Source of the DNA: Candidatus Aminicenantales bacterium
GTDB taxonomy: Bacteria; Acidobacteriota; Aminicenantia; Aminicenantales; Saccharicenantaceae
Assembly: GCA_049512315.1 (NCBI GenBank)
Contig: JBEKXF010000026.1
Coordinates: 1-44,348, forward strand
Reading direction: 5' to 3'
DNA length: 44,348 nt
Shown here: positions 1-44,348 of the stretch, piece by piece
Layout of the letters: the number at the start of each line of letters is the position of its first letter
Position numbering within the stretch: the first letter of the stretch is position 1
The notes under the pieces: model-generated
What the model was told of the DNA's origin: nothing
What the model saw: the letters and a program-made list of their open reading frames with translations, nothing else
Databases searched by the model: none
Position numbers and translations under genes: made by a program

Positions 1-65
1 GGCGAAGGGAATACAATCGCTTCAGGCCGCATAGCTCCTTAGGCTATAGGCCGCCGGCTCCGGAG

Positions 66-121
66 GCATATTTGGCTGGAAAATTCACTCAAGGGCTGGT
101 ACATTGATCGGGGGCGGGTCA
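66..121 (+). mobile_element. IS3/IS407-like terminal repeat (right end of recurrent miniature element), degenerate
   Basis: ctggaaaattcactcaagggctggtacattgatcgggggcgggtca resembles copies at 6808, 27413, 29298, 41773; reverse complement begins TGACCCGCCCCC, an IS3-family-like tip. Confidence 0.5.
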
Positions 122-374
122 CTCGCCCTTCTAGAAAAGATAAAGAAATGAGCCATCGCTGTGTGGAACAGGAGGGCCAACAAACATCAACTGTTCATTC
201 GTAAAAGCAGCGATGCGGGGCGAGACGAAGAGCGCTGGGGTTTTAAAAACAGCTGGTGACGAACTTCATCCGACGGCCCCCCGGCTCTGGTTAAGAATCA
301 CCCCATCCATTTTCAATCGAATCGCTACCATTCTGGACATGGGCTTTCCAGGGGTCGGACCTAAGAAGTCTGGG

Positions 375-458
375 AACGCCGAGCGCTCCGCCACCAAGCC
401 CCCCGCGACGCTGGACCGCCGCCTCGTCCACCCCAGGCCGGAGAAGAAGGAGGACTAG
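375..458 (+). pseudogene. Orphan 3' gene fragment NAERSATKPPATLDRRLVHPRPEKKED* (copy A)
   Basis: Homologous to fragments at 6720, 29240, 42643, 44173; upstream part of ORF 213-458 is unrelated to the other copies. Confidence 0.7.
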
Positions 459-472
459 CTCGGCCGGACTCC

Positions 473-498
473 AAGCCCCGCTGGTCAGGCGGGGCTTT
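473..498. terminator. Intrinsic terminator hairpin after the gene-tail fragment
   Basis: aagccccgc-tggtcag-gcggggcttt; similar hairpins at 6676 and 42598. Confidence 0.75.
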
Positions 499-509
499 CT
501 TGTCCTCTC

Positions 510-557
510 CCAGGTTTTTCCCATTATAACCTGGACCGATTTAAAGGAGGCAGGTCA
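510..557 (-). mobile_element. IS3/IS407-like terminal repeat (left end of miniature element)
   Basis: Reverse complement TGACCTGCCTCCTTTAAATCGGTCCAGG; related to 2166-2188, 42557 and 44090. Confidence 0.55.
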
Positions 558-704
558 CGTTTTAATAAAATCATCAATCAGCCGCCAGCGCCGCTGTGCT
601 TTTTCCGACATGCCCCTGATTACGAACCGAAACCGCGCAAATTACCGCTTGAGGAGCCACTAAGAAATCTTGCTAACTGAAAACAAAAGTGAGATAAGAA
701 GAAC

Positions 705-1445
705 ATGAGAAAAGAAACCCAACCGAATCCTTCTATTTTAAAGAAAAAACTGGATATCAAGCTTCCACTCATCGGATTCTATGATGCGCCTGACCCGACT
801 ATGTTCAAACCCCTTGTCACACCTAAAGAAAATGACTGTATCTTCTCATTCTACAAGAACTGGCTGGGGGGCGAGACTCTCTACAGCACCAGGGAAAGTT
901 ATGGCTGTGGCGGCGCAGGCAGCTGCTTTTGGAGAATCCAGGCCAGGTCGAGAAAAGAGTTCATCAAGTTCCTTGCTGACGATGAAGGTCTCAAGGTCTC
1001 GGGTAAGCTCATGGAGAGGTTCATCGATTCGACGACGTCCTACCGAGCTAAGAATGCCCACATTTTCATCGGCCCGCTCAAGAAGAAAGGTTGGCCATAC
1101 GTCAAGACAATCACTTTTCTTGCCAACCCTGATCAGCTAAGTGCTTTGATGATCGGCGCACAGTATCACAGCGCCCCGGCGGACCCGCCTCCCGTAATCG
1201 CTCCCTTTGGCTCAGGCTGTCGTGAGTTCATCCCTTTCAAGGACTTCAATATACCTCAAGCCTCGATCGGCACGACGGACATCGCTATGCGTCAATACTT
1301 GCCGCCAGACATACTCGCGTTCACGGTCACCAAGCCGATGTTCAGCCGACTCTGCAAGCTCGACGAAAGAAGTTTTCTCTACAAGCCTTTTCTGCGGCGG
1401 CTTAAGAAAGCCCGCGGCGCTATGCTCTTTCGCGATTCGGCGTAG
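705..1445 (+). CDS. DUF169 family protein
   Basis: 246 aa; CGGAG motif, NPDQLSAL, APFGSGC, IGTTDIAMR are typical of DUF169. Confidence 0.75.
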   Translation: MRKETQPNPSILKKKLDIKLPLIGFYDAPDPTMFKPLVTPKENDCIFSFYKNWLGGETLYSTRESYGCGGAGSCFWRIQARSRKEFIKFLADDEGLKVSGKLMERFIDSTTSYRAKNAHIFIGPLKKKGWPYVKTITFLANPDQLSALMIGAQYHSAPADPPPVIAPFGSGCREFIPFKDFNIPQASIGTTDIAMRQYLPPDILAFTVTKPMFSRLCKLDERSFLYKPFLRRLKKARGAMLFRDSA

Positions 1446-1741
1446 GGCTCGCCGCGGTAAACAGCTAGGCATATCGTCCTTGCCCCACTTTCCAGTTCTC
1501 CGGCTCTTGCCTCTTCCTTCCCCCTCATTTTCGCTCTTTCCTCCCCCTCACACCTCTCCAACTTGCCAAAGATGTTTTGAATTCACGTCTATAAATCAAT
1601 AATCAGCCGCCCGTGCCGCGTATCCTCGACGAATTGCTTTTGATCGTTACCAAATAAGCTAACGAAAACGGGAATGGATGTTAGCCACCATATTGCAATA
1701 ACTATTGATCTGGCGCAATATCAACACGGGAGGATAAACCT

Positions 1742-2056
1742 ATGGCATTCAAAACACTCTTTCTCGCCCACGCTCCGGACGCGGACAAAGAAAAACATCA
1801 CTGTTTTATCGACACCGGCAAATACCAGCTCGACGTGGTCATCGTCAAAAACCAGGCGGAAGCCTTAGAAGTCAGCACGCGCCTATTTAGAGAAAAAAAG
1901 ATCGAGTCCATCCTGCTTTGTCCGGGATTCAGTCACAAGGACATCGCCGAGATCGTTGCTGCCACTGAAAATAAGGTCGCCGTCTGTGTCTCCAGAGGCG
2001 ACGGCCCGGGCAACATGATCTCTCAGGAAGCCCTGAGGCGTGCCAGCTTCTTTTAG
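1742..2056 (+). CDS. Small hypothetical protein (DUF6506-like)
   Basis: 104 aa, RBS ggagga, ILLCPGF motif. Confidence 0.65.
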   Translation: MAFKTLFLAHAPDADKEKHHCFIDTGKYQLDVVIVKNQAEALEVSTRLFREKKIESILLCPGFSHKDIAEIVAATENKVAVCVSRGDGPGNMISQEALRRASFF

Positions 2057-2122
2057 ATCAATATCTCTAAGACCTGCTCGCGCCGCCGACGATAAGCTTC
2101 TCGGTTTTATACCGCAGCCGGT

Positions 2123-2188
2123 TAATCTCGTCCCCTAAATCCAGGTTTTTTCTTCATGGCTGTAACGATTTAAGGGAGAGGCAGGTCC
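2123..2188. repeat. Degenerate palindromic miniature-element remnant
   Basis: ctcgtcccctaaatc...gatttaagggagag inverted repeat ending ggcaggtc; matches 510-557. Confidence 0.45.
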
Positions 2189-2305
2189 TCAGCACCGGAG
2201 ACGTTTAGCCAGAAGATGAAGCGAAAGGTCGACCCTTTAACGGATCGCCCGATCGTACCCTGTGGACATCTTTGACGGGTAAGCCAAGATAGTGTACTGT
2301 CCACC

Positions 2306-3574
2306 GTGATGAGAGTATTGTTGATTTCGGCAAACACCGAGCGGCTAAATATGGCGACAATTCCGCTAGGGCTTGGGTTCGTCGCAGCAGCCACTAGGCG
2401 CGCCGGGCATGATGTCGCGTTCCTGGACCTGATGTCCCAGGAAGATCCTCGGGCCAGTTTGCACAGCCGAATCGCCGATTTCAATCCGGAGGTCATTGGC
2501 ATCTCGGTGCGCAATATCGACGACCAGAGCATGGAAAATCCCAAATTCTTGCTGGAGAAGGTCCGTCTTCCTGTCGAATGGTGCAGGGCGGCTTCGCGCT
2601 CTCCCATCATCCTGGGTGGCGCCGGCTATAGTATCTTCCCAGACGAAGCGCTCGAATACCTGGGCGCGGACATGGGAGTGCAAGGCGAAGGCGAGACGAC
2701 CTTCCCGGCGATTTTGGAGCGACTCGCCCATTCTGAAAATCCGGCAAGCTTGCCTGGCGTGCATATTCGTGGAGGCAAGGGCTGCCTGGAACAAATGTTC
2801 TGCACCGCCCTTGATACGTTGCCTTTGCCCGACGATGATGCCTGGGCTGAAGCAAACCCGGAAGAAGCAGACGTCTGGATACCGATCGAGAGCCGGCGAG
2901 GGTGCCATAATTTCTGCTCCTATTGCGCGACGTTCCGAATTCAAGGGCGCACGGTCCGCAGTCGCTCTCCCCGCCTGATTGCCCGCCACGTGGAGAAATT
3001 GGTTCACCAAGGGTTAAAACAGTTCTACTTTGTCGACAACTCATTCAATATCCCCGAAGCCCAGGGTCTTGAGATCTGCAATTCCCTTGCCGACCTGAAC
3101 CTGGACATTAAATGGAGAGCCATTCTATATCCCCACGGAGTGACCGAAACATTGGTCCGGGCCATGAAGCGCGCGGGCTGCTTTGAGGTTGCTCTGGGAT
3201 TCGAAAGTGGCTGTGAACGTATTCTCAAAGAGATGAACAAGCATTTCGTGCCCGACGATGTGCGTCTTGCGTCCAAGATGCTTGCAGACTATGGAATCCG
3301 CCGCATCGGATTTCTACTTTTCGGCGGGCCGGGCGAGACACACGAGTCGGTCCTCGAGAGCGTCTCTTTTGCCGATTCGCTCGACTTGGACGGGCTGCGG
3401 ACCACGGTGGGGATTCGTATATACCATGGGACGCAGCTTGCCGCGAGGGCGCTTGCGGAGGGAGCAATCAGCTCGGAGGAAGACCTGCTTACCCCTCATT
3501 TTTACCTGGCGCGCGAAGTGGATCCCTGGATTCGAGAGGTGGTAAAAGCCGGATTCCAATCAAACGACAGGTGA
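2306..3574 (+). CDS. B12-binding-domain radical SAM protein
   Basis: N-terminal PLGL/GISVRNID cobalamin-binding region; CxxxCxxC (CHNFCSYC); GFESG, GGPGET. Confidence 0.9.
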   Translation: MMRVLLISANTERLNMATIPLGLGFVAAATRRAGHDVAFLDLMSQEDPRASLHSRIADFNPEVIGISVRNIDDQSMENPKFLLEKVRLPVEWCRAASRSPIILGGAGYSIFPDEALEYLGADMGVQGEGETTFPAILERLAHSENPASLPGVHIRGGKGCLEQMFCTALDTLPLPDDDAWAEANPEEADVWIPIESRRGCHNFCSYCATFRIQGRTVRSRSPRLIARHVEKLVHQGLKQFYFVDNSFNIPEAQGLEICNSLADLNLDIKWRAILYPHGVTETLVRAMKRAGCFEVALGFESGCERILKEMNKHFVPDDVRLASKMLADYGIRRIGFLLFGGPGETHESVLESVSFADSLDLDGLRTTVGIRIYHGTQLAARALAEGAISSEEDLLTPHFYLAREVDPWIREVVKAGFQSNDR

Positions 3575-3605
3575 AAACCTAACCGAAGTCGGGACGGTCC
3601 AATTT

Positions 3606-3721
3606 TCCGTGTAGATCCCTTTTCGCGTTAAGACCGTCTTCATACTTGTCAATAGCCAACCGAACCTTCTTGGTTCATTTTAGCTATTCAAGGAGGTTTA
3701 CACCGTTTTCCTAACAGTCCC
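3606..3721 (-). mobile_element. IS256-family-like end remnant
   Basis: Reverse complement starts GGGACTGTTAGGAAAACGGTGTAAA; inverted homolog of 6475-6590. Confidence 0.6.
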
Positions 3722-4705
3722 GAATCCCAGCAGCCGCTCCGCATTGCCGTGGGCGATCCGCTCACGGTCGGCATCGCTCACCGGCAGCCCGTCCAGGAAT
3801 GCCCGGCCCTCGGCCATCGAAGCATAGGGGTAGTCTGTCGAAAACATGATCCGGTCGACGCCGGCCTGGAGCAGGAGACACAGGAACACCGGCATGTAAT
3901 TGAAGCCGCTGAATGTGTAAGCGATGTTTTCGCGGAGATATGCGCTGATAGGTCGCTCGAGCTTTGTCCTTGCCGGAGGGAAAATTCTGTCAAAGCGCTG
4001 CATCATGAAGGGCAATGTTTCTCCCAAGTGGCCGATCACAACCTGCAATTTCGGATAACGGTCAAACGCGCCGCCGAGGATGAGGCGGATGACGTGAACC
4101 GCGGTTTCGATATGCCAGCCCCAGCCGGCGCCGGCGAGCATGTCCGTCACCGTCGGATCGAACCCTTGGTACCAAGCGTCGATCACCGGTTGCGGGGGCT
4201 GCGTCGGATGAAGATAGATCGGGACCCCCAACCGCTCGGCGCACTCGAGGATCGGCCAGAAGAACTTGTCATCGAGGTATCGGCCCCGGATGTGGCCGTT
4301 GATGGCGGCTCCCTTAAAGCCGTGATTGCGGATCGCGTGTTCCAGTTCCTCCACGGCCTTGTCCGGAGCCGTGCTGGGCAGCGTCGCAAACCCGGCAAAG
4401 CGGTCCGGATGACGTTTCACAGCCTCCGCGAGGAAGTCATTCGTTTCACGGGCAACTACAATGGCTTCGGCGGGTTCGAGTTGTTCGGTCCCTGGGGAAT
4501 TGAGCGACAGCACCTGGACATCAATGCCGGCCGCGTCCATCTGCGCGATCCTCTTATCGCCGAGATCGACAAGCTGCTCGAAAACCTTGGCCATGGGACT
4601 CTCGGCCTTCCCGGCTTCCTCCGCGAGTCTCCGCCCTGGGCCCTTCAGAAAGGCTGGGCTCGCAAAATGTTCTTCAAGAGTTATCGTGCGCATGGCTTTC
4701 AACAT
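3698..4705 (-). CDS. Amidohydrolase_2 family (ACMSD/aromatic decarboxylase-like) protein
   Basis: ITLEEH, IYLHP, IGHLGE, FSTDYPY, HGNAERLL motifs. Confidence 0.9.
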   Translation of the reverse strand: MLKAMRTITLEEHFASPAFLKGPGRRLAEEAGKAESPMAKVFEQLVDLGDKRIAQMDAAGIDVQVLSLNSPGTEQLEPAEAIVVARETNDFLAEAVKRHPDRFAGFATLPSTAPDKAVEELEHAIRNHGFKGAAINGHIRGRYLDDKFFWPILECAERLGVPIYLHPTQPPQPVIDAWYQGFDPTVTDMLAGAGWGWHIETAVHVIRLILGGAFDRYPKLQVVIGHLGETLPFMMQRFDRIFPPARTKLERPISAYLRENIAYTFSGFNYMPVFLCLLLQAGVDRIMFSTDYPYASMAEGRAFLDGLPVSDADRERIAHGNAERLLGFGTVRKTV

Positions 4706-4764
4706 GCATTATACCATGGCCGGATCCGCTACCTTTGCCATCTATGGGAGTATAATAGACTGTC

Positions 4765-5760
4765 ATGAAAGCCGTTCAAGTTCATTTAAAAGGCGGCGAC
4801 CTCGTCCTTGTCGATCGGGAGATGCCCGAGCCAGAGACAGGAGAGGTCCTGATCAAAGTCCAGGCCTGCGGCGTTTGCCACGGCGATGCGGTCGCCAAAG
4901 AGGGAACGATGCCGGGCGTCACGTATCCCAGGATTCCGGGCCATGAGGTCATCGGGACAATCACCGGGCTTGGCACCCACGTGGACAACTGGAAAATCGG
5001 CCAGAGGGTTGGCGTCGGGTGGCACGGCGGGCATTGCTTCAAATGCCCCGCCTGTCGCGCCGGCAATTTCTGGGGCTGCGAAAACGGTCTCGTGACAGGC
5101 CTCTCGACGGACGGCGGCTACGCCGAGTATATGACGGCCCGCGAAGAGGCCCTGGTCTTCCTTCCCGACGGGCTCGACGCGAGGGGCGCCCCGCTCCTCT
5201 GTGCGGGGAACACGGTGCTCGGCGCCCTCAAGAGCAGCGGCGCGAAGGCCGGAGATGTCGTCGCCATCCACGGTATGGGAGGCTTGGGGCATCTCGCGGT
5301 GCAATTCGCCGCGAAGATGGGGTTCAAAACGGTGGCCATCTCCCGCGGCAGAGACAAGGAAGCACCGATCCGGACCCTCGGCGCGCACGAATATGTCGAC
5401 GCCAACGCGACGGATCCCGCGAAAGCGCTCGCGGCCATGGGCGGTGCGCGGGTGATCCTCTGCACGGCGCCGAGCGGCAAGGCCATCTCCGCGCTGCTTC
5501 CGGGGCTCAGCCGCGGCGGCGAATTCATCATCGTCGCGGCGCCGAACGATCCGCTGCAATTTCATCCAGGATTGCTCTTGGGCAGCGGCCGGTCGGTGAA
5601 GGGTTGGGCTGGGGGCAATGTGCCGGATGCGTTGCACTTCGCCATGCTAGCGAACGTCATGCCCGTGGTCGAGACGTTCCCGCTCGAAAGGGCCGGGGAA
5701 GCCTATCAGAAGATGATGAACGCGGAAGTGCGCTTCCGCGCGGTACTTACGATGGAATAG
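4765..5760 (+). CDS. Zn-dependent alcohol dehydrogenase (MDR family)
   Basis: CGVCHGD, PGHE, structural Zn cysteines, GMGGLG. Confidence 0.92.
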   Translation: MKAVQVHLKGGDLVLVDREMPEPETGEVLIKVQACGVCHGDAVAKEGTMPGVTYPRIPGHEVIGTITGLGTHVDNWKIGQRVGVGWHGGHCFKCPACRAGNFWGCENGLVTGLSTDGGYAEYMTAREEALVFLPDGLDARGAPLLCAGNTVLGALKSSGAKAGDVVAIHGMGGLGHLAVQFAAKMGFKTVAISRGRDKEAPIRTLGAHEYVDANATDPAKALAAMGGARVILCTAPSGKAISALLPGLSRGGEFIIVAAPNDPLQFHPGLLLGSGRSVKGWAGGNVPDALHFAMLANVMPVVETFPLERAGEAYQKMMNAEVRFRAVLTME

Positions 5761-5772
5761 GACCAAAAAACC

Positions 5773-6474
5773 ATGCCAGAACTTCTTCAGTTGATTCAAA
5801 AACGGCAATCGTCCCGGTTTCTCTTTGACCCGAGACGGAAAATACCCAAAAAGAATCTCCAAAAAATCCTTGAGGCGGCGCGTTGGGCGCCGACCGCGCA
5901 CAACATGCAGAACTTCGAAATCGTCGTCGTGGACGACAAGAAGCTGCTCAAGAAGATCAGCGAGCTGCGGAATCCGATCTCGCTTGACTTCGTCCGCGAG
6001 AATTACCGCCAGCTGTCGTTTTCGGAGGCGGAGCTACGCCGGAAGAAGGTCGGCGTGCTCGGCCTGATGTTCCCGGCGGCCTGGCGGAACCCGAAGGCCA
6101 CGGCGAAAGAGATCAGGAACGCCGGGCGCGGCTCCTTTCAGGAGCGCCAGATCGGCTCGAGCTCGGCCCTTTGCATCGTGCTCTACGATCCGAAGCGCCG
6201 CGCCCCGGCATCCGCCCATGACTTTCTCGGGGCGATCAGCTTGGGCTGCATGTTGGAGAACATGTGGCTCATGGCCCAGTCGCTCGGCATCGGATTCCAT
6301 GTCGTGAGCGCGCTCTCGGGGGGCGGAATGGAAAGGGAGATCAAGCGGATGCTCCATATTCCAAATCGGTTCCATATCGCCCTTTCGATCAGGCTCGGCT
6401 ATCTCACGGCGCCTGTGAAATACCTGAGGGTGCGTCGGGACGTAAAAGATTTTGCCCACTATAACGCTTATTGA
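5773..6474 (+). CDS. Nitroreductase family protein
   Basis: IQKRQSSR, LEAARWAPTAHNMQ, ENMWLMAQSLGIG. Confidence 0.9.
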   Translation: MPELLQLIQKRQSSRFLFDPRRKIPKKNLQKILEAARWAPTAHNMQNFEIVVVDDKKLLKKISELRNPISLDFVRENYRQLSFSEAELRRKKVGVLGLMFPAAWRNPKATAKEIRNAGRGSFQERQIGSSSALCIVLYDPKRRAPASAHDFLGAISLGCMLENMWLMAQSLGIGFHVVSALSGGGMEREIKRMLHIPNRFHIALSIRLGYLTAPVKYLRVRRDVKDFAHYNAY

Positions 6475-6590
6475 GGGAGTGTAGGGAAAACTGTCTAAAC
6501 CTCTTTGCATAGGTAAAATAAATCAAGGAGGTTCAGTCTATTCTTAACAAGTGTGAAAACATGCTCAAACGCGAAAAGGAGAGGCCCGGA
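6475..6590 (+). mobile_element. IS256-family-like end remnant
   Basis: GGGAGTGTAGGGAAAACTGTCTAAA starts immediately after the nitroreductase stop; inverted homolog of 3606-3721. Confidence 0.6.
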
Positions 6591-6616
6591 CCTGCTGGCC
6601 CTCTCCACACCTCTGC

Positions 6617-6854
6617 TGACCATTCTAGGGCCGAACTAAGTACTGTTATGGATCAGGGCCGGTTTGGCCTGGGATAAAAAAAGCCCCCCTGGTCAGGCGG
6701 GGCTTTTGGTCCGGTCGGCCTACTCCTCTTTCTGCTCCGGCCTCGGATGGATGAAGCGGCGGGCGAGCGTCACCGGGTGCTTGGCGGCCACCCGCTCGGC
6801 GTACTTGCTTGAAAATCTCACTTCAGGGGTGGCAAATTGAGCGCGGCCAGGCAA
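6617..6854 (+). mobile_element. Miniature element: degenerate left tip, terminator, reversed gene tail (copy B), right IS3-like end
   Basis: tgacc tip at 6617, hairpin 6676-6708, minus-strand SKYAERVAAKHPVTLARRFIHPRPEQKEE* at 6720-6809, then ttgaaaatctcacttcaggggtgg. Confidence 0.6.
6676..6708. terminator. Bidirectional intrinsic terminator
   Basis: aaaaaaagcccc...ggggctttt GC stem flanked by A and T tracts. Confidence 0.7.
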
Positions 6855-6876
6855 TTCCTCAGGCGAGGTGTGATAC

Positions 6877-8073
6877 ATGGATGCGAAGCGACTGCTTGAA
6901 GAGGCCACGGCGCACCAGGACTGGATGGTCGGCATCCGCCGCGAACTGCATCGGCATCCCGAGCTGATGTACGAAGAGGTCAGGACGAGTGCCCTGGTTC
7001 GCCGCGTGCTGGACGAACTCGGCATTCCATTTCAGTTTCCCGTCGCCGAGACCGGCGTGGTCGCCATCCTTGGCGACGGCCAGGGGCCGTGCGTGGCCCT
7101 GCGCGCCGACATGGACGCGCTGCCGATCGTCGAGGAAGCAGACATCGACTTCAGAAGCGAGGTGGATGGCCACATGCACGCGTGCGGGCATGACTGCAAC
7201 ACCGCCATGCTGCTTGGGGCCGCGCGCATGCTGAAGGCGCGCGAGCCCGAGATCCACGGTACCGTTAAGTTGCTCTTTCAGCCCGCCGAAGAAGGCGGCG
7301 CCGGCGGACTGCGCATGTGCGAGGAAGGCGCGCTCACCGCGCCGGCCGTGCAGCGAGCCTTCGGCCTGCACGTCTGGCCGCTTCTCCCGACTGGGCACGT
7401 AGGTTCGCGCGCTGGTGCGTTCCTCGCCTCGGCTGGCGTATTCGAGATCACGGTCGTCGGCACGGGCGGTCACGCGGCTATGGTCCACATGTTGGTCGAC
7501 CCTGTAACGGCGGCGGCGGCGATCGTGGGCGCGCTGCAGACGATCGTATCGCGGGAAATCGATCCGCTCGAGGCGGCCGTCGTCAGCGTGACGACCATCC
7601 ACGGCGGGGAAGCCTTCAATGTCATCCCGCCCCAGGTCCGGTTGGGGGGCACGATCCGCTCGCTCACGTCGAAGGGGCTGCATTTCCTGCAGAAGCGGCT
7701 GCGGGAGGTTGCGACGCACGTGGCCTCAGCGCACCGGTGCGAAGCGCGTGTCGAGTTCCCCGGGCACGATTACCCGGCAACAGTGAACGATGCCTCCAGC
7801 TGGCAGGCGGCGCGGGCGCTGGCCGCCGACATGCTGGGCGACGACGCCGTCCACGAGATGACGCCGATGATGGGCGGTGAGGACTTTGCCTACGTGCTCG
7901 AGCGCGTGCCCGGATGCTTCGTCATGCTCGGCGTTAGGAATGAGGCCGCGGGCGCCGTGTATGGCGTTCACCACCCGAAGTTCGTTGTGGACGAGCAGGC
8001 GTTACCCATTGGCGCGGCGCTCCACGTGGGCTTCGCCCTCCGGACGCTCGCCGACCTACGCGCCGCTTCCTAG
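6877..8073 (+). CDS. M20D family amidohydrolase (IAA-amino acid hydrolase/hippuricase-like)
   Basis: RRELHRHPEL, ALRADMDALP, MHACGHD, FQPAEE, GGEDF, VHHP. Confidence 0.93.
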   Translation: MDAKRLLEEATAHQDWMVGIRRELHRHPELMYEEVRTSALVRRVLDELGIPFQFPVAETGVVAILGDGQGPCVALRADMDALPIVEEADIDFRSEVDGHMHACGHDCNTAMLLGAARMLKAREPEIHGTVKLLFQPAEEGGAGGLRMCEEGALTAPAVQRAFGLHVWPLLPTGHVGSRAGAFLASAGVFEITVVGTGGHAAMVHMLVDPVTAAAAIVGALQTIVSREIDPLEAAVVSVTTIHGGEAFNVIPPQVRLGGTIRSLTSKGLHFLQKRLREVATHVASAHRCEARVEFPGHDYPATVNDASSWQAARALAADMLGDDAVHEMTPMMGGEDFAYVLERVPGCFVMLGVRNEAAGAVYGVHHPKFVVDEQALPIGAALHVGFALRTLADLRAAS

Positions 8074-8102
8074 GGCTTCGTAGAAGGATCTCGGCGCGGA
8101 AG

Positions 8103-8381
8103 CCATAGGCTATCAGAATCTTGGGGAGGGGGGCATTGTCTGGGGCGTATGGCATGGGAGCTTCTGGAATACGGCCACTAAATGGATTGACTTCGTAGTC
8201 CCACGGCGTTATAAGTTAGTCAGCAAGGGATTAGGGGAAGTCGAAGGTCAGCCTTTCCGCAAAATCTATCTTTGCCGTCCCCGCGTTTCTGCAGCACTTC
8301 GACAGGAGGGGATTTATGAAACGCATTGCTTTTGCGATCTGCGTCGTTGTCTTGATCTTCGGAATTGCCATCCTGGCCCAG
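8103..8381 (+). repeat. Repeated promoter + 5' leader + signal-peptide module (copy 1)
   Basis: Aligns with 32835-33113. Confidence 0.85.
8187..8215 (+). promoter_or_regulatory. Sigma70-type promoter
   Basis: TTGACT-17bp-TATAAG; conserved at 32920 and 38362. Confidence 0.75.
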
Positions 8382-8765
8382 CAGAAGAGCGGAGGTGCGG
8401 AACAGGAAATCATTAAGCTTGAGCAGCAGTGGGGCGATGCCCTGGTTAAGCGCGACGTGGTATTCCTTGACCGGATTTTGGCCGAAGACTACATGTTTAC
8501 AAGCCCCGAAGGTGAGGTTCTGACAAAGGCCCAAATGCTGGCGATGCTGAAGTCCGGCGAGGATGTCGTATCGTCCGCGGTGAATCACGATTTGAAGGTC
8601 CGGGTCTACGGAGATGCGGCGGTCGTGACCGGCTACAGCACTTACAAAGAGACGGTCAAGGGCAAGGATATCAGCGGCCAGTATCGGTGGACAGACACCT
8701 GGATCAAAAAGGCCGGCCGCTGGCAGTGCGTCGCCGACCATGCTTCAAAGTTAGCAGGGAAGTAG
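8316..8765 (+). CDS. Secreted NTF2-like/DUF4440 protein
   Basis: Signal peptide; LEQQWGDAL, VRVYGDAAVVTG, TDTWIKKAGRWQCVADH. Confidence 0.85.
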   Translation: MKRIAFAICVVVLIFGIAILAQQKSGGAEQEIIKLEQQWGDALVKRDVVFLDRILAEDYMFTSPEGEVLTKAQMLAMLKSGEDVVSSAVNHDLKVRVYGDAAVVTGYSTYKETVKGKDISGQYRWTDTWIKKAGRWQCVADHASKLAGK

Positions 8766-8899
8766 CGACGAGTGTCTGCCAGTATGGCAAACGATTTTGT
8801 AGCGGCTGGGGTTGGGGTCGTCCGGAGGGAGATCGCAACACAGCAGCTTCACATAAATCGGGTTGAGTTTAATCCTGTTTCACTCAAAGGAGGAAAAAA

Positions 8900-9442
8900 A
8901 TGAAAAAATCATTGGCTCGAGTTGTTTTGGTTTTTCCCTTGGCTTTGTTGCTTTGCCTTGCCTTCGGCTGTCAGAAAAAGCCTGAAGAGGCAGCGGTCAA
9001 AGCGATGGTCCCAGTGGTCAACCTTGAGGCTGAGAAGACGGCTGTTAAGGCCGTGATCGATCAGTATATGCAAAGCTGGAAAACTAAGGATATGGAAGCT
9101 TTTTCTAAGGTCGTGGCCCACGATTCCGACATGATCAATTTCGGTACAGATGCCGCTGAAAGGTGGGTTGGGTGGGAATCACTCAAGGACTCAATGGAGC
9201 GGCAAAATAAGTCAATTAATTTTGAAGTAATTTCAATCCGAGACGAAGTCATCAAAGTTCACAATTCAGGTGAAGTCGCTTGGGTTTCGGCGACATGCGA
9301 TGCGAAGGGGAAAGCTCAAGGGCAGCCTTTTAGTATGGAGGGATGGAGAGTCACTGCAGTGCTAGAGAAACGGGCCGGAAGCTGGGTGATTGTCCAATTT
9401 CACATTTCTGTGCCAGTCGCGGGTCAGGCGGTCAAGTATTGA
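8900..9442 (+). CDS. SnoaL/NTF2-like lipoprotein
   Basis: RBS aggagg, lipobox LAFGC, RVTAVLEKRAGSWVIVQFHIS. Confidence 0.85.
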   Translation: MKKSLARVVLVFPLALLLCLAFGCQKKPEEAAVKAMVPVVNLEAEKTAVKAVIDQYMQSWKTKDMEAFSKVVAHDSDMINFGTDAAERWVGWESLKDSMERQNKSINFEVISIRDEVIKVHNSGEVAWVSATCDAKGKAQGQPFSMEGWRVTAVLEKRAGSWVIVQFHISVPVAGQAVKY

Positions 9443-9511
9443 GCTATTTTTGCCAAGCTTCATAAGCTATTCATATCTGTTCTAGGCAGGACAAGGAGGC
9501 TAGGAAGGGTT

Positions 9512-9560
9512 GGTTTGCCCGAAGTTGCGGACGCCCACAAGCGGCTGGCGGCCCAGAAGG
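9512..9560 (+). pseudogene. Orphan kinase C-terminal tail [16 protein letters not shown]
   Basis: Matches GLPEV(E/A)DARKRL tails of the kinases ending at 15212 and 27016. Confidence 0.7.
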
Positions 9561-9565
9561 AAAAA

Positions 9566-9871
9566 ATGATGCCGAAAACAAAACTTGGAAAATGGGCAGG
9601 TGGATTGTTGGCAATTTTCCTTCCGTTTTTTATAGCGCTTATTCTTGGTAGGAATCTTTTAAGAATCTCTGCGGGGACCCCCCTAATTGTCATAGTGGGA
9701 ACATGTGCGATGATTGCCGGAATTGCTGCTTTCGTGACTGGGGCAATAAGCTTATTTAAGTTCAAGGATCGCTCATCTGTCGTGATACTTGCCGTAGCCT
9801 TTGGGTCTATTGCCATCCTCTGGTTCATAATGGAGTTAGTGGAAGAGATTACTCAACTCATTAGAGGATAA
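9566..9871 (+). CDS. Small membrane protein (about 3 TM helices)
   Basis: Three hydrophobic stretches; ATG at 9566 preferred because the upstream extension is the kinase-tail remnant. Confidence 0.65.
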   Translation: MMPKTKLGKWAGGLLAIFLPFFIALILGRNLLRISAGTPLIVIVGTCAMIAGIAAFVTGAISLFKFKDRSSVVILAVAFGSIAILWFIMELVEEITQLIRG

Positions 9872-9909
9872 AGTGAAATCCTATTCGATACATGGAAGTG
9901 GAGGGAAAC

Positions 9910-10188
9910 ATGACAGAAAAGTTATCCTATGAAGAATTCGTGAGGCAGGCAATCTTGAAACTGAGAACAGGAGATTATAAAGGAATTCACTCGGTTTACA
10001 GCGGTTTTAACGAAGCGTTCAGGAAGTATTATGACGGAGCGAACCCGATTGAGATCACGACTCAGCTTGCCCAGGAGAAGAAGATCGTTCTAAGGCCGAT
10101 AAAGGGTGGAGCGATGCTTTATTTACCGGAAGATGTTCCACAAAATACTAAAGCTGCGCAAGTACTTAAAAAAATGGGATTGCAGTAA
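9910..10188 (+). CDS. Hypothetical protein
   Basis: RBS ggaggg before ATG 9910; globular-looking 92 aa. Confidence 0.7.
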   Translation: MTEKLSYEEFVRQAILKLRTGDYKGIHSVYSGFNEAFRKYYDGANPIEITTQLAQEKKIVLRPIKGGAMLYLPEDVPQNTKAAQVLKKMGLQ

Positions 10189-10425
10189 GTGACAGACCTC
10201 TCTTTAATCGATTTGAGTGTAAGGATAAATTCATTACCTTTTAAATTTCGATATTGAAAACCCTATCTTTGTAGTCCTAACTGTAAATCCGGCGATAATG
10301 GACTAACGCTGAACGAGAGCCGAAGCGCCTCCCCTCATATCCGTATGGCCTGGTCTCCTGTTAAAAAACTTGTAGCCATCCGCACTTGACTTGGAGCCTA
10401 ATATGATTGGAAGGAGGATTGACGG

Positions 10426-10530
10426 ATGACTGAGGAGAAACCCTGTCGGAATGCCAAGGAGGACGACCGCCTCTACTTGACCCTATCGCCTCTAGAGGAC
10501 GCGGGGGCGGAGGAGGCGCTAAGGTTCTGA
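10426..10530 (+). CDS. Putative 34-aa small protein
   Basis: RBS aggagg, MTEEKPCRNAKEDD...; first ORF of a compact operon. Confidence 0.3.
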   Translation: MTEEKPCRNAKEDDRLYLTLSPLEDAGAEEALRF

Positions 10531-10546
10531 TGAGGAGGTTCGAGAG

Positions 10547-10849
10547 ATGAAGACGCTGTACCTGACTTTTACGAAGGACCGGGAGGCGAAGGGCTACCCC
10601 GTCGCCGTCTTCCGGCTCCATCTCTTCCGCCGCGGCCAGCCCCGCGGCGAGGCGTGGTTCGCCGCGAAGGACCGGAAGTGGCGCGAGTGCGGGTTGCTCG
10701 TCGTCGAATACCTGTTTGAGGGTCTGAATATGTTCCGCCGGATAACGCCGAGCGAGGCCCGGCGGATTATCCGGCGCGAGCGGCGGAGGCGGAGCCGCTT
10801 CTGCTGGGTGGAAGACGACGCGATTGAGGTTGAGAGGGGGAGAGGATGA
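10547..10849 (+). CDS. Hypothetical basic protein (phage/plasmid-like)
   Basis: RBS gaggagg; ATGA overlap with the next ORF. Confidence 0.6.
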   Translation: MKTLYLTFTKDREAKGYPVAVFRLHLFRRGQPRGEAWFAAKDRKWRECGLLVVEYLFEGLNMFRRITPSEARRIIRRERRRRSRFCWVEDDAIEVERGRG

Positions 10850-11328
10850 ACGACGAGAAAAAACCGACGGGACCGCTAAAGGCCGGGGAAATCTCCGACG
10901 AGGCGCAATTCCGGAGGGACCTGAGGACGATGGAGGCCGACAATCTCCGTCTTTTCGGGAAACAAAAGCCGAGCGGGATGTTCCAGCCGACGCTCGGCAA
11001 GGGTCCGGCCCGAGTGCTCTTCTTCACGCTCCGGGAGACTGTGAAGAACCTGACGAAGATGGACCTGAGGAAAGCGCCCGAGCGGAAGGACCACCTCGAA
11101 TACCATCACTCGAAGAAATCTCAGGACGAACTCTGCCGGGCCGCGATAGCTAGGCTCGGGCCGGAGAAGGCGGCGGAGGCGGGGCGACTGCTGGTAGAGT
11201 TGCTCGAAGCCTACATCGAGGAACACGGCCCCTACGAAACGGCCGGAGAGTGGCTCCCCCACGACAAGCACGTTGAAGCAAACCGCCGTCAAGCGGCTGA
11301 AAGGAAAATGAACAATGACCATCGCTGA
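10846..11328 (+). CDS. Hypothetical protein (phage/plasmid-like)
   Basis: Translational coupling to the upstream ORF; GC3-rich codons. Confidence 0.6.
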   Translation: MNDEKKPTGPLKAGEISDEAQFRRDLRTMEADNLRLFGKQKPSGMFQPTLGKGPARVLFFTLRETVKNLTKMDLRKAPERKDHLEYHHSKKSQDELCRAAIARLGPEKAAEAGRLLVELLEAYIEEHGPYETAGEWLPHDKHVEANRRQAAERKMNNDHR

Positions 11329-11380
11329 AGCCATCCGCCGCGAGCGGAGGCGATGACCCGGCCTCGCGGATGGAGATGCG

Positions 11381-11731
11381 GTGATGTACTCGACGGCTCG
11401 ACCGAACGAAGCGGAGCGCGAGGTGCTGGGCTGGGTGGAGGAGGTCCTGTCGCGGTTGGACGAGCGGACGCGGGAGAAGGTCGAGCGCCGGGTGCTGTTC
11501 GTCGTGACGGATGAGGACCGCGCTGGCGTTGTCCATCGCCTTGAGCCGACCGTTCGCGTCGTCCTCGCCCTGAACCTCTTTGAGTGCGGCCGCGAATACG
11601 CGCTCCACGTTATCGCCCACGAGCTTGGCCATTGCCTCGTCGGAGACGACGAGGACGAGGCCGAGCTTTTCGCGGAGGCCCTTGGCTTTCCCCATCCCTT
11701 CGCTACATCGAACGAAGCAGAGGCCCATTAA
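11381..11731 (+). CDS. Small HExxH zinc metallopeptidase-like protein (ImmA/IrrE-like)
   Basis: HVIAHELGHCL followed by EDEAELFA. Confidence 0.65.
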   Translation: MMYSTARPNEAEREVLGWVEEVLSRLDERTREKVERRVLFVVTDEDRAGVVHRLEPTVRVVLALNLFECGREYALHVIAHELGHCLVGDDEDEAELFAEALGFPHPFATSNEAEAH

Positions 11732-12053
11732 TGACCCCGAAAAACGGCCCTAGAAATTGCGTGATTTCCGGAGACGCCCCCCCCGAACCTGTATCTGGGC
11801 CTGAACGCCCCGCTCCGGACCTAGAGGAAGCCGTAGATGGGCCTTCCGCGACCCTAAAGGCCCAATAATAGCCCGATAGGCCCCCCTCTGAGCCTCGGCT
11901 CTCCCAATGGCGCCGGGACGAGCCCGAGTAGGGGGCCTCAGCCACGATGAAAAGCCCCCGCCATACTCTCTCATAGCCCGGCGTTCGGCCTCTAGGGGGC
12001 GCGTCGGGAGGGTTCGCACTTGATCCCATCATATCGAGCGGCGACAGTCACGT

Positions 12054-12082
12054 TTGACTTCCGCCCCTAACGGCGTTATCCT
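12054..12082 (+). promoter_or_regulatory. Kinase promoter
   Basis: TTGACT-17bp-TATCCT; related to promoters at 23818, 34331, 39165. Confidence 0.6.
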
Positions 12083-12110
12083 TCGGCCTGCATAGAAGAG
12101 GGGGCCAGCA

Positions 12111-15100
12111 GTGGCCATCACGTGCCCGAAATGTCATTCTGACAACTCCGAGACGGCGCGATTCTGCGCTGATTGCGGCACCCAGCTCCCTCTGCCCCAA
12201 GATCATTCCCCGGTCATGACGGAAACCCTTCAAACACCTGTTCATGAGTTAAGCAGAGGGACTACAATTGCGGGAAGGTACGAGATCATCGAAGAGCTCG
12301 GACGGGGAGGGATGGGCAAAGTCTACCGGGTAGAGGACAAGAAGATCAAGGCAGAGATCGCCCTGAAGCTCATCAAGCCGGAGATCTCTTCCGACAAAAA
12401 GACGATCGAACGGTTCAGCAACGAATTGAAAACGACTCGGATGATATCCCATAGGAACGTCTGCCGCATGTTTGACCTTGGTGAGGAGAAGGGAACCTAC
12501 TTCATCACCATGGAATATGTGGCGGGACAGGACCTGAGAGGGTTGATCAAGCAGACAGGTCAATTGACGGTCGGGAAAGCGATCGCCATCGCCAAGCAGA
12601 TCTCCGAAGGGCTGGCGGAGGCGCACCGGCTGGGAGTCATTCATAGGGATCTCAAACCCTCCAACATTATCATCGACAGGGAGGGCAACGCCCGGATCAT
12701 GGATTTTGGGATTGCCAGATCGCTTCACGGCAAAAGCATTACCGGCGAGGGCATGATCATCGGGACGCCCGAATACATGAGCCCGGAGCAGGTGGAGGGG
12801 AAAGAAGCGGACCAGCGATCGGATATTTATTCTCTGGGAATCATTCTTTACGAAATGTTGACGGGCCGGGCTCCGTTCGAAGGCGATACGCCGCTCAGCA
12901 TCGCCGTGAAGCATAAGAGCGAGCAGCCGCAGAATCCGCGTGACCTCAACGCCCAGATCCCGGAAGAGTTGGGCCGTTTGATTTTGCGCTGCCTGGAGAA
13001 GGACAAGGCGAAGCGCTACCAGACGGCCGAAGAGCTCCACACGGACCTAGAGAGGGTCGAGGCCGGATTGCCGACGACCGAGCGCATAGTCGCCAAACGC
13101 AAGCCCGCGACCTCAAGAGAGTTCACGGTCAAATTCCGGCTCAATAGAGTCCTCGCTCCCGCCTTCGCCGGGATCATCATTATCGTTGCGGCGCTCGTAC
13201 TTGTCCCCAGGCTTTTCCATAAGAGACCTCCCGTATCCGCGTCCGGCCTGCCCTTCGTGGCGATCATGACCATAAAGAACAACACGGGCGATCAGAACAA
13301 CGATGACTTAGCGGGTATGCTGATCGATGACCTGTCCCAGGCGACATTCCTCGACGTCGTCCCCTTCGATAAGATGTACGGAGTCCTCCGCCGATTGGGC
13401 CTTCTCGGAAAAAGGGATTTCGCCGATGCCGATCTGAGGAACGTCGCGGCCGAGACCGGGGCGACCCACATTCTCACGGGCTTCCTGAACAAGTCAGGTG
13501 AGAAGTTAAGGGTCAACACGACTCTTCAAGAGATCGCGACCGGCAAGAATGTCGCCTCACCGTCGGCCGAGGGAGAAGTTGGGAAGGGGGTTTTCCCCCT
13601 CGTGGACGAGCTGAAGGCGAAGGTCAAGGGTCATTTCGGCGCCGCGAGCGGGGCGGCATCCGAAGGCACTGATAGGACTATTCAGGAGATCGCCACGACC
13701 TCTCCTGAGGCTTATCGGTACTATAGCGAAGCTCGGAAACTGCACATGAATGGGGACTATGCAGAGAGTATTGCGATCATGCAGAAGGCAATTGCCCTTG
13801 ACCCGACGTTCGCCATGGCCTATAGAAGTTTGGCCGCGAGCAACGGCAACCTGGGCATCCTCTCTGAAAAGCGGCGCTACCTGCAGAAGGCCGTTGAATT
13901 CAGCCAGCGTCTGCCTGATAAGGAACGCCTCTATATTCAGGCAAATCTCTATGAATGTTCGGAAAGAACCTATGAGAAAGCCCTGGCCATCTATAGGAAA
14001 CTCGTGGCGGATTATCCGCATGACCCGCTCGCCGTGTATTGGTGCACCGGTTATTCTGTTGTTTACGACGATCTGGAGGAATACGAAAAATCTGCCGAAC
14101 AGGCCGAGGCGGTCCGGCGCCTGGATCCGGAGTCGTTCAATTCGGTGTTTAACGTCTGGGAAGCGTATTGTTCCCAGGGTGCTTATGATAAGGCCCAAAA
14201 GGTCGTGGAAGATCGGCTGCGGCAAAGCGACCGCGCTCTTATCCGCGTAGGGCTCGGGTGGGCCTTGCTTCTCCAGGGCAAATTCGACTTGAGCGCGGCC
14301 GAATTGGATAAAGCCATCGCCATGGCCCCCGGACTCTATAGTGGCTATTTATATAAGGGCCATCTCCGGTTGATTCAAGGGAATTTTGCCGAAGCGGAAA
14401 TGAACTATCGGAAGCTCTTTGACATCAACGATGAAGAGTCTCAGCTCTATGGCCGCGAAGCACTGGGCTATCTCTTCCTGGCACGGGGGGAATTCGGCCT
14501 CGCCGAGAAATACTTGAATGAGTCCGTCCAATTGGCCGCCCGGAATCACCGCGAGACGTCCGAGTGTGAGGACCGGTTGGCTTTGGGCTTTCTCCTCCTC
14601 GAATCCGGAGTTCCGCGCGACGCCCTCAGAGAATTTGCGACGGTCGAAAAGGAGGCCCAAACGGTCGACAGCTACAAATACGAAAGGCCGGCGTTGCTCG
14701 GTCGGGGCCTGGCCTCTCTAGCGCTGAGGTCCTTGGCCGACGCCGAGAAGGCGGCCGCGGACCTCAAGAAGTTGAATGACTCGGGGATGAACAGGAAGGC
14801 CTATCGCTATGGTTCTTTCCTTGTCGGGTCGATCGAGCTCGAGAAAGGGGACTATCCCCGGGCGGTTCGGCATTTTCAAGACGCCATCGGCCAATTGTCT
14901 TCAGAATTCGCAAATGAGAGAGAATGTGCGTGGTTCCGGGAGGCTCTGGCATTGGCCTATTGGAAAGCCGGCGATCTGCAAAGGGCCCGTGATACTTATA
15001 CACAGATAACAACGTTGAATTTCGGCCGCAAGAAAGCCGGGGAGATCTACGCCCGGAGCCATTATCGGCTGGGCCTTATCTATGAGAAGCTCGGCGACAA

Positions 15101-15212
15101 GACCCGCGCCCGCGAGAATTACCACAAATTCCTCGACCTCTGGAAGGACGCCGACCCCGGCCTGCCCGAGGTTGAGGACGCCAGGAAGCGGCTATCGAAC
15201 TTAGGAATGTGA
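12111..15212 (+). CDS. Zinc-ribbon Ser/Thr protein kinase with TM, TolB-N-like domain and TPRs (K1)
   Basis: CPKC..FCADC, GRGGMG, HRDLKP, DFG, YMSPEQ, TM segment, TPRs, [15 protein letters not shown] tail. Confidence 0.95.
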   Translation: MAITCPKCHSDNSETARFCADCGTQLPLPQDHSPVMTETLQTPVHELSRGTTIAGRYEIIEELGRGGMGKVYRVEDKKIKAEIALKLIKPEISSDKKTIERFSNELKTTRMISHRNVCRMFDLGEEKGTYFITMEYVAGQDLRGLIKQTGQLTVGKAIAIAKQISEGLAEAHRLGVIHRDLKPSNIIIDREGNARIMDFGIARSLHGKSITGEGMIIGTPEYMSPEQVEGKEADQRSDIYSLGIILYEMLTGRAPFEGDTPLSIAVKHKSEQPQNPRDLNAQIPEELGRLILRCLEKDKAKRYQTAEELHTDLERVEAGLPTTERIVAKRKPATSREFTVKFRLNRVLAPAFAGIIIIVAALVLVPRLFHKRPPVSASGLPFVAIMTIKNNTGDQNNDDLAGMLIDDLSQATFLDVVPFDKMYGVLRRLGLLGKRDFADADLRNVAAETGATHILTGFLNKSGEKLRVNTTLQEIATGKNVASPSAEGEVGKGVFPLVDELKAKVKGHFGAASGAASEGTDRTIQEIATTSPEAYRYYSEARKLHMNGDYAESIAIMQKAIALDPTFAMAYRSLAASNGNLGILSEKRRYLQKAVEFSQRLPDKERLYIQANLYECSERTYEKALAIYRKLVADYPHDPLAVYWCTGYSVVYDDLEEYEKSAEQAEAVRRLDPESFNSVFNVWEAYCSQGAYDKAQKVVEDRLRQSDRALIRVGLGWALLLQGKFDLSAAELDKAIAMAPGLYSGYLYKGHLRLIQGNFAEAEMNYRKLFDINDEESQLYGREALGYLFLARGEFGLAEKYLNESVQLAARNHRETSECEDRLALGFLLLESGVPRDALREFATVEKEAQTVDSYKYERPALLGRGLASLALRSLADAEKAAADLKKLNDSGMNRKAYRYGSFLVGSIELEKGDYPRAVRHFQDAIGQLSSEFANERECAWFREALALAYWKAGDLQRARDTYTQITTLNFGRKKAGEIYARSHYRLGLIYEKLGDKTRARENYHKFLDLWKDADPGLPEVEDARKRLSNLGM

Positions 15213-15222
15213 ACGAGATAAA

Positions 15223-17736
15223 ATGAAATGCCCTAAGTGTCAGGCCGAGAACCCAGAGACTAAGCTGTTCTGCGGAGATTGTGGGACACAGTTGCCTCCT
15301 CCCCAAGAGCATCCTCCGGTCATGACAGAGACCCTCCAAACGCCTGCCCGCGAGCTCACGACAGGCTCCACCTTCGCCGGTCGCTACCAGGTCATCGAAG
15401 AGCTCGGCCACGGCGGCATGGGCCGGGTCTACAAGGTCTTCGATACCAAGATCAAAGAGAAGGTCGCTCTGAAGCTCATCAAGCCCGAGGTCGCCTCGGA
15501 TAAAGAGACGATCGAGCGGTTCTCTAACGAGATCCGTCTGGCCCGGAGGATCAGACACAAGAACGTCTGCGGGATGTTTGACATCGGGGAGGCGGAGGGC
15601 GCTCATTTCATCACTATGGAATATGTCCATGGCGAGGATCTCAAGAGCCTGATCCACATGTCCGGGAGCCTGAGCCTGGGCATGCTGCTGAGCGTCGGGA
15701 AGCAGGTCTGCGACGGGCTGGCCGAAGCCCATAGCCTGGGCGTTGTCCACCGGGACCTAAAACCTCAGAATATCATGATTGACAAGAACGGGAACGCCAA
15801 GATCATGGATTTCGGGATCGCCCGGTCGGTCAAGGATAAAGGGATAACGGGCGCCGGGGTGATGATCGGAACGCCCGAGTACATGAGTCCGGAGCAGGCC
15901 GAAGCCAAAGAGGTCGACCATCGCTCTGACATCTATTCCCTGGGAGTTATTCTTTATGAGATGGCGACAAGCCACGTGCCCTTCACAGGGGAGACGGCCC
16001 TCAGCATCGCGATGAAGCACAAGGGCGAGACGCCGAAAGACCCTAAGCAGCTTAATCCAGGGATCCCCGATGACCTAAGTAGCGTCATTCTCAAGTGCCT
16101 GGCAAAGGACCAGAGTAGTCGATACCAGAACGCCGGCGACGTGCGTTCCGAGCTGGAGAAGATCGAACGGGGAATCCCGACGACCGAGCGGGTCATCCCC
16201 GCCCAAAAGCCGTCAACCTCGAGGGAGATCACGGTCAAGTTCAGCCCGAGGAAATTCTTGGCGCCTGCTCTGATCGTCGCCGTTGTCGCGCTCGCCGCCG
16301 TGGGGTATTGGCTGCTGGCACCTAAGAAACACGCGCCTTCCGCGGCATCACAGAAACGTTCGATCGCCGTGCTGCCGTTTACCGATTTGAGCCAGGCCAG
16401 GCAGTATGAATACCTCTGCGACGGCCTGTCGGAAACGCTGATCGATGCCCTGACCCACATCGAGGGTCTTTGGGTTCCGGCCAGGACCTCGGCCTTTTTC
16501 TTCAAAGGGAAAACGCAGGACGTCCGTGAGATCGGCCAGAAGCTCGGCGTAGACAGCGTGCTCGAAGGCAGTGTCCAAGTGGCCGGAGACAATCTCCGGG
16601 TCACGGCTCGAATCAGCAACGTTCAAGACGGCCGACAGGTCTGGTCCGAGATCTACAACCGCAAAATGGCGGACATATTCGCCATCCAGGACGATATCGC
16701 CAAGGCCATCGTTACGGCCCTGAAGATCAAGCTGCTCGGCGAAAGGGGCGCACCGCTCGTCAAGAACTATACCGAGAACCTCGAGGCATACCGGCTGTAT
16801 CTACAGGGCCGCAAATTATGGAACACGCGCGGTGAAGCCGAGCTCATAAAATCTCTTGATTATTTCGAGAAGGCGATCGAAGCAGACCCAAAATATGCGC
16901 TGGCCTATGTGGGCCTGGGCGACACTTATTATATCCTCGGGAATAACGGCATCTGGCCGCCCAAACAGGCCTATCCCAAAGCCAAGGAAGCGACGGCAAA
17001 GGCTTTGGAAATAGACGATAAGCTCGCGGAAGCCCACGCGACTTTGGGAAGCATCCTCGGTGATTATGATTGGGACTATGCAGCCGCCGAGAAGGAATTC
17101 AAGCTGGCCATCGAGCTCAATCCCGGCTATGCCACAGGCCACCAATATTACGCGTACCATCTGGAAAACCTGGGACGTTTCGAAGAGGCCATGCGCGAGA
17201 TCAGGAACGCCCGGGACCTCGACCCCTTGTCGCCCAGGATATGCGCCAACGTAGGCCTTTTCCTGTTTTATCAACGCCGATACGGCCAGGCCATTGAGGA
17301 ATTGAGCAAAGCGCTTGAAGTGGACCCGACGCATGCCGCGACTTATACCTGGCTCGGCTGGTCGTATGAAGCGATGGGGAAATACGATGAAGCCATCAAG
17401 TACCACAGTCGGGCTGCTGACCTCAGGGGTTGGCCTAAAGGCTTGAACCCGTACTTGGCCGGCTGCTACGCGCTAATGGGGAAAAAGGAAGAGGCGCGAA
17501 GAATTCTCAACAATCTTATCGGGTATTCAAGAACGCGCTATTCGCCATCCGTAATCTTTGCGTCGATATGTTCGGCTCTGGGGGAGAAGGAACAGTGCTT
17601 TGTCTGGCTTGATAAGGCCTTCCGCGAGCGCGACCCGTTTCTGCTTATGTTTGTGAAACCCCTCCATTTGTTCGACCCGGTGCGCTCCGATCCGCGTTTC
17701 ACTGCCTTGATGCGCAAAATCGGCCTAGAAAAATGA
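15223..17736 (+). CDS. Zinc-ribbon Ser/Thr protein kinase with TM, TolB-N-like domain and TPRs (K2)
   Basis: Kinase motifs; SIAVLPF..LEGSV; TPRs; DPVRSDPRF tail. Confidence 0.95.
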   Translation: MKCPKCQAENPETKLFCGDCGTQLPPPQEHPPVMTETLQTPARELTTGSTFAGRYQVIEELGHGGMGRVYKVFDTKIKEKVALKLIKPEVASDKETIERFSNEIRLARRIRHKNVCGMFDIGEAEGAHFITMEYVHGEDLKSLIHMSGSLSLGMLLSVGKQVCDGLAEAHSLGVVHRDLKPQNIMIDKNGNAKIMDFGIARSVKDKGITGAGVMIGTPEYMSPEQAEAKEVDHRSDIYSLGVILYEMATSHVPFTGETALSIAMKHKGETPKDPKQLNPGIPDDLSSVILKCLAKDQSSRYQNAGDVRSELEKIERGIPTTERVIPAQKPSTSREITVKFSPRKFLAPALIVAVVALAAVGYWLLAPKKHAPSAASQKRSIAVLPFTDLSQARQYEYLCDGLSETLIDALTHIEGLWVPARTSAFFFKGKTQDVREIGQKLGVDSVLEGSVQVAGDNLRVTARISNVQDGRQVWSEIYNRKMADIFAIQDDIAKAIVTALKIKLLGERGAPLVKNYTENLEAYRLYLQGRKLWNTRGEAELIKSLDYFEKAIEADPKYALAYVGLGDTYYILGNNGIWPPKQAYPKAKEATAKALEIDDKLAEAHATLGSILGDYDWDYAAAEKEFKLAIELNPGYATGHQYYAYHLENLGRFEEAMREIRNARDLDPLSPRICANVGLFLFYQRRYGQAIEELSKALEVDPTHAATYTWLGWSYEAMGKYDEAIKYHSRAADLRGWPKGLNPYLAGCYALMGKKEEARRILNNLIGYSRTRYSPSVIFASICSALGEKEQCFVWLDKAFRERDPFLLMFVKPLHLFDPVRSDPRFTALMRKIGLEK

Positions 17737-17789
17737 GTTTCAAGAGACTTAGAGATTATAAGGAACGTCTCGGCCCTTTTGGGAACGGC

Positions 17790-17843
17790 GACCCCGGCCT
17801 GCCCGAGGTTGCGGATGCCAGGAAGAGATTGGCGGCGCTATGA
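17790..17843 (+). pseudogene. Orphan kinase C-terminal tail [17 protein letters not shown]
   Basis: Near-identical DNA to the K1 and K4 3' ends; its TGA overlaps the K3 ATG. Confidence 0.8.
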
Positions 17844-20743
17844 AATGCCCGAAGTGTCACACCGATAATCCCGACACGTCACGGTTTTGCGCCAACTGTG
17901 CAACCTCACTGACTTCGGCTAAGGCCGTCTCTCCTTCCCTCACGAAAACTCTGCAATCGCCCACATATGTTGTCACCCCCGGGACTGTTATCGCTGGCCA
18001 TTATGAGGTCCAGGAAAAGCTTGGCCAGGGCGGAATGGGCGAAGTTTATCGGGCTCTCGACAAGAATCTCGGCCGGCAGGTGGCCATCAAGATCCTGCCG
18101 GAGGAGTTTTCGACGGACCCGGAGAGGTTGGCCAGGTTCGAGCGTGAGGCCAAGCTTCTGGCGACGCTAAATCATCCCAATATCGCTGCCGTCTATGGTT
18201 TCGAAGAAGCGAAGGGGCTCCGATTTCTTGTGCTGGAGCTCGTGGACGGAGAAACCCTGCAAACGCGGCTTATTAGAGGGCCCTTGCCCATGGACGAGGC
18301 GCTGGAGACGTGCCGGCAGGTCGCCGAGGGGCTTGAAGCCGCCCATGAGAGGGGAGTCGTCCATCGGGATCTGAAGCCTGGCAACATCATGATCACGCCC
18401 GAGGGCAAGGTCAAAATCCTGGACTTCGGATTGGCCAAGGCCTATGCGAGTGAGACGTCGGGCATCGACATCGCGAATTCGCCGACGATCACGGCCCAGA
18501 TGACCGGGCCGGGCATCATCCTAGGCACGGCAGCCTATATGAGTCCGGAGCAGGCGCGTGGGCGGGCGGTGGACAAGCGGGCCGATATCTGGGCCTTCGG
18601 TTGCGTGCTGTTTGAGTGCCTGTCCGGCAAGAGAGCGTTTCAGGGCGACACAATTACCGAGACACTGGCTGCGATTCTGAAGGGTGAACCGGACTGGACG
18701 GCTCTCCCGGCAGAGACTCTTCCGTCTGTGCGGGCCGTGTTGAGGCGGTGCCTCCAGAAAGACACCCACGTCCGTCTCCACGACATGGCCGATGCCCGGG
18801 TGGAAATGCTGGAGGATCTCTCTGGATTCATGGAGGCGATCCCCGTTGACCGACGATTCCCACTCCGATGGGTTCTATCAATAAGCGCAGCAACCCTTGT
18901 GACCGGACTTCTGGCCGGCCCGATGATCATGAAATTCTTAGGCCCCGCAACATCGCCAGTATCCAAGCCTATCATGCGTTCGGTTATCAAGTTGGAGCAG
19001 GGGCGCTATCTCTCTGGATATCTATTAAGTGCTCCGTTCGGATTTGATCGTCCGACTCGGACCGCGATGGCCATCTCGAGCGATGGTCGCTTCATCGTTT
19101 ATGCGGCTATCAAGGCGGATCGCGGCCCCCAGGACAAGTCTTGCCTGTACCTTCGGAGACTCGACGAGCTGGAGGCCAAGCCCATCGCCGGAACGGAAGG
19201 CGACGTCAATAATCCGTTCCTTTCGCCCGATGACCGATGGGTGGGATTCTTTAACGACTACAAGCTGATGAAGGTTTCGATCGAGGGCGGAGTTCCGGCC
19301 GCCCTATGCGATGTCTCCATGCCGTTCGGGTTCAGTTGGGGGGACGATAATCAGATCGTCTTTGCGTCGGCTAGAGGCGCTGGGCTCAGCAGGGTTCCCG
19401 CCGAGGGCGGCAAGCCGGAGACATTGACCGTGCCTGATAACTCAAAAGGGGAATTCGCCCACCGGCTTCCCTTTTGTCTGCCCGGGAGGAAGGGAATTCT
19501 GTTCACCATTATGCGACATGCCTGGGACAAGGAGCCCCGTGTTGCCGTGCTGGAACTCGGTTCCCGAAAATGGCGTGTACTGCTTGAAGATGCCGCAGAT
19601 GCTCGATATACCACAACCGGCCATCTCGCCTTCCTCCGGAGAGGGGCGCTTATGGTCGTCCGTTTCGATTTGGATCGACTCGAAGTCATCGGCCAGCCCG
19701 TCCCCGCCGTCGCGAACATTGAGCAGGCGCTCAATACCACGAATTCCTCCCGGGACGCCGGCGCCGGCCAATTTTGCATCTCCACGTCGGGAGCGTTGGT
19801 TTATGCGGCGGGGGGGATCCTCCCGGACCAGGAGAACTCACTCGTTTTACTGGACCGTGAGGGGAAGGCCGAACCCGTCGCATCGTTCAAAGCTCCATTC
19901 TATGCTCCCCGGTTTTCGCCTGATGGTCAGCGGATCGTCTACGCGAGCCTGGGAATGGAAGGGCACATCTGGGTCCTCGATTTGAATCGAGGCACGGCCT
20001 CGAAGCTGACCTCCGAAGGTATGTCGGAGCTTGCGGCGTGGACTCCGGATGGCCGGCGAGTTGTTTTTGACTGGCTGAACACGGGAGTCCCCAATATCTA
20101 CTGGCAGCCTGTCGATGGAAGCTCGCCGATGGAGCGGCTCACACAGGGCGAGTACTTTCAGTGGCCCGGATCCTGGACTCCCGATGGAAAAACGCTGGCT
20201 TTTGTGGAAGACCACGCGGACACGGAGACCGGATATGATATCCAGCTCTTTAATGTCCGTGACCGGCGGGTCACGCCGTTTCTTAACTCGCGCTTCAGTG
20301 AAAGGTATCCGGAGATCTCACCCGACGGGCATTGGATCGCCTATGTGTCTGACGAGTCAGGCCGCGACGAAGTCTATGTCCAACCGTTCCCCGGCCCTGG
20401 GGGTAAGTGGCAGATCTCCAACGAGGGCGGCGCGGAACCCCTCTGGTCACGGGATAGCCGACAGCTGTTCTATCGGCAGAGTTGGTCTCAGCGCGAGAAC
20501 CAGGTCTCTGTAGCTGACGTCCGGACCGGCCCCGTCTTTTCCGCCGGCAAGCCCCGTCTTTTGTTTACGGCGCAGGACTATGTCGGCATGGGTCAAATCC
20601 GCTCCTGGGACATCTCTCCCGACGGAAAGCACTTCCTGGTGGTGAAAATGGAAGAAAGGAAGTCCCGGCCCTTGACCGAGTTGGTCCTCGTCCAGAACTG
20701 GTTCGAAGAACTCAAGCGGCTTGTCCCAACGGGCAAGAAATAG
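17840..20743 (+). CDS. Zinc-ribbon Ser/Thr protein kinase with PD40/TolB-like beta-propeller (K3)
   Basis: Kinase motifs; repeated SPDG/TPDG propeller motifs; VQNWFEELKR tail. Confidence 0.95.
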   Translation: MKCPKCHTDNPDTSRFCANCATSLTSAKAVSPSLTKTLQSPTYVVTPGTVIAGHYEVQEKLGQGGMGEVYRALDKNLGRQVAIKILPEEFSTDPERLARFEREAKLLATLNHPNIAAVYGFEEAKGLRFLVLELVDGETLQTRLIRGPLPMDEALETCRQVAEGLEAAHERGVVHRDLKPGNIMITPEGKVKILDFGLAKAYASETSGIDIANSPTITAQMTGPGIILGTAAYMSPEQARGRAVDKRADIWAFGCVLFECLSGKRAFQGDTITETLAAILKGEPDWTALPAETLPSVRAVLRRCLQKDTHVRLHDMADARVEMLEDLSGFMEAIPVDRRFPLRWVLSISAATLVTGLLAGPMIMKFLGPATSPVSKPIMRSVIKLEQGRYLSGYLLSAPFGFDRPTRTAMAISSDGRFIVYAAIKADRGPQDKSCLYLRRLDELEAKPIAGTEGDVNNPFLSPDDRWVGFFNDYKLMKVSIEGGVPAALCDVSMPFGFSWGDDNQIVFASARGAGLSRVPAEGGKPETLTVPDNSKGEFAHRLPFCLPGRKGILFTIMRHAWDKEPRVAVLELGSRKWRVLLEDAADARYTTTGHLAFLRRGALMVVRFDLDRLEVIGQPVPAVANIEQALNTTNSSRDAGAGQFCISTSGALVYAAGGILPDQENSLVLLDREGKAEPVASFKAPFYAPRFSPDGQRIVYASLGMEGHIWVLDLNRGTASKLTSEGMSELAAWTPDGRRVVFDWLNTGVPNIYWQPVDGSSPMERLTQGEYFQWPGSWTPDGKTLAFVEDHADTETGYDIQLFNVRDRRVTPFLNSRFSERYPEISPDGHWIAYVSDESGRDEVYVQPFPGPGGKWQISNEGGAEPLWSRDSRQLFYRQSWSQRENQVSVADVRTGPVFSAGKPRLLFTAQDYVGMGQIRSWDISPDGKHFLVVKMEERKSRPLTELVLVQNWFEELKRLVPTGKK

Positions 20744-20747
20744 TTTT

Positions 20748-20936
20748 GGCAGACTCCTCCCCGTGTAACAGCCATGTCACAAAAAATGCTTAAACGCGCT
20801 TAATCCTGACTAAAGGTGCGTAAAGGAAAACAAAACAATTCCCCCTGGAAATTGGGTTTTCCCCATATGGCCAGGAGGGTGGAGCGTTGGACTCCGGATC
20901 CAAAATTCGAAGGTTTGAATCCTCTCTGGCATGCCA
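20748..20936 (+). repeat. att-like direct repeat: arm region plus degenerate tRNA-Arg(CCG) 3' fragment
   Basis: Near-identical to 21737-21925 (period 989 bp); tRNA part 20880-20936. Confidence 0.9.
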
Positions 20937-21047
20937 TTCTTTTACAGCTACCTCACCCATCGGGACCTCATCACCCCGACCCTGATGTTGACAGGATGGT
21001 TCATTCGCGTCCATAATAATATTATCAAGTTTGAGGGAAGGTTTGGA

Positions 21048-21626
21048 ATGAAAAATACAGGTACAAGTTTCCTTTTTATCCCCCTGATTCTCATGAGCGT
21101 CGTGTTGGCTCCGAATTGCGCGACGATCATTCAACGGAGCATGCAAAGAATCCCGGTGACGTCTTCTCCCGTTGGCGCCGCGGTCACTGTCGACGGCCAG
21201 AAACAAGGTGTGACTCCGCTCGATATATATCTGTCCAGGCAGGAGAAGGGTCAGGTTATTCGGATCGAATCCCCAGGATATAATTCCTTCGAAATCCACG
21301 TTAAGCGCAGGCTGTCGGGAGCCCCGATCCTCGGTAACGTCCTCCTCGGAGGGCTCGCCGGACTTAGCGCGACTGCGATCTATGGGCTGAGTCGCGGGAT
21401 TTTTTGGGCCAATAACAGAACCGCAAATTTGATCTTTGTCGTCGGTGGCGTAGTGTCCTTTGGAGTCTGTATGCTCATCGATGCCGCCGGTAAAGGATAC
21501 ACGCTGACGCCGACCGAACTCACGGTGACTTTGACTAAGGTCGACGGGCCGCCCCGAGTCGATATGGTTCTCGTCGACGCCGGCGACTTTCGAAACGTCA
21601 AGTGGATCCGAATCCGTAAAGATTGA
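21048..21626 (+). CDS. PEGA-domain (lipo)protein
   Basis: Signal ending in C; VTSSPVGAAVTVDG..GVTP PEGA motif; two hydrophobic segments. Confidence 0.8.
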   Translation: MKNTGTSFLFIPLILMSVVLAPNCATIIQRSMQRIPVTSSPVGAAVTVDGQKQGVTPLDIYLSRQEKGQVIRIESPGYNSFEIHVKRRLSGAPILGNVLLGGLAGLSATAIYGLSRGIFWANNRTANLIFVVGGVVSFGVCMLIDAAGKGYTLTPTELTVTLTKVDGPPRVDMVLVDAGDFRNVKWIRIRKD

Positions 21627-21736
21627 GCGCCCGGGCAGTTGGCCTCCTCCGCGGGTCTCCTTATCAAGCTGCCCTTCAGCTCGGGCAACCGCTGGCATGC
21701 AGCCGTGGCTGCTGAAATGCAGGGCTTGCTTTCAAG

Positions 21737-21925
21737 GGCAGACCTCTCCTCGTGTCACAGCCATGTCACAAAAAATGCTTAAACGCGCTTAATTCTGACT
21801 AAAGGTGCGTAAAGGAAAACAAGACATTTCCCCCTGGAAATCGGGTTTTCCCCATATGCCCAGAAGGGTAGAGCGTTGGACTCCGGATCCAAAGGTCGGA
21901 GGTTCGAATCCTCTCAGGCACGCCA
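21737..21925 (+). repeat. att-like direct repeat: arm region plus tRNA-Arg(CCG) 3' fragment
   Basis: TGTCACA x2 at 11-bp spacing followed by the tRNA 3' part. Confidence 0.9.
21869..21925 (+). tRNA. tRNA-Arg(CCG) 3' fragment (5'-truncated)
   Basis: Anticodon arm ttgga-ctCCGga-tccaa, T-arm with GGTTCGAATCC, acceptor strand ending CCA; the 5' acceptor strand is absent. Confidence 0.85.
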
Positions 21926-22221
21926 TCGATTTTCCCCCGAGAAACTCGAGAAGATTCCGCCAAATCGGGATCATAAAGCCCCGAATCCGATATGAGCTTG
22001 AATGAGGGGGAATTAGCACCAGATAGCCCCAGACACGATAAGAATCTTGAGCCTCCATTTTTTCGGATCCCGGACTTTCCCGGCTCTCCAGGATCCGGCG
22101 TTTTCAGTCCATTTTGGCACGCCACAGTCACACGGGCGGCACACGGGGAACGGATGGTCGGGGAGTTGCTTTTTATCTTAAATTAATATTTAATTATGGC
22201 ATCTGCGAATAGGAGGGAGAA

Positions 22222-22422
22222 ATGGATACCCCTCGTACCTTTAACGCTACCCAAGAAATCGACCCTGAACGGATTGAAGAATTATACGCACTGCTCGGGC
22301 TGGATGATGAAAAAAAGCGAGAACCGTTTCTGGCGTTCTACGAGTCTCAGCAGAAGCCGGAAGATGTTAGGTGCATTTGGACCTCCGATAGCGTGCGGTC
22401 GGCTGCAATCGAAGGGGACTAA
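22222..22422 (+). CDS. Small acidic hypothetical protein
   Basis: RBS ggagggag; ends 2 nt before the protease ATG. Confidence 0.6.
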   Translation: MDTPRTFNATQEIDPERIEELYALLGLDDEKKREPFLAFYESQQKPEDVRCIWTSDSVRSAAIEGD

Positions 22423-22424
22423 GG

Positions 22425-23336
22425 ATGCCCAACTGGAGCGGACTTCTTAATAATATCAAGGCGCTGGGGAGCGTTAATGACGTTCTCCGACGTAAATACC
22501 TCAAAGAACTATCAGAAAAAACGAAAAGAAACACAATAATCTACTACAGCGGCTGGCTACAAAAACCAGGGGTTCCATTCGCTCTGATTAACGACGATGA
22601 CAAGAACGGATTCATGGCGACGATCAATAAACTTGATAGGTCGCTCGGTCTCGATTTGATTTTACATACCCCCGGCGGCGAGACAGCTGCCACTGAATCT
22701 ATAGTCGATTATTTGAGACAGATGTTTGGAACTAACATCAGGGCAATCGTGCCTCAACTTGCCATGTCGGGCGGAACCATGATTGCTTGTGCGTGCAAGT
22801 CAATATTAATGGGTAAAGAATCGAGTTTGGGACCCGTAGACCCACAACTGAATGGGATTCCGGCGCATGGAGTGATTGAGGAATTCACGAGAGCACATCA
22901 AGAAATCAGGGCGGATCCTTCAAAAATCCCAGTGTGGCAGCCGATTATTGCCAAATACCCACCGGCATTTATTGGAGAATGCCAAAAGGCCATAACGTGG
23001 TCTGTTCAACTCCTGCAGGATTGGCTGAAGACAGGGATGTTCCAAGGCGAAGCCAACCCAGATGCGAAAATCGGCGGGATTGCACGTGAATTGACCGACC
23101 ACGCCCTTACGTTATCTCATGCTCGGCATCTCTCGGCTGAAAAATGTGTAGCGATGGGCTTAAAAGTTGAGATGCTTGAGAGTGACCAGCAACTTCAGGA
23201 TGCCGTGCTCAGCGTTCACCATGCTTGTATGTTAACACTCTCCCAGACGTCTGCTGTGAAGATGATCGAAAATCAAGAAGGCACCGCATTTATTCAACAG
23301 GTTCAAATTCAACAAATCCAGGTTCCGGGTAGATAA
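22425..23336 (+). CDS. SDH-family (S49-like) Clp-fold serine protease
   Basis: LDLILHTPGG, AMSGGTMIA, SSLGPVDPQ, SHARH. Confidence 0.88.
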   Translation: MPNWSGLLNNIKALGSVNDVLRRKYLKELSEKTKRNTIIYYSGWLQKPGVPFALINDDDKNGFMATINKLDRSLGLDLILHTPGGETAATESIVDYLRQMFGTNIRAIVPQLAMSGGTMIACACKSILMGKESSLGPVDPQLNGIPAHGVIEEFTRAHQEIRADPSKIPVWQPIIAKYPPAFIGECQKAITWSVQLLQDWLKTGMFQGEANPDAKIGGIARELTDHALTLSHARHLSAEKCVAMGLKVEMLESDQQLQDAVLSVHHACMLTLSQTSAVKMIENQEGTAFIQQVQIQQIQVPGR

Positions 23337-23542
23337 CCCCCTGGATTCGCTATCCAGAGGTCAACCCTGGACGAAAAGACTTGATGTCGAGAATCCTGTC
23401 GAGGTGGATCCGGTCGTCCAGGGTGACGAAGGACGGGTGCTCTCAGGCCGGGGAGGGTCAGAGGCTGGGCCCTCCGTTGCGCCAGAGGACGCGGTTCGGC
23501 AATCGGGGCAGACCCCCGCGCTGTAAATGTCTATGCGCCCTC

Positions 23543-23740
23543 AAAAAATTGAGCAGAGATTGAGCAAACTCTTGCTCAAAAGAGCTCAGTCTAGCCTAAA
23601 CGTGATAAAACCATCAAGATCGTTAAATGCAAGAAAAATAGGCCGGGTGCGGTCCAACAGGGGAGAATCAGTCGCTGCTGATTTCTTCTGAGATCGTTTT
23701 TGAAGTCCGGAGGGATCACCGGATCCCTCACCCTCCCGTC
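23543..23740 (+). repeat. att-like direct repeat: arm region plus tRNA-Sec 5' half
   Basis: Aligns with 27129-27327 (period about 3586 bp). Confidence 0.85.
23699..23737 (-). tRNA. selC: tRNA-Sec(UCA) 5' half, truncated at the end of the anticodon loop
   Basis: GGGAGGGT-GA-GGGATC-CGGT-GATCCC-T-CCGGA-CTTCAAA fits selC geometry (8-nt acceptor strand, 6-bp D stem, 4-nt D loop, UCA anticodon). Confidence 0.8.
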
Positions 23741-23817
23741 GGAGGGATGATGGTATTGCGTCTCAGAACTAGTGTCAAGGACCGATGTCATCTGCCGCCA
23801 TTCGTCCCAAGCTCGGA

Positions 23818-23847
23818 TTGACTTCCCGCCCATCCCTCTGATAATCT
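23818..23847 (+). promoter_or_regulatory. Kinase promoter
   Basis: TTGACTtcccgcccatccctctgaTAATCT. Confidence 0.7.
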
Positions 23848-23875
23848 GAGCCCAAGCTACAGAAGGGGAACTCGC

Positions 23876-26800
23876 TTGGCCAACAAATGCCCGACCTGTC
23901 ATTCCGACAATCCTGAGACTCTGAAATTCTGCGGGGAGTGCGGCACCCAGCTCCTTCCGCCCCAAAACCATCCTCCGGCCATGACGGAAACCCTTCAGAC
24001 GCCCGTCCACGAGCTCACCTCGGGCTCCACCTTCGCCGGCCGCTACCAGGTGATCGAAGAGCTGGGCCACGGCGGCATGGGCCGGGTCTATAAGGTCTTC
24101 GACACAGACATCAAGGAGAAGATCGCCCTCAAGCTCCTGCGGCCCGAGATCGCGCTCGACAAAGAGACCGTCGAACGCTTCTCGAACGAGCTCAAGCTCG
24201 CCCGGAAGATCAGCCAACGCAACGTCTGCCGGATGTTCGACCTCGGTAAGGCCGAAGGCACGACCTTCATTACCATGGAGTTCGTGCCGGGCGAGGACTT
24301 AAAGAAGTTTATCCGGAAGACGGGCCAGCTCGGGGCGGGCCGAACCGTCTCGATTGCGAAGCAAGTATGCGAGGGATTGGCGGAGGCCCACCACTTCGGG
24401 GTTGTCCATCGCGACCTGAAGCCCCAGAACATCATGGTGGACGAGGACGGGAACGCCCGGATCATGGACTTCGGCATCGCCCGTTCCATCAAGGCTAAAG
24501 GAATCACCGGCGCCGGGGTGATGATCGGGACGCCGGAGTACATGTCGCCGGAGCAGGTCGAGGGGAAGGAGGTTGACCAGCGCTCGGATATCTATTCGCT
24601 GGGGGTCATCCTCTTCGAGATGGTGACGGGCCATGTGCCGTTCGAGGGCGACACGCCTTTTACCATTGGCGTGAAGCACAAGAGCGAGCGGCCCCGGAAC
24701 CCGCGCGAGCTTAATTCCCAGCTTCCCGAGGACCTTAGCCGGGTCATCCTCCGCTGCCTGGAGAAGGATAAAGCCAAGCGCTATCAAACGGCGGGGGAAT
24801 TGCGGGCCGACCTCGAAAAGGTCGAGCAGGGCCTGCCGACGACCGAGCGCGTTATCGCTCCCAAGAAGTCTTTCAGTTCCCGGGAGATCACCGTTAAGTT
24901 CAACCTACGAAAGCTCGCCGTCCCTTTAACAGCCTTCATCGTCCTGGCCGCCGCGGCCGTCATTCTTGTGAAATTCATCCCTCACAAAAAGGCGCCTGCC
25001 GCGCCCAAGATCGAGAACTCCATAGCCGTCATCAGCTTTGAGAATCATACGGGAGATAAAGCCTTCGACTATTTACAAAAGGCCATTCCTGACCTTCTGA
25101 TCACCAGCCTGGAGCGGGAAAACAAGCTCTATGTGGCCACCTGGGAACGGATGCAAGACCTTCTTGAACAGATGGGAAAAAAGAATGTCGAAGTCATCGA
25201 CAGGCCACTCGGTTTTGAACTATGCCGAAAAGAAGGAATCAAGACGATCGTTTTGGGCAGCTACATCAAGGCCGGAGAGACCTTTGCCACAGATGTGAAA
25301 GTGTTGGACGTGGACACCAAGAAACTGCTCAGGAGCTCCAGCTCAAAGGGAGAGGGCGTTTCCAGCATCATCAATAACCAGATCGATGAACTGACCAAGG
25401 AGATCTCCGAGGGCGTAGGCCTGGCGGGAAAAGGCGTTGAACCCGCAGAGAGGTCGATCGCTGATGTCACGACCAGTTCGATGGAAGCTTACAGATATTA
25501 TTTGGAGGGGAGGGAGAATTACCAAAAGACCTATGCCGTTGATGCGCGGATCGCTTTAGAAAAGGCCGTTAAGCTTGATCCGGATTTTGCCATGGCTTAT
25601 TACTTACTCTCTTTGTCAAATGGTTACCTCGGAAATGATGAAGCCCAGGTCGCCGCCCTTAAAAAGGCCAAAGCTTTGTCGCTCAAGGCAACCGAAAAGG
25701 AAAGGCTCTATATCGAGGCGTATTATGCCGACCTCGTAGAAAAAGATTCTGAAAAATGTTTGCGCATCCTCCGGCAGATGGTCGAAAAATATCCCAAGGC
25801 AAAAGGAATATTTTTTAATCTGGGTATTCATTACGTTAATAAGGAAGCCTATGATGAAGCCATAATAGAGTATAATAGAGCCCTGGAGCTCGATCCCAAC
25901 TATGGAATGGCCCATAATAACTTAGGTTTTGTCTATATCGCTACAGGGGATTTTTCAAAGGCGGTTGAGCATCTTCAAAAATACGTGTCCTTGCGTCCGG
26001 GTGAGGCCAATCCGCTTGATTCTCTGGCTGAGGCCTATTTTGATATGGGCCAGCTGGATGAGGCCATAGCGAATTACAAAGAAGCGTTAAAGATAAAATC
26101 TGATTTTTTTAATTCCTGTTTTAGTGTCGGGTACACTTATGCCTTGAAGGCGGACTATGCTGAGGCGCTGAGATGGATGGATAAATTCACCGCCATGGCT
26201 CCTTCTCCGGGGACAAAAAGGGCGGGGTATCTATGGAAAGGGTTTTGCCGCTTCTGGTCGGGGAGTTTGAAGGACGGCGATTTTTACTTTCGTGAAGCCG
26301 AAGAAACGTCAGAACCGGGGTATGTTTGGGGGCGACCGTTCATAAACTGGGTCAAGGCCTTCATTTATTACGACCGGGGAGAGCTGGATCAAAGCCGCAG
26401 GTCTAATGAAGCCTGGCTTAACGATTTTATTAAAGTTTATCCTGAAGACAAATTACACTATCAGGAAGTCTATAAATTCCTATCGGGGCTATTAGAATTA
26501 AAAGCCGGGCATATGGATTCAGCCAAGAATATATTATCAGAGATGAAATCACTCTTTATAAAGATGCCGCCCTGGCGGAAAGAATGGGTGTCGTTCTATA
26601 TCAATTTCCTAAGTGCCGAGTTGGCGATAAAAGCCGGATCCCCCGAAAAGGCTATCGCGGTTTTAAAGGAACAAACACCCTTACGCCCACCAACCCTTAG
26701 TTTTCAAGATTCAACGATGTGGTATAACCTGCCCATCATGAAGGACGTCTTGCCCCGGGCGTATGAGCAGAAAGGCGACATAGACGGAGCCATTGCTGAA

Positions 26801-27016
26801 TATGAGCGGCTGATCACCTTTAACCCCAAGAACCTCTCGCGCTATCTCATCCATCCCAAATACCATTACCGGCTGGCTAAGCTTTACGAACAGAAAGGCC
26901 TGAAGGCGAAAGCGGTCGAGCAATACCAGCGCTTCCTCGACCTCTGGAAGGACGCCGACCCCGGCCTGCCAGAGGTTGCGGATGCTCGGAAGCGGCTGGC
27001 CGGTCTTCAGAATTGA
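23876..27016 (+). CDS. Zinc-ribbon Ser/Thr protein kinase with TM, TolB-N-like domain and TPRs (K4)
   Basis: TTG start; kinase motifs; SIAVISFEN; TPRs; [15 protein letters not shown] tail. Confidence 0.95.
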
Positions 27017-27128
27017 TATTGGCGGCTTCGCCCTCCCCGTTGCCTCGACGTCAGTGCAAGGGTAGGATTGGGCCTCGATTCTCCCCAACATAAAGGCGGG
27101 CCACCCCACCATAATTGTCATAGGTCGA

Positions 27129-27327
27129 AAAAAATTGCGCAGAGATTGTGCAGACTCCTGCACAAAATAGCTCAGTCTAGCCTAAACGTGATAAAACCAT
27201 CAAGATCTGTAAATGCAAGAAAAACAAGCCGGATGCGGTCCAACAGGGGAGAATCCACCAGTGCCAATTTCCGCCGGGATCGTTTTTGAAGTCCGGAAGG
27301 CCCACCGGGAACCTTGACCCTCCCGTC
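27129..27327 (+). repeat. att-like direct repeat: arm region plus tRNA-Sec 5' half
   Basis: Aligns with 23543-23740. Confidence 0.85.
27285..27324 (-). tRNA. selC: tRNA-Sec(UCA) 5' half, second allele
   Basis: GGGAGGGT-CA-AGGTTC-CCGGT-GGGCCT-T-CCGGA-CTTCAAA. Confidence 0.75.
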
Positions 27328-27372
27328 TGTAGCGGCTCCAATGCTTTAAAATTTCACTCCACAGATAGTACA

Positions 27373-27459
27373 GGGACTTTATCCTTGAAAAATGGTCCAT
27401 CCATAATGTGAGCTTGAAAATCTCACTTCAGAGGTGGTACGTTGAGCTAGGGCAGGTCA
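27373..27459. mobile_element. About 90-bp palindromic MITE-like unit (two IS3-like ends)
   Basis: Homologous to 41729-41819; ends ggcaggtca. Confidence 0.6.
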
Positions 27460-27460
27460 C

Positions 27461-27595
27461 CTTCGAAAGAAGTGGACCTTCCGCCACAGGGGCTGGGCTA
27501 TGATACACTCCCAGCTGATGATCTATTTTGGCGACCGTTTGGGTGAACGTGCTTAAATGCGAAGAAGGGGTTTACGCAGGATATCTGACACTCCC
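27461..27595 (+). mobile_element. IS256-family 3' remnant (transposase C-terminus plus right IR)
   Basis: LRKKWTFRHRGWAMIHSQLMIYFGDRL* then tttacgcaggatatctgacactccc. Confidence 0.75.
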
Positions 27596-27706
27596 GGGAT
27601 TCAAGCTTAGCAGCGTGTCCTTTTTTCCGGGGGAAGACTACGTCTCATAATGGGGCTCAACAAACCTTGTATCTTTACTGTTGCACTTGGGACATTTATA
27701 CTGGGT

Positions 27707-28279
27707 TTATTTCTTTATCTTCTTCCCTTCCGAAAATGCATCGCCCAAGTATTTACCAATACCATAATAGGTGCGGTTTGCCGGATCAAAGATCATCGGT
27801 TTTATCTTCCCGATGTCAGGCGCTCCGTCTTTCCCTAGCACCGCCTCATCGGCCTTTACATCCTTGATCTCGCCGATAAAGAGCGTATGTGATCCTAATT
27901 TTACAACTTGGATTACGGAGCATTCCAAAATAAATGGGAACTCCTTAACATAAGGGGCATCCACATGGTCGCTTTTTACAGGCGTAAGCTTCGTAGTGGC
28001 AAACTTATCCTCTGTCCTGCCTGAAACAATCCCGAAGTAATCAGCTTCTTTGATAAATTTCTCTGAAGGGATACTTATCGTGAAGGCCTTCCTTGCTATG
28101 ATATTGCCATAGGTATAAGTAGCTTCCCTGATGGAGATTCCGATACAGGGAGGATGTGAACAACAAATACCACCCCAAGCAACGACCATTGCATTCGGCC
28201 TTCCGGATTTATCGTATGATCCTACGACAAAAACAGGCGTTGGAAAAACAGTGGTTTTCGCTCCGATAGGCTTCTTCAT
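27707..28279 (-). CDS. Flavin reductase family protein (flavoredoxin-like)
   Basis: [36 protein letters not shown]. Confidence 0.9.
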
Positions 28280-28522
28280 GACCTGCCGTCGCTCAATGTA
28301 CCACCTCGGAATTGAGATTTTCAAGCCTGACGACCTCTGTAGTGGATGCTTCATATCCATAAGGTCCCTCAAAGAGTTCAGTTCTGGGCATGCTCCGTAC
28401 CTCGTGCTGGGAGAAGCGTGGAAAATGCGCTAGAGGGCGCGAGAGAGGCGGAGAAGGGGAATTTCTGTTCTGGGGCGCATCGGTATTCCAGGGGCACATG
28501 GCTAAACCCGGGCCCAGTTGCC

Positions 28523-28990
28523 TCATCCGTTCTCGCCGAACGACTCGATCAGCCCCTTGAGCACGAGGATATGCGACTGATCCCCTCGCATAAGGTCGAC
28601 AAACAGCTTCTTGAGGGAAGGCTCCGTAACCTTCATGGACGTGTCCAGGTGGATCTTTTCGAAGCGCTTCTCGAACTCGAGCATTTTCTTAAGGCACTCC
28701 AGAAGGGGGGCCTTGCCGTGCCCGAGTGACGCATGGAACATCTTGGCCTCTTCGAATCCTTCCCTGGCATCGTTGTCATCCATCGTGATTCCGGAGAACG
28801 CGTCAGGCATTTCGTCGTAATACGTCTTACCCCTGCGGAGAACATTGGCGTGGTTGACTTCCTCGTTTGCCAGCGTTTTGAGCCGCGTGGCGATGGGCGG
28901 ATCTCCAGAAAGCTCGGCGATCGTTTCATAAAGCTTCGAGATCTGAGTTTCGAACTCCACGCCCAGGTCGAGGAATTTTGGGATGTCCAT
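28523..28990 (-). CDS. Ferritin-like/rubrerythrin-domain protein
   Basis: E..LY, LANEEVNH, second helix pair with DQSH; RBS ggagg. Confidence 0.75.
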   Translation of the reverse strand: MDIPKFLDLGVEFETQISKLYETIAELSGDPPIATRLKTLANEEVNHANVLRRGKTYYDEMPDAFSGITMDDNDAREGFEEAKMFHASLGHGKAPLLECLKKMLEFEKRFEKIHLDTSMKVTEPSLKKLFVDLMRGDQSHILVLKGLIESFGENG

Positions 28991-29239
28991 TGCTGACCTC
29001 CGTCCTAGGAGCTCATCATTCACATGATGGCCATCTATTTCAAGAGCCCGGGGCCATGCCTAGGCCCAGTCACTTCATGTGTCCTGTGCTGCCCCGATTT
29101 TACTGCTACCCTGAAGGCGGCGCAACGTGAAAGTTCTTAGGCCCGCCAGAACGTTTTACGGTCGGAGGCACGCGCCTTGAACTTGCTGTGCAGAAGTCTA
29201 CCGTGGACGAGAGGCCTTGATGTCGATAATCGTTACGAT

Positions 29240-29344
29240 ATGAACCCGGTCGCGCAGCGTCGCGGGGCGCTTGGCGGCGGCGCGGGCGGCGTACTTGCTT
29301 GAAAATCTTGCTTCAGAGGTGTTACATTTAGCGGAGGCAGGTTA
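29240..29344 (+). mobile_element. Miniature-element remnant: reversed gene tail (copy C) fused to right IS3-like end
   Basis: Minus-strand SKYAARAAAKRPATL; junction gtacttgcttgaaaatc identical to 6801. Confidence 0.65.
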
Positions 29345-29376
29345 CTCACAGTCCACTAATGGAAGGGAGAGTTTCC

Positions 29377-30429
29377 ATGAAGATTTCGGGTTTGCACCGT
29401 TTTGCGATTTGCGCGTCTTTTCTATTGCTTGCCACTGTGGCTCTTGCAGGTCCATCGGTGGTCAATTATCACCTGATTAAGAAAATTCCTCTCAGCGCGG
29501 CACCGGGTGGGAAGGAGTATTTTGACTATATCACGATTGACCCTGCAATGCGCCGTATCTACCTCTCGCACGGCACCGAGGTTAAGGTGGTTGATGCCGA
29601 TAATTATGCCGTGTTGGGCACCATCTCTGGCTTGGAACGATGCCATGGGATCGCGTTAGTCAAGGACCTTGGCAAGGGATTTATCACTGACGGTGACCCG
29701 GGCAAGGTGGTCATTTTCGATATTGCGACCTTAAAAGTTACTGGTGAGGTCAAAGCCGAACCCGATGCAGACGCTATCATCTATGATCCGGCGTCGAAGC
29801 GCATATTTTCGTTCAACGGAAACTCTAAAGACGCGACGGTTATCGATCCTGCCAAGGGAACCGTCGTGAAGACTATCCCCTTGGGCGGTGGTCCGGAGAA
29901 CGCCGTCGCCGATGGCAAAGGAATTGTTTACAACAACAATGAAGAAACGAACGAGGTCGTGGCAATCGATTCCGGAGCACTCACGATCAAGGCACGGTGG
30001 CCGGTTGCGCCGGCCGGAGCACCTACAGCAATGGCAATGGACAGGGCGCACCGGCGGCTATTCTCTGCAGGCCGCAACCCCAAGTTCCTCGTCGTCATGA
30101 ATGCCGACAACGGCAAAGTCATCCAATCATTCCCGATCAGCGGCGGTGTTGATGCCATTGTCTACGAGCCAGAGACCGGGCTCATTTTTGCTTCGACGCG
30201 TGAGGGCATGGTCCACATCTTCCACGAAGACTCGCCCGACAAGTATAGTGAGTCCCAGACGGTTAAGACCGAGGTCGGGGCCAAAACGATGGCACTCGAT
30301 CCCAAGACTCACAACGTCTTCCTGACCACATCGGATTTTGGTCCGCCTCCCGCTCCCACCCCGGATCGCCCCCATCCGAATCCGGCCGCGATCCCGGGAA
30401 CGTTCCGCCTGCTAGTTTACGGACGCTGA
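29377..30429 (+). CDS. Secreted YncE/YVTN-like beta-propeller protein
   Basis: Signal peptide; FDYITID, repeated propeller blades, GAKTMALDP, PGTFRLLVY. Confidence 0.85.
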   Translation: MKISGLHRFAICASFLLLATVALAGPSVVNYHLIKKIPLSAAPGGKEYFDYITIDPAMRRIYLSHGTEVKVVDADNYAVLGTISGLERCHGIALVKDLGKGFITDGDPGKVVIFDIATLKVTGEVKAEPDADAIIYDPASKRIFSFNGNSKDATVIDPAKGTVVKTIPLGGGPENAVADGKGIVYNNNEETNEVVAIDSGALTIKARWPVAPAGAPTAMAMDRAHRRLFSAGRNPKFLVVMNADNGKVIQSFPISGGVDAIVYEPETGLIFASTREGMVHIFHEDSPDKYSESQTVKTEVGAKTMALDPKTHNVFLTTSDFGPPPAPTPDRPHPNPAAIPGTFRLLVYGR

Positions 30430-30479
30430 GAGGTCAGCGCAAAGTCGGATTGCTAGGGGAGGTCGAAACAGTTCCGCCC

Positions 30480-30660
30480 ACCTTCCCGAGGGGGTCAGGG
30501 CAGACCTCCGCGCCGCTATAGAGAAATTGGGACCGGTTCGGTGGGCCGGTGCGGGCCGCGGCCCAGGCCACATACGAACGCTACCTGAAGTCGCAGGGCA
30601 TTAAGGACGAGATCAGGAGCTAGGACTGCTGCTTCTTCTTCCTCGTCGCCTGGAAGCGCG
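30480..30660 (+). pseudogene. Degraded C-terminal fragment, DUF3810-like
   Basis: HLPEGVRADLRA/frameshift/WDRFGGPVRAAAQATYERYLKSQGIKDEIRS*. Confidence 0.45.
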
Positions 30661-30704
30661 GCGGGGTTCGCTGGCCAACGCCTCATATGCTATAATCTTG
30701 CTCC

Positions 30705-31460
30705 ATGAGATACCGGGCCCACCCGCAGCAAGCCGGTTTCTTCCGCCGCTTTTTCGCCTTTGCCACCGACACGCTGATTCTGACGGTCTTGGCCGTCGCC
30801 GTCTTTTTCGCCGGCAACGAGGCCGTCGCCCGGCTCGACGGTAGGTCGGGGGAGTTCTCAAAGTTCGTGCGGGCCCTGCATGAGGGGGCCTCCGTCAGCA
30901 TAAGTATGGGGGACACAGCCTCGGGCTTAGCGATTGGGAATCCCAAGTCGTCTGAAGCCGAATTCACTAAGGCTTTTCTCCAAAAGCTCCGGGCGGCCCT
31001 CTCCGAGGACGAATTCGTCAAGACCATCGGGATGAGTCTAGGGGAACTGGAGAAAGAGTATCCAAGGATCATGGACGAATTCCCCGCCGGCCCCGGCAAG
31101 GTCTATATCATCGGCGGAAAGGACTTGTCCGTCATTTACGAATTCGTCTGCGGCTATGCCTACTTCATATTGTTTTTCCGCTTCGGCGGACGGCCGCTGG
31201 GAAAGCGGCTGTTCGGGCTCAAGGTTATCGACCTCTCTGGCAAGCCCTATCTCGGCTGGTACCAGGCGTTCGAGCGTACGCATGGGTATGCGGCGTCCAT
31301 GCTTGCCGCTTCCCTGGGTTTTCTCCAGGTCCTCTGGGACCACGAGGGCCTAGCGATGCACGACAGACTCGCCGGCACAACGGTCGTCCGGTGGAAAAAG
31401 CCCGTTCCCCCCCCGGCCCCTGATAAGCCCGAGGAGAGTAAAACGGAGGGGGCGCCATAA
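30705..31460 (+). CDS. RDD family membrane protein
   Basis: AGFFRRFFAFATD, GRPLGKRLFGLKVI, MHDRLAGTTVV. Confidence 0.88.
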   Translation: MRYRAHPQQAGFFRRFFAFATDTLILTVLAVAVFFAGNEAVARLDGRSGEFSKFVRALHEGASVSISMGDTASGLAIGNPKSSEAEFTKAFLQKLRAALSEDEFVKTIGMSLGELEKEYPRIMDEFPAGPGKVYIIGGKDLSVIYEFVCGYAYFILFFRFGGRPLGKRLFGLKVIDLSGKPYLGWYQAFERTHGYAASMLAASLGFLQVLWDHEGLAMHDRLAGTTVVRWKKPVPPPAPDKPEESKTEGAP

Positions 31461-31507
31461 AAAGCCCCTGGTCATATTCTGAGCTAGACCTTGCGCCGGG
31501 GCTTTTT
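31459..31507. terminator. Probable terminator
   Basis: aaaagcccc...ggggcttttt right after the RDD stop. Confidence 0.45.
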
Positions 31508-31704
31508 CATTTATACATCATATTCAAGGCCAAAAAAGCGGAAAGCAATAAGGCCAGCTAAGCGCTCGGCCCGCAGGAACGGGCGGTATCACTTCCGGTT
31601 CATGAAGGCGCCGATGTCCGAGGACAACTGCTGAAGCGAGGGAAGGTACGTGTACATCATCTGGCCGCCGGCAGTAATGACCAGATTCGAAAGGAGGAAA
31701 AACA

Positions 31705-32118
31705 ATGTCAAAAGATACTGATGTTCGATGGGGATGGCTGAAATTTATGTATGTCTACACCATTGTTGTGGCAGGAGGATTCGGGTTGGTAATAATTTTT
31801 GTCCCGAATATCATGACATCTGTGTTCGGTTGGCCTATTGAAGAGCCAATAGCTTTGGGAATCGCAGGCAGTGCCTTTATGGCTTTCGGGATTTTATCAA
31901 TATTCGGCCTGCGGGCTCCTCTAAGATTTGTGCCAATTCTCGTACTACAACTGTGCTATAAGTCAATCTGGTTCGTTGGCGTTGTTCTGCCTTTGTTGTT
32001 CACCGGGCGATTTCCAAACTATGCCATATTCTCTGCTGTATTATTCGCCACCTTCATTGTGGGTGATCTGATCGCGATACCGTTTCCTTATATCTTTTCA
32101 AAGCAAACAGGTCAGTAG
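31705..32118 (+). CDS. Hypothetical 4-TM membrane protein
   Basis: RBS aggagg; four hydrophobic helices; QLCYKSIW motif. Confidence 0.8.
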   Translation: MSKDTDVRWGWLKFMYVYTIVVAGGFGLVIIFVPNIMTSVFGWPIEEPIALGIAGSAFMAFGILSIFGLRAPLRFVPILVLQLCYKSIWFVGVVLPLLFTGRFPNYAIFSAVLFATFIVGDLIAIPFPYIFSKQTGQ

Positions 32119-32358
32119 TCTCAGCCCTCGTGCATTGGCATATAATCAGGCAGGCGGTAAACTCTTCCAAGCCGCATAACAACTCCCAGCAGCTGCCCGG
32201 TCAGCTCATCTCGTTGCCGTTGGTACGGTTTTGTGTCTATTAAGTTGGTTCATCAATATTATTAATGGGAACATTTGATAATTTTGGACCCCTAAATATG
32301 CCTCAGCTAGGATTTGAACCTCAGACCGCTAGGTTCACAGTTGCTATCCAAAATTAAG

Positions 32359-32721
32359 CTAAAATTGTAGCCAAGCTGGATTTGAACCTAAATACGCTTG
32401 GTCGCAGGTCAGAAGGCCCTTATACTTGAAGTGCTTCCCTTGTTTGACCATGACACGGCGGGCATCGAGGACCTCCTGCACGGCATCGAACAGGCCCTTG
32501 TCGATTCCGAACATCTTGTAGAACTCCTTAACCGACTTGCCCTCGTCGTGGGCCTTGAGGATGGCGGCCGCGTTCGCGTCGACCTGGCCCTGGATCTTGG
32601 CTGCCTTGTCAGCCTTCTCTTTGGCCGGCTTGACCTCTGCCGTCCTCGTCTTGGTTTCCGTCCCTGCCGGGACCGCCGCGCGGACGGCCTCGACGGCCTT
32701 CGCCGTTTTCTTCTTGGTCAT
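32359..32721 (-). CDS. Hypothetical protein with Lys/Ala-rich N-terminus
   Basis: RBS ggagg before ATG 32721; GC3-rich codons except the last about 15. Confidence 0.6.
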   Translation of the reverse strand: MTKKKTAKAVEAVRAAVPAGTETKTRTAEVKPAKEKADKAAKIQGQVDANAAAILKAHDEGKSVKEFYKMFGIDKGLFDAVQEVLDARRVMVKQGKHFKYKGLLTCDQAYLGSNPAWLQF

Positions 32722-32834
32722 CTTTTCTCCTCCCAGGCCTATAGTCTCAGATTGGTTCCGGAATGCACACAAGAATGTTCCTCAGCAAGTCGCAGATAAC
32801 GGCCGGAATGCGAAAGACATTATTGCCACTGGGA

Positions 32835-33113
32835 CCGTAGGCTATCGGGATTTCGGGGAGAGGGGACATTGTCTGCAGCGTATGGCATGGAAGCTTCAGG
32901 AATACGGTCACTAAATGGATTGACTTCGTGATCCCACGGCGTTATAAATTAACCAGCAAGGGATTAGGGGAAGTCGAAGGTCATCCTTCACCAAAAATCA
33001 ATCTTTGCCGTCCCCGTATCTCTGAATCACTTTAAAGGAGGGGTTCTATGAAACGCTTTGGTTTTGCGGTTGGCCTGGTCCTCTTGGTCTTCGCAGTCTC
33101 GCTCTGGGCACAG
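32835..33113 (+). repeat. Repeated promoter + leader + signal-peptide module (copy 2)
   Basis: Aligns with 8103-8381; TTGACT(32920)-17-TATAAA. Confidence 0.85.
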
Positions 33114-33602
33114 ACGACGGTTCCGAAGCCCGATCTTGAGCTCAAAAAGCTCGGTGTTATCGTGGGCCATTGGACGTACGAAGGCGAGTACATGGCTAGC
33201 CCATTGGGACCGGGTGGAAAGGCCAAAGGCGAGGAGTTTATTCAATGGATTCTGGGAGGATTCTTTTTACAGGATCTGGAGATAGAAAAAGGAGCCCTGG
33301 GGGAGATGCGAGGAGCTCTTCTCTATGCGTACGATCCGGTCAGCAAGAATATTGTCTGTAGCGGACTTGGGAGCGACGGAGGCCCAGCTTCAGGAATCGT
33401 TAAGGTCAGCGGAAACACGATAACTTGGGAAGGAAAGTACGTCTTTGGGGCCAAGGAGAACTTGCTGAAAGCAACCTATATAGTCGCCGTAGACCTCATG
33501 AGCATGACGCAGAAAGTCGAGATTTCCGTAGATGGGAAGACCTGGGCTCCCTTCTTTGATGCCATATTTAGCAAAGCCAAGCCCGCGCCTAAGACGAAGT
33601 AG
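33048..33602 (+). CDS. Secreted DUF1579-like beta-barrel protein
   Basis: Signal peptide; LKKLGVIVGHWTYEG, WILGGFFL, YDP, ISVDGKTW; paralog of 38506. Confidence 0.75.
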   Translation: MKRFGFAVGLVLLVFAVSLWAQTTVPKPDLELKKLGVIVGHWTYEGEYMASPLGPGGKAKGEEFIQWILGGFFLQDLEIEKGALGEMRGALLYAYDPVSKNIVCSGLGSDGGPASGIVKVSGNTITWEGKYVFGAKENLLKATYIVAVDLMSMTQKVEISVDGKTWAPFFDAIFSKAKPAPKTK

Positions 33603-33684
33603 CTGACAGCTGACTGAACAAGACATAAGCGCTGGGGGCCACCCTGTCTGGGGTGGTCTCAAGAGGGTCTGCAAGGGGGTTCCT

Positions 33685-34146
33685 ATGAAACGCATAGCTT
33701 TCGTGGTCGGACTGGTCGTCTTGGTCTTTGCAGTCGCCATCCTGGCCCAGACAGGGGCAAAGCCAAAAGGGCAGACGGCCGAACAAGAGCTGTTGAAGCT
33801 CGAGCAAGAGTGGACGAATGCAGATCTCAAGAGCGATTGGGCCACCATGGACCGGATTCTGGCGGATGACTATGTGCTCACCGACAGAGATGGTGAGGTC
33901 TCCACCAAAGCTCAGTGTGAGGCATTCATGAGGTCCGGCGAGGATAAGATATTAACCCTGGTGACAGACGACATGAAGGTCCGAGTCTATGGAGATGCGG
34001 CGGTAGTAATCCTACGCTCCACGATCAAAGAAACATATCGAGGGGAGGAGATCAGCGACGTCTGTCGGATCACCAATACCTGGATCAAAAAGGCCGGCCG
34101 CTGGCAGTGCGTGGCAACTCACGGCTCAAGAATAGCTGGAAAATAG
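33685..34146 (+). CDS. Secreted NTF2-like/DUF4440 protein
   Basis: Paralog of 8316-8765. Confidence 0.85.
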   Translation: MKRIAFVVGLVVLVFAVAILAQTGAKPKGQTAEQELLKLEQEWTNADLKSDWATMDRILADDYVLTDRDGEVSTKAQCEAFMRSGEDKILTLVTDDMKVRVYGDAAVVILRSTIKETYRGEEISDVCRITNTWIKKAGRWQCVATHGSRIAGK

Positions 34147-34330
34147 CTCCCTAAGGTCTGACGGCCTCTTTAGCTCAACGAGCAATTAGGGGTGCTCGCT
34201 CGCAGTCCCAGTACTGCACAACCATTGCACAGTTGACAGAGGCGTCATCTTAAGCCCCTCTAATTTCTATCAATTAACAATGCCCATTCGGGGTGCCAAG
34301 AACTGGCAGTCCAGCTCTGGCATCCCACGT

Positions 34331-34360
34331 TTGACTTCCCGCCCATGCCTCTGTTAATCT
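34331..34360 (+). promoter_or_regulatory. Kinase promoter
   Basis: TTGACTtcccgcccatgcctctgtTAATCT, identical to 39165. Confidence 0.7.
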
Positions 34361-34387
34361 TGGGCCAAGCTAGAAAAGGGGGCCATT

Positions 34388-36838
34388 GTGGCCATCAAGT
34401 GCCCGATATGTCACGCCGATAATCCCGAGACGGTGAAGTTCTGCGGGGAGTGCGGGACGCAGCTTCCTCCTTCCCAGGGCCATCCTCCAGTCGTGAAGGA
34501 AACCCTCCAGACGCCGGGCATTTGGCTGCCCAAAGGAACGATCGTCGCAGGAAAATACAGGATCATCGATGAGATCGGCCGGGGCGGGATGGGCATTGTC
34601 TATAGGGCTGAAGATACGAAACTCCAGCGCGCCGTCGCCCTGAAGTTTCTGCCCGAAGAGCTGGCCCATGACCACCAGGCCGTCGAGCGTTTCCAGCGCG
34701 AAGCCCGGGCCGCGTCCGCCCTGAACCACCCCCATATCTGCATCATTTACGATATCGATGAACATGAAGGAAAGTACTTTATCGCGCTCGAGTTCCTTGA
34801 GGGGAAGACGCTGCGGGAATATCTGCTGGGCAAGCGGCTGGATGTGGACCAAATTGTCGATATCGGGATTCAGGTTGCCGGCGGGCTTGAGGCCGCCCAT
34901 GCCAAAGGAATAATCCACCGGGACATCAAGCCGGGCAATATTTTCGTGACGGATTCGGGACAGGCCAAAATCCTGGATTTCGGGCTGGCCAAGCTTCTGC
35001 CTGAATGGAGGCCGACAGCCGAGGAGAAGGTCGCTCCCGGGATGCCGACGATGACAGCGGGGGAACTCCTGACCAGTCCAGATTCTACTGTCGGGACGGT
35101 GGCCTATATGTCGCCGGAACAGGCCCTGGGAAAAAACCTGGATGCGCGGACCGACCTGTTTTCCCTGGGAGTCGTCCTCTATGAGATGGCCACAGGAATT
35201 CTCCCATTCCGCGGAGATACGTCGGCCGCGCTCTTCGATGGAATTCTACACAAGGCCCCCGCCCCGCCAATTCGGCTTAACCCCGATCTCCCGGATGAGC
35301 TCGAACGCATCATCGACAAAACGCTCGAGAAAGACCGAGAGGTACGCTACCAGTCGGCCAAGGATGTCATAGTCGACTTGAAACGGCTGAAGCGCGAGCG
35401 CGAGTCCGGACGAGCGACCGTTCCCGGCGCCGCGGAATCCCCGCGCATCCCGTCGCTGGCGGTGCTGCCGTTCGCCAACTTGAGCGCGGACAAGGAGAAC
35501 GAGTATTTCAGCGACGGGTTGGCCGAAGACATTATCGACGCCCTGACGCAAGCGTCCGGGCTGCGCGTGATGGCGCGGACTTCGTCCTTTGCCTTCCGCG
35601 GCAAGGAGGCGGATGTGCGCGAGATCGGGGCGCGCCTCAACGTCGACCACATCCTGGAAGGCAGCGTGCGGCGGTCGGGCAACCGTATCCGAGTGACGGC
35701 CCAGCTGGTCAAGGCGAGCGACGGGTATCACCTGTGGAGCCAGCGCTTCGACCGGGAGATGACGGATGTCTTCGCCATCCAGGACGAGATCTCGCAGGCC
35801 ATTGTCGGGAAGCTGCAGGTACAGCTGACAGGGGGCCGTCCGCTCGTCAGGCGCTACACGGAGGACCTCGCCGCCTATGACCTCTGTCTAAAGGCCCGGT
35901 ACCACCTCTTGAAGATGACGCCGGAAGGGCGCGAGGCGGGCCGGCGCTACTGTGAGCAGGCTATCGCGCTCGACCCAAACTACGCCCTGGCGCATGTTAT
36001 GCTGGCCGAATCCTACTTTTGGAGTGCTTTCTGGGGAGCCGTGGATCCGCGGGATGCATTCTCCAGGGCGAAGTCGGCGGCGCTCGAGGCCCTCAGACTC
36101 GATGAGACCATCGCAGACGCCCACAGCGCATTAGGGACCGTGCTGGGCAGCGGCGAGTTCGATTGGCAGGGAGCTGAGCGGGAATTCCGCCGGGCCCAGG
36201 AGTTGAGGTTGTCCTCCGCGGCGTTCCGATACGACTACGTCTGGTGCTATGCCATGTGGTTTCTCCTGCCCCTGGGGCGAGCGGAACAGGCCTTGACCGA
36301 GATACGGCGGGCGCTGGAGCTGAATCCGCTCGACTCGTTCTACACTTCCCTGTTGGGGTGCCTCCTTTACATGACGCGACAATCCGAGCCAGCGATCGCG
36401 CAACTGCAGCACGCCATCACTCTGGACCCGACCTTCTTCTTCCCCTATTGGTTCCTCTCGCTCGCCCACCGGCTGAATGGGCAGCTCGACGAGTCCATCG
36501 CCGCGGCCGAGAAGGCGAACGAGCTCTCCGGGGGCAATGCGCTGACGCTGGGAGCGCTGGGCAGTGCCTACGGTCTGGCCAGCCGGACCGCCGAGGCGCG
36601 GCAATTGCTGGAGGAGTTGACGGCGCGACGGCGGTTGACCTATGTGCCCGCGTCCGCTTTCACATTTGTCCTTGGTGGTCTGGGAGAACGGGACGGGAGT
36701 CTGGAGTGGATCACAAGGGGTATCGAAGAGCGTGATCCGATCCTTGTGACATCATTCAAGATCTCGCCGAGCTTCGATCGCCTGCGATCTCACCAGGCCT
36801 TTAAGACTCTGCTGCGGAAGATGAACCTGGAACCCTGA
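34388..36838 (+). CDS. Zinc-ribbon Ser/Thr protein kinase with TolB-N-like domain and TPRs, no TM (K5)
   Basis: Kinase motifs (HRDIKP); [11 protein letters not shown]; TPRs. Confidence 0.95.
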
Positions 36839-36862
36839 GCAGGGATCTGCTGCCCGCTTCCA

Positions 36863-36909
36863 TGGACTCCGGATCTAAACGTCGGAGGTTCGAATCCTCT
36901 CAGGCACGC
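36863..36909 (+). tRNA. tRNA-Arg(CCG) 3' fragment
   Basis: tggactccggatctaaacgtcggaggttcgaatcctctcaggcacgc. Confidence 0.8.
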
Positions 36910-37151
36910 TCCCTTATTTTCCGTATTTCAGCCATTCAGCCTATCCCGATCTTCAGTGTGACACGGCGGGGGAGGGCTGTCTCACGGGGCCTTTTAAGAG
37001 TTCTTGACTACGACCCGCGGCCGGGAATATCATCGTTTCGTGATAGGGGGTATTGGCTACAAGCTTAGTGGCGTTAAAGTTGCGTAGCTCAATTGAATAG
37101 TTACCTAAATTTTTATCAATCAGTGGACTACAATCAAAAGGGAGGGAGGAT

Positions 37152-37784
37152 ATGAAAAGAGCGTTGCTTATAATTTTGGGTTTTGGGATTGTGTGCTCGC
37201 AGCTATTATCACAAGAGTTGGTGGTCCGCTTCCACTTCAAGGACCATCCTGAGCAGACGGAGGCAGCGCCCGAGGGGACCGCATTTGGAAGCCTCACAGG
37301 CCCAAATCAGTTCAATATGAGACCAAACGAGCCAGGCTTGCCGAGGTGGCTCAGTGTCCAGTCCCGTGATGATCTCAGCATATTTGGGGATGTATTTCGA
37401 AAAGCCTTGATATCCGATTTTGGAACATCGGAGGAAAACGATCCTGAACGAAAACTTATAAGGACGCGCCGCCTAGTCTCCGGTTTAGGGTTGGCCATCA
37501 GCTGGATAGGGACGGTCGTCGTTGATCTTCTCTATGATGATTGGTATCGATCGACCACAGTGATCCCCGTGGCGGGACCTTGGATAACGCTAGCCAGATT
37601 GGCGAGCCATCACGATCCAGGTTGGCCTGGGGCAAAAGCACTCCTTATTCTCTCCGGTGTCGCTCAAACCAGCCTTGCGACATATTTCATCATTTCACTA
37701 ACACGGCATCCCAAACCGAAAGAAACGAAAAGCGTGGCGATATCGGCGAGTTTCAATACAATCAACTTGAGGATTCAATTCTAG
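37152..37784 (+). CDS. Hypothetical exported/membrane protein
   Basis: RBS ggagg, signal peptide, IPVAGPW hairpin motif, C-terminal INLRIQF. Confidence 0.75.
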   Translation: MKRALLIILGFGIVCSQLLSQELVVRFHFKDHPEQTEAAPEGTAFGSLTGPNQFNMRPNEPGLPRWLSVQSRDDLSIFGDVFRKALISDFGTSEENDPERKLIRTRRLVSGLGLAISWIGTVVVDLLYDDWYRSTTVIPVAGPWITLARLASHHDPGWPGAKALLILSGVAQTSLATYFIISLTRHPKPKETKSVAISASFNTINLRIQF

Positions 37785-37925
37785 TTGAACGGTGCAGACG
37801 GACCTCGAGGGCGCGGTTCAGTAACAGATGCCGACGTATACGGCCGTGTCGGGCGAGAATTAGGGTCGAAGCCGGGGGGTCGGGACGTCCTCGGTCTGGC
37901 CGGCGATTCTGTCGGAGAGGCTCTC

Positions 37926-37968
37926 GACTCCGGATCCAAAGGTCGGAGGTTCGAATCCTCTCAGGCAC
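37926..37968 (+). tRNA. tRNA-Arg(CCG) 3' fragment
   Basis: gactccggatccaaaggtcggaggttcgaatcctctcaggcac, identical to the corresponding part of 21869-21925. Confidence 0.85.
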
Positions 37969-38169
37969 CTTCTGGACAGCCGCTCAACCCTATCTTAGGT
38001 TGTCTGTAAGTTAATCAGAGCGACGGTCCCATCGTCGACCCCATCGTCGCAGTGCGTTGGGCGCCGGTCAATCGTCTTTCCTGGCTAATCGGGGGGGGAT
38101 ATTTCGGTTTCAGGCCTCACCCTCAGGGGGGGAGGGAAACCCTACGGTCACGCGGGGAGAGGTCTTCGT

Positions 38170-38224
38170 TTAGAGCAGCAGACTCTTAATCCGCGGGTTG
38201 TAGGTTCGAGTCCTACACGGGTCA
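38170..38224 (+). tRNA. tRNA-Lys(CUU) 3' fragment
   Basis: tagagca-gcaga-ctCTTaa-tccgc-gggtt-gtagg-ttcgagt-cctac-acgggtca; no 5' acceptor strand. Confidence 0.8.
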
Positions 38225-38361
38225 TTCCCGTCTTCCAGAAATCTCAACCACTTACCCTGATTCCCTTTTTAGGCTGAGTTAGCAGAACTGAGCCATTTTA
38301 GGCGGTTTTGTCCCCGCCGTGTCCGCACGGCGGCTTCGGGGGATAAGTCGGCTCTAGCCTA

Positions 38362-38390
38362 TTGACTTCGTGTTCTCGCAATGCTATAAA
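38362..38390 (+). promoter_or_regulatory. Sigma70-type promoter
   Basis: TTGACT-17bp-TATAAA. Confidence 0.7.
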
Positions 38391-38505
38391 TTAAGGTACA
38401 GTAGATTAGGGCTAAACCGGGGTCAGTATAAGTCAGCTGATCGTTCACCTTGAAGGTGCCTTTTCTTCTCCCTAATCTATGAATTTTGTAAAAAGGAGGG
38501 GTTTT

Positions 38506-39054
38506 ATGAAACGTATGGCTCTTGTGGTTGGCATGGTCGTCTTGGTTTTCGCAGTCTCCCTTTGGGCTCAGACAACGGCTCCGCAGCCCGATCCAGAGCT
38601 CAAGAAGTTCGACGTCTTTTTGGGCCATTGGACATACGTGGGAGAATACAAGGCCGGCCTGTTGGGGCCAGCTAGCAAGGTTACGGGGGATTGGTCCGGC
38701 AACCAGATTCTCGGAGGATTCTTTTTTCAGGACCAGTTTACAGAAAAAGGGGTTGCTGGAGAGACGAGGGGATTTGAGATCATCGGCTACGACCCGGCGA
38801 ACAAGACCTTTTTCAGTAATGAATACCATAACGATGGAAACATGCTCTCAGGGGCGTATGCCTTCAGTGGAAGCACATTGACCTATACCGGCAAATTTAC
38901 CGTCGGAGGAAAGCCGTATATGATCAAGGCCACAGGCATATTAGCGGCGGATTCGATGAGTTTCACGATAAAAGCCGAAATCTCTCCCGATGGCACGACG
39001 TGGACGCCTTTTTTTGAAAATACATATACCAAGACCACGCCCACACCGAAGTAA
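38506..39054 (+). CDS. Secreted DUF1579-like beta-barrel protein
   Basis: Paralog of 33048; RBS aggagg; same signal-peptide family. Confidence 0.75.
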   Translation: MKRMALVVGMVVLVFAVSLWAQTTAPQPDPELKKFDVFLGHWTYVGEYKAGLLGPASKVTGDWSGNQILGGFFFQDQFTEKGVAGETRGFEIIGYDPANKTFFSNEYHNDGNMLSGAYAFSGSTLTYTGKFTVGGKPYMIKATGILAADSMSFTIKAEISPDGTTWTPFFENTYTKTTPTPK

Positions 39055-39117
39055 TAACTGACTGCCGACGGGGCGAGACAAAGGCGCTAGGCAACGCTGA
39101 GTCCGGAACGAATCGTA

Positions 39118-39155
39118 ACTCCGGATCCAAAGGTCGGAAATCCGAATCCTCTCAG
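39118..39155 (+). tRNA. Degenerate tRNA-Arg(CCG) 3' fragment
   Basis: actccggatccaaaggtcggaaatccgaatcctctcag. Confidence 0.7.
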
Positions 39156-39164
39156 CCCCCCCGT

Positions 39165-39194
39165 TTGACTTCCCGCCCATGCCTCTGTTAATCT
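39165..39194 (+). promoter_or_regulatory. Kinase promoter
   Basis: TTGACT...TAATCT as at 34331. Confidence 0.7.
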
Positions 39195-39220
39195 TAGGCC
39201 AAGCTAGAGAGGGGCCAGCG

Positions 39221-41713
39221 GTGGCCATCAAGTGCCCGACCTGCCATTCCGACAATCCTGAAACCGCGAGGTTCTGCGCCGATTGCGGCACCCAGCTCCC
39301 TCCGCCAAAAGGCCATCCTCCGGTCATGACGGAAACACTTCAGACGCCTGTCCGCGAGCTCACCACGGGCTCAACCTTCGCCGGCCGCTACCAGGTCATC
39401 GAGGAGCTCGGCCACGGCGGGATGGGTAGGGTCTATAAGGTCTTTGATACCAAAATCAAGGAAAGAATCGCCCTCAAGCTGATCATGCCTGAAGTCTCTT
39501 CGAATAAAGAGAACATCGAACGTTTCAACAATGAATTGAAGTTGGCCCGGAGAATTGCCCACAAGAACGTTTGCCGCATGTTCGATATCGGGGAGGATCA
39601 GGGGACGTATTTCATCACAATGGAGTATGTCCCAGGGCAGGATCTCAGAGGTCTAATCCGACAATCTAAGCAGCTCGCGATTGGGACGGCTATCGCGATC
39701 GCCAAACAAGTGTGCGAGGGGCTGGTGGAAGCTCATCGCCTGGGGATCGTTCACCGGGATCTTAAACCAGCCAACGTTTTCATCGATCACGAAGGCAACG
39801 CCCGAATCATGGATTTCGGGATCGCCCGATCGATTCACGCCAAGAGCATCACCGGGGAAGGAATGATGATAGGCACGCCCGAATATATGTCCCCGGAGCA
39901 GGTTGAGGGGAAGGATGCCGACCAAAGATCTGACATCTATTCCTTCGGCACGATCCTTTATGAAATGGTGACCGGGCGGGCTCCGTTCGAAGGAGATACA
40001 CCTTTCACGATCGGCATGAAACAAAAGAGCGAAATCCCCAGGGACCCCAGTAATCTAAATACCCAGATTCCCGATGATCTCAGCCGGCTGATCTTGAAAT
40101 GCTTGGAGAAAGACCGGGCCAAGAGGTATCAAACCGTAAGCGAAGTGCTATCGGAGCTGACGAAGATCGAGGACAGCATCACAACGGCCTCCAGGCCTGC
40201 GGCCGTCAAACAAACGAAAGCGAAAACTGTATCCCTGCCCATCCGGCGCGCTTCCTGGATCTTCGCTGGCGCCGTTCTCCTCATCGCCGCGGCAATCACG
40301 ATTGTCTTTCTCCTGAGCGGCAAGGGAAAGGGAACGATTGATTCGATCGCGGTGCTTTACTTCGAGAACATCAATCCCGACCCCGATATCGAATATCTCA
40401 GCGACGGGATCACCGAAAGCCTGATCAATAAACTGCAGGAATTGCCCAGTCTGAAAAAAGTGATTGCGAGCTCTTCGGTCGCGCGGTATAAGGGACAACA
40501 CGTCGATCCCAAGAAGGTAGGCGCCGAACTCGGCGTCAGCGCCGTCCTCACGGGGAAAATCCGCAGAGCGGGCGAGGGAGTGGCTGTCAACGTCGAGCTG
40601 GTGAAGGCCGAAGACGGTTCGCTGATCTGGAGCCAGCTGTTCGAACAGAAACTCGCGGATGTTTTTGTTTTCCAGGAGCAGGTCTCGAAGGGCATCTCCG
40701 AGAAGCTCCGGCTCAAGATATCCAGGAAAGAAAAAGAACGGTTGGCCAAGCGCTCGACGGATAACGCCGAGGCCTATCAGGCTTATTTGAAAGGCCGGTT
40801 CTACTGGGACAAAAGGACAAAAGAGGGGCTCTTGAAAGGCCTCGAGTACTTCCAGAAGGCCATCGATGCCGACCCCAGCTATGCCCTGGCGTATTCCGGC
40901 CTGGCGGACTCCTACATGCTGCTCGGCCGATACAGCTTTCTCCCACCCAGTGAGGTCATGCCGAAGGGAAAAGCGGCGGCTCTTAAAGCCCTAGCTATTG
41001 ATGACGAACTTGGCGAGGCGCACAACTCGCTCGCCTTCGAAAAGCGCTATTATGAATGGGATTGGTCTGGGGCAGAGCGAGAGTATCAACGGGCGCTCAA
41101 GCTCAGCCCTAATTATGCCACGGCCCACCATTGGTATGCACTGTTTCTATCGATGCTGGGCCGGGATGATCAAGCTATCACGGAGATGCACCGGGCTGTG
41201 GAACTCGATCCCCTTTCGTTGATGATTAACACGAACGTCGCCTGGGTTTATTACTTCGCTCGCCGGTATGATGAAGCCATTGAACAGTTCCGGAAAACGT
41301 TGGATATGGATCCCAACTATGCCGTCGCTCATGACCGGCTCGGAGATGCCTACATTCAGAAGGGCATGCCTCAGGAAGCCATTTCGGAGTTTAAGAGAGC
41401 GGTTAGCCTTTCTCCGGAAAGCACGGAGATTTTAGCCCATCTTGGATATGCTTATGCGGTTTCGAGAAATCGAGGACAGGCGGAAACAATTCTCAAAACG
41501 CTTCTGGAGGAGTCGAAAAAAATATACGTCTCCTCATATGACCTAGCAACCCTCTTCCTGGCGCTTGATCGGAAAGACAAGGCCTTGGATCAACTGGAGC
41601 GGGCATATGAGGAGCATTCCAGTTACCTGAGCATCTTGAAAGTCGACCCAAGGGTTGATCGCCTTCGCTCGGAAGCCAGATTCAAAGCACTGGCCGTCAA
41701 GCTGAAGCTTTAA
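39221..41713 (+). CDS. Zinc-ribbon Ser/Thr protein kinase with TM, TolB-N-like domain and TPRs (K6)
   Basis: GTG start at 39221 by analogy with K1 and K5; kinase motifs; SIAVLYFEN; TPRs. Confidence 0.95.
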   Translation: MAIKCPTCHSDNPETARFCADCGTQLPPPKGHPPVMTETLQTPVRELTTGSTFAGRYQVIEELGHGGMGRVYKVFDTKIKERIALKLIMPEVSSNKENIERFNNELKLARRIAHKNVCRMFDIGEDQGTYFITMEYVPGQDLRGLIRQSKQLAIGTAIAIAKQVCEGLVEAHRLGIVHRDLKPANVFIDHEGNARIMDFGIARSIHAKSITGEGMMIGTPEYMSPEQVEGKDADQRSDIYSFGTILYEMVTGRAPFEGDTPFTIGMKQKSEIPRDPSNLNTQIPDDLSRLILKCLEKDRAKRYQTVSEVLSELTKIEDSITTASRPAAVKQTKAKTVSLPIRRASWIFAGAVLLIAAAITIVFLLSGKGKGTIDSIAVLYFENINPDPDIEYLSDGITESLINKLQELPSLKKVIASSSVARYKGQHVDPKKVGAELGVSAVLTGKIRRAGEGVAVNVELVKAEDGSLIWSQLFEQKLADVFVFQEQVSKGISEKLRLKISRKEKERLAKRSTDNAEAYQAYLKGRFYWDKRTKEGLLKGLEYFQKAIDADPSYALAYSGLADSYMLLGRYSFLPPSEVMPKGKAAALKALAIDDELGEAHNSLAFEKRYYEWDWSGAEREYQRALKLSPNYATAHHWYALFLSMLGRDDQAITEMHRAVELDPLSLMINTNVAWVYYFARRYDEAIEQFRKTLDMDPNYAVAHDRLGDAYIQKGMPQEAISEFKRAVSLSPESTEILAHLGYAYAVSRNRGQAETILKTLLEESKKIYVSSYDLATLFLALDRKDKALDQLERAYEEHSSYLSILKVDPRVDRLRSEARFKALAVKLKL

Positions 41714-41728
41714 TAACTCGAACAGTAT

Positions 41729-41819
41729 GGGACCCCATCCCTTAAAAATGACCCAGGCATGATGTGAGTTTTCTTGAAAATCTCACTTCAGAGGTGGTAT
41801 CTTGACGCGGGGTAGGTCA
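41729..41819. mobile_element. About 90-bp palindromic MITE-like unit
   Basis: Imperfect inverted arms around gtgagttttc-TT-gaaaatctcac; right tip ggtaggtca. Confidence 0.65.
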
Positions 41820-41906
41820 ATATTATTGATAGTGTTATTGGGTAGAGCAGAAAAGATCTTTGAAAATGATGTATTATCCCGTTAAGCAAGCTATGAACGG
41901 ATAACG

Positions 41907-42494
41907 GTGATGCCTCCAGGATTTGACGTGAAGCGATTTAACCGTTGGGCCGCAACCTATGATCGATCGGTTATGCAAAAATGGTATTTTGGACCCGTTC
42001 ACTCAAGAATGCTCAACCTCGTTGAGAAAGAAAAACGGGCGGAATCGCTACATGACATCATCGATGTTGGTTGCGGAACTGGGCGGCTATTGCGGGCCGC
42101 TTCTCGCCGATGGCCACAAGCACATTTATTTGGCGTTGATCCGGCGGAACGGATGATTTCTGAAGCGGAACGTCTCAGTCCTAACGTCACCTTTCGAGTT
42201 GGCGCCGCGGAACTGCTTCCTTTCCCTGATCAAGCCACCGATCTTATTGTTAGCAGCCTATCGTTCCATCACTGGCATGACCAACCAAAAGGTCTCCAAG
42301 AAATTTCACGGGTTCTGCGCCCAGGTGGACTGCTTTGTCTGGCAGATTTGACAATGCGACTGGCTAATATGTATCACGATCAGGTGAAAAGCCGCACTCG
42401 GGTGCAGGAGTTGATCCATAGCGTTGGTCTCAAGGTTATGCGACATCAAAGGTTGTGGTCACGATTCGTGCTTATAACGCTGGCGCAGAAATAA
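41907..42494 (+). CDS. Class I SAM-dependent methyltransferase
   Basis: IDVGCGTG, GVDP, LPFPD, SFHHW, RVLRPGG. Confidence 0.9.
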   Translation: MMPPGFDVKRFNRWAATYDRSVMQKWYFGPVHSRMLNLVEKEKRAESLHDIIDVGCGTGRLLRAASRRWPQAHLFGVDPAERMISEAERLSPNVTFRVGAAELLPFPDQATDLIVSSLSFHHWHDQPKGLQEISRVLRPGGLLCLADLTMRLANMYHDQVKSRTRVQELIHSVGLKVMRHQRLWSRFVLITLAQK

Positions 42495-42556
42495 CGGTTT
42501 GGACGAACTCCATTAACCTTCAGCCGGCCAGGCGCATTCTTGACCTCGATCTCCGC

Positions 42557-42752
42557 TGACCTTCCCTCCTTAAATCGAACTGAGAATATATATAAATAAA
42601 GCCCCGCCTAGCCAGCGGGGCTTTTCGTCCTACGGTCCCGGCTCAGTCCTCCTTCCGCCCCGGCCTGGGGTGGACGAAGCGCTTGTCGAGCGTCGCGGGG
42701 TGCTTGGCGGCGACGCGCTCGGCGTACTTGCTTTTGGGCAGGCGGCCGGCCC
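42557..42752 (+). mobile_element. Miniature element: left tip, terminator, reversed gene tail (copy D)
   Basis: tgaccttccctccttaaatcg; hairpin 42598-42625; minus-strand AGRLPKSKYAERVAAKHPATLDKRFVHPRPGRKED* at 42643-42750. Confidence 0.6.
42598..42625. terminator. Bidirectional intrinsic terminator
   Basis: aaagccccgc-ctagcca-gcggggctttt between convergent genes. Confidence 0.75.
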
Positions 42753-42753
42753 A

Positions 42754-43623
42754 CTACTGGTGCATCCTCCAGCCTCCGCCGACGTACAGGAGTTGTCCCG
42801 TCAGCCAGTGAGCCTGATTCGAGGCCAGGAACACGATCACCTCCGCGACATCCTCAGGCATGCCGCAACGGCGAAGCGGAGTGCCCGCGGAGATCGACGC
42901 TTCCTGCTCCGGCGTTAGATAGCCGGTCTGTATCGGACCCGGCGCCACGATGTTGACTGTGATGCCGTATTTTCCGACCTCGAGCGCGGCTGAGCGGCTG
43001 TAGGATTCGATTGCGTGCTTGGTGGCGGCGTAGCTGATCGAACTCGGATGAGCGTGCGCTGCGTCGGTGCTGATGTTTATGATTCTGCCCCAACTGGCGC
43101 CGCGTCCCAGGTAGCGCCGGATGTACTCGGACATCATTAGGGCGTAAGAACGTGCGTTGACGGCGAAGTGCTCGTCAGCCACGGCAGCCGAAAAGAAGTC
43201 GACCGCGAAGCCTTCCGTCGTGACCGCCGCCGGATCAAACGTGTCTTTCGCGCAGTGTGTATGGTTATTAACCAGGATGTCGACCGGCGCGAACGCTGCC
43301 TCGCAACCGTCGAACACTGTGCGGATGTTCTCCGGATCGCCAAGATCGGCTTCCGCGGCGGCCGCCGCTCCGCCATTTTTCAAAATCTCCTGGACGAGGC
43401 GATCCGCCGATTGTTGCTGCCTTGCCCAGTAGAGCAGCGGGCCTCCGATTCCCGCCTCGCTCGCTTTCGAGATTTCCTCTTGGCCCGAGGGGCAAGACGG
43501 GCGAAAGTAGGCCGCGAACACTTGCGCGCCCTGGGCCGCCAAGGCCCGTGCCGTCGCCGCACCGATGCCGTGGTTTGCGCCGGTGATCAAGGCGACCTTT
43601 CCTTTGAGTCCTGGATCGATCAT
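42754..43623 (-). CDS. SDR family oxidoreductase
   Basis: TGANHGIG, YAATK, VAPGPIQTG, LTGQLLYVGGG; alternative start at 43641. Confidence 0.92.
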   Translation of the reverse strand: MIDPGLKGKVALITGANHGIGAATARALAAQGAQVFAAYFRPSCPSGQEEISKASEAGIGGPLLYWARQQQSADRLVQEILKNGGAAAAAEADLGDPENIRTVFDGCEAAFAPVDILVNNHTHCAKDTFDPAAVTTEGFAVDFFSAAVADEHFAVNARSYALMMSEYIRRYLGRGASWGRIINISTDAAHAHPSSISYAATKHAIESYSRSAALEVGKYGITVNIVAPGPIQTGYLTPEQEASISAGTPLRRCGMPEDVAEVIVFLASNQAHWLTGQLLYVGGGWRMHQ

Positions 43624-43738
43624 AATTTCACCTGCCTTCATCTAAAATGCAATATTCATCGATGAGAAGCCAGGTACGTATAAAATACCCCCCTCAATGT
43701 AATACCCCTGAAATTAGATTATCAAGCCTGGGACAATC

Positions 43739-43868
43739 AAAAAAGCGGACCTTCCGCCACAGGGACTAGGCTATGATATATTCCCAACTGATGATTTATT
43801 TCGGCAACCGTTTGGGCGAATGTGCTTGAATGCGAAAAAGGGATTTACACAGAATATCTGACACTCCC
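43739..43868 (+). mobile_element. IS256-family 3' remnant (second copy)
   Basis: KKRTFRHRD*AMIYSQLMIYFGNRL* plus tttacacagaatatctgacactccc. Confidence 0.75.
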
Positions 43869-44090
43869 TTCTTTGAAGAGCGCGAGCGTGACCCGCGGAT
43901 AGTCCAATTCCCCCCACGAGCTTGCGCGGGATGCGGAAAGGAACGCAAGCCCGCTGGAGGCCGCTACCTACCCGACGGCTGGATCGGGCTTTTCGACCCC
44001 GAGGCCGGGGAATATGTGGGAGCCGTGTGTGAGAAATGCGTGCGCCCCAGGCTGGAGGAAATTCCGATGAGAAGCAATCTCGTGAATTAG
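43869..44090 (+). pseudogene. 5'-truncated zinc-finger protein fragment
   Basis: CAGC...LPDGW...CEKC; begins right at the IS256 tip. Confidence 0.45.
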
Positions 44091-44147
44091 GGACCTCATC
44101 CCTTAAAAACGGTCCAGACATGATGTGAGTTTTCTGGCAAAATCTCA
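44090..44147. mobile_element. Partial palindromic MITE-like unit
   Basis: gggacctcatcccttaaaaacggtccagacatgatgtgagttttc matches 41729. Confidence 0.6.
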
Positions 44148-44172
44148 AGGAGGACGTTGGAGTCGGGACGGC

Positions 44173-44245
44173 CTAGCCCTCCTTATGCTCCGGCCTGGGG
44201 CGGACGAAGCGGCGGTCGAGAGTCACGGGTGCTTCGCGGCGACGC
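44173..44245 (-). pseudogene. Orphan gene tail (copy E, 1-nt deletion)
   Basis: VAAKHP/VTLDRRFVRPRPEHKEG*. Confidence 0.7.
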
Positions 44246-44348
44246 CATCTGGTGAGGTTAGGGCTTCCTGCCGGCCGTGTTGGTTTCAACCCATGCGGCG
44301 AAGGCGTGCATATATCTCGCGACGAATTCCCTTGTCGAGTCATTGACA

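What the first reader, a model, noticed from the sequence alone, without database searches (positions are those of the whole stretch)
375..557. A 30-codon gene tail plus terminator repeated five times with codon-like divergence
Seen: the peptide SKYAERVAAKHP(A/V)TL(D/A)(R/K)RF(V/I)HPRPEKKED* occurs at 375(+), 6720(-), 29240(-), 42643(-) and 44173(-), always at module boundaries and never with its parent gene. Many differences are synonymous or conservative (cgg/cgc, gtg/gtc, ccg/ccc, cat/cac, tag/tga). Three copies keep the same terminator followed by a TGACC tip. Inference: these are 3' ends of one gene captured repeatedly from divergent donors (a protein-coding attB), or a small peptide still under selection. 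I cannot identify the parent gene.
Basis: partly seen in the sequence, partly recalled or inferred. Interest (0 to 1): 0.72.

Follow-up and report, generated by a model that had tools for sequence, protein, structure and literature searches.

The report
Displaced gene tails inside mobile islands
The repeated peptide is the left-over end of a small gene carried by a family of mobile DNA islands in uncultured Aminicenantes bacteria; the left-overs most likely mark where packets of accessory genes were added behind that gene and later swapped, a known kind of scar and not a new peptide.

Summary
The five copies are real (31 profile hits in the genome, 0 in the reversed genome), but only two carry the whole peptide. 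The parent is found: an orphan, basic, weakly HTH-like gene of 120-140 aa, intact twice in this genome; its 5' part lies in the window (32487-32721). It is accessory, not chromosomal: whole in 2 of 339 genomes searched. It sits in tRNA-targeting islands with a small tyrosine recombinase, a terminase-large-subunit-like gene and a large serine recombinase. Tails lie on the parent's strand (19 of 19), downstream (18 of 19), start at 35 different positions, often with microhomology, and separate cargo blocks that reassort across them. The TGACC tips are IS3-family end remnants. The codon-like divergence is mostly inherited from parent alleles; 9 of 61 tails are broken and 31 of 61 change an invariant residue, though a small synonymous excess remains. 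Best reading: sequential 3'-end displacement by anchor-plus-microhomology recombination, as proposed for Vibrio T6SS and Rhs arrays; not an attB, not a selected peptide. The scan noted displaced-tail arrays and capsid-less terminase islands before on other DNA.

The parts
374..458 (+). Tail copy 1: last ~27 codons of the parent gene with stop (456-458); diverged, lacks the SKY start; the only copy of six in the window on the + strand
473..497 (+). Terminator hairpin of the parent gene (A run before, T run after, so probably two-way)
   Evidence: (z -3.3)
501..557 (-). IS3-type end remnant (type B, tip TGACC at 557), pointing into the terminator; 12 hits in the genome
   Evidence: IS3 assignment by likeness of the first 13 nt to the left end of the genome's IS3 element
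1..121 (+). 3' end of an IS3-family transposase and its right inverted repeat (contig break); about 85% like the 48-bp remnant A48 (read by eye)
   Evidence: (rve_3 at 3-56)
6720..6809 (-). Tail copy 2: 29 codons with stop, fused at AGC to an A48 remnant
6807..6854 (-). A48: 48-bp remnant of an IS3 right end; in locus L065 the same upstream DNA and A48 are followed by another IS end instead of a tail
6585..6705 (-). Terminator (6681-6705) and type-F downstream module of copy 2; F also follows whole parents
29255..29344 (-). A48 remnant (29297-29344) fused to tail copy 3, cut after 15 codons; unfused twin in L064
32487..32869 (-). Leader (32723-32869) and 5' part (about codons 1-75) of the parent gene, joined to unrelated DNA; the same upstream flank carries a whole parent in L038 and differently cut parents in L062, L063
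42643..42753 (-). Tail copy 4: 36 codons with stop, directly behind the stop codon of a short-chain dehydrogenase gene
42557..42623 (-). Terminator (42599-42623) and type-C end with TGACC tip at 42557; C also follows whole parents
44173..44249 (-). Tail copy 5: about 25 codons, 1-nt deletion, no terminator
44090..44160 (+). IS3 left-end remnant (type E) behind copy 5; the cargo beyond it follows a whole parent in L057 and other tails in L044, L045, L099, L108
20882..21925 (+). Two 3' fragments of tRNA-Arg(CCG) (20882-20936, 21858-21925): attachment-site scars of the island family (inferred)
36863..39155 (+). Three more tRNA-Arg(CCG) fragments (36863-36909, 37926-37968, 39118-39155) and a tRNA-Lys(CTT) fragment (38171-38225)

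Best explanation
The repeats are displaced 3' ends of one accessory gene (120-140 aa, Lys/Ala-rich N-terminus, four predicted helices, weakly HTH-like) of a family of tRNA-targeting integrative islands in Aminicenantes (small tyrosine recombinase, terminase-large-subunit-like gene, cargo, large serine recombinase). Shown: the parent, its place in these islands, the polarity of the tails, many breakpoints with microhomology, and reassortment of upstream and downstream cargo across the tail. Inferred mechanism: DNA from a sibling island pairs with the resident copy in the leader or gene body, brings its own gene end, terminator and cargo, and its far end fuses by a few matching bases inside the old gene; the old tail and old cargo are pushed downstream. 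Once there, tails and the short IS3-end remnants fused to them are shared homology through which cargo blocks are swapped. One fusion (A48 plus tail) spread as a module. The tails are not translated for a purpose; their codon-like divergence comes mostly from the allele pool of the working gene.
For: Whole parents in G000 on C61 and C67, one running off C59, one with a deletion on C43; parent under purifying selection, pN/pS 0.24 in the tail region and 0.31 in the core. 19 of 19 tails near a whole parent on its strand, 18 of 19 downstream, with 67.7 kb upstream and 84.9 kb downstream available (p 2e-4). Terminase-like gene upstream on the same strand in 7 loci; large serine recombinase downstream on the same strand in 7 arrays, ending in a tRNA or tRNA fragment in 6 of them. 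61 distinct tails start at 35 profile positions; unfused twins show 3 to about 20 bp of partly imperfect microhomology. 8 of 60 downstream flank classes occur with more than one upstream class, 11 of 67 upstream classes with more than one downstream class or remnant type; pairs sharing upstream DNA are 94% identical in codons 64-91 but at background (82-86%) in the tail. Alleles found only in tails fall evenly on codon positions (28/27/26), 19 of 81 synonymous; 9 of 61 tails have a frameshift or stop against 1 of 21 whole genes; 31 of 61 change a residue invariant in whole genes. The same model is proposed for Vibrio T6SS and Rhs arrays (PMC5361080, passages). ComEC is present.
Against: No event is observed; the model rests on end products. 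A synonymous excess remains: tails show 19 of the 23 synonymous changes not seen in whole genes but only 62 of 170 non-synonymous ones, excess dN 0.045 against excess dS 0.10 with a wide interval, and 53% of differences from the nearest whole gene are synonymous; unsampled parent alleles can explain this but it was not shown. 20 of 61 tails share one breakpoint, which a site-specific reaction would also give. About 8 loci with 4.7 kb or more upstream of the parent show no terminase-like gene, and two terminase modules of G000 (C5, C50) have no parent in the 19-20 kb read. The polarity count is not of independent events, and a short upstream remnant on C67 was missed by it. Tandem integration at tRNA plus deletion predicts the same polarity. 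The flank comparison has only 6 and 14 pairs.
Confidence: 0.58

Rival explanations
1. Tandem accretion and deletion: sibling islands integrate one behind another at a tRNA by the serine recombinase, and deletions remove the core between them, ending inside the next parent gene and leaving tail plus cargo. It can act together with the best explanation.
For: Many tRNA 3' fragments in the islands, five for tRNA-Arg(CCG) in the window on the strand opposite most tails, as in intact islands; six close terminase copies in G000; on C43 a parent 5' part is joined to a terminase gene lacking its start; known from Prochlorococcus and Dehalococcoides islands (10.1101/2020.12.28.424599 and PMC3146451, passages).
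Against: Random deletions should leave pieces of all core genes; G000 has about 20 tails but one clear terminase fragment (C61) and no serine-recombinase end next to the window's tRNA fragments. The T-arm motif scan found no tRNA fragment between parent or first tail and recombinase in G003:C7, C9, C27 or G000:C2.
Confidence: 0.2
2. IS3-derived miniature elements: the unit A48-tail-terminator-IS end (about 220-230 bp) is moved by IS3 transposases acting in trans.
For: Both ends derive from IS3-type ends with tips facing outward; an IS3 element with near-identical copies breaks many contigs; about 26 of 61 tails follow A48 (read by eye).
Against: 0 of 7 two-ended units have a target duplication of 3 bp or more; copies differ by 10-13% and are clustered with strict polarity behind the parent; more than half of the tails have no A48; twins show the same A48 and upstream DNA with a different right part, not an empty site.
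Confidence: 0.08
3. Site-specific cassette system: a recombinase of the island (the ~200-aa tyrosine recombinase) uses a site at codon 91 of the parent, or the inner end of A48, to add cassettes (the first reader's protein-coding attB).
For: 20 of 61 tails start at the same AGC; A48 ends sharply at nt 47-48 in most of its 50 hits in the genome; the small recombinase is a conserved island gene, and a tail or a similar small basic gene with terminator lies just upstream of it in G002, G009 and G021.
Against: The other 41 tails start at 32 other positions; A48 is plainly an IS3 end; crossovers are spread over gene and tail; the tail has no folded or palindromic structure (z 0.1 to 2.2); the recombinase scores 57 bits against the integron-integrase cut-off of 265; the parent is not a conserved chromosomal gene.
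Confidence: 0.09
4. The tail is a small peptide gene kept by selection.
For: Residual synonymous excess; the C-terminal motif is conserved even in the 55% identical relative P0062; gene callers list such ORFs.
Against: Lesions in 9 of 61, changes at invariant residues in 31 of 61; an in-frame start with an SD-like word in 3 of 61, one of them separated from the tail by a stop; the left end varies.
Confidence: 0.05

Closest known systems
3'-end displacement arrays of Vibrio cholerae T6SS effector-immunity clusters and Rhs/CdiA loci (PMC5361080, passages read)
   Same: Whole gene at the head, same-strand left-over 3' ends and retained cargo behind it; proposed origin by homology-facilitated illegitimate recombination; arrays then swapped by ordinary homologous recombination.
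   Different: Here the anchor is a small orphan gene of a mobile island, multi-copy in one genome; the cargo is metabolic and regulatory, not toxin-immunity pairs; tails are fused to IS3-end remnants and keep a terminator.
Tycheposons of Prochlorococcus (10.1101/2020.12.28.424599, passages read)
   Same: Cargo-carrying integrative elements at tRNA genes, partial tRNAs and remnants scattered through islands, some with large serine recombinases.
   Different: Tycheposons mostly use tyrosine integrases (910 of 937) and their satellite forms carry a capsid or small terminase gene; here a terminase-large-subunit-like gene and a serine recombinase whose gene runs into the tRNA. No homology test to tycheposon hallmark profiles was run.
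Dehalococcoides ssrA-specific genomic islands with DsiB (PMC3146451, passages read)
   Same: About 540-aa serine recombinase next to and overlapping the target RNA gene; tandem islands; modules without integration genes.
   Different: Target is ssrA with a 20-bp repeat; no terminase-like gene or displaced tails of an island gene in the passages read.
IS3-family insertion sequences and their non-autonomous derivatives (IS911 ends of 36 bp, PMC2909936, passages; IS407-group label and 3-5 bp target duplication recalled)
   Same: TG-tipped terminal repeats; A48 is about 85% like the right end of the genome's IS3 element; types B and E carry the left-end promoter region up to the ribosome-binding site.
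   Different: No target duplications, mixed end pairs, clustered and polar copies: remnants acting as homology, not shown to transpose.

Membership tests
3'-end displacement array (Rhs/CdiA/T6SS type) | Whole gene followed by same-strand orphan 3' ends separated by cargo | tested here: met
   19 of 19 same strand, 18 of 19 downstream; maps
3'-end displacement array (Rhs/CdiA/T6SS type) | Variable breakpoints with short homology | tested here: met
   35 start positions among 61 tails; microhomology against unfused twins in about 8 junction types
3'-end displacement array (Rhs/CdiA/T6SS type) | Toxin or effector gene with immunity genes as cargo | tested here: not met
   Parent has no Pfam, PHROG or NCBIfam family over cut-off; cargo next to window tails is DUF169, M20 peptidase, nitroreductase, dehydrogenase, methyltransferase. 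Works like, but is not, such a locus.
3'-end displacement array (Rhs/CdiA/T6SS type) | Formation without a dedicated recombinase | not testable with these tools
   The islands encode two recombinases; their substrates need experiment
Integrase attB inside a protein-coding gene | Target is a conserved single-copy chromosomal gene | tested here: not met
   Whole gene in 2 of 41 relatives and 2 of 339 class genomes, several copies in each
Integrase attB inside a protein-coding gene | One crossover point | tested here: not met
   20 of 61 share one point, 41 spread over 32 others; crossovers spread
IS3-derived miniature element | Terminal repeats derived from IS3 ends | tested here: met
IS3-derived miniature element | Target-site duplication (3-5 bp, recalled) | tested here: not met
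   0 of 7 two-ended units; later recombination could have erased them
Integron attC cassette array | Folded single-strand site and an IntI integrase | tested here: not met
   Tail folding z 0.1 to 2.2 in 4 copies; TIGR02249 57 bits, cut-off 265, for one small recombinase
Tycheposon / PICI-like satellite (surrounding island) | Site-specific integrase at a tRNA with partial tRNA scars | tested here: met
   PF00239+PF07508+PF13408 proteins ending in tRNA-Ser, -Leu, -Arg, -His, -Glu, -Asn; fragments
Tycheposon / PICI-like satellite (surrounding island) | Capsid or small terminase gene | tested here: inconclusive
   A terminase large subunit-like gene instead (PHROG 2, E 2e-26); PF05065 and PF04860 not found in G000, other capsid families not searched; one small ORF with a weak HGGxSTG match under cut-off
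Tycheposon / PICI-like satellite (surrounding island) | Primase/helicase replication module; excision and packaging | not tested
   Only 44 + 15 + 10 chosen proteins were scanned; mobility needs experiment
Helix-turn-helix DNA-binding protein (parent) | HTH fold or family match | tested here: inconclusive
   Model pLDDT 60.8, helices 31-56, 61-70, 76-85, 93-101; best Z 4.7, HTH domains among tied rows; Atlas feature scores 0.78-0.83, 9 of 10 best named hits of one clan: leads only

The most novel reading that the evidence does not exclude
The islands carry an undescribed cassette system: the parent's tail and the 48-bp IS3-end remnant have been co-opted as dedicated exchange sites, read by the island's small tyrosine recombinase with the parent protein as accessory factor, so that a terminase-bearing, apparently capsid-less satellite collects and shuffles host-benefit genes in an integron-like way without attC sites.
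Probability: 0.1. Interest if true: 0.8.

Novelty: new variant of a known kind. Interest (0 to 1): 0.42.

Why it matters
It shows how accessory genes pile up in the islands of an uncultured lineage: short left-overs (gene tails, IS ends, tRNA pieces) act as reusable joints, with no integron. It warns that codon-like divergence among repeats can be inherited from a parent allele pool and that gene callers turn such tails into false small proteins. It also points to a terminase-plus-serine-recombinase island family whose terminase-like gene is found in 50 of 339 Aminicenantia genomes, a better target for study than the tails themselves.

Tried and rejected
Parent as IS3 OrfA derivative: no similarity (hhalign probability 0.1; Pfam). 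Parent as the passenger of a 630-655 bp element with its own inverted repeats: a TGACC left tip in only 4 of 26 leaders, none of these with a matched right end. Fold searches: no Foldseek match at E<=0.001, best Z 4.7, no solved relative. Distant relatives: only P0062; a small basic gene in a similar place in G021 aligns over 33 columns at probability 3.6, inconclusive. No viral contig encodes a relative. Structured RNA or folded DNA site: Rfam gives only tRNA pieces, tail folding is not better than shuffles. IS110-type recombinases are not near the arrays and absent from two tail-rich genomes searched. A 99-aa HNH gene follows the parent or a tail in 5 loci, too few to make a homing endonuclease the driver; not tested further. 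RNA runs: none was listed. Literature searches for Aminicenantes with insertion sequence or integrase terms, and for serine recombinase-terminase-tRNA elements, found no description of this gene, its tails or this island family; supplements were not read. Rows left out of counts: two weak hits (C22, L069), copies cut by contig ends, identical duplicates, the C43 deletion allele and the distant-type tail for the rate estimates, and the cut window copy at 29255 (added only in the five-copy comparison).

Full report
OBSERVATION. The five places named hold pieces of one sequence. A DNA profile of the parent gene gives 31 hits at E<=0.01 in the genome and none in the reversed genome. Only the copies at 6720(-) and 42643(-) carry the whole peptide and stop. 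The copy at 374-458 lacks the first residues and is diverged, 29255-29299 is cut after 15 codons, and 44173-44249 has a 1-nt deletion. Three copies keep the terminator hairpin; a TGACC tip follows it in two.

THE PARENT. Open frames upstream of the genome's copies show a 120-140 aa gene, intact on C61 and C67, running off the end of C59 and with a deletion on C43. The protein search gave 61 hits, nearly all 73-100% identical, none with a named function. A profile search of 1.84 billion representatives gave 23 hits, with one distant relative (P0062, 55%) that keeps the C-terminal motif. Whole genes were found in 2 of 41 relatives and 2 of 339 genomes of the class; G002, G009 and G267 have tails only in these searches. 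Related records are titled Candidatus Aminicenantes. No Pfam, PHROG or NCBIfam family passes its cut-off. The model (pLDDT 60.8) has a disordered Lys/Ala-rich start and four helices; fold and Atlas hits lean to helix-turn-helix domains but are weak. I read it as a small DNA-binding protein of a mobile element; that is inference.

THE TIPS. The window starts in an IS3-family transposase whose right end recurs at seven contig ends. The 48-bp repeat fused to two window tails (A48, 50 hits) is about 85% like that end, read by eye; types B (12 hits) and E (31 hits) look like IS3 left ends up to the ribosome-binding site, and one E copy runs into an orfA start. Units with two outward tips have no target duplication (0 of 7). 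The IS407-group label and the usual duplication length are recalled.

SELECTION. I aligned 124 hits from the genome, 43 metagenome loci and 11 stretches of relatives, and kept 21 distinct whole genes and 61 distinct tails. Whole genes are under purifying selection (pN/pS 0.24 in the tail region, 0.31 in the core); tails show 0.33. Alleles shared with whole genes are 59% synonymous; alleles seen only in tails are 19 of 81 synonymous and flat over codon positions, 28/27/26, against 21-27% expected without selection. Nine of 61 tails have a frameshift or stop (1 of 21 whole genes) and 31 of 61 change a residue invariant in whole genes; 3 of 61 have an in-frame start with an SD-like word, one of them cut off by a stop. 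Against this: tails show 19 of 23 still-unseen synonymous changes but 62 of 170 non-synonymous ones, the excess over whole genes is dN 0.045 and dS 0.10 (interval 0.02-0.18), rare alleles of whole genes are not clearly more synonymous (6 of 20) than those of tails (19.5 of 98), and 53% of differences from the nearest whole gene are synonymous. Unsampled parent alleles are the simplest cause but were not shown. In four window copies 26 of 34 differences from the consensus are alleles of whole genes.

ARRANGEMENT. Tails within 15 kb of a whole parent in the same record are on its strand in 19 of 19 cases and downstream in 18 of 19, with similar amounts of sequence on both sides; these are not independent events, four more downstream tails on G003:C7 and one short upstream remnant on C67 are outside the count. 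The window is the only multi-copy contig with mixed strands. Gene maps show, at their fullest (G003:C7, G000:C2), a small tyrosine recombinase, unknown genes, a terminase-large-subunit-like gene, cargo, the parent or its remnant, cargo with tails, and a large serine recombinase whose end lies in a tRNA or tRNA fragment on the other strand. The terminase-like gene is upstream in 7 loci and not seen in about 8 with 4.7 kb or more upstream; the serine recombinase is downstream in 7 arrays. G000 has six close terminase copies, two of them with no parent nearby; the family is in 50 of 339 class genomes. Two capsid and portal families were not found in G000. The window has five tRNA-Arg(CCG) 3' fragments on the strand opposite most tails.

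JUNCTIONS AND SWAPS. The 61 tails start at 35 profile positions; 20 start at the AGC where A48 is fused. Where the unfused upstream DNA exists elsewhere, the junctions show 3 to about 20 bp of partly imperfect homology. Eight of 60 downstream flank classes pair with more than one upstream class, and 11 of 67 upstream classes with more than one downstream class or remnant type. Pairs with the same upstream DNA stay 94-95% identical through the gene core and fall to background in the tail; pairs with the same downstream DNA are also at background in the tail (6 and 14 pairs). Two window tails have twins in which the same upstream DNA and A48 lead into another IS end, and the cargo behind the 44173 copy follows a whole parent in one locus and other tails in four. 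So tail and A48 are crossover zones, with spread crossover points.

MECHANISM. Shown: parent, polarity, breakpoints, reassortment. Inferred: incoming DNA of a sibling island recombines with the resident leader or gene body, supplies a new gene end, terminator and cargo, and fuses by microhomology inside the old gene, pushing old tail and cargo downstream; later swaps use tails and IS-end remnants. This is the displacement model of PMC5361080 (passages). ComEC is present, so uptake of DNA is possible; packaging by the terminase-like gene is a guess. Tandem integration at tRNA with deletion gives the same polarity and probably contributes (C43 junction, tRNA scars), but leaves unexplained why tails (about 20 in G000) far outnumber pieces of other core genes. 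Transposition as miniature elements, a site-specific cassette system and a selected peptide each fail one or more tests listed above.

COMPARISON AND NOVELTY. It works like Rhs, CdiA and T6SS displacement arrays but is not such a locus. The surrounding island resembles tycheposons and Dehalococcoides ssrA islands in its tRNA-side recombinase and scars (passages of 10.1101/2020.12.28.424599 and PMC3146451) and differs by its large-terminase gene. I read passages only, of five papers (also PMC2909936, and 10.64898/2026.01.13.699239); nine searches found no description of this gene or island family. The scan's earlier notes describe displaced-tail arrays behind gatD, kinases and actin, and capsid-less terminase islands in other phyla; none matched this DNA or protein. 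These are unchecked notes, not support; I took the phrase 'capsid-less' from them. Verdict: a real feature, explained as a new variant of a known kind (the anchor is itself a mobile, multi-copy gene, joined to IS3-end remnants); interest 0.42.

Noticed in passing
window 27412-27459, 28279-28326, 41773-41819 and genome-wide: A 48-bp remnant of an IS3 right end has 50 hits in this genome and stops at nt 47-48 in most; it is followed directly by other IS3-type ends, by the parent leader or by the tail. The sharp inner boundary is unexplained (targeted insertion, microhomology or a pseudo-end).
   Followed up: partly
G000:C2:15900-43730; G003:C7:81950-108370; G000 C5, C50, C59, C43, C72: Island family with small tyrosine recombinase, two paralogous unknown genes, terminase-large-subunit-like gene, a short ORF coupled to a large serine recombinase, and a tRNA; six close terminase copies in this genome, relatives in 50 of 339 class genomes; two capsid and portal families were not found.
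   Followed up: partly
L099, L101, L109, L112, L115, L116, L118, L119, L120: The serine recombinase reading frame runs into the tRNA or tRNA fragment, so its C-terminus depends on the integration site.
   Followed up: no
window 8126 and 32858; G000 C2, C43, C61, C72, C73: A ~25-bp motif opens the parent's leader and also lies right after the terminase stop codon: 15 matches in the genome, a second set of direct repeats around cargo, possibly a binding or packaging site.
   Followed up: partly
genome-wide: About 60 tRNA fragments outside whole tRNA genes, mostly tRNA-Arg(CCG) and tRNA-Arg(CCT) 3' pieces; 5' pieces of tRNA-Sec at window 27285-27324 and on C17.
   Followed up: no
window 12111-27016, 34388-36838, 39179-41713: Six long paralogous genes that look like zinc-ribbon Ser/Thr kinases (label from the sequence, not scanned), several with the same promoter-like repeat; relatives recur as cargo in the islands.
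   Followed up: no
window 8316-9442, 33048-34146, 38479-39054: Repeated small exported proteins with a shared signal-peptide-like start and promoter repeat; one is SnoaL/DUF4440-like.
   Followed up: no
L157:10131-10538(-); L120 upstream of 14481(-): Other small Lys/Ala-rich genes with a two-way terminator sit directly before the small tyrosine recombinase in related islands, suggesting a slot for a small DNA-binding protein.
   Followed up: partly
L043:3036, L100:11910: A tail whose left junction is a perfect palindrome made from the parent's own sequence, as after a template switch or inversion.
   Followed up: no

Follow-up and report, generated by a model that had tools for sequence, protein, structure and literature searches.

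The locus raises the question of why a stretch of bacterial DNA should be punctuated by tRNA genes that are all broken, and what the pieces have to do with the genes between them. The window, the whole stretch of 44,348 nucleotides that was analysed, comes from contig JBEKXF010000026.1 of a Candidatus Aminicenantales genome (GCA_049512315.1). According to the initial annotation, positions 20748-39155 contain eight tRNA fragments (3' pieces of tRNA-Arg(CCG) in five cases and of tRNA-Lys(CUU) in one, and 5' pieces of tRNA-Sec in two), no intact tRNA gene, and fragments of the same type only as direct repeats. We confirmed all three statements for 20748-39161 by locating the pieces with a repeat search, Rfam, and blastn with the genome's own tRNAs, and by an ARAGORN scan, which found no intact tRNA in the window. 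Chance is excluded for the piece matches (E-values of 3e-9 to 6e-30 against the whole genome). A ninth piece, a nearly erased tRNA-Arg 3' end, was read directly from the sequence (Table 1). The intact tRNA-Arg(CCG), tRNA-Lys and tRNA-Sec genes are all found on other contigs of the 77-contig assembly.

Table 1. tRNA pieces, attachment-type units and cargo modules of the window, in order of position.
Feature	Position	Strand	Details
Class A unit 1	20748-20937	+	~120-nt conserved arm, doubled TGTCACA-type motif, variant D-arm, tRNA-Arg(CCG) 23-77
tRNA-Arg(CCG) piece 1, 3' piece	20882-20936	+	tRNA positions 23-77, 89%
PEGA module	20988-21626	+	promoter-like site 20988-21017 (11/12 consensus positions); PEGA-domain membrane protein gene 21048-21626
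Class A unit 2	21737-21926	+	same conserved arm as unit 1, tRNA-Arg(CCG) 21-77
tRNA-Arg(CCG) piece 2, 3' piece	21869-21925	+	tRNA positions 21-77, 100% vs genome's own tRNA
SDH-type ClpP-like serine protease gene	22425-23336	+	between Arg piece 2 and Sec unit 1
Sec unit 1	23543-23737	-	tRNA-Sec 1-39, then ~157-nt arm; 86% vs C17:4086-4280
tRNA-Sec 5' piece (Sec unit 1)	23699-23737	-	tRNA positions 1-39, 82%
Kinase module	23811-27016	+	conserved promoter-leader 23811-23867; zinc-ribbon Ser/Thr kinase with TPR domain 23876-27016
Sec unit 2	27129-27324	-	tRNA-Sec 1-39 and same arm as Sec unit 1; 93% vs C17:4086-4280
tRNA-Sec 5' piece (Sec unit 2)	27285-27324	-	tRNA positions 1-39, 97.5%
Near-erased tRNA-Arg 3'-end remnant (ninth piece)	34300-34322	+	
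Kinase module	34324-36838	+	promoter-leader 34324-34380; Ser/Thr kinase with TPR domain 34388-36838
tRNA-Arg(CCG) piece 3, 3' piece	36863-36909	+	tRNA positions 29-75, 96%; 25 nt past kinase stop codon
Signal-peptide module	37004-37784	+	promoter-like site 37004-37033; 210-aa signal-peptide protein gene 37152-37784
tRNA-Arg(CCG) piece 4, 3' piece	37926-37968	+	tRNA positions 31-73, 100%
Gene-less spacer, 202 nt	37969-38170	+	between Arg piece 4 and Lys piece
tRNA-Lys(CUU) 3' piece	38171-38225	+	tRNA positions 21-75, 98%
DUF1579 module	38226-39114	+	left arm 38226-38330; promoter-like site 38362-38390; DUF1579 exported protein gene 38479-39054
tRNA-Arg(CCG) piece 5, 3' piece	39118-39155	+	tRNA positions 32-69, 92%
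Kinase module	39158-41713	+	promoter-leader 39158-39214; Ser/Thr kinase with TPR domain ~39221-41713

Start-to-start distances between pieces of the same type are 989, 1061 and 1191 bp for Arg and 3586 bp for Sec. Each interval contains one plausible gene, as had been proposed, and the 1191-bp interval also contains the Lys piece. None of the 161 window ORFs of at least 70 amino acids (two sets, 40 and 121) has a recombinase or transposase Pfam domain, and the PF00589 profile has no match on the contig, in agreement with the reported absence of a recombinase. The evidence thus supports the earlier view of the intervals as discrete one-gene modules without a recombinase, carrying kinases and exported proteins. 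In our judgement, the modules are probably integrase-less, promoter-bearing units akin to cis-mobilisable elements (CIMEs), which a family of tRNA-targeting integrases encoded elsewhere has stacked and reshuffled.

Some of the tRNA pieces adjoin conserved arms. Arg pieces 1 and 2 are the ends of 190-nt repeats that are 91% alike. In this class A unit, the approximately 75 nt adjoining the tRNA part are near-invariant across 18 distinct copies from several families, and all seven occurrences of the doubled motif have an Arg(CCG) piece no more than 150 nt away. The tRNA part of unit 1 is of a foreign allele type that is also present on contig C39. The PEGA module, which has a class A arm on its right side, has no matching arm motif on its left. 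Arg pieces 3-5 share an arm with no other copy in the genome and may be dead scars. The left arm of the DUF1579 module is conserved behind tRNA-Lys in other families. The 202-nt spacer possibly represents the arm belonging to the Lys site; elsewhere in the genome, neighbouring tRNA pieces are likewise 190-210 nt apart. Since Arg pieces 1 and 5 and Sec piece 1 have diverged from the tRNAs, some of the events must be old.

The very strong conservation of the class A unit could also suggest that it, or the tRNA-like pieces alone, are kept as functional RNA, whether as processing signals, as terminators, or as a small tRNA-like RNA dividing up transcripts. The location of pieces directly 3' of stop codons and directly 5' of promoters would fit such a role, and the Sec units align end to end to the tRNA-Sec model (24 bits). 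However, all Rfam scores but that of one partial tRNA match fall short of the threshold, the structure predicted by RNAalifold from 21 class A rows is weak (-17), and the starts of the pieces vary between tRNA positions 19 and 39. An RNA function would also leave the direct-repeat logic and the link to integrases unexplained, and appears very improbable.

Some kinase modules begin right beside a piece. The promoter-leader of the last kinase in Table 1 starts 2 nt past the tRNA end of Arg piece 5, and the gap between the ninth piece and its kinase leader is the same. Four kinases retain this tRNA-promoter junction base for base, and part of the kinase expansion could therefore be due to duplication of a unit of piece, promoter and gene. 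The window contains six kinase, two DUF1579 and two DUF4440 genes, and the 190-nt class A repeats would allow homologous exchange. Hence, it might be argued that the arrays grow mainly by unequal homologous recombination between repeats of 40-190 nt, with the tRNA pieces as passive passengers of paralogue expansion. We consider this distinctly unlikely as the main process, because the pieces before the kinases are 92-100% identical to the tRNA, whereas the starts of the kinase genes are only 68-82% alike. Duplication would also not explain several features of related genomes, namely arrays that start exactly at intact tRNA genes, the same cargo behind different tRNA types, foreign-type Arg pieces, and a cross-family similarity of the kinase that exceeds that of rpoB.

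Related Aminicenantes genomes carry similar arrays, some of which begin at an intact tRNA gene. In G018, four same-strand pieces follow tRNA-Arg(CCG) at a distance of 32-44 kb. In G102 and G109, the intact tRNA is separated from a class A unit by 2.5 kb and by a 12.8-kb metal-efflux island, respectively, and no integrase was found among the ORFs of either array. Gene order is variable rather than fixed across 40 relatives, and tRNA pieces flank the same genes in other genomes. Every cargo of a one-gene interval has homologues beside tRNA genes or pieces elsewhere, often of another tRNA type. The kinase gene 23876-27016, flanked here by Sec pieces, is preceded by Thr and Arg pieces and followed by a Thr piece in G014. 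In G027 it follows a tRNA-Ala gene, in G020 it follows Arg(CCT) and Arg(CCG) pieces, and in G032 it precedes an Arg piece; no tRNA piece was found at the G003 locus. The 210-aa gene lies between Arg pieces in the window and between two Lys pieces in G001. The DUF1579 gene follows the Lys piece here, an Arg(TCG)-like piece in G006, a tRNA-Arg(TCG) gene in G004 and a tRNA-Leu(CAA) gene in G003; in G002 and G007, neither a tRNA piece nor a tRNA gene was found upstream. Homology of this module between G000 and G006 extends from the end of the tRNA piece to about 10 nt short of the next piece. Of ten PEGA homologues on metagenome contigs, eight are neighbours of a tRNA-Sec gene or of Arg(ACG) pieces or genes, two of them (L119 and L120) with the tRNA gene about 1.3 kb away.

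Two observations point to transfer between lineages. The kinase is 86-87% identical at the nucleotide level in G027, G032 and G003, and its 87% identity to G027 and G032 is higher than that of rpoB (81% and 78%, respectively). Moreover, G027, which belongs to another family, has Arg pieces that are 98-100% identical to the tRNA type of the window's family, unlike its own tRNA-Arg(CCG). The modules are thus discrete, horizontally spread and variable in order. Many homologous cargo pairs are only 46-79% identical, however, so that their common association with tRNA pieces must be old and is not a record of recent hops.

The absence of an integrase from the window may alternatively suggest that large integrase-bearing elements integrated serially at tRNA genes and were then mostly deleted, so that the one-gene intervals never moved as units. 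Several pieces are indeed decayed (81-92% identity), Arg pieces 3-5 lack conserved arms, and the only integrase gene directly behind a perfect Arg(CCG) piece, on contig C66, is a 137-aa stump. Remnants of this kind have been described for Prochlorococcus islands, as far as the account in the tycheposon preprint extends (10.1101/2020.12.28.424599). Nevertheless, we regard erosion as an unlikely origin. Under independent erosion, one and the same gene would repeatedly have had to survive next to a tRNA piece: PEGA at the eight of ten other loci and with three tRNA types, and, in several genomes, the kinase, the 210-aa gene and DUF1579 as well. The distance from a stop codon to the following piece is 25-70 nt, free of integrase debris, and the G102 and G109 islands beside intact tRNAs already lack an integrase. 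Finally, the metagenome contigs L116 and L117, which are 94-98% identical in their common parts, differ by whole modules whose insertion points coincide exactly with the tRNA end or with a piece.

In a metagenome-assembled genome of 77 contigs, repeats could also have produced chimeric joins or binning errors. Contigs do end in repeats (window positions 1-122 recur at six other contig ends), and short contigs from public runs break at every piece. However, an independent metagenome contig (L114) is 100% identical to the assembly over 15048-27623, which includes four pieces, so that this part of the window is not an artefact of assembly or binning. Each stretch between repeats is covered without differences by contigs from runs of at least three studies, most repeats are non-identical or shorter than the usual assembly word sizes, and closed genomes of relatives show the same architecture. 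An artefact is therefore extremely unlikely.

The array is real, but the stretch 20748-39155 has no special status; the whole contig and many others are built alike. About 60 tRNA pieces are distributed over more than 20 contigs; the 63 non-gene tRNA matches, two contig-end overlaps included, comprise 26 for Arg(CCG), 11 for Arg(CCT), 5 for Thr(CGT) and others. Among the 38 intervals of up to 8 kb between neighbouring pieces, 13 contain exactly one ORF and 13 contain none. The genome has 13 PF00589 matches, all outside the window's contig. These tyrosine integrases form one family (31-84% protein identity) and are linked to Sec, His, Ser, Arg, Thr and Lys sites. On contig C24, an Arg(CCG) piece is directly adjoined by an integrase gene and an HTH_17 excisionase-like gene. 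The C17 sequence that resembles both Sec units of the window bounds a stretch on the side away from the intact tRNA-Sec; at the other end, a 537-aa integrase abuts that tRNA gene. Related integrases are thus present in the genome, and one of the sites linked to them is of the same type as the Sec sites of the window. This supports the earlier suggestions that the pieces are footprints of attachment sites and that more than one integrase specificity is involved. The short assembled contigs of four public runs, which end at the repeats, showed no circular junction, empty site or excision product. The integrases presumably act on the sites of the window, and we infer that single modules, in addition to larger blocks, still move.

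If the modules are mobilised in this way, the region would be a fragment of a mosaic made by stacking at attachment (att) sites. The modules would be short units of one or a few genes with their own promoter-like site, bounded by Arg(CCG), Sec and Lys(CUU) pieces, and these pieces would be crossover sites of the tyrosine integrases encoded on other contigs. Without a recombinase of their own, the modules would act as CIMEs or integrase-less mini-islands. They would enter and exit when the piece borne by the module undergoes site-specific recombination with a tRNA gene or with a piece already in place, the integrase acting in trans or coming from an adjacent element that bears one. If distant pieces of the same type recombined, a composite block with pieces of other types still inside it would move, which would account both for the interleaved tRNA types and for the same cargo being flanked by different tRNA types. 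The contig would then be a patchwork of self-promoted modules, and would illustrate how an Aminicenantes lineage gains, loses and swaps single genes.

Integrons and CALIN elements are arrays of small cassettes that mostly hold a single gene and have a recombination site at their end; they can lack a local integrase and serve as stockpiles of accessory genes. The window is similar in all these respects, but the integron likeness drawn in the initial annotation is a loose one. The sites are tRNA pieces rather than attC hairpins, the cassettes have promoter-like sites of their own, the contig has no platform integrase, and the integrases of the genome are phage-type enzymes of several specificities instead of IntI.

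Among islands at tRNA and tmRNA genes, those catalogued by Islander are, as far as that source describes them (PMC4383910), likewise defined by direct repeats between an intact tRNA and a displaced fragment, with crossover in the anticodon or T-loop region. However, they span many kilobases, whereas the window has units of about 1-3.6 kb and only fragments, with neither intact tRNA nor integrase. Prochlorococcus tycheposon islands, in the part of their description considered here (10.1101/2020.12.28.424599), are also built at tRNA genes by tyrosine recombinases, with niche-gene cargo, adjacent elements separated only by a partial tRNA, and further partial tRNAs scattered around. By definition, tycheposons encode an integrase and frequently a replication module as well, and every island has a tRNA to itself. 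The modules of the window have neither integrase nor replication module, tRNA types are mixed in one stretch, and the same cargo is found behind different types.

The closest parallel is provided by the CIMEs and the tandem accretion at tRNA genes in the ICESt1/ICESt3 family, to the extent that they are covered in the review excerpt (PMC5704250). In comparison with these, the units of the window mostly consist of one gene with its own promoter, occur by the dozens per genome, and interleave several tRNA specificities in one array; they have no known conjugative helper and show no evident descent from a decayed ICE or IME. Nevertheless, both are bounded by att sites, lack genes for integration or transfer, and are stacked in tandem at a tRNA-derived site. 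In both cases, movement is expected only with the recombinase of another element, and excision as a composite is expected as well.

All tRNA-derived sequences in the window are fragments. With ARAGORN, no intact tRNA was detected in the 44,348 bases, and in Rfam a single partial tRNA passes the curated threshold, to which the permissive threshold adds four weak tRNA or tRNA-Sec matches. No further tRNA-like pieces appear at the permissive Rfam threshold in 1-20800 or 39000-44348. A repeat search returned a 47-nt unit in five direct copies, spaced by 989, 14986, 1061 and 1191 nt, and a 180-nt pair with a spacing of 3586 nt. For their identification, the genome's own tRNA genes (ARAGORN) were compared with the genome by blastn. 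The five 47-nt copies are 3' parts of tRNA-Arg(CCG) that start at tRNA positions 21-32 (89-100% identity), the 180-nt pair contains positions 1-39 of tRNA-Sec, and the remaining piece corresponds to positions 21-75 of tRNA-Lys(CUU). The eight pieces are 82-100% identical to the genome's own tRNAs, and each type is confined to one strand. The initial annotation, which had listed eight fragments, none of them intact, with those of the same type as direct repeats and with no recombinase in the window, is thus borne out: none of the 161 ORFs of at least 70 aa matches a recombinase or transposase in Pfam, and PF00589 (integrase) has no match on the contig. The window is also without a replication gene. 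Displaced tRNA fragments that directly repeat a tRNA gene end, as expected of tRNA islands, are present. A ninth Arg end, almost erased, has the same 2-base spacing to a kinase leader as the end at 39155. Arg piece 1 and a piece on another contig (C39:652-701) share one set of T stem and acceptor differences from the genome's tRNA; since the differences are shared, the two look like the tRNA allele of another lineage and not like products of random decay.

Features of the window, with matches from the repeat search and from Rfam
Feature	Position (strand)	Start of repeat copy	Rfam match (threshold)	Promoter-like site
Multi-copy end element	1-122
Metabolic genes	705-8073
Class A units	20748-20937; 21737-21926
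Arg(CCG) piece 1	20882-20936(+)	20888 (47 nt)	20870-20931 (permissive)
PEGA-domain membrane protein gene	21048-21626			20988-21017
Arg(CCG) piece 2	21869-21925(+)	21877 (47 nt)	21858-21914 (curated)
SDH-type ClpP-like protease gene	22425-23336
86-nt direct repeat	23339-23424; 29175-29260
Sec unit 1	23543-23737(-)	23543 (180 nt)	23661-23737(-) (permissive)
Gene of zinc-ribbon Ser/Thr kinase with TPR domain	23876-27016			23818-23845
Sec unit 2	27129-27324(-)	27129 (180 nt)	27247-27324(-) (permissive)
Ninth Arg end	34300-34322
Arg(CCG) piece 3	36863-36909(+)	36863 (47 nt)
Gene of 210-aa signal-peptide protein	37152-37784			37004-37033
Arg(CCG) piece 4	37926-37968(+)	37924 (47 nt)
Lys(CUU) piece	38171-38225(+)		38159-38224 (permissive)
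DUF1579 exported protein gene	38479-39054			38362-38390 (direct sequence reading)
Arg(CCG) piece 5	39118-39155(+)	39115 (47 nt)
DUF4440/DUF1579 paralogues, upstream regions and coding starts	8182-8765; 32835-33292; 33674-34146; 38361-38680
Lys-rich gene tails	376-509(+); 6600-6851(-); 29181-29347(-); 42557-42751(-); 44089-44245(-)
Paralogue of Lys-rich gene	32359-32772(-)
TTGAAA promoter-like module	6826-6851(+); 27412-27459(+); 28279-28326(-); 29297-29345(+); 41729-41819(+)
130-nt non-coding repeat	27466-27595; 43739-43868

Such pieces are spread over the source genome, an assembly of 3.55 Mb in 77 contigs, of which the window is one entire contig. For a 69-nt Arg unit, 31 matches were obtained, distributed over 16 contigs. 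With all tRNAs as blastn queries, there are 63 non-gene matches, two of them contig-end overlaps; 26 derive from Arg(CCG), 11 from Arg(CCT), 5 from Thr(CGT), 3 each from Sec, His and Leu(CAA), and the rest from others. Nearly all are 3' parts, and the Sec pieces are 5' parts. Among 38 intervals of at most 8 kb between neighbouring pieces, 13 hold one ORF, 13 none and 12 two to nine, a count in which the PEGA interval is wrongly entered as empty because its ORF call overlaps a piece. In five of the empty intervals, a spacer of 190-210 nt separates two neighbouring pieces, in most cases of unlike tRNA types.

Arg pieces 1 and 2 form the ends of 190-nt units, mutually 91% alike, in which a conserved arm adjoins the 3' part of tRNA-Arg(CCG) (class A). 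The two Sec pieces have in common an arm of about 157 nt, located downstream in the tRNA orientation. In an alignment of class A units (21 rows, 18 distinct, from several families), the approximately 75 nt adjoining the tRNA part are nearly invariant, and a doubled TGTCACA-type motif lies further out. All seven occurrences of the doubled motif in the source genome are at most 150 nt from an Arg(CCG) piece; the TGTCACA-type motif is also found in the left arm behind the intact tRNA on contig C11, on contig C66, and in the related genome G102. The doubled motif is a putative integrase arm site. A motif search around all 26 Arg(CCG) pieces detected shared motifs for class A units and for a single left-arm type, and for no others. 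Scanning reference genomes for the exact pattern of the class A arm gave only six loci, five labelled Candidatus Aminicenantes and one Eubacteriales. The class A unit was also considered as an RNA, a reading rejected because RNAalifold produced no convincing fold.

PF00589 has 13 matches in the source genome, all on other contigs. The initial annotation had asked for intact target tRNAs and adjacent integrases in the genome. Intact tRNA-Arg(CCG), tRNA-Lys(CUU) and tRNA-Sec genes are on contigs C11, C14 and C17, respectively, and none is at an array end in the window. The tRNA-Sec gene is adjoined by an integrase gene (C17:47872-49485). This 537-aa protein ends 9 nt upstream of the tRNA, and about 45 kb upstream there is a Sec 1-39 piece with arm, which matches the two window Sec units at 93% and 86% identity. 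The window Sec sites are of the same type as this integrase-linked site, and because of this similarity a cognate-type integrase for them exists in the same genome. On contig C24, the gene of a 361-aa integrase (35117-36223) and an excisionase-like HTH_17 gene (36398-36679) abut an Arg(CCG) piece that is followed by a kinase module; on contig C66, the integrase directly behind a perfect Arg(CCG) piece is a 137-aa stump. A comparison of nine integrases, whose associated sites are of the Sec, His, Ser, Arg(CCT), Arg(CCG), Thr and Lys types, gave identities of 31-84% and places them in one family.

The four short intervals between same-type pieces contain exactly one gene each, as the initial annotation had stated, and each gene has a promoter-like site upstream. 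Promoter-like sites are also numerous in the region as a whole, with 21 in 20600-39400 compared to 11.6 +/- 3.5 in shuffled sequences. Two more kinase genes (34388 and about 39221) are directly behind an Arg end, and three additional ones (12111-20743) are upstream of the first piece. The kinase expansion may partly reflect a duplicated unit of piece, promoter and gene. Core repeats flank all four intervals, and conserved arms are confined to the class A and Sec units and are lacking at Arg pieces 3-5. The left arms behind Arg pieces 2, 3 and 4 and behind the Lys piece are single-copy in the source genome. No arm in common with other copies was found at Arg pieces 3-5, which may be dead.

Several other features of the cargo were noted. 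The ClpP-like protease gene, with an Arg piece on one side and a Sec unit on the other, matches PHROG family 11747 of unknown function (E = 1e-94). An 86-nt direct repeat (73% identity) occurs just after this gene and just before a promoter module. Across families, exported DUF4440/DUF1579 paralogues share the region upstream of the gene and the coding start of the signal peptide, which looks like an exchange of promoter and leader as a single block.

Gene order in this region is not fixed. A comparison with relatives, as the initial annotation had asked for, found that 0 of 40 related genomes are collinear with 20748-39155, and that matches are gene-sized and scattered. The flanks (1-12100 and 41700-44348) are not collinear in 25 relatives either, so that no conserved frame can be defined around the array. 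Matches to the metabolic genes are found in relatives one by one and in scattered places. As no part is collinear with any of 25-40 relatives and these matches are scattered, the whole contig belongs to the flexible genome.

Arrays of related layout are found in relatives. Three genomes have an intact target tRNA at the array end. In G018, the intact tRNA-Arg(CCG) is followed by four same-strand pieces 32-44 kb downstream, with restriction/modification genes in the first 19 kb. In G102, 2.5 kb with three small ORFs, and in G109, a 12.8-kb metal-efflux island, separate the tRNA from a class A unit; none of the ORFs in these two islands encodes an integrase. In G014, a contig (C5) carries a 369-aa integrase gene and, behind it, six Thr(CGT) and two Arg(CCG) pieces; kinase genes begin 63-94 nt behind three of them. 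At a locus in G027 (L085, contig C1, 2420-2819), one Arg(CCG) piece is interrupted in its T arm. The insert, of about 356 nt, has a small ORF at its end, and the split points to a second crossover position within the same tRNA piece.

Each cargo gene also has homologues next to tRNA genes or pieces elsewhere, often of another tRNA type. The homologue of the 23876 kinase gene in G014 (78% nucleotide identity) has Thr and Arg pieces before it and a Thr piece after it, the G027 homologue (87%) lies 230 nt downstream of an intact tRNA-Ala gene, the G032 homologue (87%) is immediately followed by an Arg(CCG) piece, and the G020 homologue (70%) is preceded by Arg(CCT) and Arg(CCG) pieces. No tRNA piece was seen at the G003 kinase locus. 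The homologue of the 210-aa gene in G001 (69% nucleotide identity) is flanked by two Lys pieces and adjoined by a 373-aa integrase gene. In G006, the DUF1579 module has an Arg(TCG)-like piece upstream. In G004 and G003, a tRNA gene is in this position, for Arg(TCG) and Leu(CAA), respectively, and no tRNA piece or gene was found there in G002 and G007. A metagenome scan with the PEGA protein gave 11 loci, one source-like and ten with 46-55% amino acid identity. In 8 of these ten, the gene is adjoined by an Arg(ACG) piece or gene or by a tRNA-Sec gene, within about 200 nt in six and at about 1.3 kb in two (L119, L120); L115 and L118 have no tRNA feature beside it. By our own estimate, chance would place a few per cent of genes this close to a tRNA, given one tRNA feature per approximately 32 kb in the source genome. 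The comparative signal is largely old (46-79% identity).

The modules have sharp boundaries. In the alignment of the DUF1579 modules of the source genome and G006, homology starts where the tRNA piece ends and stops about 10 nt before Arg piece 5. Two metagenomic loci, L116 and L117, are 94-98% identical in their common parts and differ by whole modules. L116 has the order tRNA-Arg(ACG), PEGA, piece, 1.29-kb unit, flank; in L117 the order is tRNA, 2.0-kb unit, piece, PEGA, piece, flank. The extra units of both open with one common arm of about 45 nt, and the 1.29-kb unit has no piece at its far end. The source-genome tRNA-Arg(ACG) was considered as an empty site and rejected: contig C2 has the 5' flank of the L116, L117 and L120 PEGA arrays, but a different 6.7-kb stretch follows there.

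Identity to the source genome in rpoB is 93% for G003, 85% for G018, 82% for G014, 81% for G027 and 78% for G032, and in the kinase 86% for G003, 78% for G014 and 87% for both G027 and G032. Judged by such sequences, array DNA has moved between families. The G027 pieces at 2420-4574 are 98-100% identical to the tRNA-Arg(CCG) of the source family, and G027's own tRNA differs from it in the anticodon and acceptor stems. The pieces therefore travel with mobile DNA. We found 24 public metagenome runs (peat, wetland, sediment, soil, unspecified) and compared four with 20201-40200. In these four, short assembled contigs end at every tRNA piece; the joints, with short sides of 20-42 nt at the repeats, may come from other loci or organisms. 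One run (X5) covers only some of the modules, which fits a modular content but is not counted here in its favour.

The contig also carries repeats of other kinds. A gene tail, made up of the terminator and the last approximately 30 codons of a small, Lys-rich and HTH-like gene, occurs five times in the window and about 25 times in the genome, where the intact gene is at C61:4527-4949 and C67:3062-3580. Its window paralogue has a C-terminus that differs from the point where the tail fragments begin. The tails resemble attachment-site footprints of a further kind, here within a protein gene. The protein received no name from Pfam or PHROGs, only a weak DUF6115 match. A promoter-like module (TTGAAA, 18 nt, TAcatT, with TG before it), present in 7-16 genome copies, precedes unrelated genes and is often back-to-back with a Lys-rich gene tail. 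A 130-nt non-coding repeat has 13-16 copies in the genome and is found in relatives too; in the window it has a promoter module before it and no ORF after it. The family could be a small RNA. The first 122 nt of the window have copies of 98-100% identity at the ends of contigs C4, C12, C36, C54, C55 and C62, and of 83-94% in relatives. It is a multi-copy element at which the assembly breaks, and its inner part resembles the promoter module.

In our reading, the region is a mosaic in which modules without an integrase have been stacked at attachment sites. The analysis shows that these sites are real, that the modules are discrete units which vary in order and have spread horizontally, and that the genome encodes related integrases. 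A module would carry a tRNA-derived core, often with an arm, and a tyrosine integrase made elsewhere would recombine the core with a tRNA gene or with a piece already in place. If two distant pieces of the same type recombined, the block that moves would still hold pieces of other types, and this would give interleaved types, gene-less spacers of about 200 nt and nested layouts. Nested layouts are found in G014 (Thr, arm plus Arg, kinase, Thr) and in the window (Arg, spacer plus Lys, DUF1579, Arg). We infer that integrases act on these sites and that single modules are mobile today. With rather more doubt than confidence, we suggest a lineage-wide cassette system of the Aminicenantes, convergent with integrons, in which promoter-bearing, recombinase-less one-gene cassettes with one tRNA core or two unlike ones would be shuttled in trans, among arrays at many tRNA genes, by one diversified tyrosine integrase family. 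Two cores would permit a change of home tRNA, and the main stock would be sensor kinases and exported proteins.

The Aminicenantes are abundant uncultured bacteria of sediment and peat. We know of no experimental work on their gene exchange, and a full-text literature search found no paper on such arrays in this group. If the modules move as read here, they provide a simple general route to acquire, express and discard single genes: the module would bring its own promoter, tRNA genes would lend docking sites, and a few integrases would suffice for many passengers. The problem solved by integrons would then have been solved a second time, by independent evolution, and the system would explain both the large, patchy sensor kinase repertoire and the poor assembly of the flexible genome. 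As sites and integrases can be named, the idea is directly testable in a heterologous host.

Among known systems, genomic islands at tRNA genes with tandem accretion have the displaced tRNA direct repeats in common with the window, which, however, is without an intact tRNA and without an integrase. Like CIMEs, the window modules have no integration and transfer genes. CIMEs keep their attL and attR and are mobilised site-specifically by the integrase of a related element. In integrons and CALINs, cassettes are bounded by attC sites, whereas tRNA pieces, with or without arms, do so here, as judged from the tRNA matches; moreover, integron cassettes are promoterless and are transcribed from the platform promoter beside intI, while here promoter-like sites precede all four genes and the contig has no integrase. 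Tycheposons carry a lineage-specific tyrosine recombinase of their own, frequently accompanied by a replication module, and the window has neither. The tycheposon preprint (10.1101/2020.12.28.424599) describes tandem elements with partial tRNAs between them and more partial tRNAs scattered in islands. The closest concepts are CIMEs with tandem accretion (PMC5704250) and islands shaped by tycheposons (the same preprint). The window differs from them in that its modules are small, self-sufficient and numerous, that several tRNA types are mixed in a single array, and that the same cargo occurs behind different tRNAs.

Follow-up and report, generated by a model that had tools for sequence, protein, structure and literature searches.

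The tRNA-Sec gene selC is an insertion hotspot for integrase-bearing pathogenicity islands of Enterobacteria. These islands duplicate the 3′ end of selC and sit downstream of the gene. In the Dehalococcoides islands that McMurdie and coworkers described in 2011, the repeated piece is reportedly the 3′ end of ssrA. At the locus presented here the hotspot is the same as in Enterobacteria, but it is the 5′ half of selC that is duplicated, and the islands lie upstream.

In Table 1 of the Islander survey (Hudson et al., 2015, PMC4383910), 5′ fragments mark 159 islands and 3′ fragments 3760, and 125 tandem arrays are listed. Neither islands with 5′ tDNA fragments nor tandem arrays are new, and what we describe is a rare orientation of a known process. 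With the 5′-fragment islands, as that paper presents them, our system shares a tyrosine integrase, a crossover that appears to be centred on the anticodon, a target that the island would regenerate and a displaced fragment at the far end. It differs from the cases presented there in that the target is selC of uncultured Aminicenantes, that the integrase gene ends 9 bp before the tRNA start and that many units have a selC promoter of their own and no integrase. Since Islander, as described in the same paper, demands an integrase for each island, integrase-less units would not pass its filter.

Tandem accretion and CIMEs are described for elements of the ICESt1/ICESt3 type (Guedon et al., 2017, PMC5704250). 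The cases treated in that article are at the 3′ ends of genes, whereas the selC halves here are 5′; and cis-mobilisation has been shown experimentally for CIMEs of the ICESt1/ICESt3 type, whereas the kinase unit described below is CIME-like by its sequence. The dusA-specific integrases reported by Farrugia et al. (2015, PMC4482086) belong to islands that replace the 5′ end of a protein gene; going by that report, the element in both systems restores the 5′ end of the target and hence its expression signals, but the dusA target is protein-coding and the integrase family is unrelated. The ssrA-specific islands of Dehalococcoides insert site-specifically at a single-copy small RNA gene, according to the account of McMurdie et al. 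(2011, PMC3146451).

Two selC halves on either side of a kinase gene

The window, by which we mean the whole stretch of 44,348 nucleotides that was analyzed, contains two direct repeats, w1 and w2, that are about 86% identical (Table 1). The repeat finder gave 180 nt at 86% (23543-23722 versus 27129-27308) and an extension at 85% (23721-23740 versus 27308-27327) with a spacing of 3586-3587, and BLAST aligned w1 with w2 at 85% identity across 198-199 nt (E about 1e-59). Past these ends the similarity of the arms goes on weakly for some 50-60 nt, in w2 to about 27070 and in w1 to about 23480. On the minus strand each repeat consists of the first 39-40 nt of tRNA-Sec, up to the anticodon loop, joined to one conserved arm of about 160-250 nt; w1 and w2 are junctions of the same type, half followed by arm, and do not form a left and right pair. 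Repeat search and alignment agree with the original prediction that repeats of about 200 bp carry minus-strand selC 5′ halves cut at the anticodon loop: in w1, in w2 and in a third copy on contig C17 (all three copies of this genome, G000, that keep the half) the selC homology ends straight after CTTCAAA. The two D-stems differ and, as had been noted, both pair, one as GGGATC/GATCCC, the other, which has G-U pairs and a loop of 5 nt, as AGGTTC/GGGCCT.

Table 1. Positions in the window of the half|arm junctions, the kinase unit and neighbouring features
Feature	Position	Strand	Remarks
w2, attL-type junction	27129..27327	-	selC 5′ half 27324->27285, arm 27284->27129
w1, attL-type junction	23543..23740	-	selC 5′ half of a different allele 23737->23699, arm 23698->23543
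Flank left of w2 (upstream in selC orientation)	27328..27459		conserved beside the G003 attL
K4, intact 1046-aa Ser/Thr kinase (zinc ribbon, Pkinase, TPR)	23876..27016	+	antisense to the selC halves
K4 promoter-like site TTGACT-16-GATAAT	23818..23845	+	divergent from the selC promoter
Sigma-70-like promoter TTGACA-17-TACCAT	23750..23778	-	ends 12 nt upstream of the w1 half; 10/12 matches
Terminator-like hairpin and T-run in w1 arm	23642..23658	-	about 80-105 nt past the half start
Terminator-like hairpin and T-run in w2 arm	27228..27244	-	from the scan
Distal arm motifs, w1	23549..23580	-	two direct TTTGYWCAA/TCTGCWCAA words, one inverted TTGAGCAA
Distal arm motifs, w2, with substitutions	27134..27166	-	from the alignment
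DUF5074 gene	29359..30429	+	G006 orthologue (93% aa, 88% DNA) just upstream of an arm relic and selC

ARAGORN found no tRNA gene in the window, and the Rfam search at gathering score called no tRNA-Sec there. With relaxed thresholds the covariance model RF01852 matched the minus strand at 27247-27324 (24.2 bits, E 0.15) and at 23661-23737 (23.6 bits, E 0.21), so that the match that had been foreseen for both repeats exists, at relaxed thresholds only. These scores lie below the gathering score of 47 bits, as expected of half a gene, the real selC on C17 reaching 74 bits. Both repeats lack the 3′ strand of the anticodon stem, the long variable arm and the T-arm, and the sequence after CTTCAAA is unrelated to the 3′ half of selC. 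A decayed selC 3′ half at the start of the arm, which would explain the end-to-end alignment by Rfam, was considered and rejected: its local score of 16 was equalled in 795 of 2000 shuffles.

The w2 half matches this genome's selC at 38 of 39 positions, with one extra T inserted in the D-arm, and w2 as a whole is 93% identical to the C17 copy. The w1 half agrees with the same selC at 32 of 39 positions, with selC of the relatives G007 and G009 at 36 of 39 and with a displaced half in G007 at 38 of 39. The view that the two halves represent different selC alleles is thus borne out, w2 being of this genome's type and w1 of the type of G007, G009 and G074.

The sole gene between the two junctions is the kinase gene K4; the four junctions of this unit are all spanned by error-free public contigs from two runs (X1, X3). 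K4 is 84% (amino acids) and 87% (DNA) identical to genes in other families, and in the K4-family genes elsewhere the homology begins at 23818. The promoter that precedes the w1 half is, judging from its sequence, probably the selC promoter that moved along with this half; homologous promoters are present before selC or before displaced halves in G015, G012, G009, G002, G074, G050, G043, G052, G057, G059 and G062, and no promoter-like site was found at w2.

None of the 35 window ORFs scanned, and none in the K4 unit, has a recombinase domain, and the window contains neither a selC 3′ half nor an integrase. The unit has att sites on both sides and no genes for integration and transfer, as does a CIME; having no recombinase, it is decayed and CIME-like rather than autonomous. 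The idea of a working 3.6-kb element with K4 and its promoter as cargo found no support, both because the two flanks are attL-type and the unit has no recombinase and because the junction of kinase promoter, selC promoter and half is common to G006, G050, G074, G059, G072 and G063, a distribution more in keeping with long inheritance of the arrangement than with recent movement. The link between K4 and its flanks held in part: they bracket the gene here, but the orthologues in G021, G026 and G014 and a pseudogene in G003 are not flanked by the repeats. Public Logan contigs revealed neither excision nor circle junctions of the source strain, which says nothing on rare events, and no joint skipping K4 is listed among them. 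The joints that go back (27007/27120->23546/23549 and 27001->23816) belong to records about 90% alike or to paralogous kinase ends, not to the source strain.

The flank left of w2, which ends in a dispersed 48-nt repeat, is shared with the attL of G003, to which this side aligns at 80% identity over 330 nt. Further out lies the DUF5074 gene, whose G006 orthologue beside an arm relic and selC identifies this side of the window as an old upstream neighbourhood of selC.

The complete selC gene and its island

The genuine selC of this genome is located on another contig than the window (C17:49494-49584; tRNA-SeC according to ARAGORN). An integrase was looked for upstream of it and found, a 500-aa tyrosine integrase encoded by C17:47983-49485 that contains Phage_integrase (2.9e-34), Int_N and HTH_17 domains and passes the PF00589 catalytic-domain cut-off with 118.8 versus 27.1 bits. 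By reading, its translation shows the motifs RRGE, HDLRH and LLGHSTITMTMRY (LLGH...Y), which we take to be the R...HxxR...Y catalytic residues. AAA_25 and resolvase genes adjoin the integrase gene.

The third half and arm (C17:4086-4290) lies 45 kb upstream of selC in the same orientation and together with selC bounds a 45-kb stretch of accessory genes. The integrase at selC and this copy in the same orientation identify the half|arm copies as attL-type junctions and, with the same layout in G003, speak for the selC-targeting system of the 5′-half type that had been proposed. The arrangement known from Islander, an intact tDNA with a 5′ fragment in the same orientation upstream, is found on C17 (fragment 4086, selC 49494, both plus) and in G003, G007, G009 and G043; for w1 and w2 the tDNA sits on another contig than the fragments. 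The C17 island contains its integrase, the K4 unit and the window contain none. To the left of the third copy, 95 nt resemble the integrase tail that precedes selC (about 80% identity) and are probably the trace of an earlier island.

In the reconstructed attP the 21-nt motif pair of the distal arm lies about 133 nt to the left of the crossover, within the 3′ end of the integrase gene, and about 131 nt to the right. Reading of 23738-23880 revealed no such left-arm motif pair in the K4 unit. On C17 the sequence upstream of the integrase gene contains no further, third copy of the arm motif; such a copy could have accounted for clean integrase losses that happened again and again.

We therefore propose, with a probability of roughly 0.7, that w1 and w2 are attL-type scars of selC-targeting islands and that the K4 unit, decayed and CIME-like, forms part of a tandem accretion array. 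One island family with a tyrosine integrase (N-terminal HTH_17, SAM-like domain and catalytic domain) would recombine with selC at the stem-loop of the anticodon. The island would bring its own 5′ half, insertion would rebuild selC from the island 5′ half and the resident 3′ half, and each time the previous 5′ half would be shifted upstream. With one insertion after another, and with the genes for recombination lost later on, the junctions would be stacked upstream of selC by tandem accretion. The K4 unit would then consist, in this order, of arm (w2 side), K4 with its own promoter, selC promoter and 5′ half (w1), the latter having been severed from its 3′ half by a later insertion. Contig C26, on which the window lies, would continue in the selC direction towards C17.

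Some observations run against accretion. C26 and C17 share no overlap at their contig ends and C26 begins inside the tail of an IS transposase, so their contiguity is not seen; the missing 3′ half, integrase and left-arm motif pair belong here too. If islands with an integrase had simply inserted in series, every inner half should be preceded by an integrase tail, but w1 has a selC promoter in this place, as do inner halves in G074 (two), G050 (two), G043, G002, G052, G057, G059 and G062. Either integrase-less, promoter-bearing units were themselves inserted, or the arrays were reshuffled.

Junction arrays in related genomes

Of the 87 family genomes, 18 have the arm; as a rule it lies upstream of selC, and in many cases several copies form an array at distances of 1.5-3.6 kb. 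A cognate integrase (at least 85% identity) was present in 2 of the 87, the next-best homologues being at most 45% identical; all relatives are draft MAGs, so that absences are weak evidence. In G003 the order is flank and half|arm, a 20-kb island, an 85% identical integrase and selC. Arm and selC are on one contig in the same orientation in G003, G006, G007, G009 and G043, the arm upstream. For the junction alignment G000, G003, G007, G009, G043, G050, G052, G055, G057, G059, G062, G063, G072 and G074 were sampled; in the 21 full junctions from 12 genomes that keep a complete half the end of the homology is never more than about 3 nt away from the loop.

The cargo varies. Two junctions enclose a K3-type kinase in G050 as well as G074, an S41 peptidase in G043 (followed by two genes and selC), one C45-family gene in a unit of G002, an S15 peptidase in G006 and a beta-lactamase-family gene in G007; in G052 selB-NYN is followed by an array. 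Single accessory genes such as kinases and peptidases thus become bracketed by such scars, and the orphaned promoter-half modules accumulate as a readable record of past insertions. Island finders that need an integrase, or that seek 3′ fragments only, will miss these arrays.

The recurrence of compact units of one or two intact genes between half|arm junctions (G000, G050, G074, G043, G002, G006, G007) could also mean that the K4 unit and its one-gene counterparts are non-autonomous cassettes, each a circle of arm, one gene, selC promoter and 5′ half that was brought into the anticodon loop of selC in trans by the integrase of an island, with an array that grows, in integron style, at its tRNA-near end. 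We consider this unlikely. Most inner halves do have the selC promoter that such a circle needs, the 87% DNA identity of K4 to genes in other families suggests horizontal transfer, and the arms are more conserved between genera than coding genes; but only 2 of the 18 arm-bearing genomes have the cognate integrase, K4 orthologues occur elsewhere without these flanks, the K4 unit has no left-arm motif pair, the integrase-tail remnants in which the G007 and G052 units end show the decay of larger islands, and the kinase-promoter junction is common to several genera, as predicted by vertical descent. Still a little more doubtful is the general form of the idea, that selC is an integron-like capture site into which small integrase-less circles were inserted one by one at the anticodon loop by an integrase in trans. 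Capture in series would produce arrays of single-gene units and, by swapping the 5′ half of an essential tRNA over and over, would also explain the high variability of this half. The locus differs from an integron in that the window has no integrase and that its genes are separated by tRNA-half|arm junctions instead of the imperfect palindromes of attC.

This uncultured phylum offers a clean natural case of a rare polarity of integration into a tRNA gene, one that obliges the element to provide both the promoter and the first half of the tRNA. Among nine selC genes of the family the 5′ halves are on average 86% identical, the 3′ halves 96%; that the 5′ halves differ so much more indicates that mobile DNA can turn over half of a tRNA-Sec. 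Downstream of selC the flank with a Kelch gene is conserved in G000, G003, G009 and G012, the upstream side being variable.

This genome contains five arm copies, 83-93% identical to one another; two (C24, C36) are not near selC, and little or nothing of the half remains in them. Homology at this level extends over 150-250 nt of the arms, and the main process that built the arrays might have been homologous recombination, or segmental duplication, involving arms of about 200 bp plus promoter-half modules, within or between genomes, with site-specific insertion only at the start. The two copies away from selC, the arm of G009 that is split by an IS, the start of C26 in an IS and the visibly reshuffled selC region among relatives are all in line with this, but the copies are diverged and have different half alleles and different cargo, which points to separate origins rather than local duplication, and the junction position is constant. 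We judge such an origin of the arrays improbable.

Conserved elements of the arm

Between genera the arms are 88-93% identical, as compared with 75% for the coding orthologue K3, a conservation that exceeds what would be expected of neutral scars and in this respect tells against accretion. A terminator-like element is present in all three copies scanned (w1, w2 and the C17 copy) and may insulate the orphaned promoter. From their sequence the distal motifs are candidate arm-type sites to which the integrase would bind.

It is conceivable, though to our mind slightly more improbable even than an origin by homologous recombination, that promoter, 5′ half, some 45 nt of arm and terminator are kept as a module for their function, be it a tRNA-Sec-derived small RNA of about 100 nt or a promoter/terminator insulator. 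The sigma-70-like promoter and terminator-like hairpin at w1, the terminator in the three copies, the invariant arm word GATTCTCCCC, which is able to pair with the 5′ acceptor strand, and the conservation of the arms between genera argue for a function, w2 without a promoter-like site against it. RNAalifold with the 21 junctions gave no support to a conserved RNA structure in the arm, which likewise speaks against a function: compensatory changes occur only in the D-stem, a legacy of the tRNA, the acceptor-like helix shows no variation, covariation contributes only -1.8 kcal/mol and the helix at columns 83-87/95-99 has mostly one-sided changes.

To return to the islands that would have left these scars, 5′ polarity was also considered as a trait of the integrase clade at large. 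Integrases of Acidobacteriota that are distantly related to it, at about 30% identity, lie beside tRNA-Pro or tRNA-Arg genes in the usual convergent layout and give this no support. In a census of the tRNA fragments of this genome nearly all were 3′ fragments, selC being the only gene with several 5′ fragments.

Two 5' Halves of tRNA-Sec Genes Flanking a Kinase Gene

A repeat search of the window, the whole of contig C26 of a 3.55-Mb draft genome (G000), found one long direct repeat (w1 and w2; 85-86% identity, BLAST E ~1e-59, spacing 3586-3587 nt), whose copies enclose a single intact gene, that of the kinase K4 (see table). On the minus strand the first 39-40 nt of both copies resemble the acceptor strand, the D-arm, the 5' strand of the anticodon stem and the anticodon loop (CTTCAAA) of tRNA-Sec; the sequence that follows, here called the arm, is not tRNA-like. 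In w1, w2 and a copy on contig C17 (3/3 copies; alignment A1) the homology to selC ends directly after the anticodon loop. Neither ARAGORN nor Rfam at its gathering score called a tRNA-Sec in the window. The covariance-model match expected in the original prediction was obtained below that score: at relaxed thresholds RF01852 was the best match on both repeats, with 24.2 bits for w2 and 23.6 bits for w1 (cut-off 47), as should be the case for half a gene. All four junctions of the K4 unit, the stretch from w2 to w1, are spanned with zero mismatches by public contigs from two runs, and there is therefore no mis-assembly.

In one contig of the public run X5 (joint 23737->23545) the next arm begins immediately behind a half-arm module. 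The contig, whose source population is related and no more than ~90-95% alike, has two back-to-back scars without cargo.

Features of the window and of other contigs of G000
Feature	Position	Strand	Remarks
w1	23543-23740	-
w2	27129-27327	-
K4 unit, 1st in selC orientation: flank	27459->27328
K4 unit, 2nd: w2 half and arm	27324->~27070
K4 unit, 3rd: K4	23876-27016	+	intact, 1046 aa; zinc ribbon, Pkinase, TPR; antisense to selC orientation
K4 unit, 4th: K4 promoter (predicted)	23818-23845	+
K4 unit, 5th: sigma-70-like promoter (predicted)	23778->23750		TTGACA-17-TACCAT
K4 unit, 6th: w1 half and arm	23737->~23480
tRNA-Arg(CCG) 3' fragments	20882-20936, 21869-21925, 36863-36909, 37926-37968, 39118-39155	+
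~190-nt repeats	20745-20937, 21740-21930	+	91% identical
PEGA-domain ORF	20931-21626
48-nt REP-like repeat	27412-27459, 28279-28326 (inverted), 29297-29342, 41773-41819, 6807-6851
Flavin-reductase gene	27707-28372
Transposase end, IS-type	1-110		read in translation
selC	C17:49494-49584		74 bits
Third half and arm	C17:4086-4290		same orientation as selC
Further arm copies	C24:5992-6174, C36:6370-6526		most or all of half gone
Second RF01852 match	C37:4127-4215	-	47.1 bits, just at gathering score

The Working selC and Its Island

The only good tRNA-Sec gene of the genome, on which ARAGORN agrees, lies on C17. A 500-aa integrase ORF ends 9 bp ahead of it; the protein has HTH_17, Int_N/SAM-like and Phage_integrase catalytic domains and, as read in the translation, the usual RRGE, HDLRH and LLGH...Y motifs. 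AAA_25 and resolvase genes adjoin the integrase gene. The third half with its arm, 93% identical to w2 and 87% to w1, is found ~45 kb upstream of selC. The accessory genes of the 45-kb stretch encode a Dak2 protein, sugar-phosphate isomerase-like proteins, an MFS transporter in two pieces, Kelch and arginase-family proteins, a TonB-dependent-receptor-like protein, a sulfatase and a C69 peptidase. This layout is the signature of an island that carries a 5' half and would cross over in the anticodon stem-loop. At attL the old 5' half would have become joined to the island arm; at attR the integrase tail would be followed by a working selC composed of a 5' half from the island and the 3' half already resident. 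As had been postulated, a system is thus present that targets selC and duplicates its 5' half. Left of the C17 attL, 95 nt resemble the integrase tail (~80% identity), and therefore an earlier island of the same kind was once there.

The two further arm copies of G000 have defence-type neighbours, GmrSD on C24, and Methyltransf_35, HATPase_c_3 and an N6/N4 DNA methylase on C36; they look like displaced left ends of islands. ARAGORN made no tRNA-Sec call at the second RF01852 match, which is probably another long-arm tRNA; several relatives likewise have a second match (49-52 bits). In a census of tRNA fragments in G000 nearly all were 3' fragments; selC alone was represented by several 5' fragments. 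The draft assembly gave no join between C26 and C17. The start of the window falls within the 3' part of an IS-type transposase, a probable cause of the assembly break at the end expected to lead towards selC.

Anatomy of the Arm

In 3/3 copies scanned a terminator-like hairpin with a T-run lies ~80-105 nt from the beginning of the half; it is a putative terminator of transcription from the orphaned promoter and half. At its far end the arm has a 21-nt pair of words, TTTGYWCAATCTCTGCTCAAT, with the inverted TTGAGCAA ahead of it. The same pair is found inside the 3' end of the integrase gene, and in the reconstructed attP the two pairs lie ~133 nt left and ~131 nt right of the presumed crossover. 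These are candidate arm-type integrase sites. The arms are 88-93% identical between genera versus 75% for orthologues of K3, another kinase ORF of the window, a misfit to a pure-scar model that we cannot explain.

One arm word (for example 23664-23673, minus strand, GATTCTCCCC) is near-invariant in the 21 junctions aligned. Its ability to pair with the acceptor 5' strand GGGAGG is the reason for Rfam's end-to-end alignment of the scars. Its near-invariance is compatible with a protein site, an RNA helix or chance.

The K4 Unit as a Probable Part of an Array

Homologues of the sigma-70-like promoter at w1 are found ahead of the working selC in the relatives G015, G012, G009 and G043, and ahead of displaced halves in G002, G074 (both), G050 (both), G043, G052, G057, G059 and G062. 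In G050, G074, G059, G072 and G063 the kinase promoter, the selC promoter and the half meet at the same kind of junction, and G006 still has, beside its working selC, ~100 nt from a K4-type 5' end in the corresponding position (alignment A2). Because of this recurrence of promoter and junction we infer that w1 stems from a selC that once functioned right beside a kinase gene and whose 5' half was later cut off by an insertion. w2 has an extra T, lacks a promoter-like site and has an orthologous junction in G003, and for these reasons it would be an older scar. The proposal that the two sites come from different selC alleles was borne out. The repeats are not the attL/attR pair of a live element: both are half-arm junctions, and the unit has no recombinase. 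They bracket one unit of a tandem accretion array, as we reconstruct its sites and their order of events. With sites kept and the recombinase absent, the unit fits a CIME as defined in the ICE literature (PMC5704250).

Junction pairs or triplets of the same orientation, 1.5-3.6 kb apart, are present in G000, G002, G043, G050, G052 and G074. Between them lie a K3-type kinase gene (Pkinase and PD40; G050 and G074), antisense like K4 in G000, an S41 peptidase gene (G043, with two unnamed genes following before selC) and one C45-family gene (G002); in G007 attL and selC enclose a beta-lactamase-family gene, behind which comes an integrase-tail remnant. No integrase was found in these stretches of G050, G074, G043, G002 and G007. 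Across the whole family the cognate integrase (at least 85% identity) occurs only in G000 and G003, the next-best homologues having 45% identity or less. Many inner halves have a promoter in place of the integrase tail expected under simple serial insertion, which does not fit such an insertion of integrase-bearing islands. The promoters would be accounted for if integrase-less units already bearing them were inserted as such, much as in an integron, which we consider unlikely; homologous recombination between arms, a possible way of reshuffling the arrays, would account for them too. 

At the DNA level K4 has 87% identity with genes of two other families in the order and with a stop-codon-riddled pseudogene in G003 (contig C11); the nearest gene in other genomes of its own genus has ~45% amino acid identity. 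This suggests that K4 itself was acquired horizontally. The half-gene repeats at K4 are confirmed for the window; the orthologues in other families and the G003 pseudogene have no flanking selC halves or arms. The homology starts at the promoter (23818) in G014 and at ~23995 in the others.

selC and Its Neighbourhood in Relatives

All genomes compared are draft MAGs. RF01852 found selC in 24 of 31, and the arm is present in 8 of the 31, G000 included, and in 18 of 87 family genomes (by genus: g1, 4/7 relatives; g3, 1/1; g6, 12/42; g5, 0/8; g7, 0/26). G003 has the full layout of flank, half and arm, 20 kb, integrase (85% identical) and selC, and the left flank of w2 recurs at its attL (80% identity over 330 nt; window 27130-27459). 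In G006 an orthologue of the window's DUF5074 gene (93% amino acid identity) is followed by an arm relic, an S15 peptidase gene and selC. The right part of the window is therefore an old upstream neighbourhood of selC. Downstream, a Kelch-repeat gene flanks selC in G000, G003, G009 and G012. In sister families selC directly follows selB (SelB domains in G019), and in G052 the array begins right behind selB-NYN.

The good selC genes, from 9 genomes of the family, have a mean identity of 86% in the 5' half (minimum 74%; 10/39 columns vary) and of 96% in the 3' half (minimum 94%; 5/52 columns vary). The variability of the 5' half fits its repeated replacement, as far as an alignment can indicate.

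Arm relics in two genera, L065 (G009, contig C2) and L063 (G006, contig C50), have lost most of the 5' half internally in the same way and carry the same integrase-tail remnant. An insertion of ~1.4 kb, with CACGTTT(T)GG duplicated, also interrupts L065.

Comparison With Known Systems

The selC gene is a classical island target. Table 1 of the Islander article (PMC4383910) counts 125 tandem arrays and gives the number of islands as 159 for those with a 5' tDNA fragment and 3760 for those with a 3' fragment; by that table, 5' polarity and stacking are therefore both already on record. The system adds a new phylum to this known kind of island and has unusually clear promoter-half modules. A narrow literature search found no published description of this selC 5'-half system.

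Other Repeats

Fragments of tRNA-Arg(CCG), from about the anticodon stem to CCA, occur at 25 non-gene places of the genome on at least 14 contigs, often 25-150 nt from kinase ORFs of 800-1050 aa; in the window they follow K3 and K5 and precede K6. The K4 orthologues of G014 and G026 also adjoin one. Two origins are possible: scars left by a second island family, of the 3' type, or remnants that were carried along when kinase genes duplicated. Each of the ~190-nt repeats, which bracket the PEGA-domain ORF, has a conserved arm of ~120-140 nt and, after it, a tRNA-Arg(CCG) that is complete except for its first ~9-20 nt (37.6 bits with the Rfam tRNA model, positions 10-63); near-full copies are present on C34, C24, C27, C39 and C14.

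The 48-nt REP-like repeat is dispersed, with 36 BLAST matches in the genome. Two inverted copies bracket the flavin-reductase gene, and in G003 a different stretch of ~2 kb lies between its two copies.

Follow-up and report, generated by a model that had tools for sequence, protein, structure and literature searches.

The tRNA fragments described here form a real series of Arg and Lys pieces, far beyond what chance would give, and the DNA carrying them is probably part of a long flexible island, built by repeated traffic of tyrosine integrases at tRNA genes and afterwards decayed. The window, by which we mean the whole stretch analysed (44,348 nt, contig C26 of the source genome, G000), contains three tRNA-Arg(CCG) 3′ halves and one tRNA-Lys(CTT) 3′ part between two kinase genes. 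A 38-nt Arg pattern gave four matches in the window, against a mean of 0.00 and a maximum of 0 in 100 shuffles. ARAGORN called no intact tRNA in the 44,348 nt, no match to the tyrosine recombinase family PF00589 was found on the contig, and an Rfam scan of the window returned only two partial tRNA matches and one chance snoRNA match. The features are:

20748..20938, plus strand: upstream arm (family U1) and tRNA-Arg(CCG) 3′ half (at 20882), same system, outside the three-fragment stretch
21737..21926, plus strand: upstream arm (family U1) and tRNA-Arg(CCG) 3′ part (at 21858), with downstream arm D14
27285..27324, minus strand: tRNA-SeC 5′ half, with a second copy at 23699-23737
34388..36838, plus strand: Zn-ribbon Ser/Thr kinase-TPR gene K5, the left neighbour
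36863..36909, plus strand: tRNA-Arg(CCG) 3′ half from the anticodon stem (95.7%, 2 mismatches), followed by a short eroded arm-like tract
37004..37033, plus strand: sigma-70-like promoter module (consensus match only), left edge of the block in common with G031
37152..37784, plus strand: 210-aa gene, cargo of interval 1, with homologues in G031 (93% aa identity) and G001 (54%)
37785..37925, plus strand: right flank of interval 1, kept in G031 up to the anticodon arm
37926..37968, plus strand: tRNA-Arg(CCG) 3′ half, 100% over 43 nt
37969..38170, plus strand: spacer of about 200 nt between the Arg and Lys pieces of the doublet, in which a 10-nt sequence is directly repeated (38028 and 38040)
38171..38226, plus strand: tRNA-Lys(CTT) 3′ part, 98% identical to the intact gene on C14
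38227..38335, plus strand: putative downstream att arm, family D4, with a tract at 38240 and direct repeats at 38309 and 38320
38506..39054, plus strand: DUF1579 gene (182 aa), cargo of interval 2, with a signal-peptide-like, hydrophobic N-terminus
39118..39155, plus strand: decayed tRNA-Arg(CCG) 3′ half (92%; T arm and acceptor decayed), fused to the kinase promoter module
39158..39214, plus strand: reused kinase promoter/leader module, 13 matches in the genome
39221..41713, plus strand: Zn-ribbon Ser/Thr kinase-TPR gene K6

The Arg halves were compared with the intact tRNA-Arg(CCG) gene of the same genome (C11:94677-94753). Their CTCCGGA loops are sited at 36867, 37928 and 39119, and identity to the intact gene begins 4, 2 and 1 nt 5′ of the loop in the halves at 36863, 37926 and 39118, respectively, in agreement with the initial annotation of this DNA. 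That annotation had also called the upstream flanks unrelated. These flanks belong to three different clusters and are therefore mutually unrelated, although each has a homologue elsewhere. An Arg(TCG)-type site in G006 resembles 36867-36940 at 78%. The Lys 3′ fragment with its arm-like tract and two TGTCC motifs, likewise reported before, was recovered, with AATCTCAACCACTTA at 38240, a tract that we take to be IHF-site-like, the likeness being partial, and TGTCC at 38309 and 38320. Judged from its sequence, the 10-nt repeat in the preceding spacer may be arm-site-like as well. The intervals between the window fragments measure 1017, 203 and 893 nt. The Arg(CCG) halves at 20882 and 21858 and the tRNA-SeC 5′ halves at 23699 and 27285 had been overlooked. 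The D14 arm is also found at the intact tRNA-Arg(CCG) in G006, and the SeC pieces are traces of elements that restore the 5′ half. Both SeC halves, on the minus strand, sit in a 180-nt repeat flanking kinase gene K4; the intact tRNA-SeC gene on C17 has an integrase abutting it. The window could not be joined to an intact tRNA by way of contig ends, its left end being a repeat present in six other contig ends.

The two intervals between K5 and K6 had been described as each holding a single exported-protein gene. This stands for the gene count and for the hydrophobic N-termini of both products, but the 210-aa protein has two further hydrophobic segments and may thus be membrane-bound rather than simply exported. 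It matched no Pfam family; its nearest named relative is from a Candidatus Aminicenantia genome (93% identity), Atlas matches below 0.9 being used as leads only and three other weak matches being set aside. The kinase promoter module in front of K6 stands behind Arg, Thr and Arg(CCT) halves in five genomes. The half at 39118 and a half at C55:6023 have derived changes in the T arm and acceptor in common and carry the same promoter module. These common changes, together with the fusion to the module, indicate that the 39118 half was probably copied as a passenger of the kinase promoter module and is not the mark of an integration of its own. Six Zn-ribbon Ser/Thr kinase genes lie in a 30-kb part of the window (12111-41713), and the genome has 34 kinase-domain matches in total. 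Thirteen of these 34 are at most 5 kb from a fragment, as compared with 230 of 2910 genes, an enrichment that may reflect only shared residence in islands.

Fragments of this kind are abundant in the source genome, which has 72 non-intact tRNA matches on 28 contigs (68 with the first query set), including two contig-edge pieces of real genes. Among them are 3′ parts, 27 of Arg(CCG), 10 of Arg(CCT), 6 of Arg(TCG) and 5 of Thr(CGT). A 36-nt Arg(CCG) pattern was present in 67 of the 201 genomes of the order, and in at least two copies in 34, zero counts possibly reflecting a divergent tRNA or an incomplete assembly; the source genome has the highest number of copies (16), followed by a genome with 8. 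Relatives within Ca. Aminicenantia contain polar arrays: behind an intact tRNA stand 3′ halves in the same orientation, spaced 0.4-5 kb apart and in most cases with no integrase. An intact tRNA-Arg(CCG) precedes co-oriented halves in G139, G012, G189, G078, G101 and G172, three halves follow tRNA-Arg(CCG) within 43 kb in G018, and ten co-oriented halves follow tRNA-Arg(CCT) over about 73 kb in G009, a genome in which no integrase of the clade described below was detected. The 116 intervals between fragments had a median length of 1750 nt and a tyrosine recombinase was found in two of them, a share that is understated because the loci were centred on fragments and long elements are lost at locus edges. 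The count of about 70 scars in a 3.5-Mb genome suggests that a sizeable share of the accessory genome of Aminicenantia is acquired in this way.

The ends of the fragments delineate the crossover. The 5′ fragments end at tRNA position 39, the last base of the loop (L015:2772, positions 1-39; C24:28221, positions 2-39). Of the 22 Arg(CCG) 3′ fragments, 13 are continuously identical to the tRNA from a point within positions 28-34 onwards, 5 from an earlier and 4 from a later one. As these sequences show, the crossover region is the 7-nt anticodon loop, with the anticodon stem as symmetric core; the loop is a known class A integration site in the available portions of the Islander paper (PMC4383910) and of a review on archaeal recombinases (PMC8371274). 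Targets appear to favour a GA-N7-TC anticodon stem: by tRNA species, 10 of 14 with this stem were targets and 4 of 31 without it, and in the source genome fragments were found for 8 of 13 and 3 of 31, respectively (p=0.0008), both tests being inflated by relatedness. Five ARAGORN calls that were fragments or spurious (Ile-GAT on C3, Arg-CCG, Arg-TCT and Ser-TGA on C4, Asp on C6) and three fragment rows (two contig-edge pieces and one Ile match) had been set aside before the count in the source genome. Hybrids whose crossover lies 3′ of the loop occur in the source genome at C27:294, C4:5670 and C28:41620, and for these homologous exchange fits as well as integrase action. The hybrid halves have a Lys loop on an Arg(TCG) body or Arg(CCG) loops on TCG-type bodies, and the one on C4 was called an intact tRNA by ARAGORN. 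Of tRNA-Arg(TCG) itself the source assembly has only a 5′ half (C15:1789-1830), no intact copy being called.

The initial annotation had proposed that cargo passed between Lys- and Arg-targeting systems, and relatives support this. The segment 37004-37958 has 92% DNA identity to a block at a different locus in G031. The two sequences agree as far as the anticodon arm, from which point G031 has the loop and 3′ half of Arg(TCG) in place of Arg(CCG); in this single case the switch lies at the 5′ edge of the loop and the longest common stretch lies 3′ of the loop. An origin of the G031 flank from the surroundings of tRNA-Ser(GCT) was checked and rejected. In G001 the 54% identical homologue of the 210-aa gene has a Lys(CTT) half on either side and comes straight after an integrase. 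For the segment 38266-39107, made up of the DUF1579 gene, its leader and its arm, G006 has a counterpart of 79% identity that follows an Arg(TCG) half; other homologues come after an intact tRNA, Leu(CAA) in G003 and Arg(TCG) in G004. The sites found upstream of DUF1579 genes are thus Lys(CTT), Arg(TCG) or Leu(CAA), while six of about ten loci have no tRNA site just upstream. Compared across relatives, as the initial annotation had suggested, the intervals vary independently of each other at the between-species level.

The nested layout of the window recurs in four other genomes, as Glu-Arg-kinase-Glu (L039), Gln-Arg-genes-Gln (L070), Lys-Asp-genes-Lys (L063) and Thr-Arg-kinase-Thr (L026), and some doublets never return to the first tRNA type (for instance on C55, C27 and C6 of the source genome). 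Two different tRNA types are joined by 20 of 24 spacers of at most 500 nt, and by 38 of 92 longer ones (p=0.0004, the genomes being non-independent). Exchange of cargo between tRNA systems, as read from these alignments, is therefore supported, and the exchange network spans at least ten tRNA species, beyond Lys and Arg.

The arms cross tRNA boundaries as well. Family D4 has 10 members in 7 genomes and follows Lys, Arg(CCG), Arg(TCG) and Ala(GGC) sites, intact tRNAs among them. On the other hand, 148 of 242 downstream and 86 of 168 upstream flanks are singletons, so that many fragments lack a recognisable arm. The two window intervals have cores at both ends, but in neither are both ends provided with a clustered arm, such an arm being present only after the Lys part. 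Clustered flanks at both ends were found in only 20 of the 92 longer intervals, and several of those flanks are promoter modules.

Two observations concern the sites themselves. A conserved, hairpin-like insertion of about 30 nt occurs at the variable-loop position of Arg(CCT) 3′ fragments in 9 of 81 family genomes (in the source genome at C27:3141, C34:11296 and C28:1228, 10687, 12330 and 32954; also in G009, G007, G170 and others). It is absent from the intact tRNA-Arg(CCT) genes seen (C24 of the source genome, G009, G015), and it may be an att-site variant with a shifted crossover or blocked reuse. An element with a transposase-like frame, presumably IS110-like, lies in the arm repeat just 3′ of the intact tRNA-Arg(CCG) gene (C11:94860-96171). 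Its end also joins a tRNA-Asp arm repeat at the end of C30, near 72400; the two to three junctions seen raise the possibility of an insertion sequence with integrase arm repeats as its target.

The integrases found beside SeC, Lys, His, Arg(CCG), Arg(TCG), Arg(CCT), Thr and Ser(TGA) sites belong to one clade of 12 (starred in the tree), separate from two XerC/D-like proteins, the inner branching of the tree not being resolved. A profile of ten of these integrases matched in 14 of 58 family genomes. At 26 of 30 loci, no more than about 125 nt separated the 3′ end of the match from a tRNA or fragment, and 22 of the 26 had a GA-N7-TC anticodon stem. Nine of the 30 loci are members of the query; at the other 21 the site was adjacent in 18, 15 of them with this stem. 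The source genome has the most clade integrases (7). None was found at E≤1e-60 in the array genomes G009, G018, G078, G139 and G012, which marks the elements as visitors, in line with the island model for tycheposons. The one donor element scanned against PHROGs, in G014, has integrase, excisionase, terminase, tape-measure and primase-like genes and is phage-like; no conjugation genes were seen in it. A different arrangement occurs in G116 (C5:61887-64223, L128/L141), where a single Arg(ACG) half is flanked by two convergent clade integrases.

The order of blocks was also compared with public contigs, namely assembled contigs from 4 of 20 runs. Run X3, possibly related to the source sample, has the three blocks without differences and at similar depth (11-14). 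The public contigs break at the fragments, none bridging a fragment with 31 letters on both sides, and no clear excision junction was found among those compared. Run X6 covers 38199-39138 with 6 differences and leaves 37125-37785 uncovered. It has joints from 26982 to 37932 and from 21926 to 38171, with sides of only 27 letters and a likeness of 88, a hint, too weak to count as evidence, of a relative with interval 2 and without interval 1.

Taken together, we favour the following scheme for the island. Crossover takes place at the 7-nt anticodon loop, as the sequences show, and each integration displaces older DNA from the intact tRNA and leaves a 3′ half behind, as seen in the polar arrays of the relatives. 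Integrase and phage genes would then be lost, and small blocks of promoter plus gene would stay between the halves. Such blocks appear to move between arrays of different tRNAs, as the outcomes described above illustrate, and would bring along a foreign tRNA half and arm, producing layouts in which site A, a short spacer, site B, cargo and site A follow each other, here Arg-Lys-DUF1579-Arg. This movement is probably due to a single clade of related integrases whose arm and core (GA-N7-TC) sites resemble one another, aided by recombination between similar arms, promoters and kinase genes. Some halves, such as that at 39118, would be passengers copied with a cargo module, no integration having taken place there. 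The serial anticodon-loop integrations by several elements of the initial annotation are supported, since the breakpoints mostly lie at the loop edge, several arm families are present and a matching integrase clade exists; they do not hold as a one-to-one relation between fragments and integrations (39118). The two window intervals themselves are most likely relics, mobile only within larger units when a suitable element visits.

A broader reading, which we put forward tentatively and consider possible but doubtful, is that the Aminicenantia clade recognises a common GA-N7-TC core with related arms and recombines att sites with different loops. All tRNA-anchored arrays of a cell would then form one exchange network, an integron-like platform that has no integrase of its own and in which visiting phage-like elements shuffle promoter-bearing one-gene cassettes between loci, among them those of the expanding Ser/Thr kinase family. 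Were integrases the driver of the cross-tRNA exchange, this would account both for changes of target by integrases and for the spread of cargo and kinase paralogues from island to island. Natural site pairs for studying overlap tolerance exist in the loops of Arg-CCG, Arg-TCG and Lys-CTT, which have the same GGA/TCC core.

Other explanations have to be weighed against repeated integration and decay. It is unlikely that the 1-kb intervals are self-contained cassettes of an active integron-like system, excised and reinserted by an integrase acting in trans, with tRNA halves serving like attC and mismatched loops tolerated. The short, integrase-free intervals of one to three genes, the single arm family behind four tRNA types, the GA-N7-TC stems common to the targets of the source genome and the switch of the loop along with the 3′ half between G000 and G031 would all be expected of such cassettes, but the scarcity of clustered flank pairs, absent as arm pairs from both window intervals, the lack of clade integrases in the five array genomes, the decay of the fragments and the promoter-like modules carried by the cassettes themselves argue against it. 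We consider it improbable that a few ancient integrations were followed by spread and shuffling in which integrases had no further part and only recombination, homologous or by microhomology, acted on tRNA halves, arms, promoters and kinase paralogues. Against it, many halves show no difference from the tRNA (100% identity) and stand directly behind intact integrase genes, left breakpoints cluster at the loop edge, and the G031/G000 switch lies 5′ of the loop even though the longest common stretch lies 3′ of it. In its favour are the derived changes and promoter module that 39118 and C55:6023 have in common, the hybrids crossing 3′ of the loop, and the short spacers, many of which carry a single set of arm repeats, as deletion between repeats would leave.

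There is very little to recommend the idea that the halves are retained as signals for RNA processing or termination, or as sources of small RNAs, between cargo genes: many do abut gene ends or promoters, but changes in T arm and acceptor pile up without compensation and none of the terminator-like sites lies on a fragment. Finally, a block order created by chimeric assembly across repeated tRNA halves is scarcely credible. The public contigs do stop at each fragment; against this, identical repeats are at most about 45 nt long, the blocks in run X3 are of similar depth and match the window without differences, and the same layouts occur in genomes of 1-10 contigs.

Integron arrays string together units of one or two genes with a recombination site repeated between them, and the arrays described here resemble them in being rows of small gene units between such sites. 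They differ in that no integrase is adjacent on C26 and clade integrases are lacking in several array genomes of relatives, in that the sites are lambda-like tRNA att cores with arms, and in that the cassettes are not promoterless, given the promoter-like site at 37004 and the reused leaders (consensus matches only).

The base process, that is accretion and decay of tandem tRNA islands of the Islander class A, CIME or tycheposon-island type, is already known. The class A islands, in the accessible part of the Islander paper (PMC4383910), have a 3′ fragment displaced by tyrosine-integrase integration and crossover in the anticodon loop; co-oriented arrays 3′ of the intact gene, as in our relatives, are a further likeness. 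The window departs from them in the length of its intervals, which fall outside the 2-200 kb class, and in the lack of an integrase. Its contig has no intact tRNA; in G018, G009 and others an intact, co-oriented tRNA stands upstream of the fragments. Filters that require an integrase and at least 2 kb, as that part of the paper gives them, would reject the window intervals of about 1 kb without integrase (PMC4383910), and such arrays are thus invisible to island finders of this kind. The same portion counts only four tandems of at least three among 3919 islands (PMC4383910); the arrays described here, in contrast to those tandems, mix several tRNA types.

CIMEs formed by site-specific accretion are, as far as the accessible text of PMC5704250 goes, decayed elements that lack integration genes and pile up one behind another at a tRNA; the att sites inside such a row are chimeric, and composite excision is possible. 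Loss of integration and transfer genes is found here too, but the window intervals keep at most one recognisable arm, the donor examined is phage-like and cargo crosses tRNA targets. The tycheposon islands of Prochlorococcus (bioRxiv 10.1101/2020.12.28.424599, in its available part) combine transient integrase elements with persistent islands and scattered partial tRNAs, most islands being element-free. The persistent tRNA-anchored arrays in genomes without a clade integrase agree with this. The phylum is a different one, and nested foreign tRNA halves and cross-tRNA arm families are, relative to that available part, features of the Aminicenantia arrays. The arrays described here are remarkable for their density, for the nested foreign sites and for arm families common to several tRNA targets. 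Our literature search, in which subscription journals were poorly covered, returned no description of such arrays in Aminicenantia or of a GA-N7-TC target preference.

Other repeats were seen in the window. A 49-nt repeat at 74, 6807, 27412, 28279, 29297 and 41772 lies upstream of unrelated genes and looks like a portable promoter module, and further common leaders are found at 8129/32862 and at 8186/32919/38361. A family of repeats of 80-95 nt, in both orientations and beside terminator-like hairpins (376-456, 6716-6810, 42639-42733 and 44169-44263), apparently consists of remnants of one gene end.
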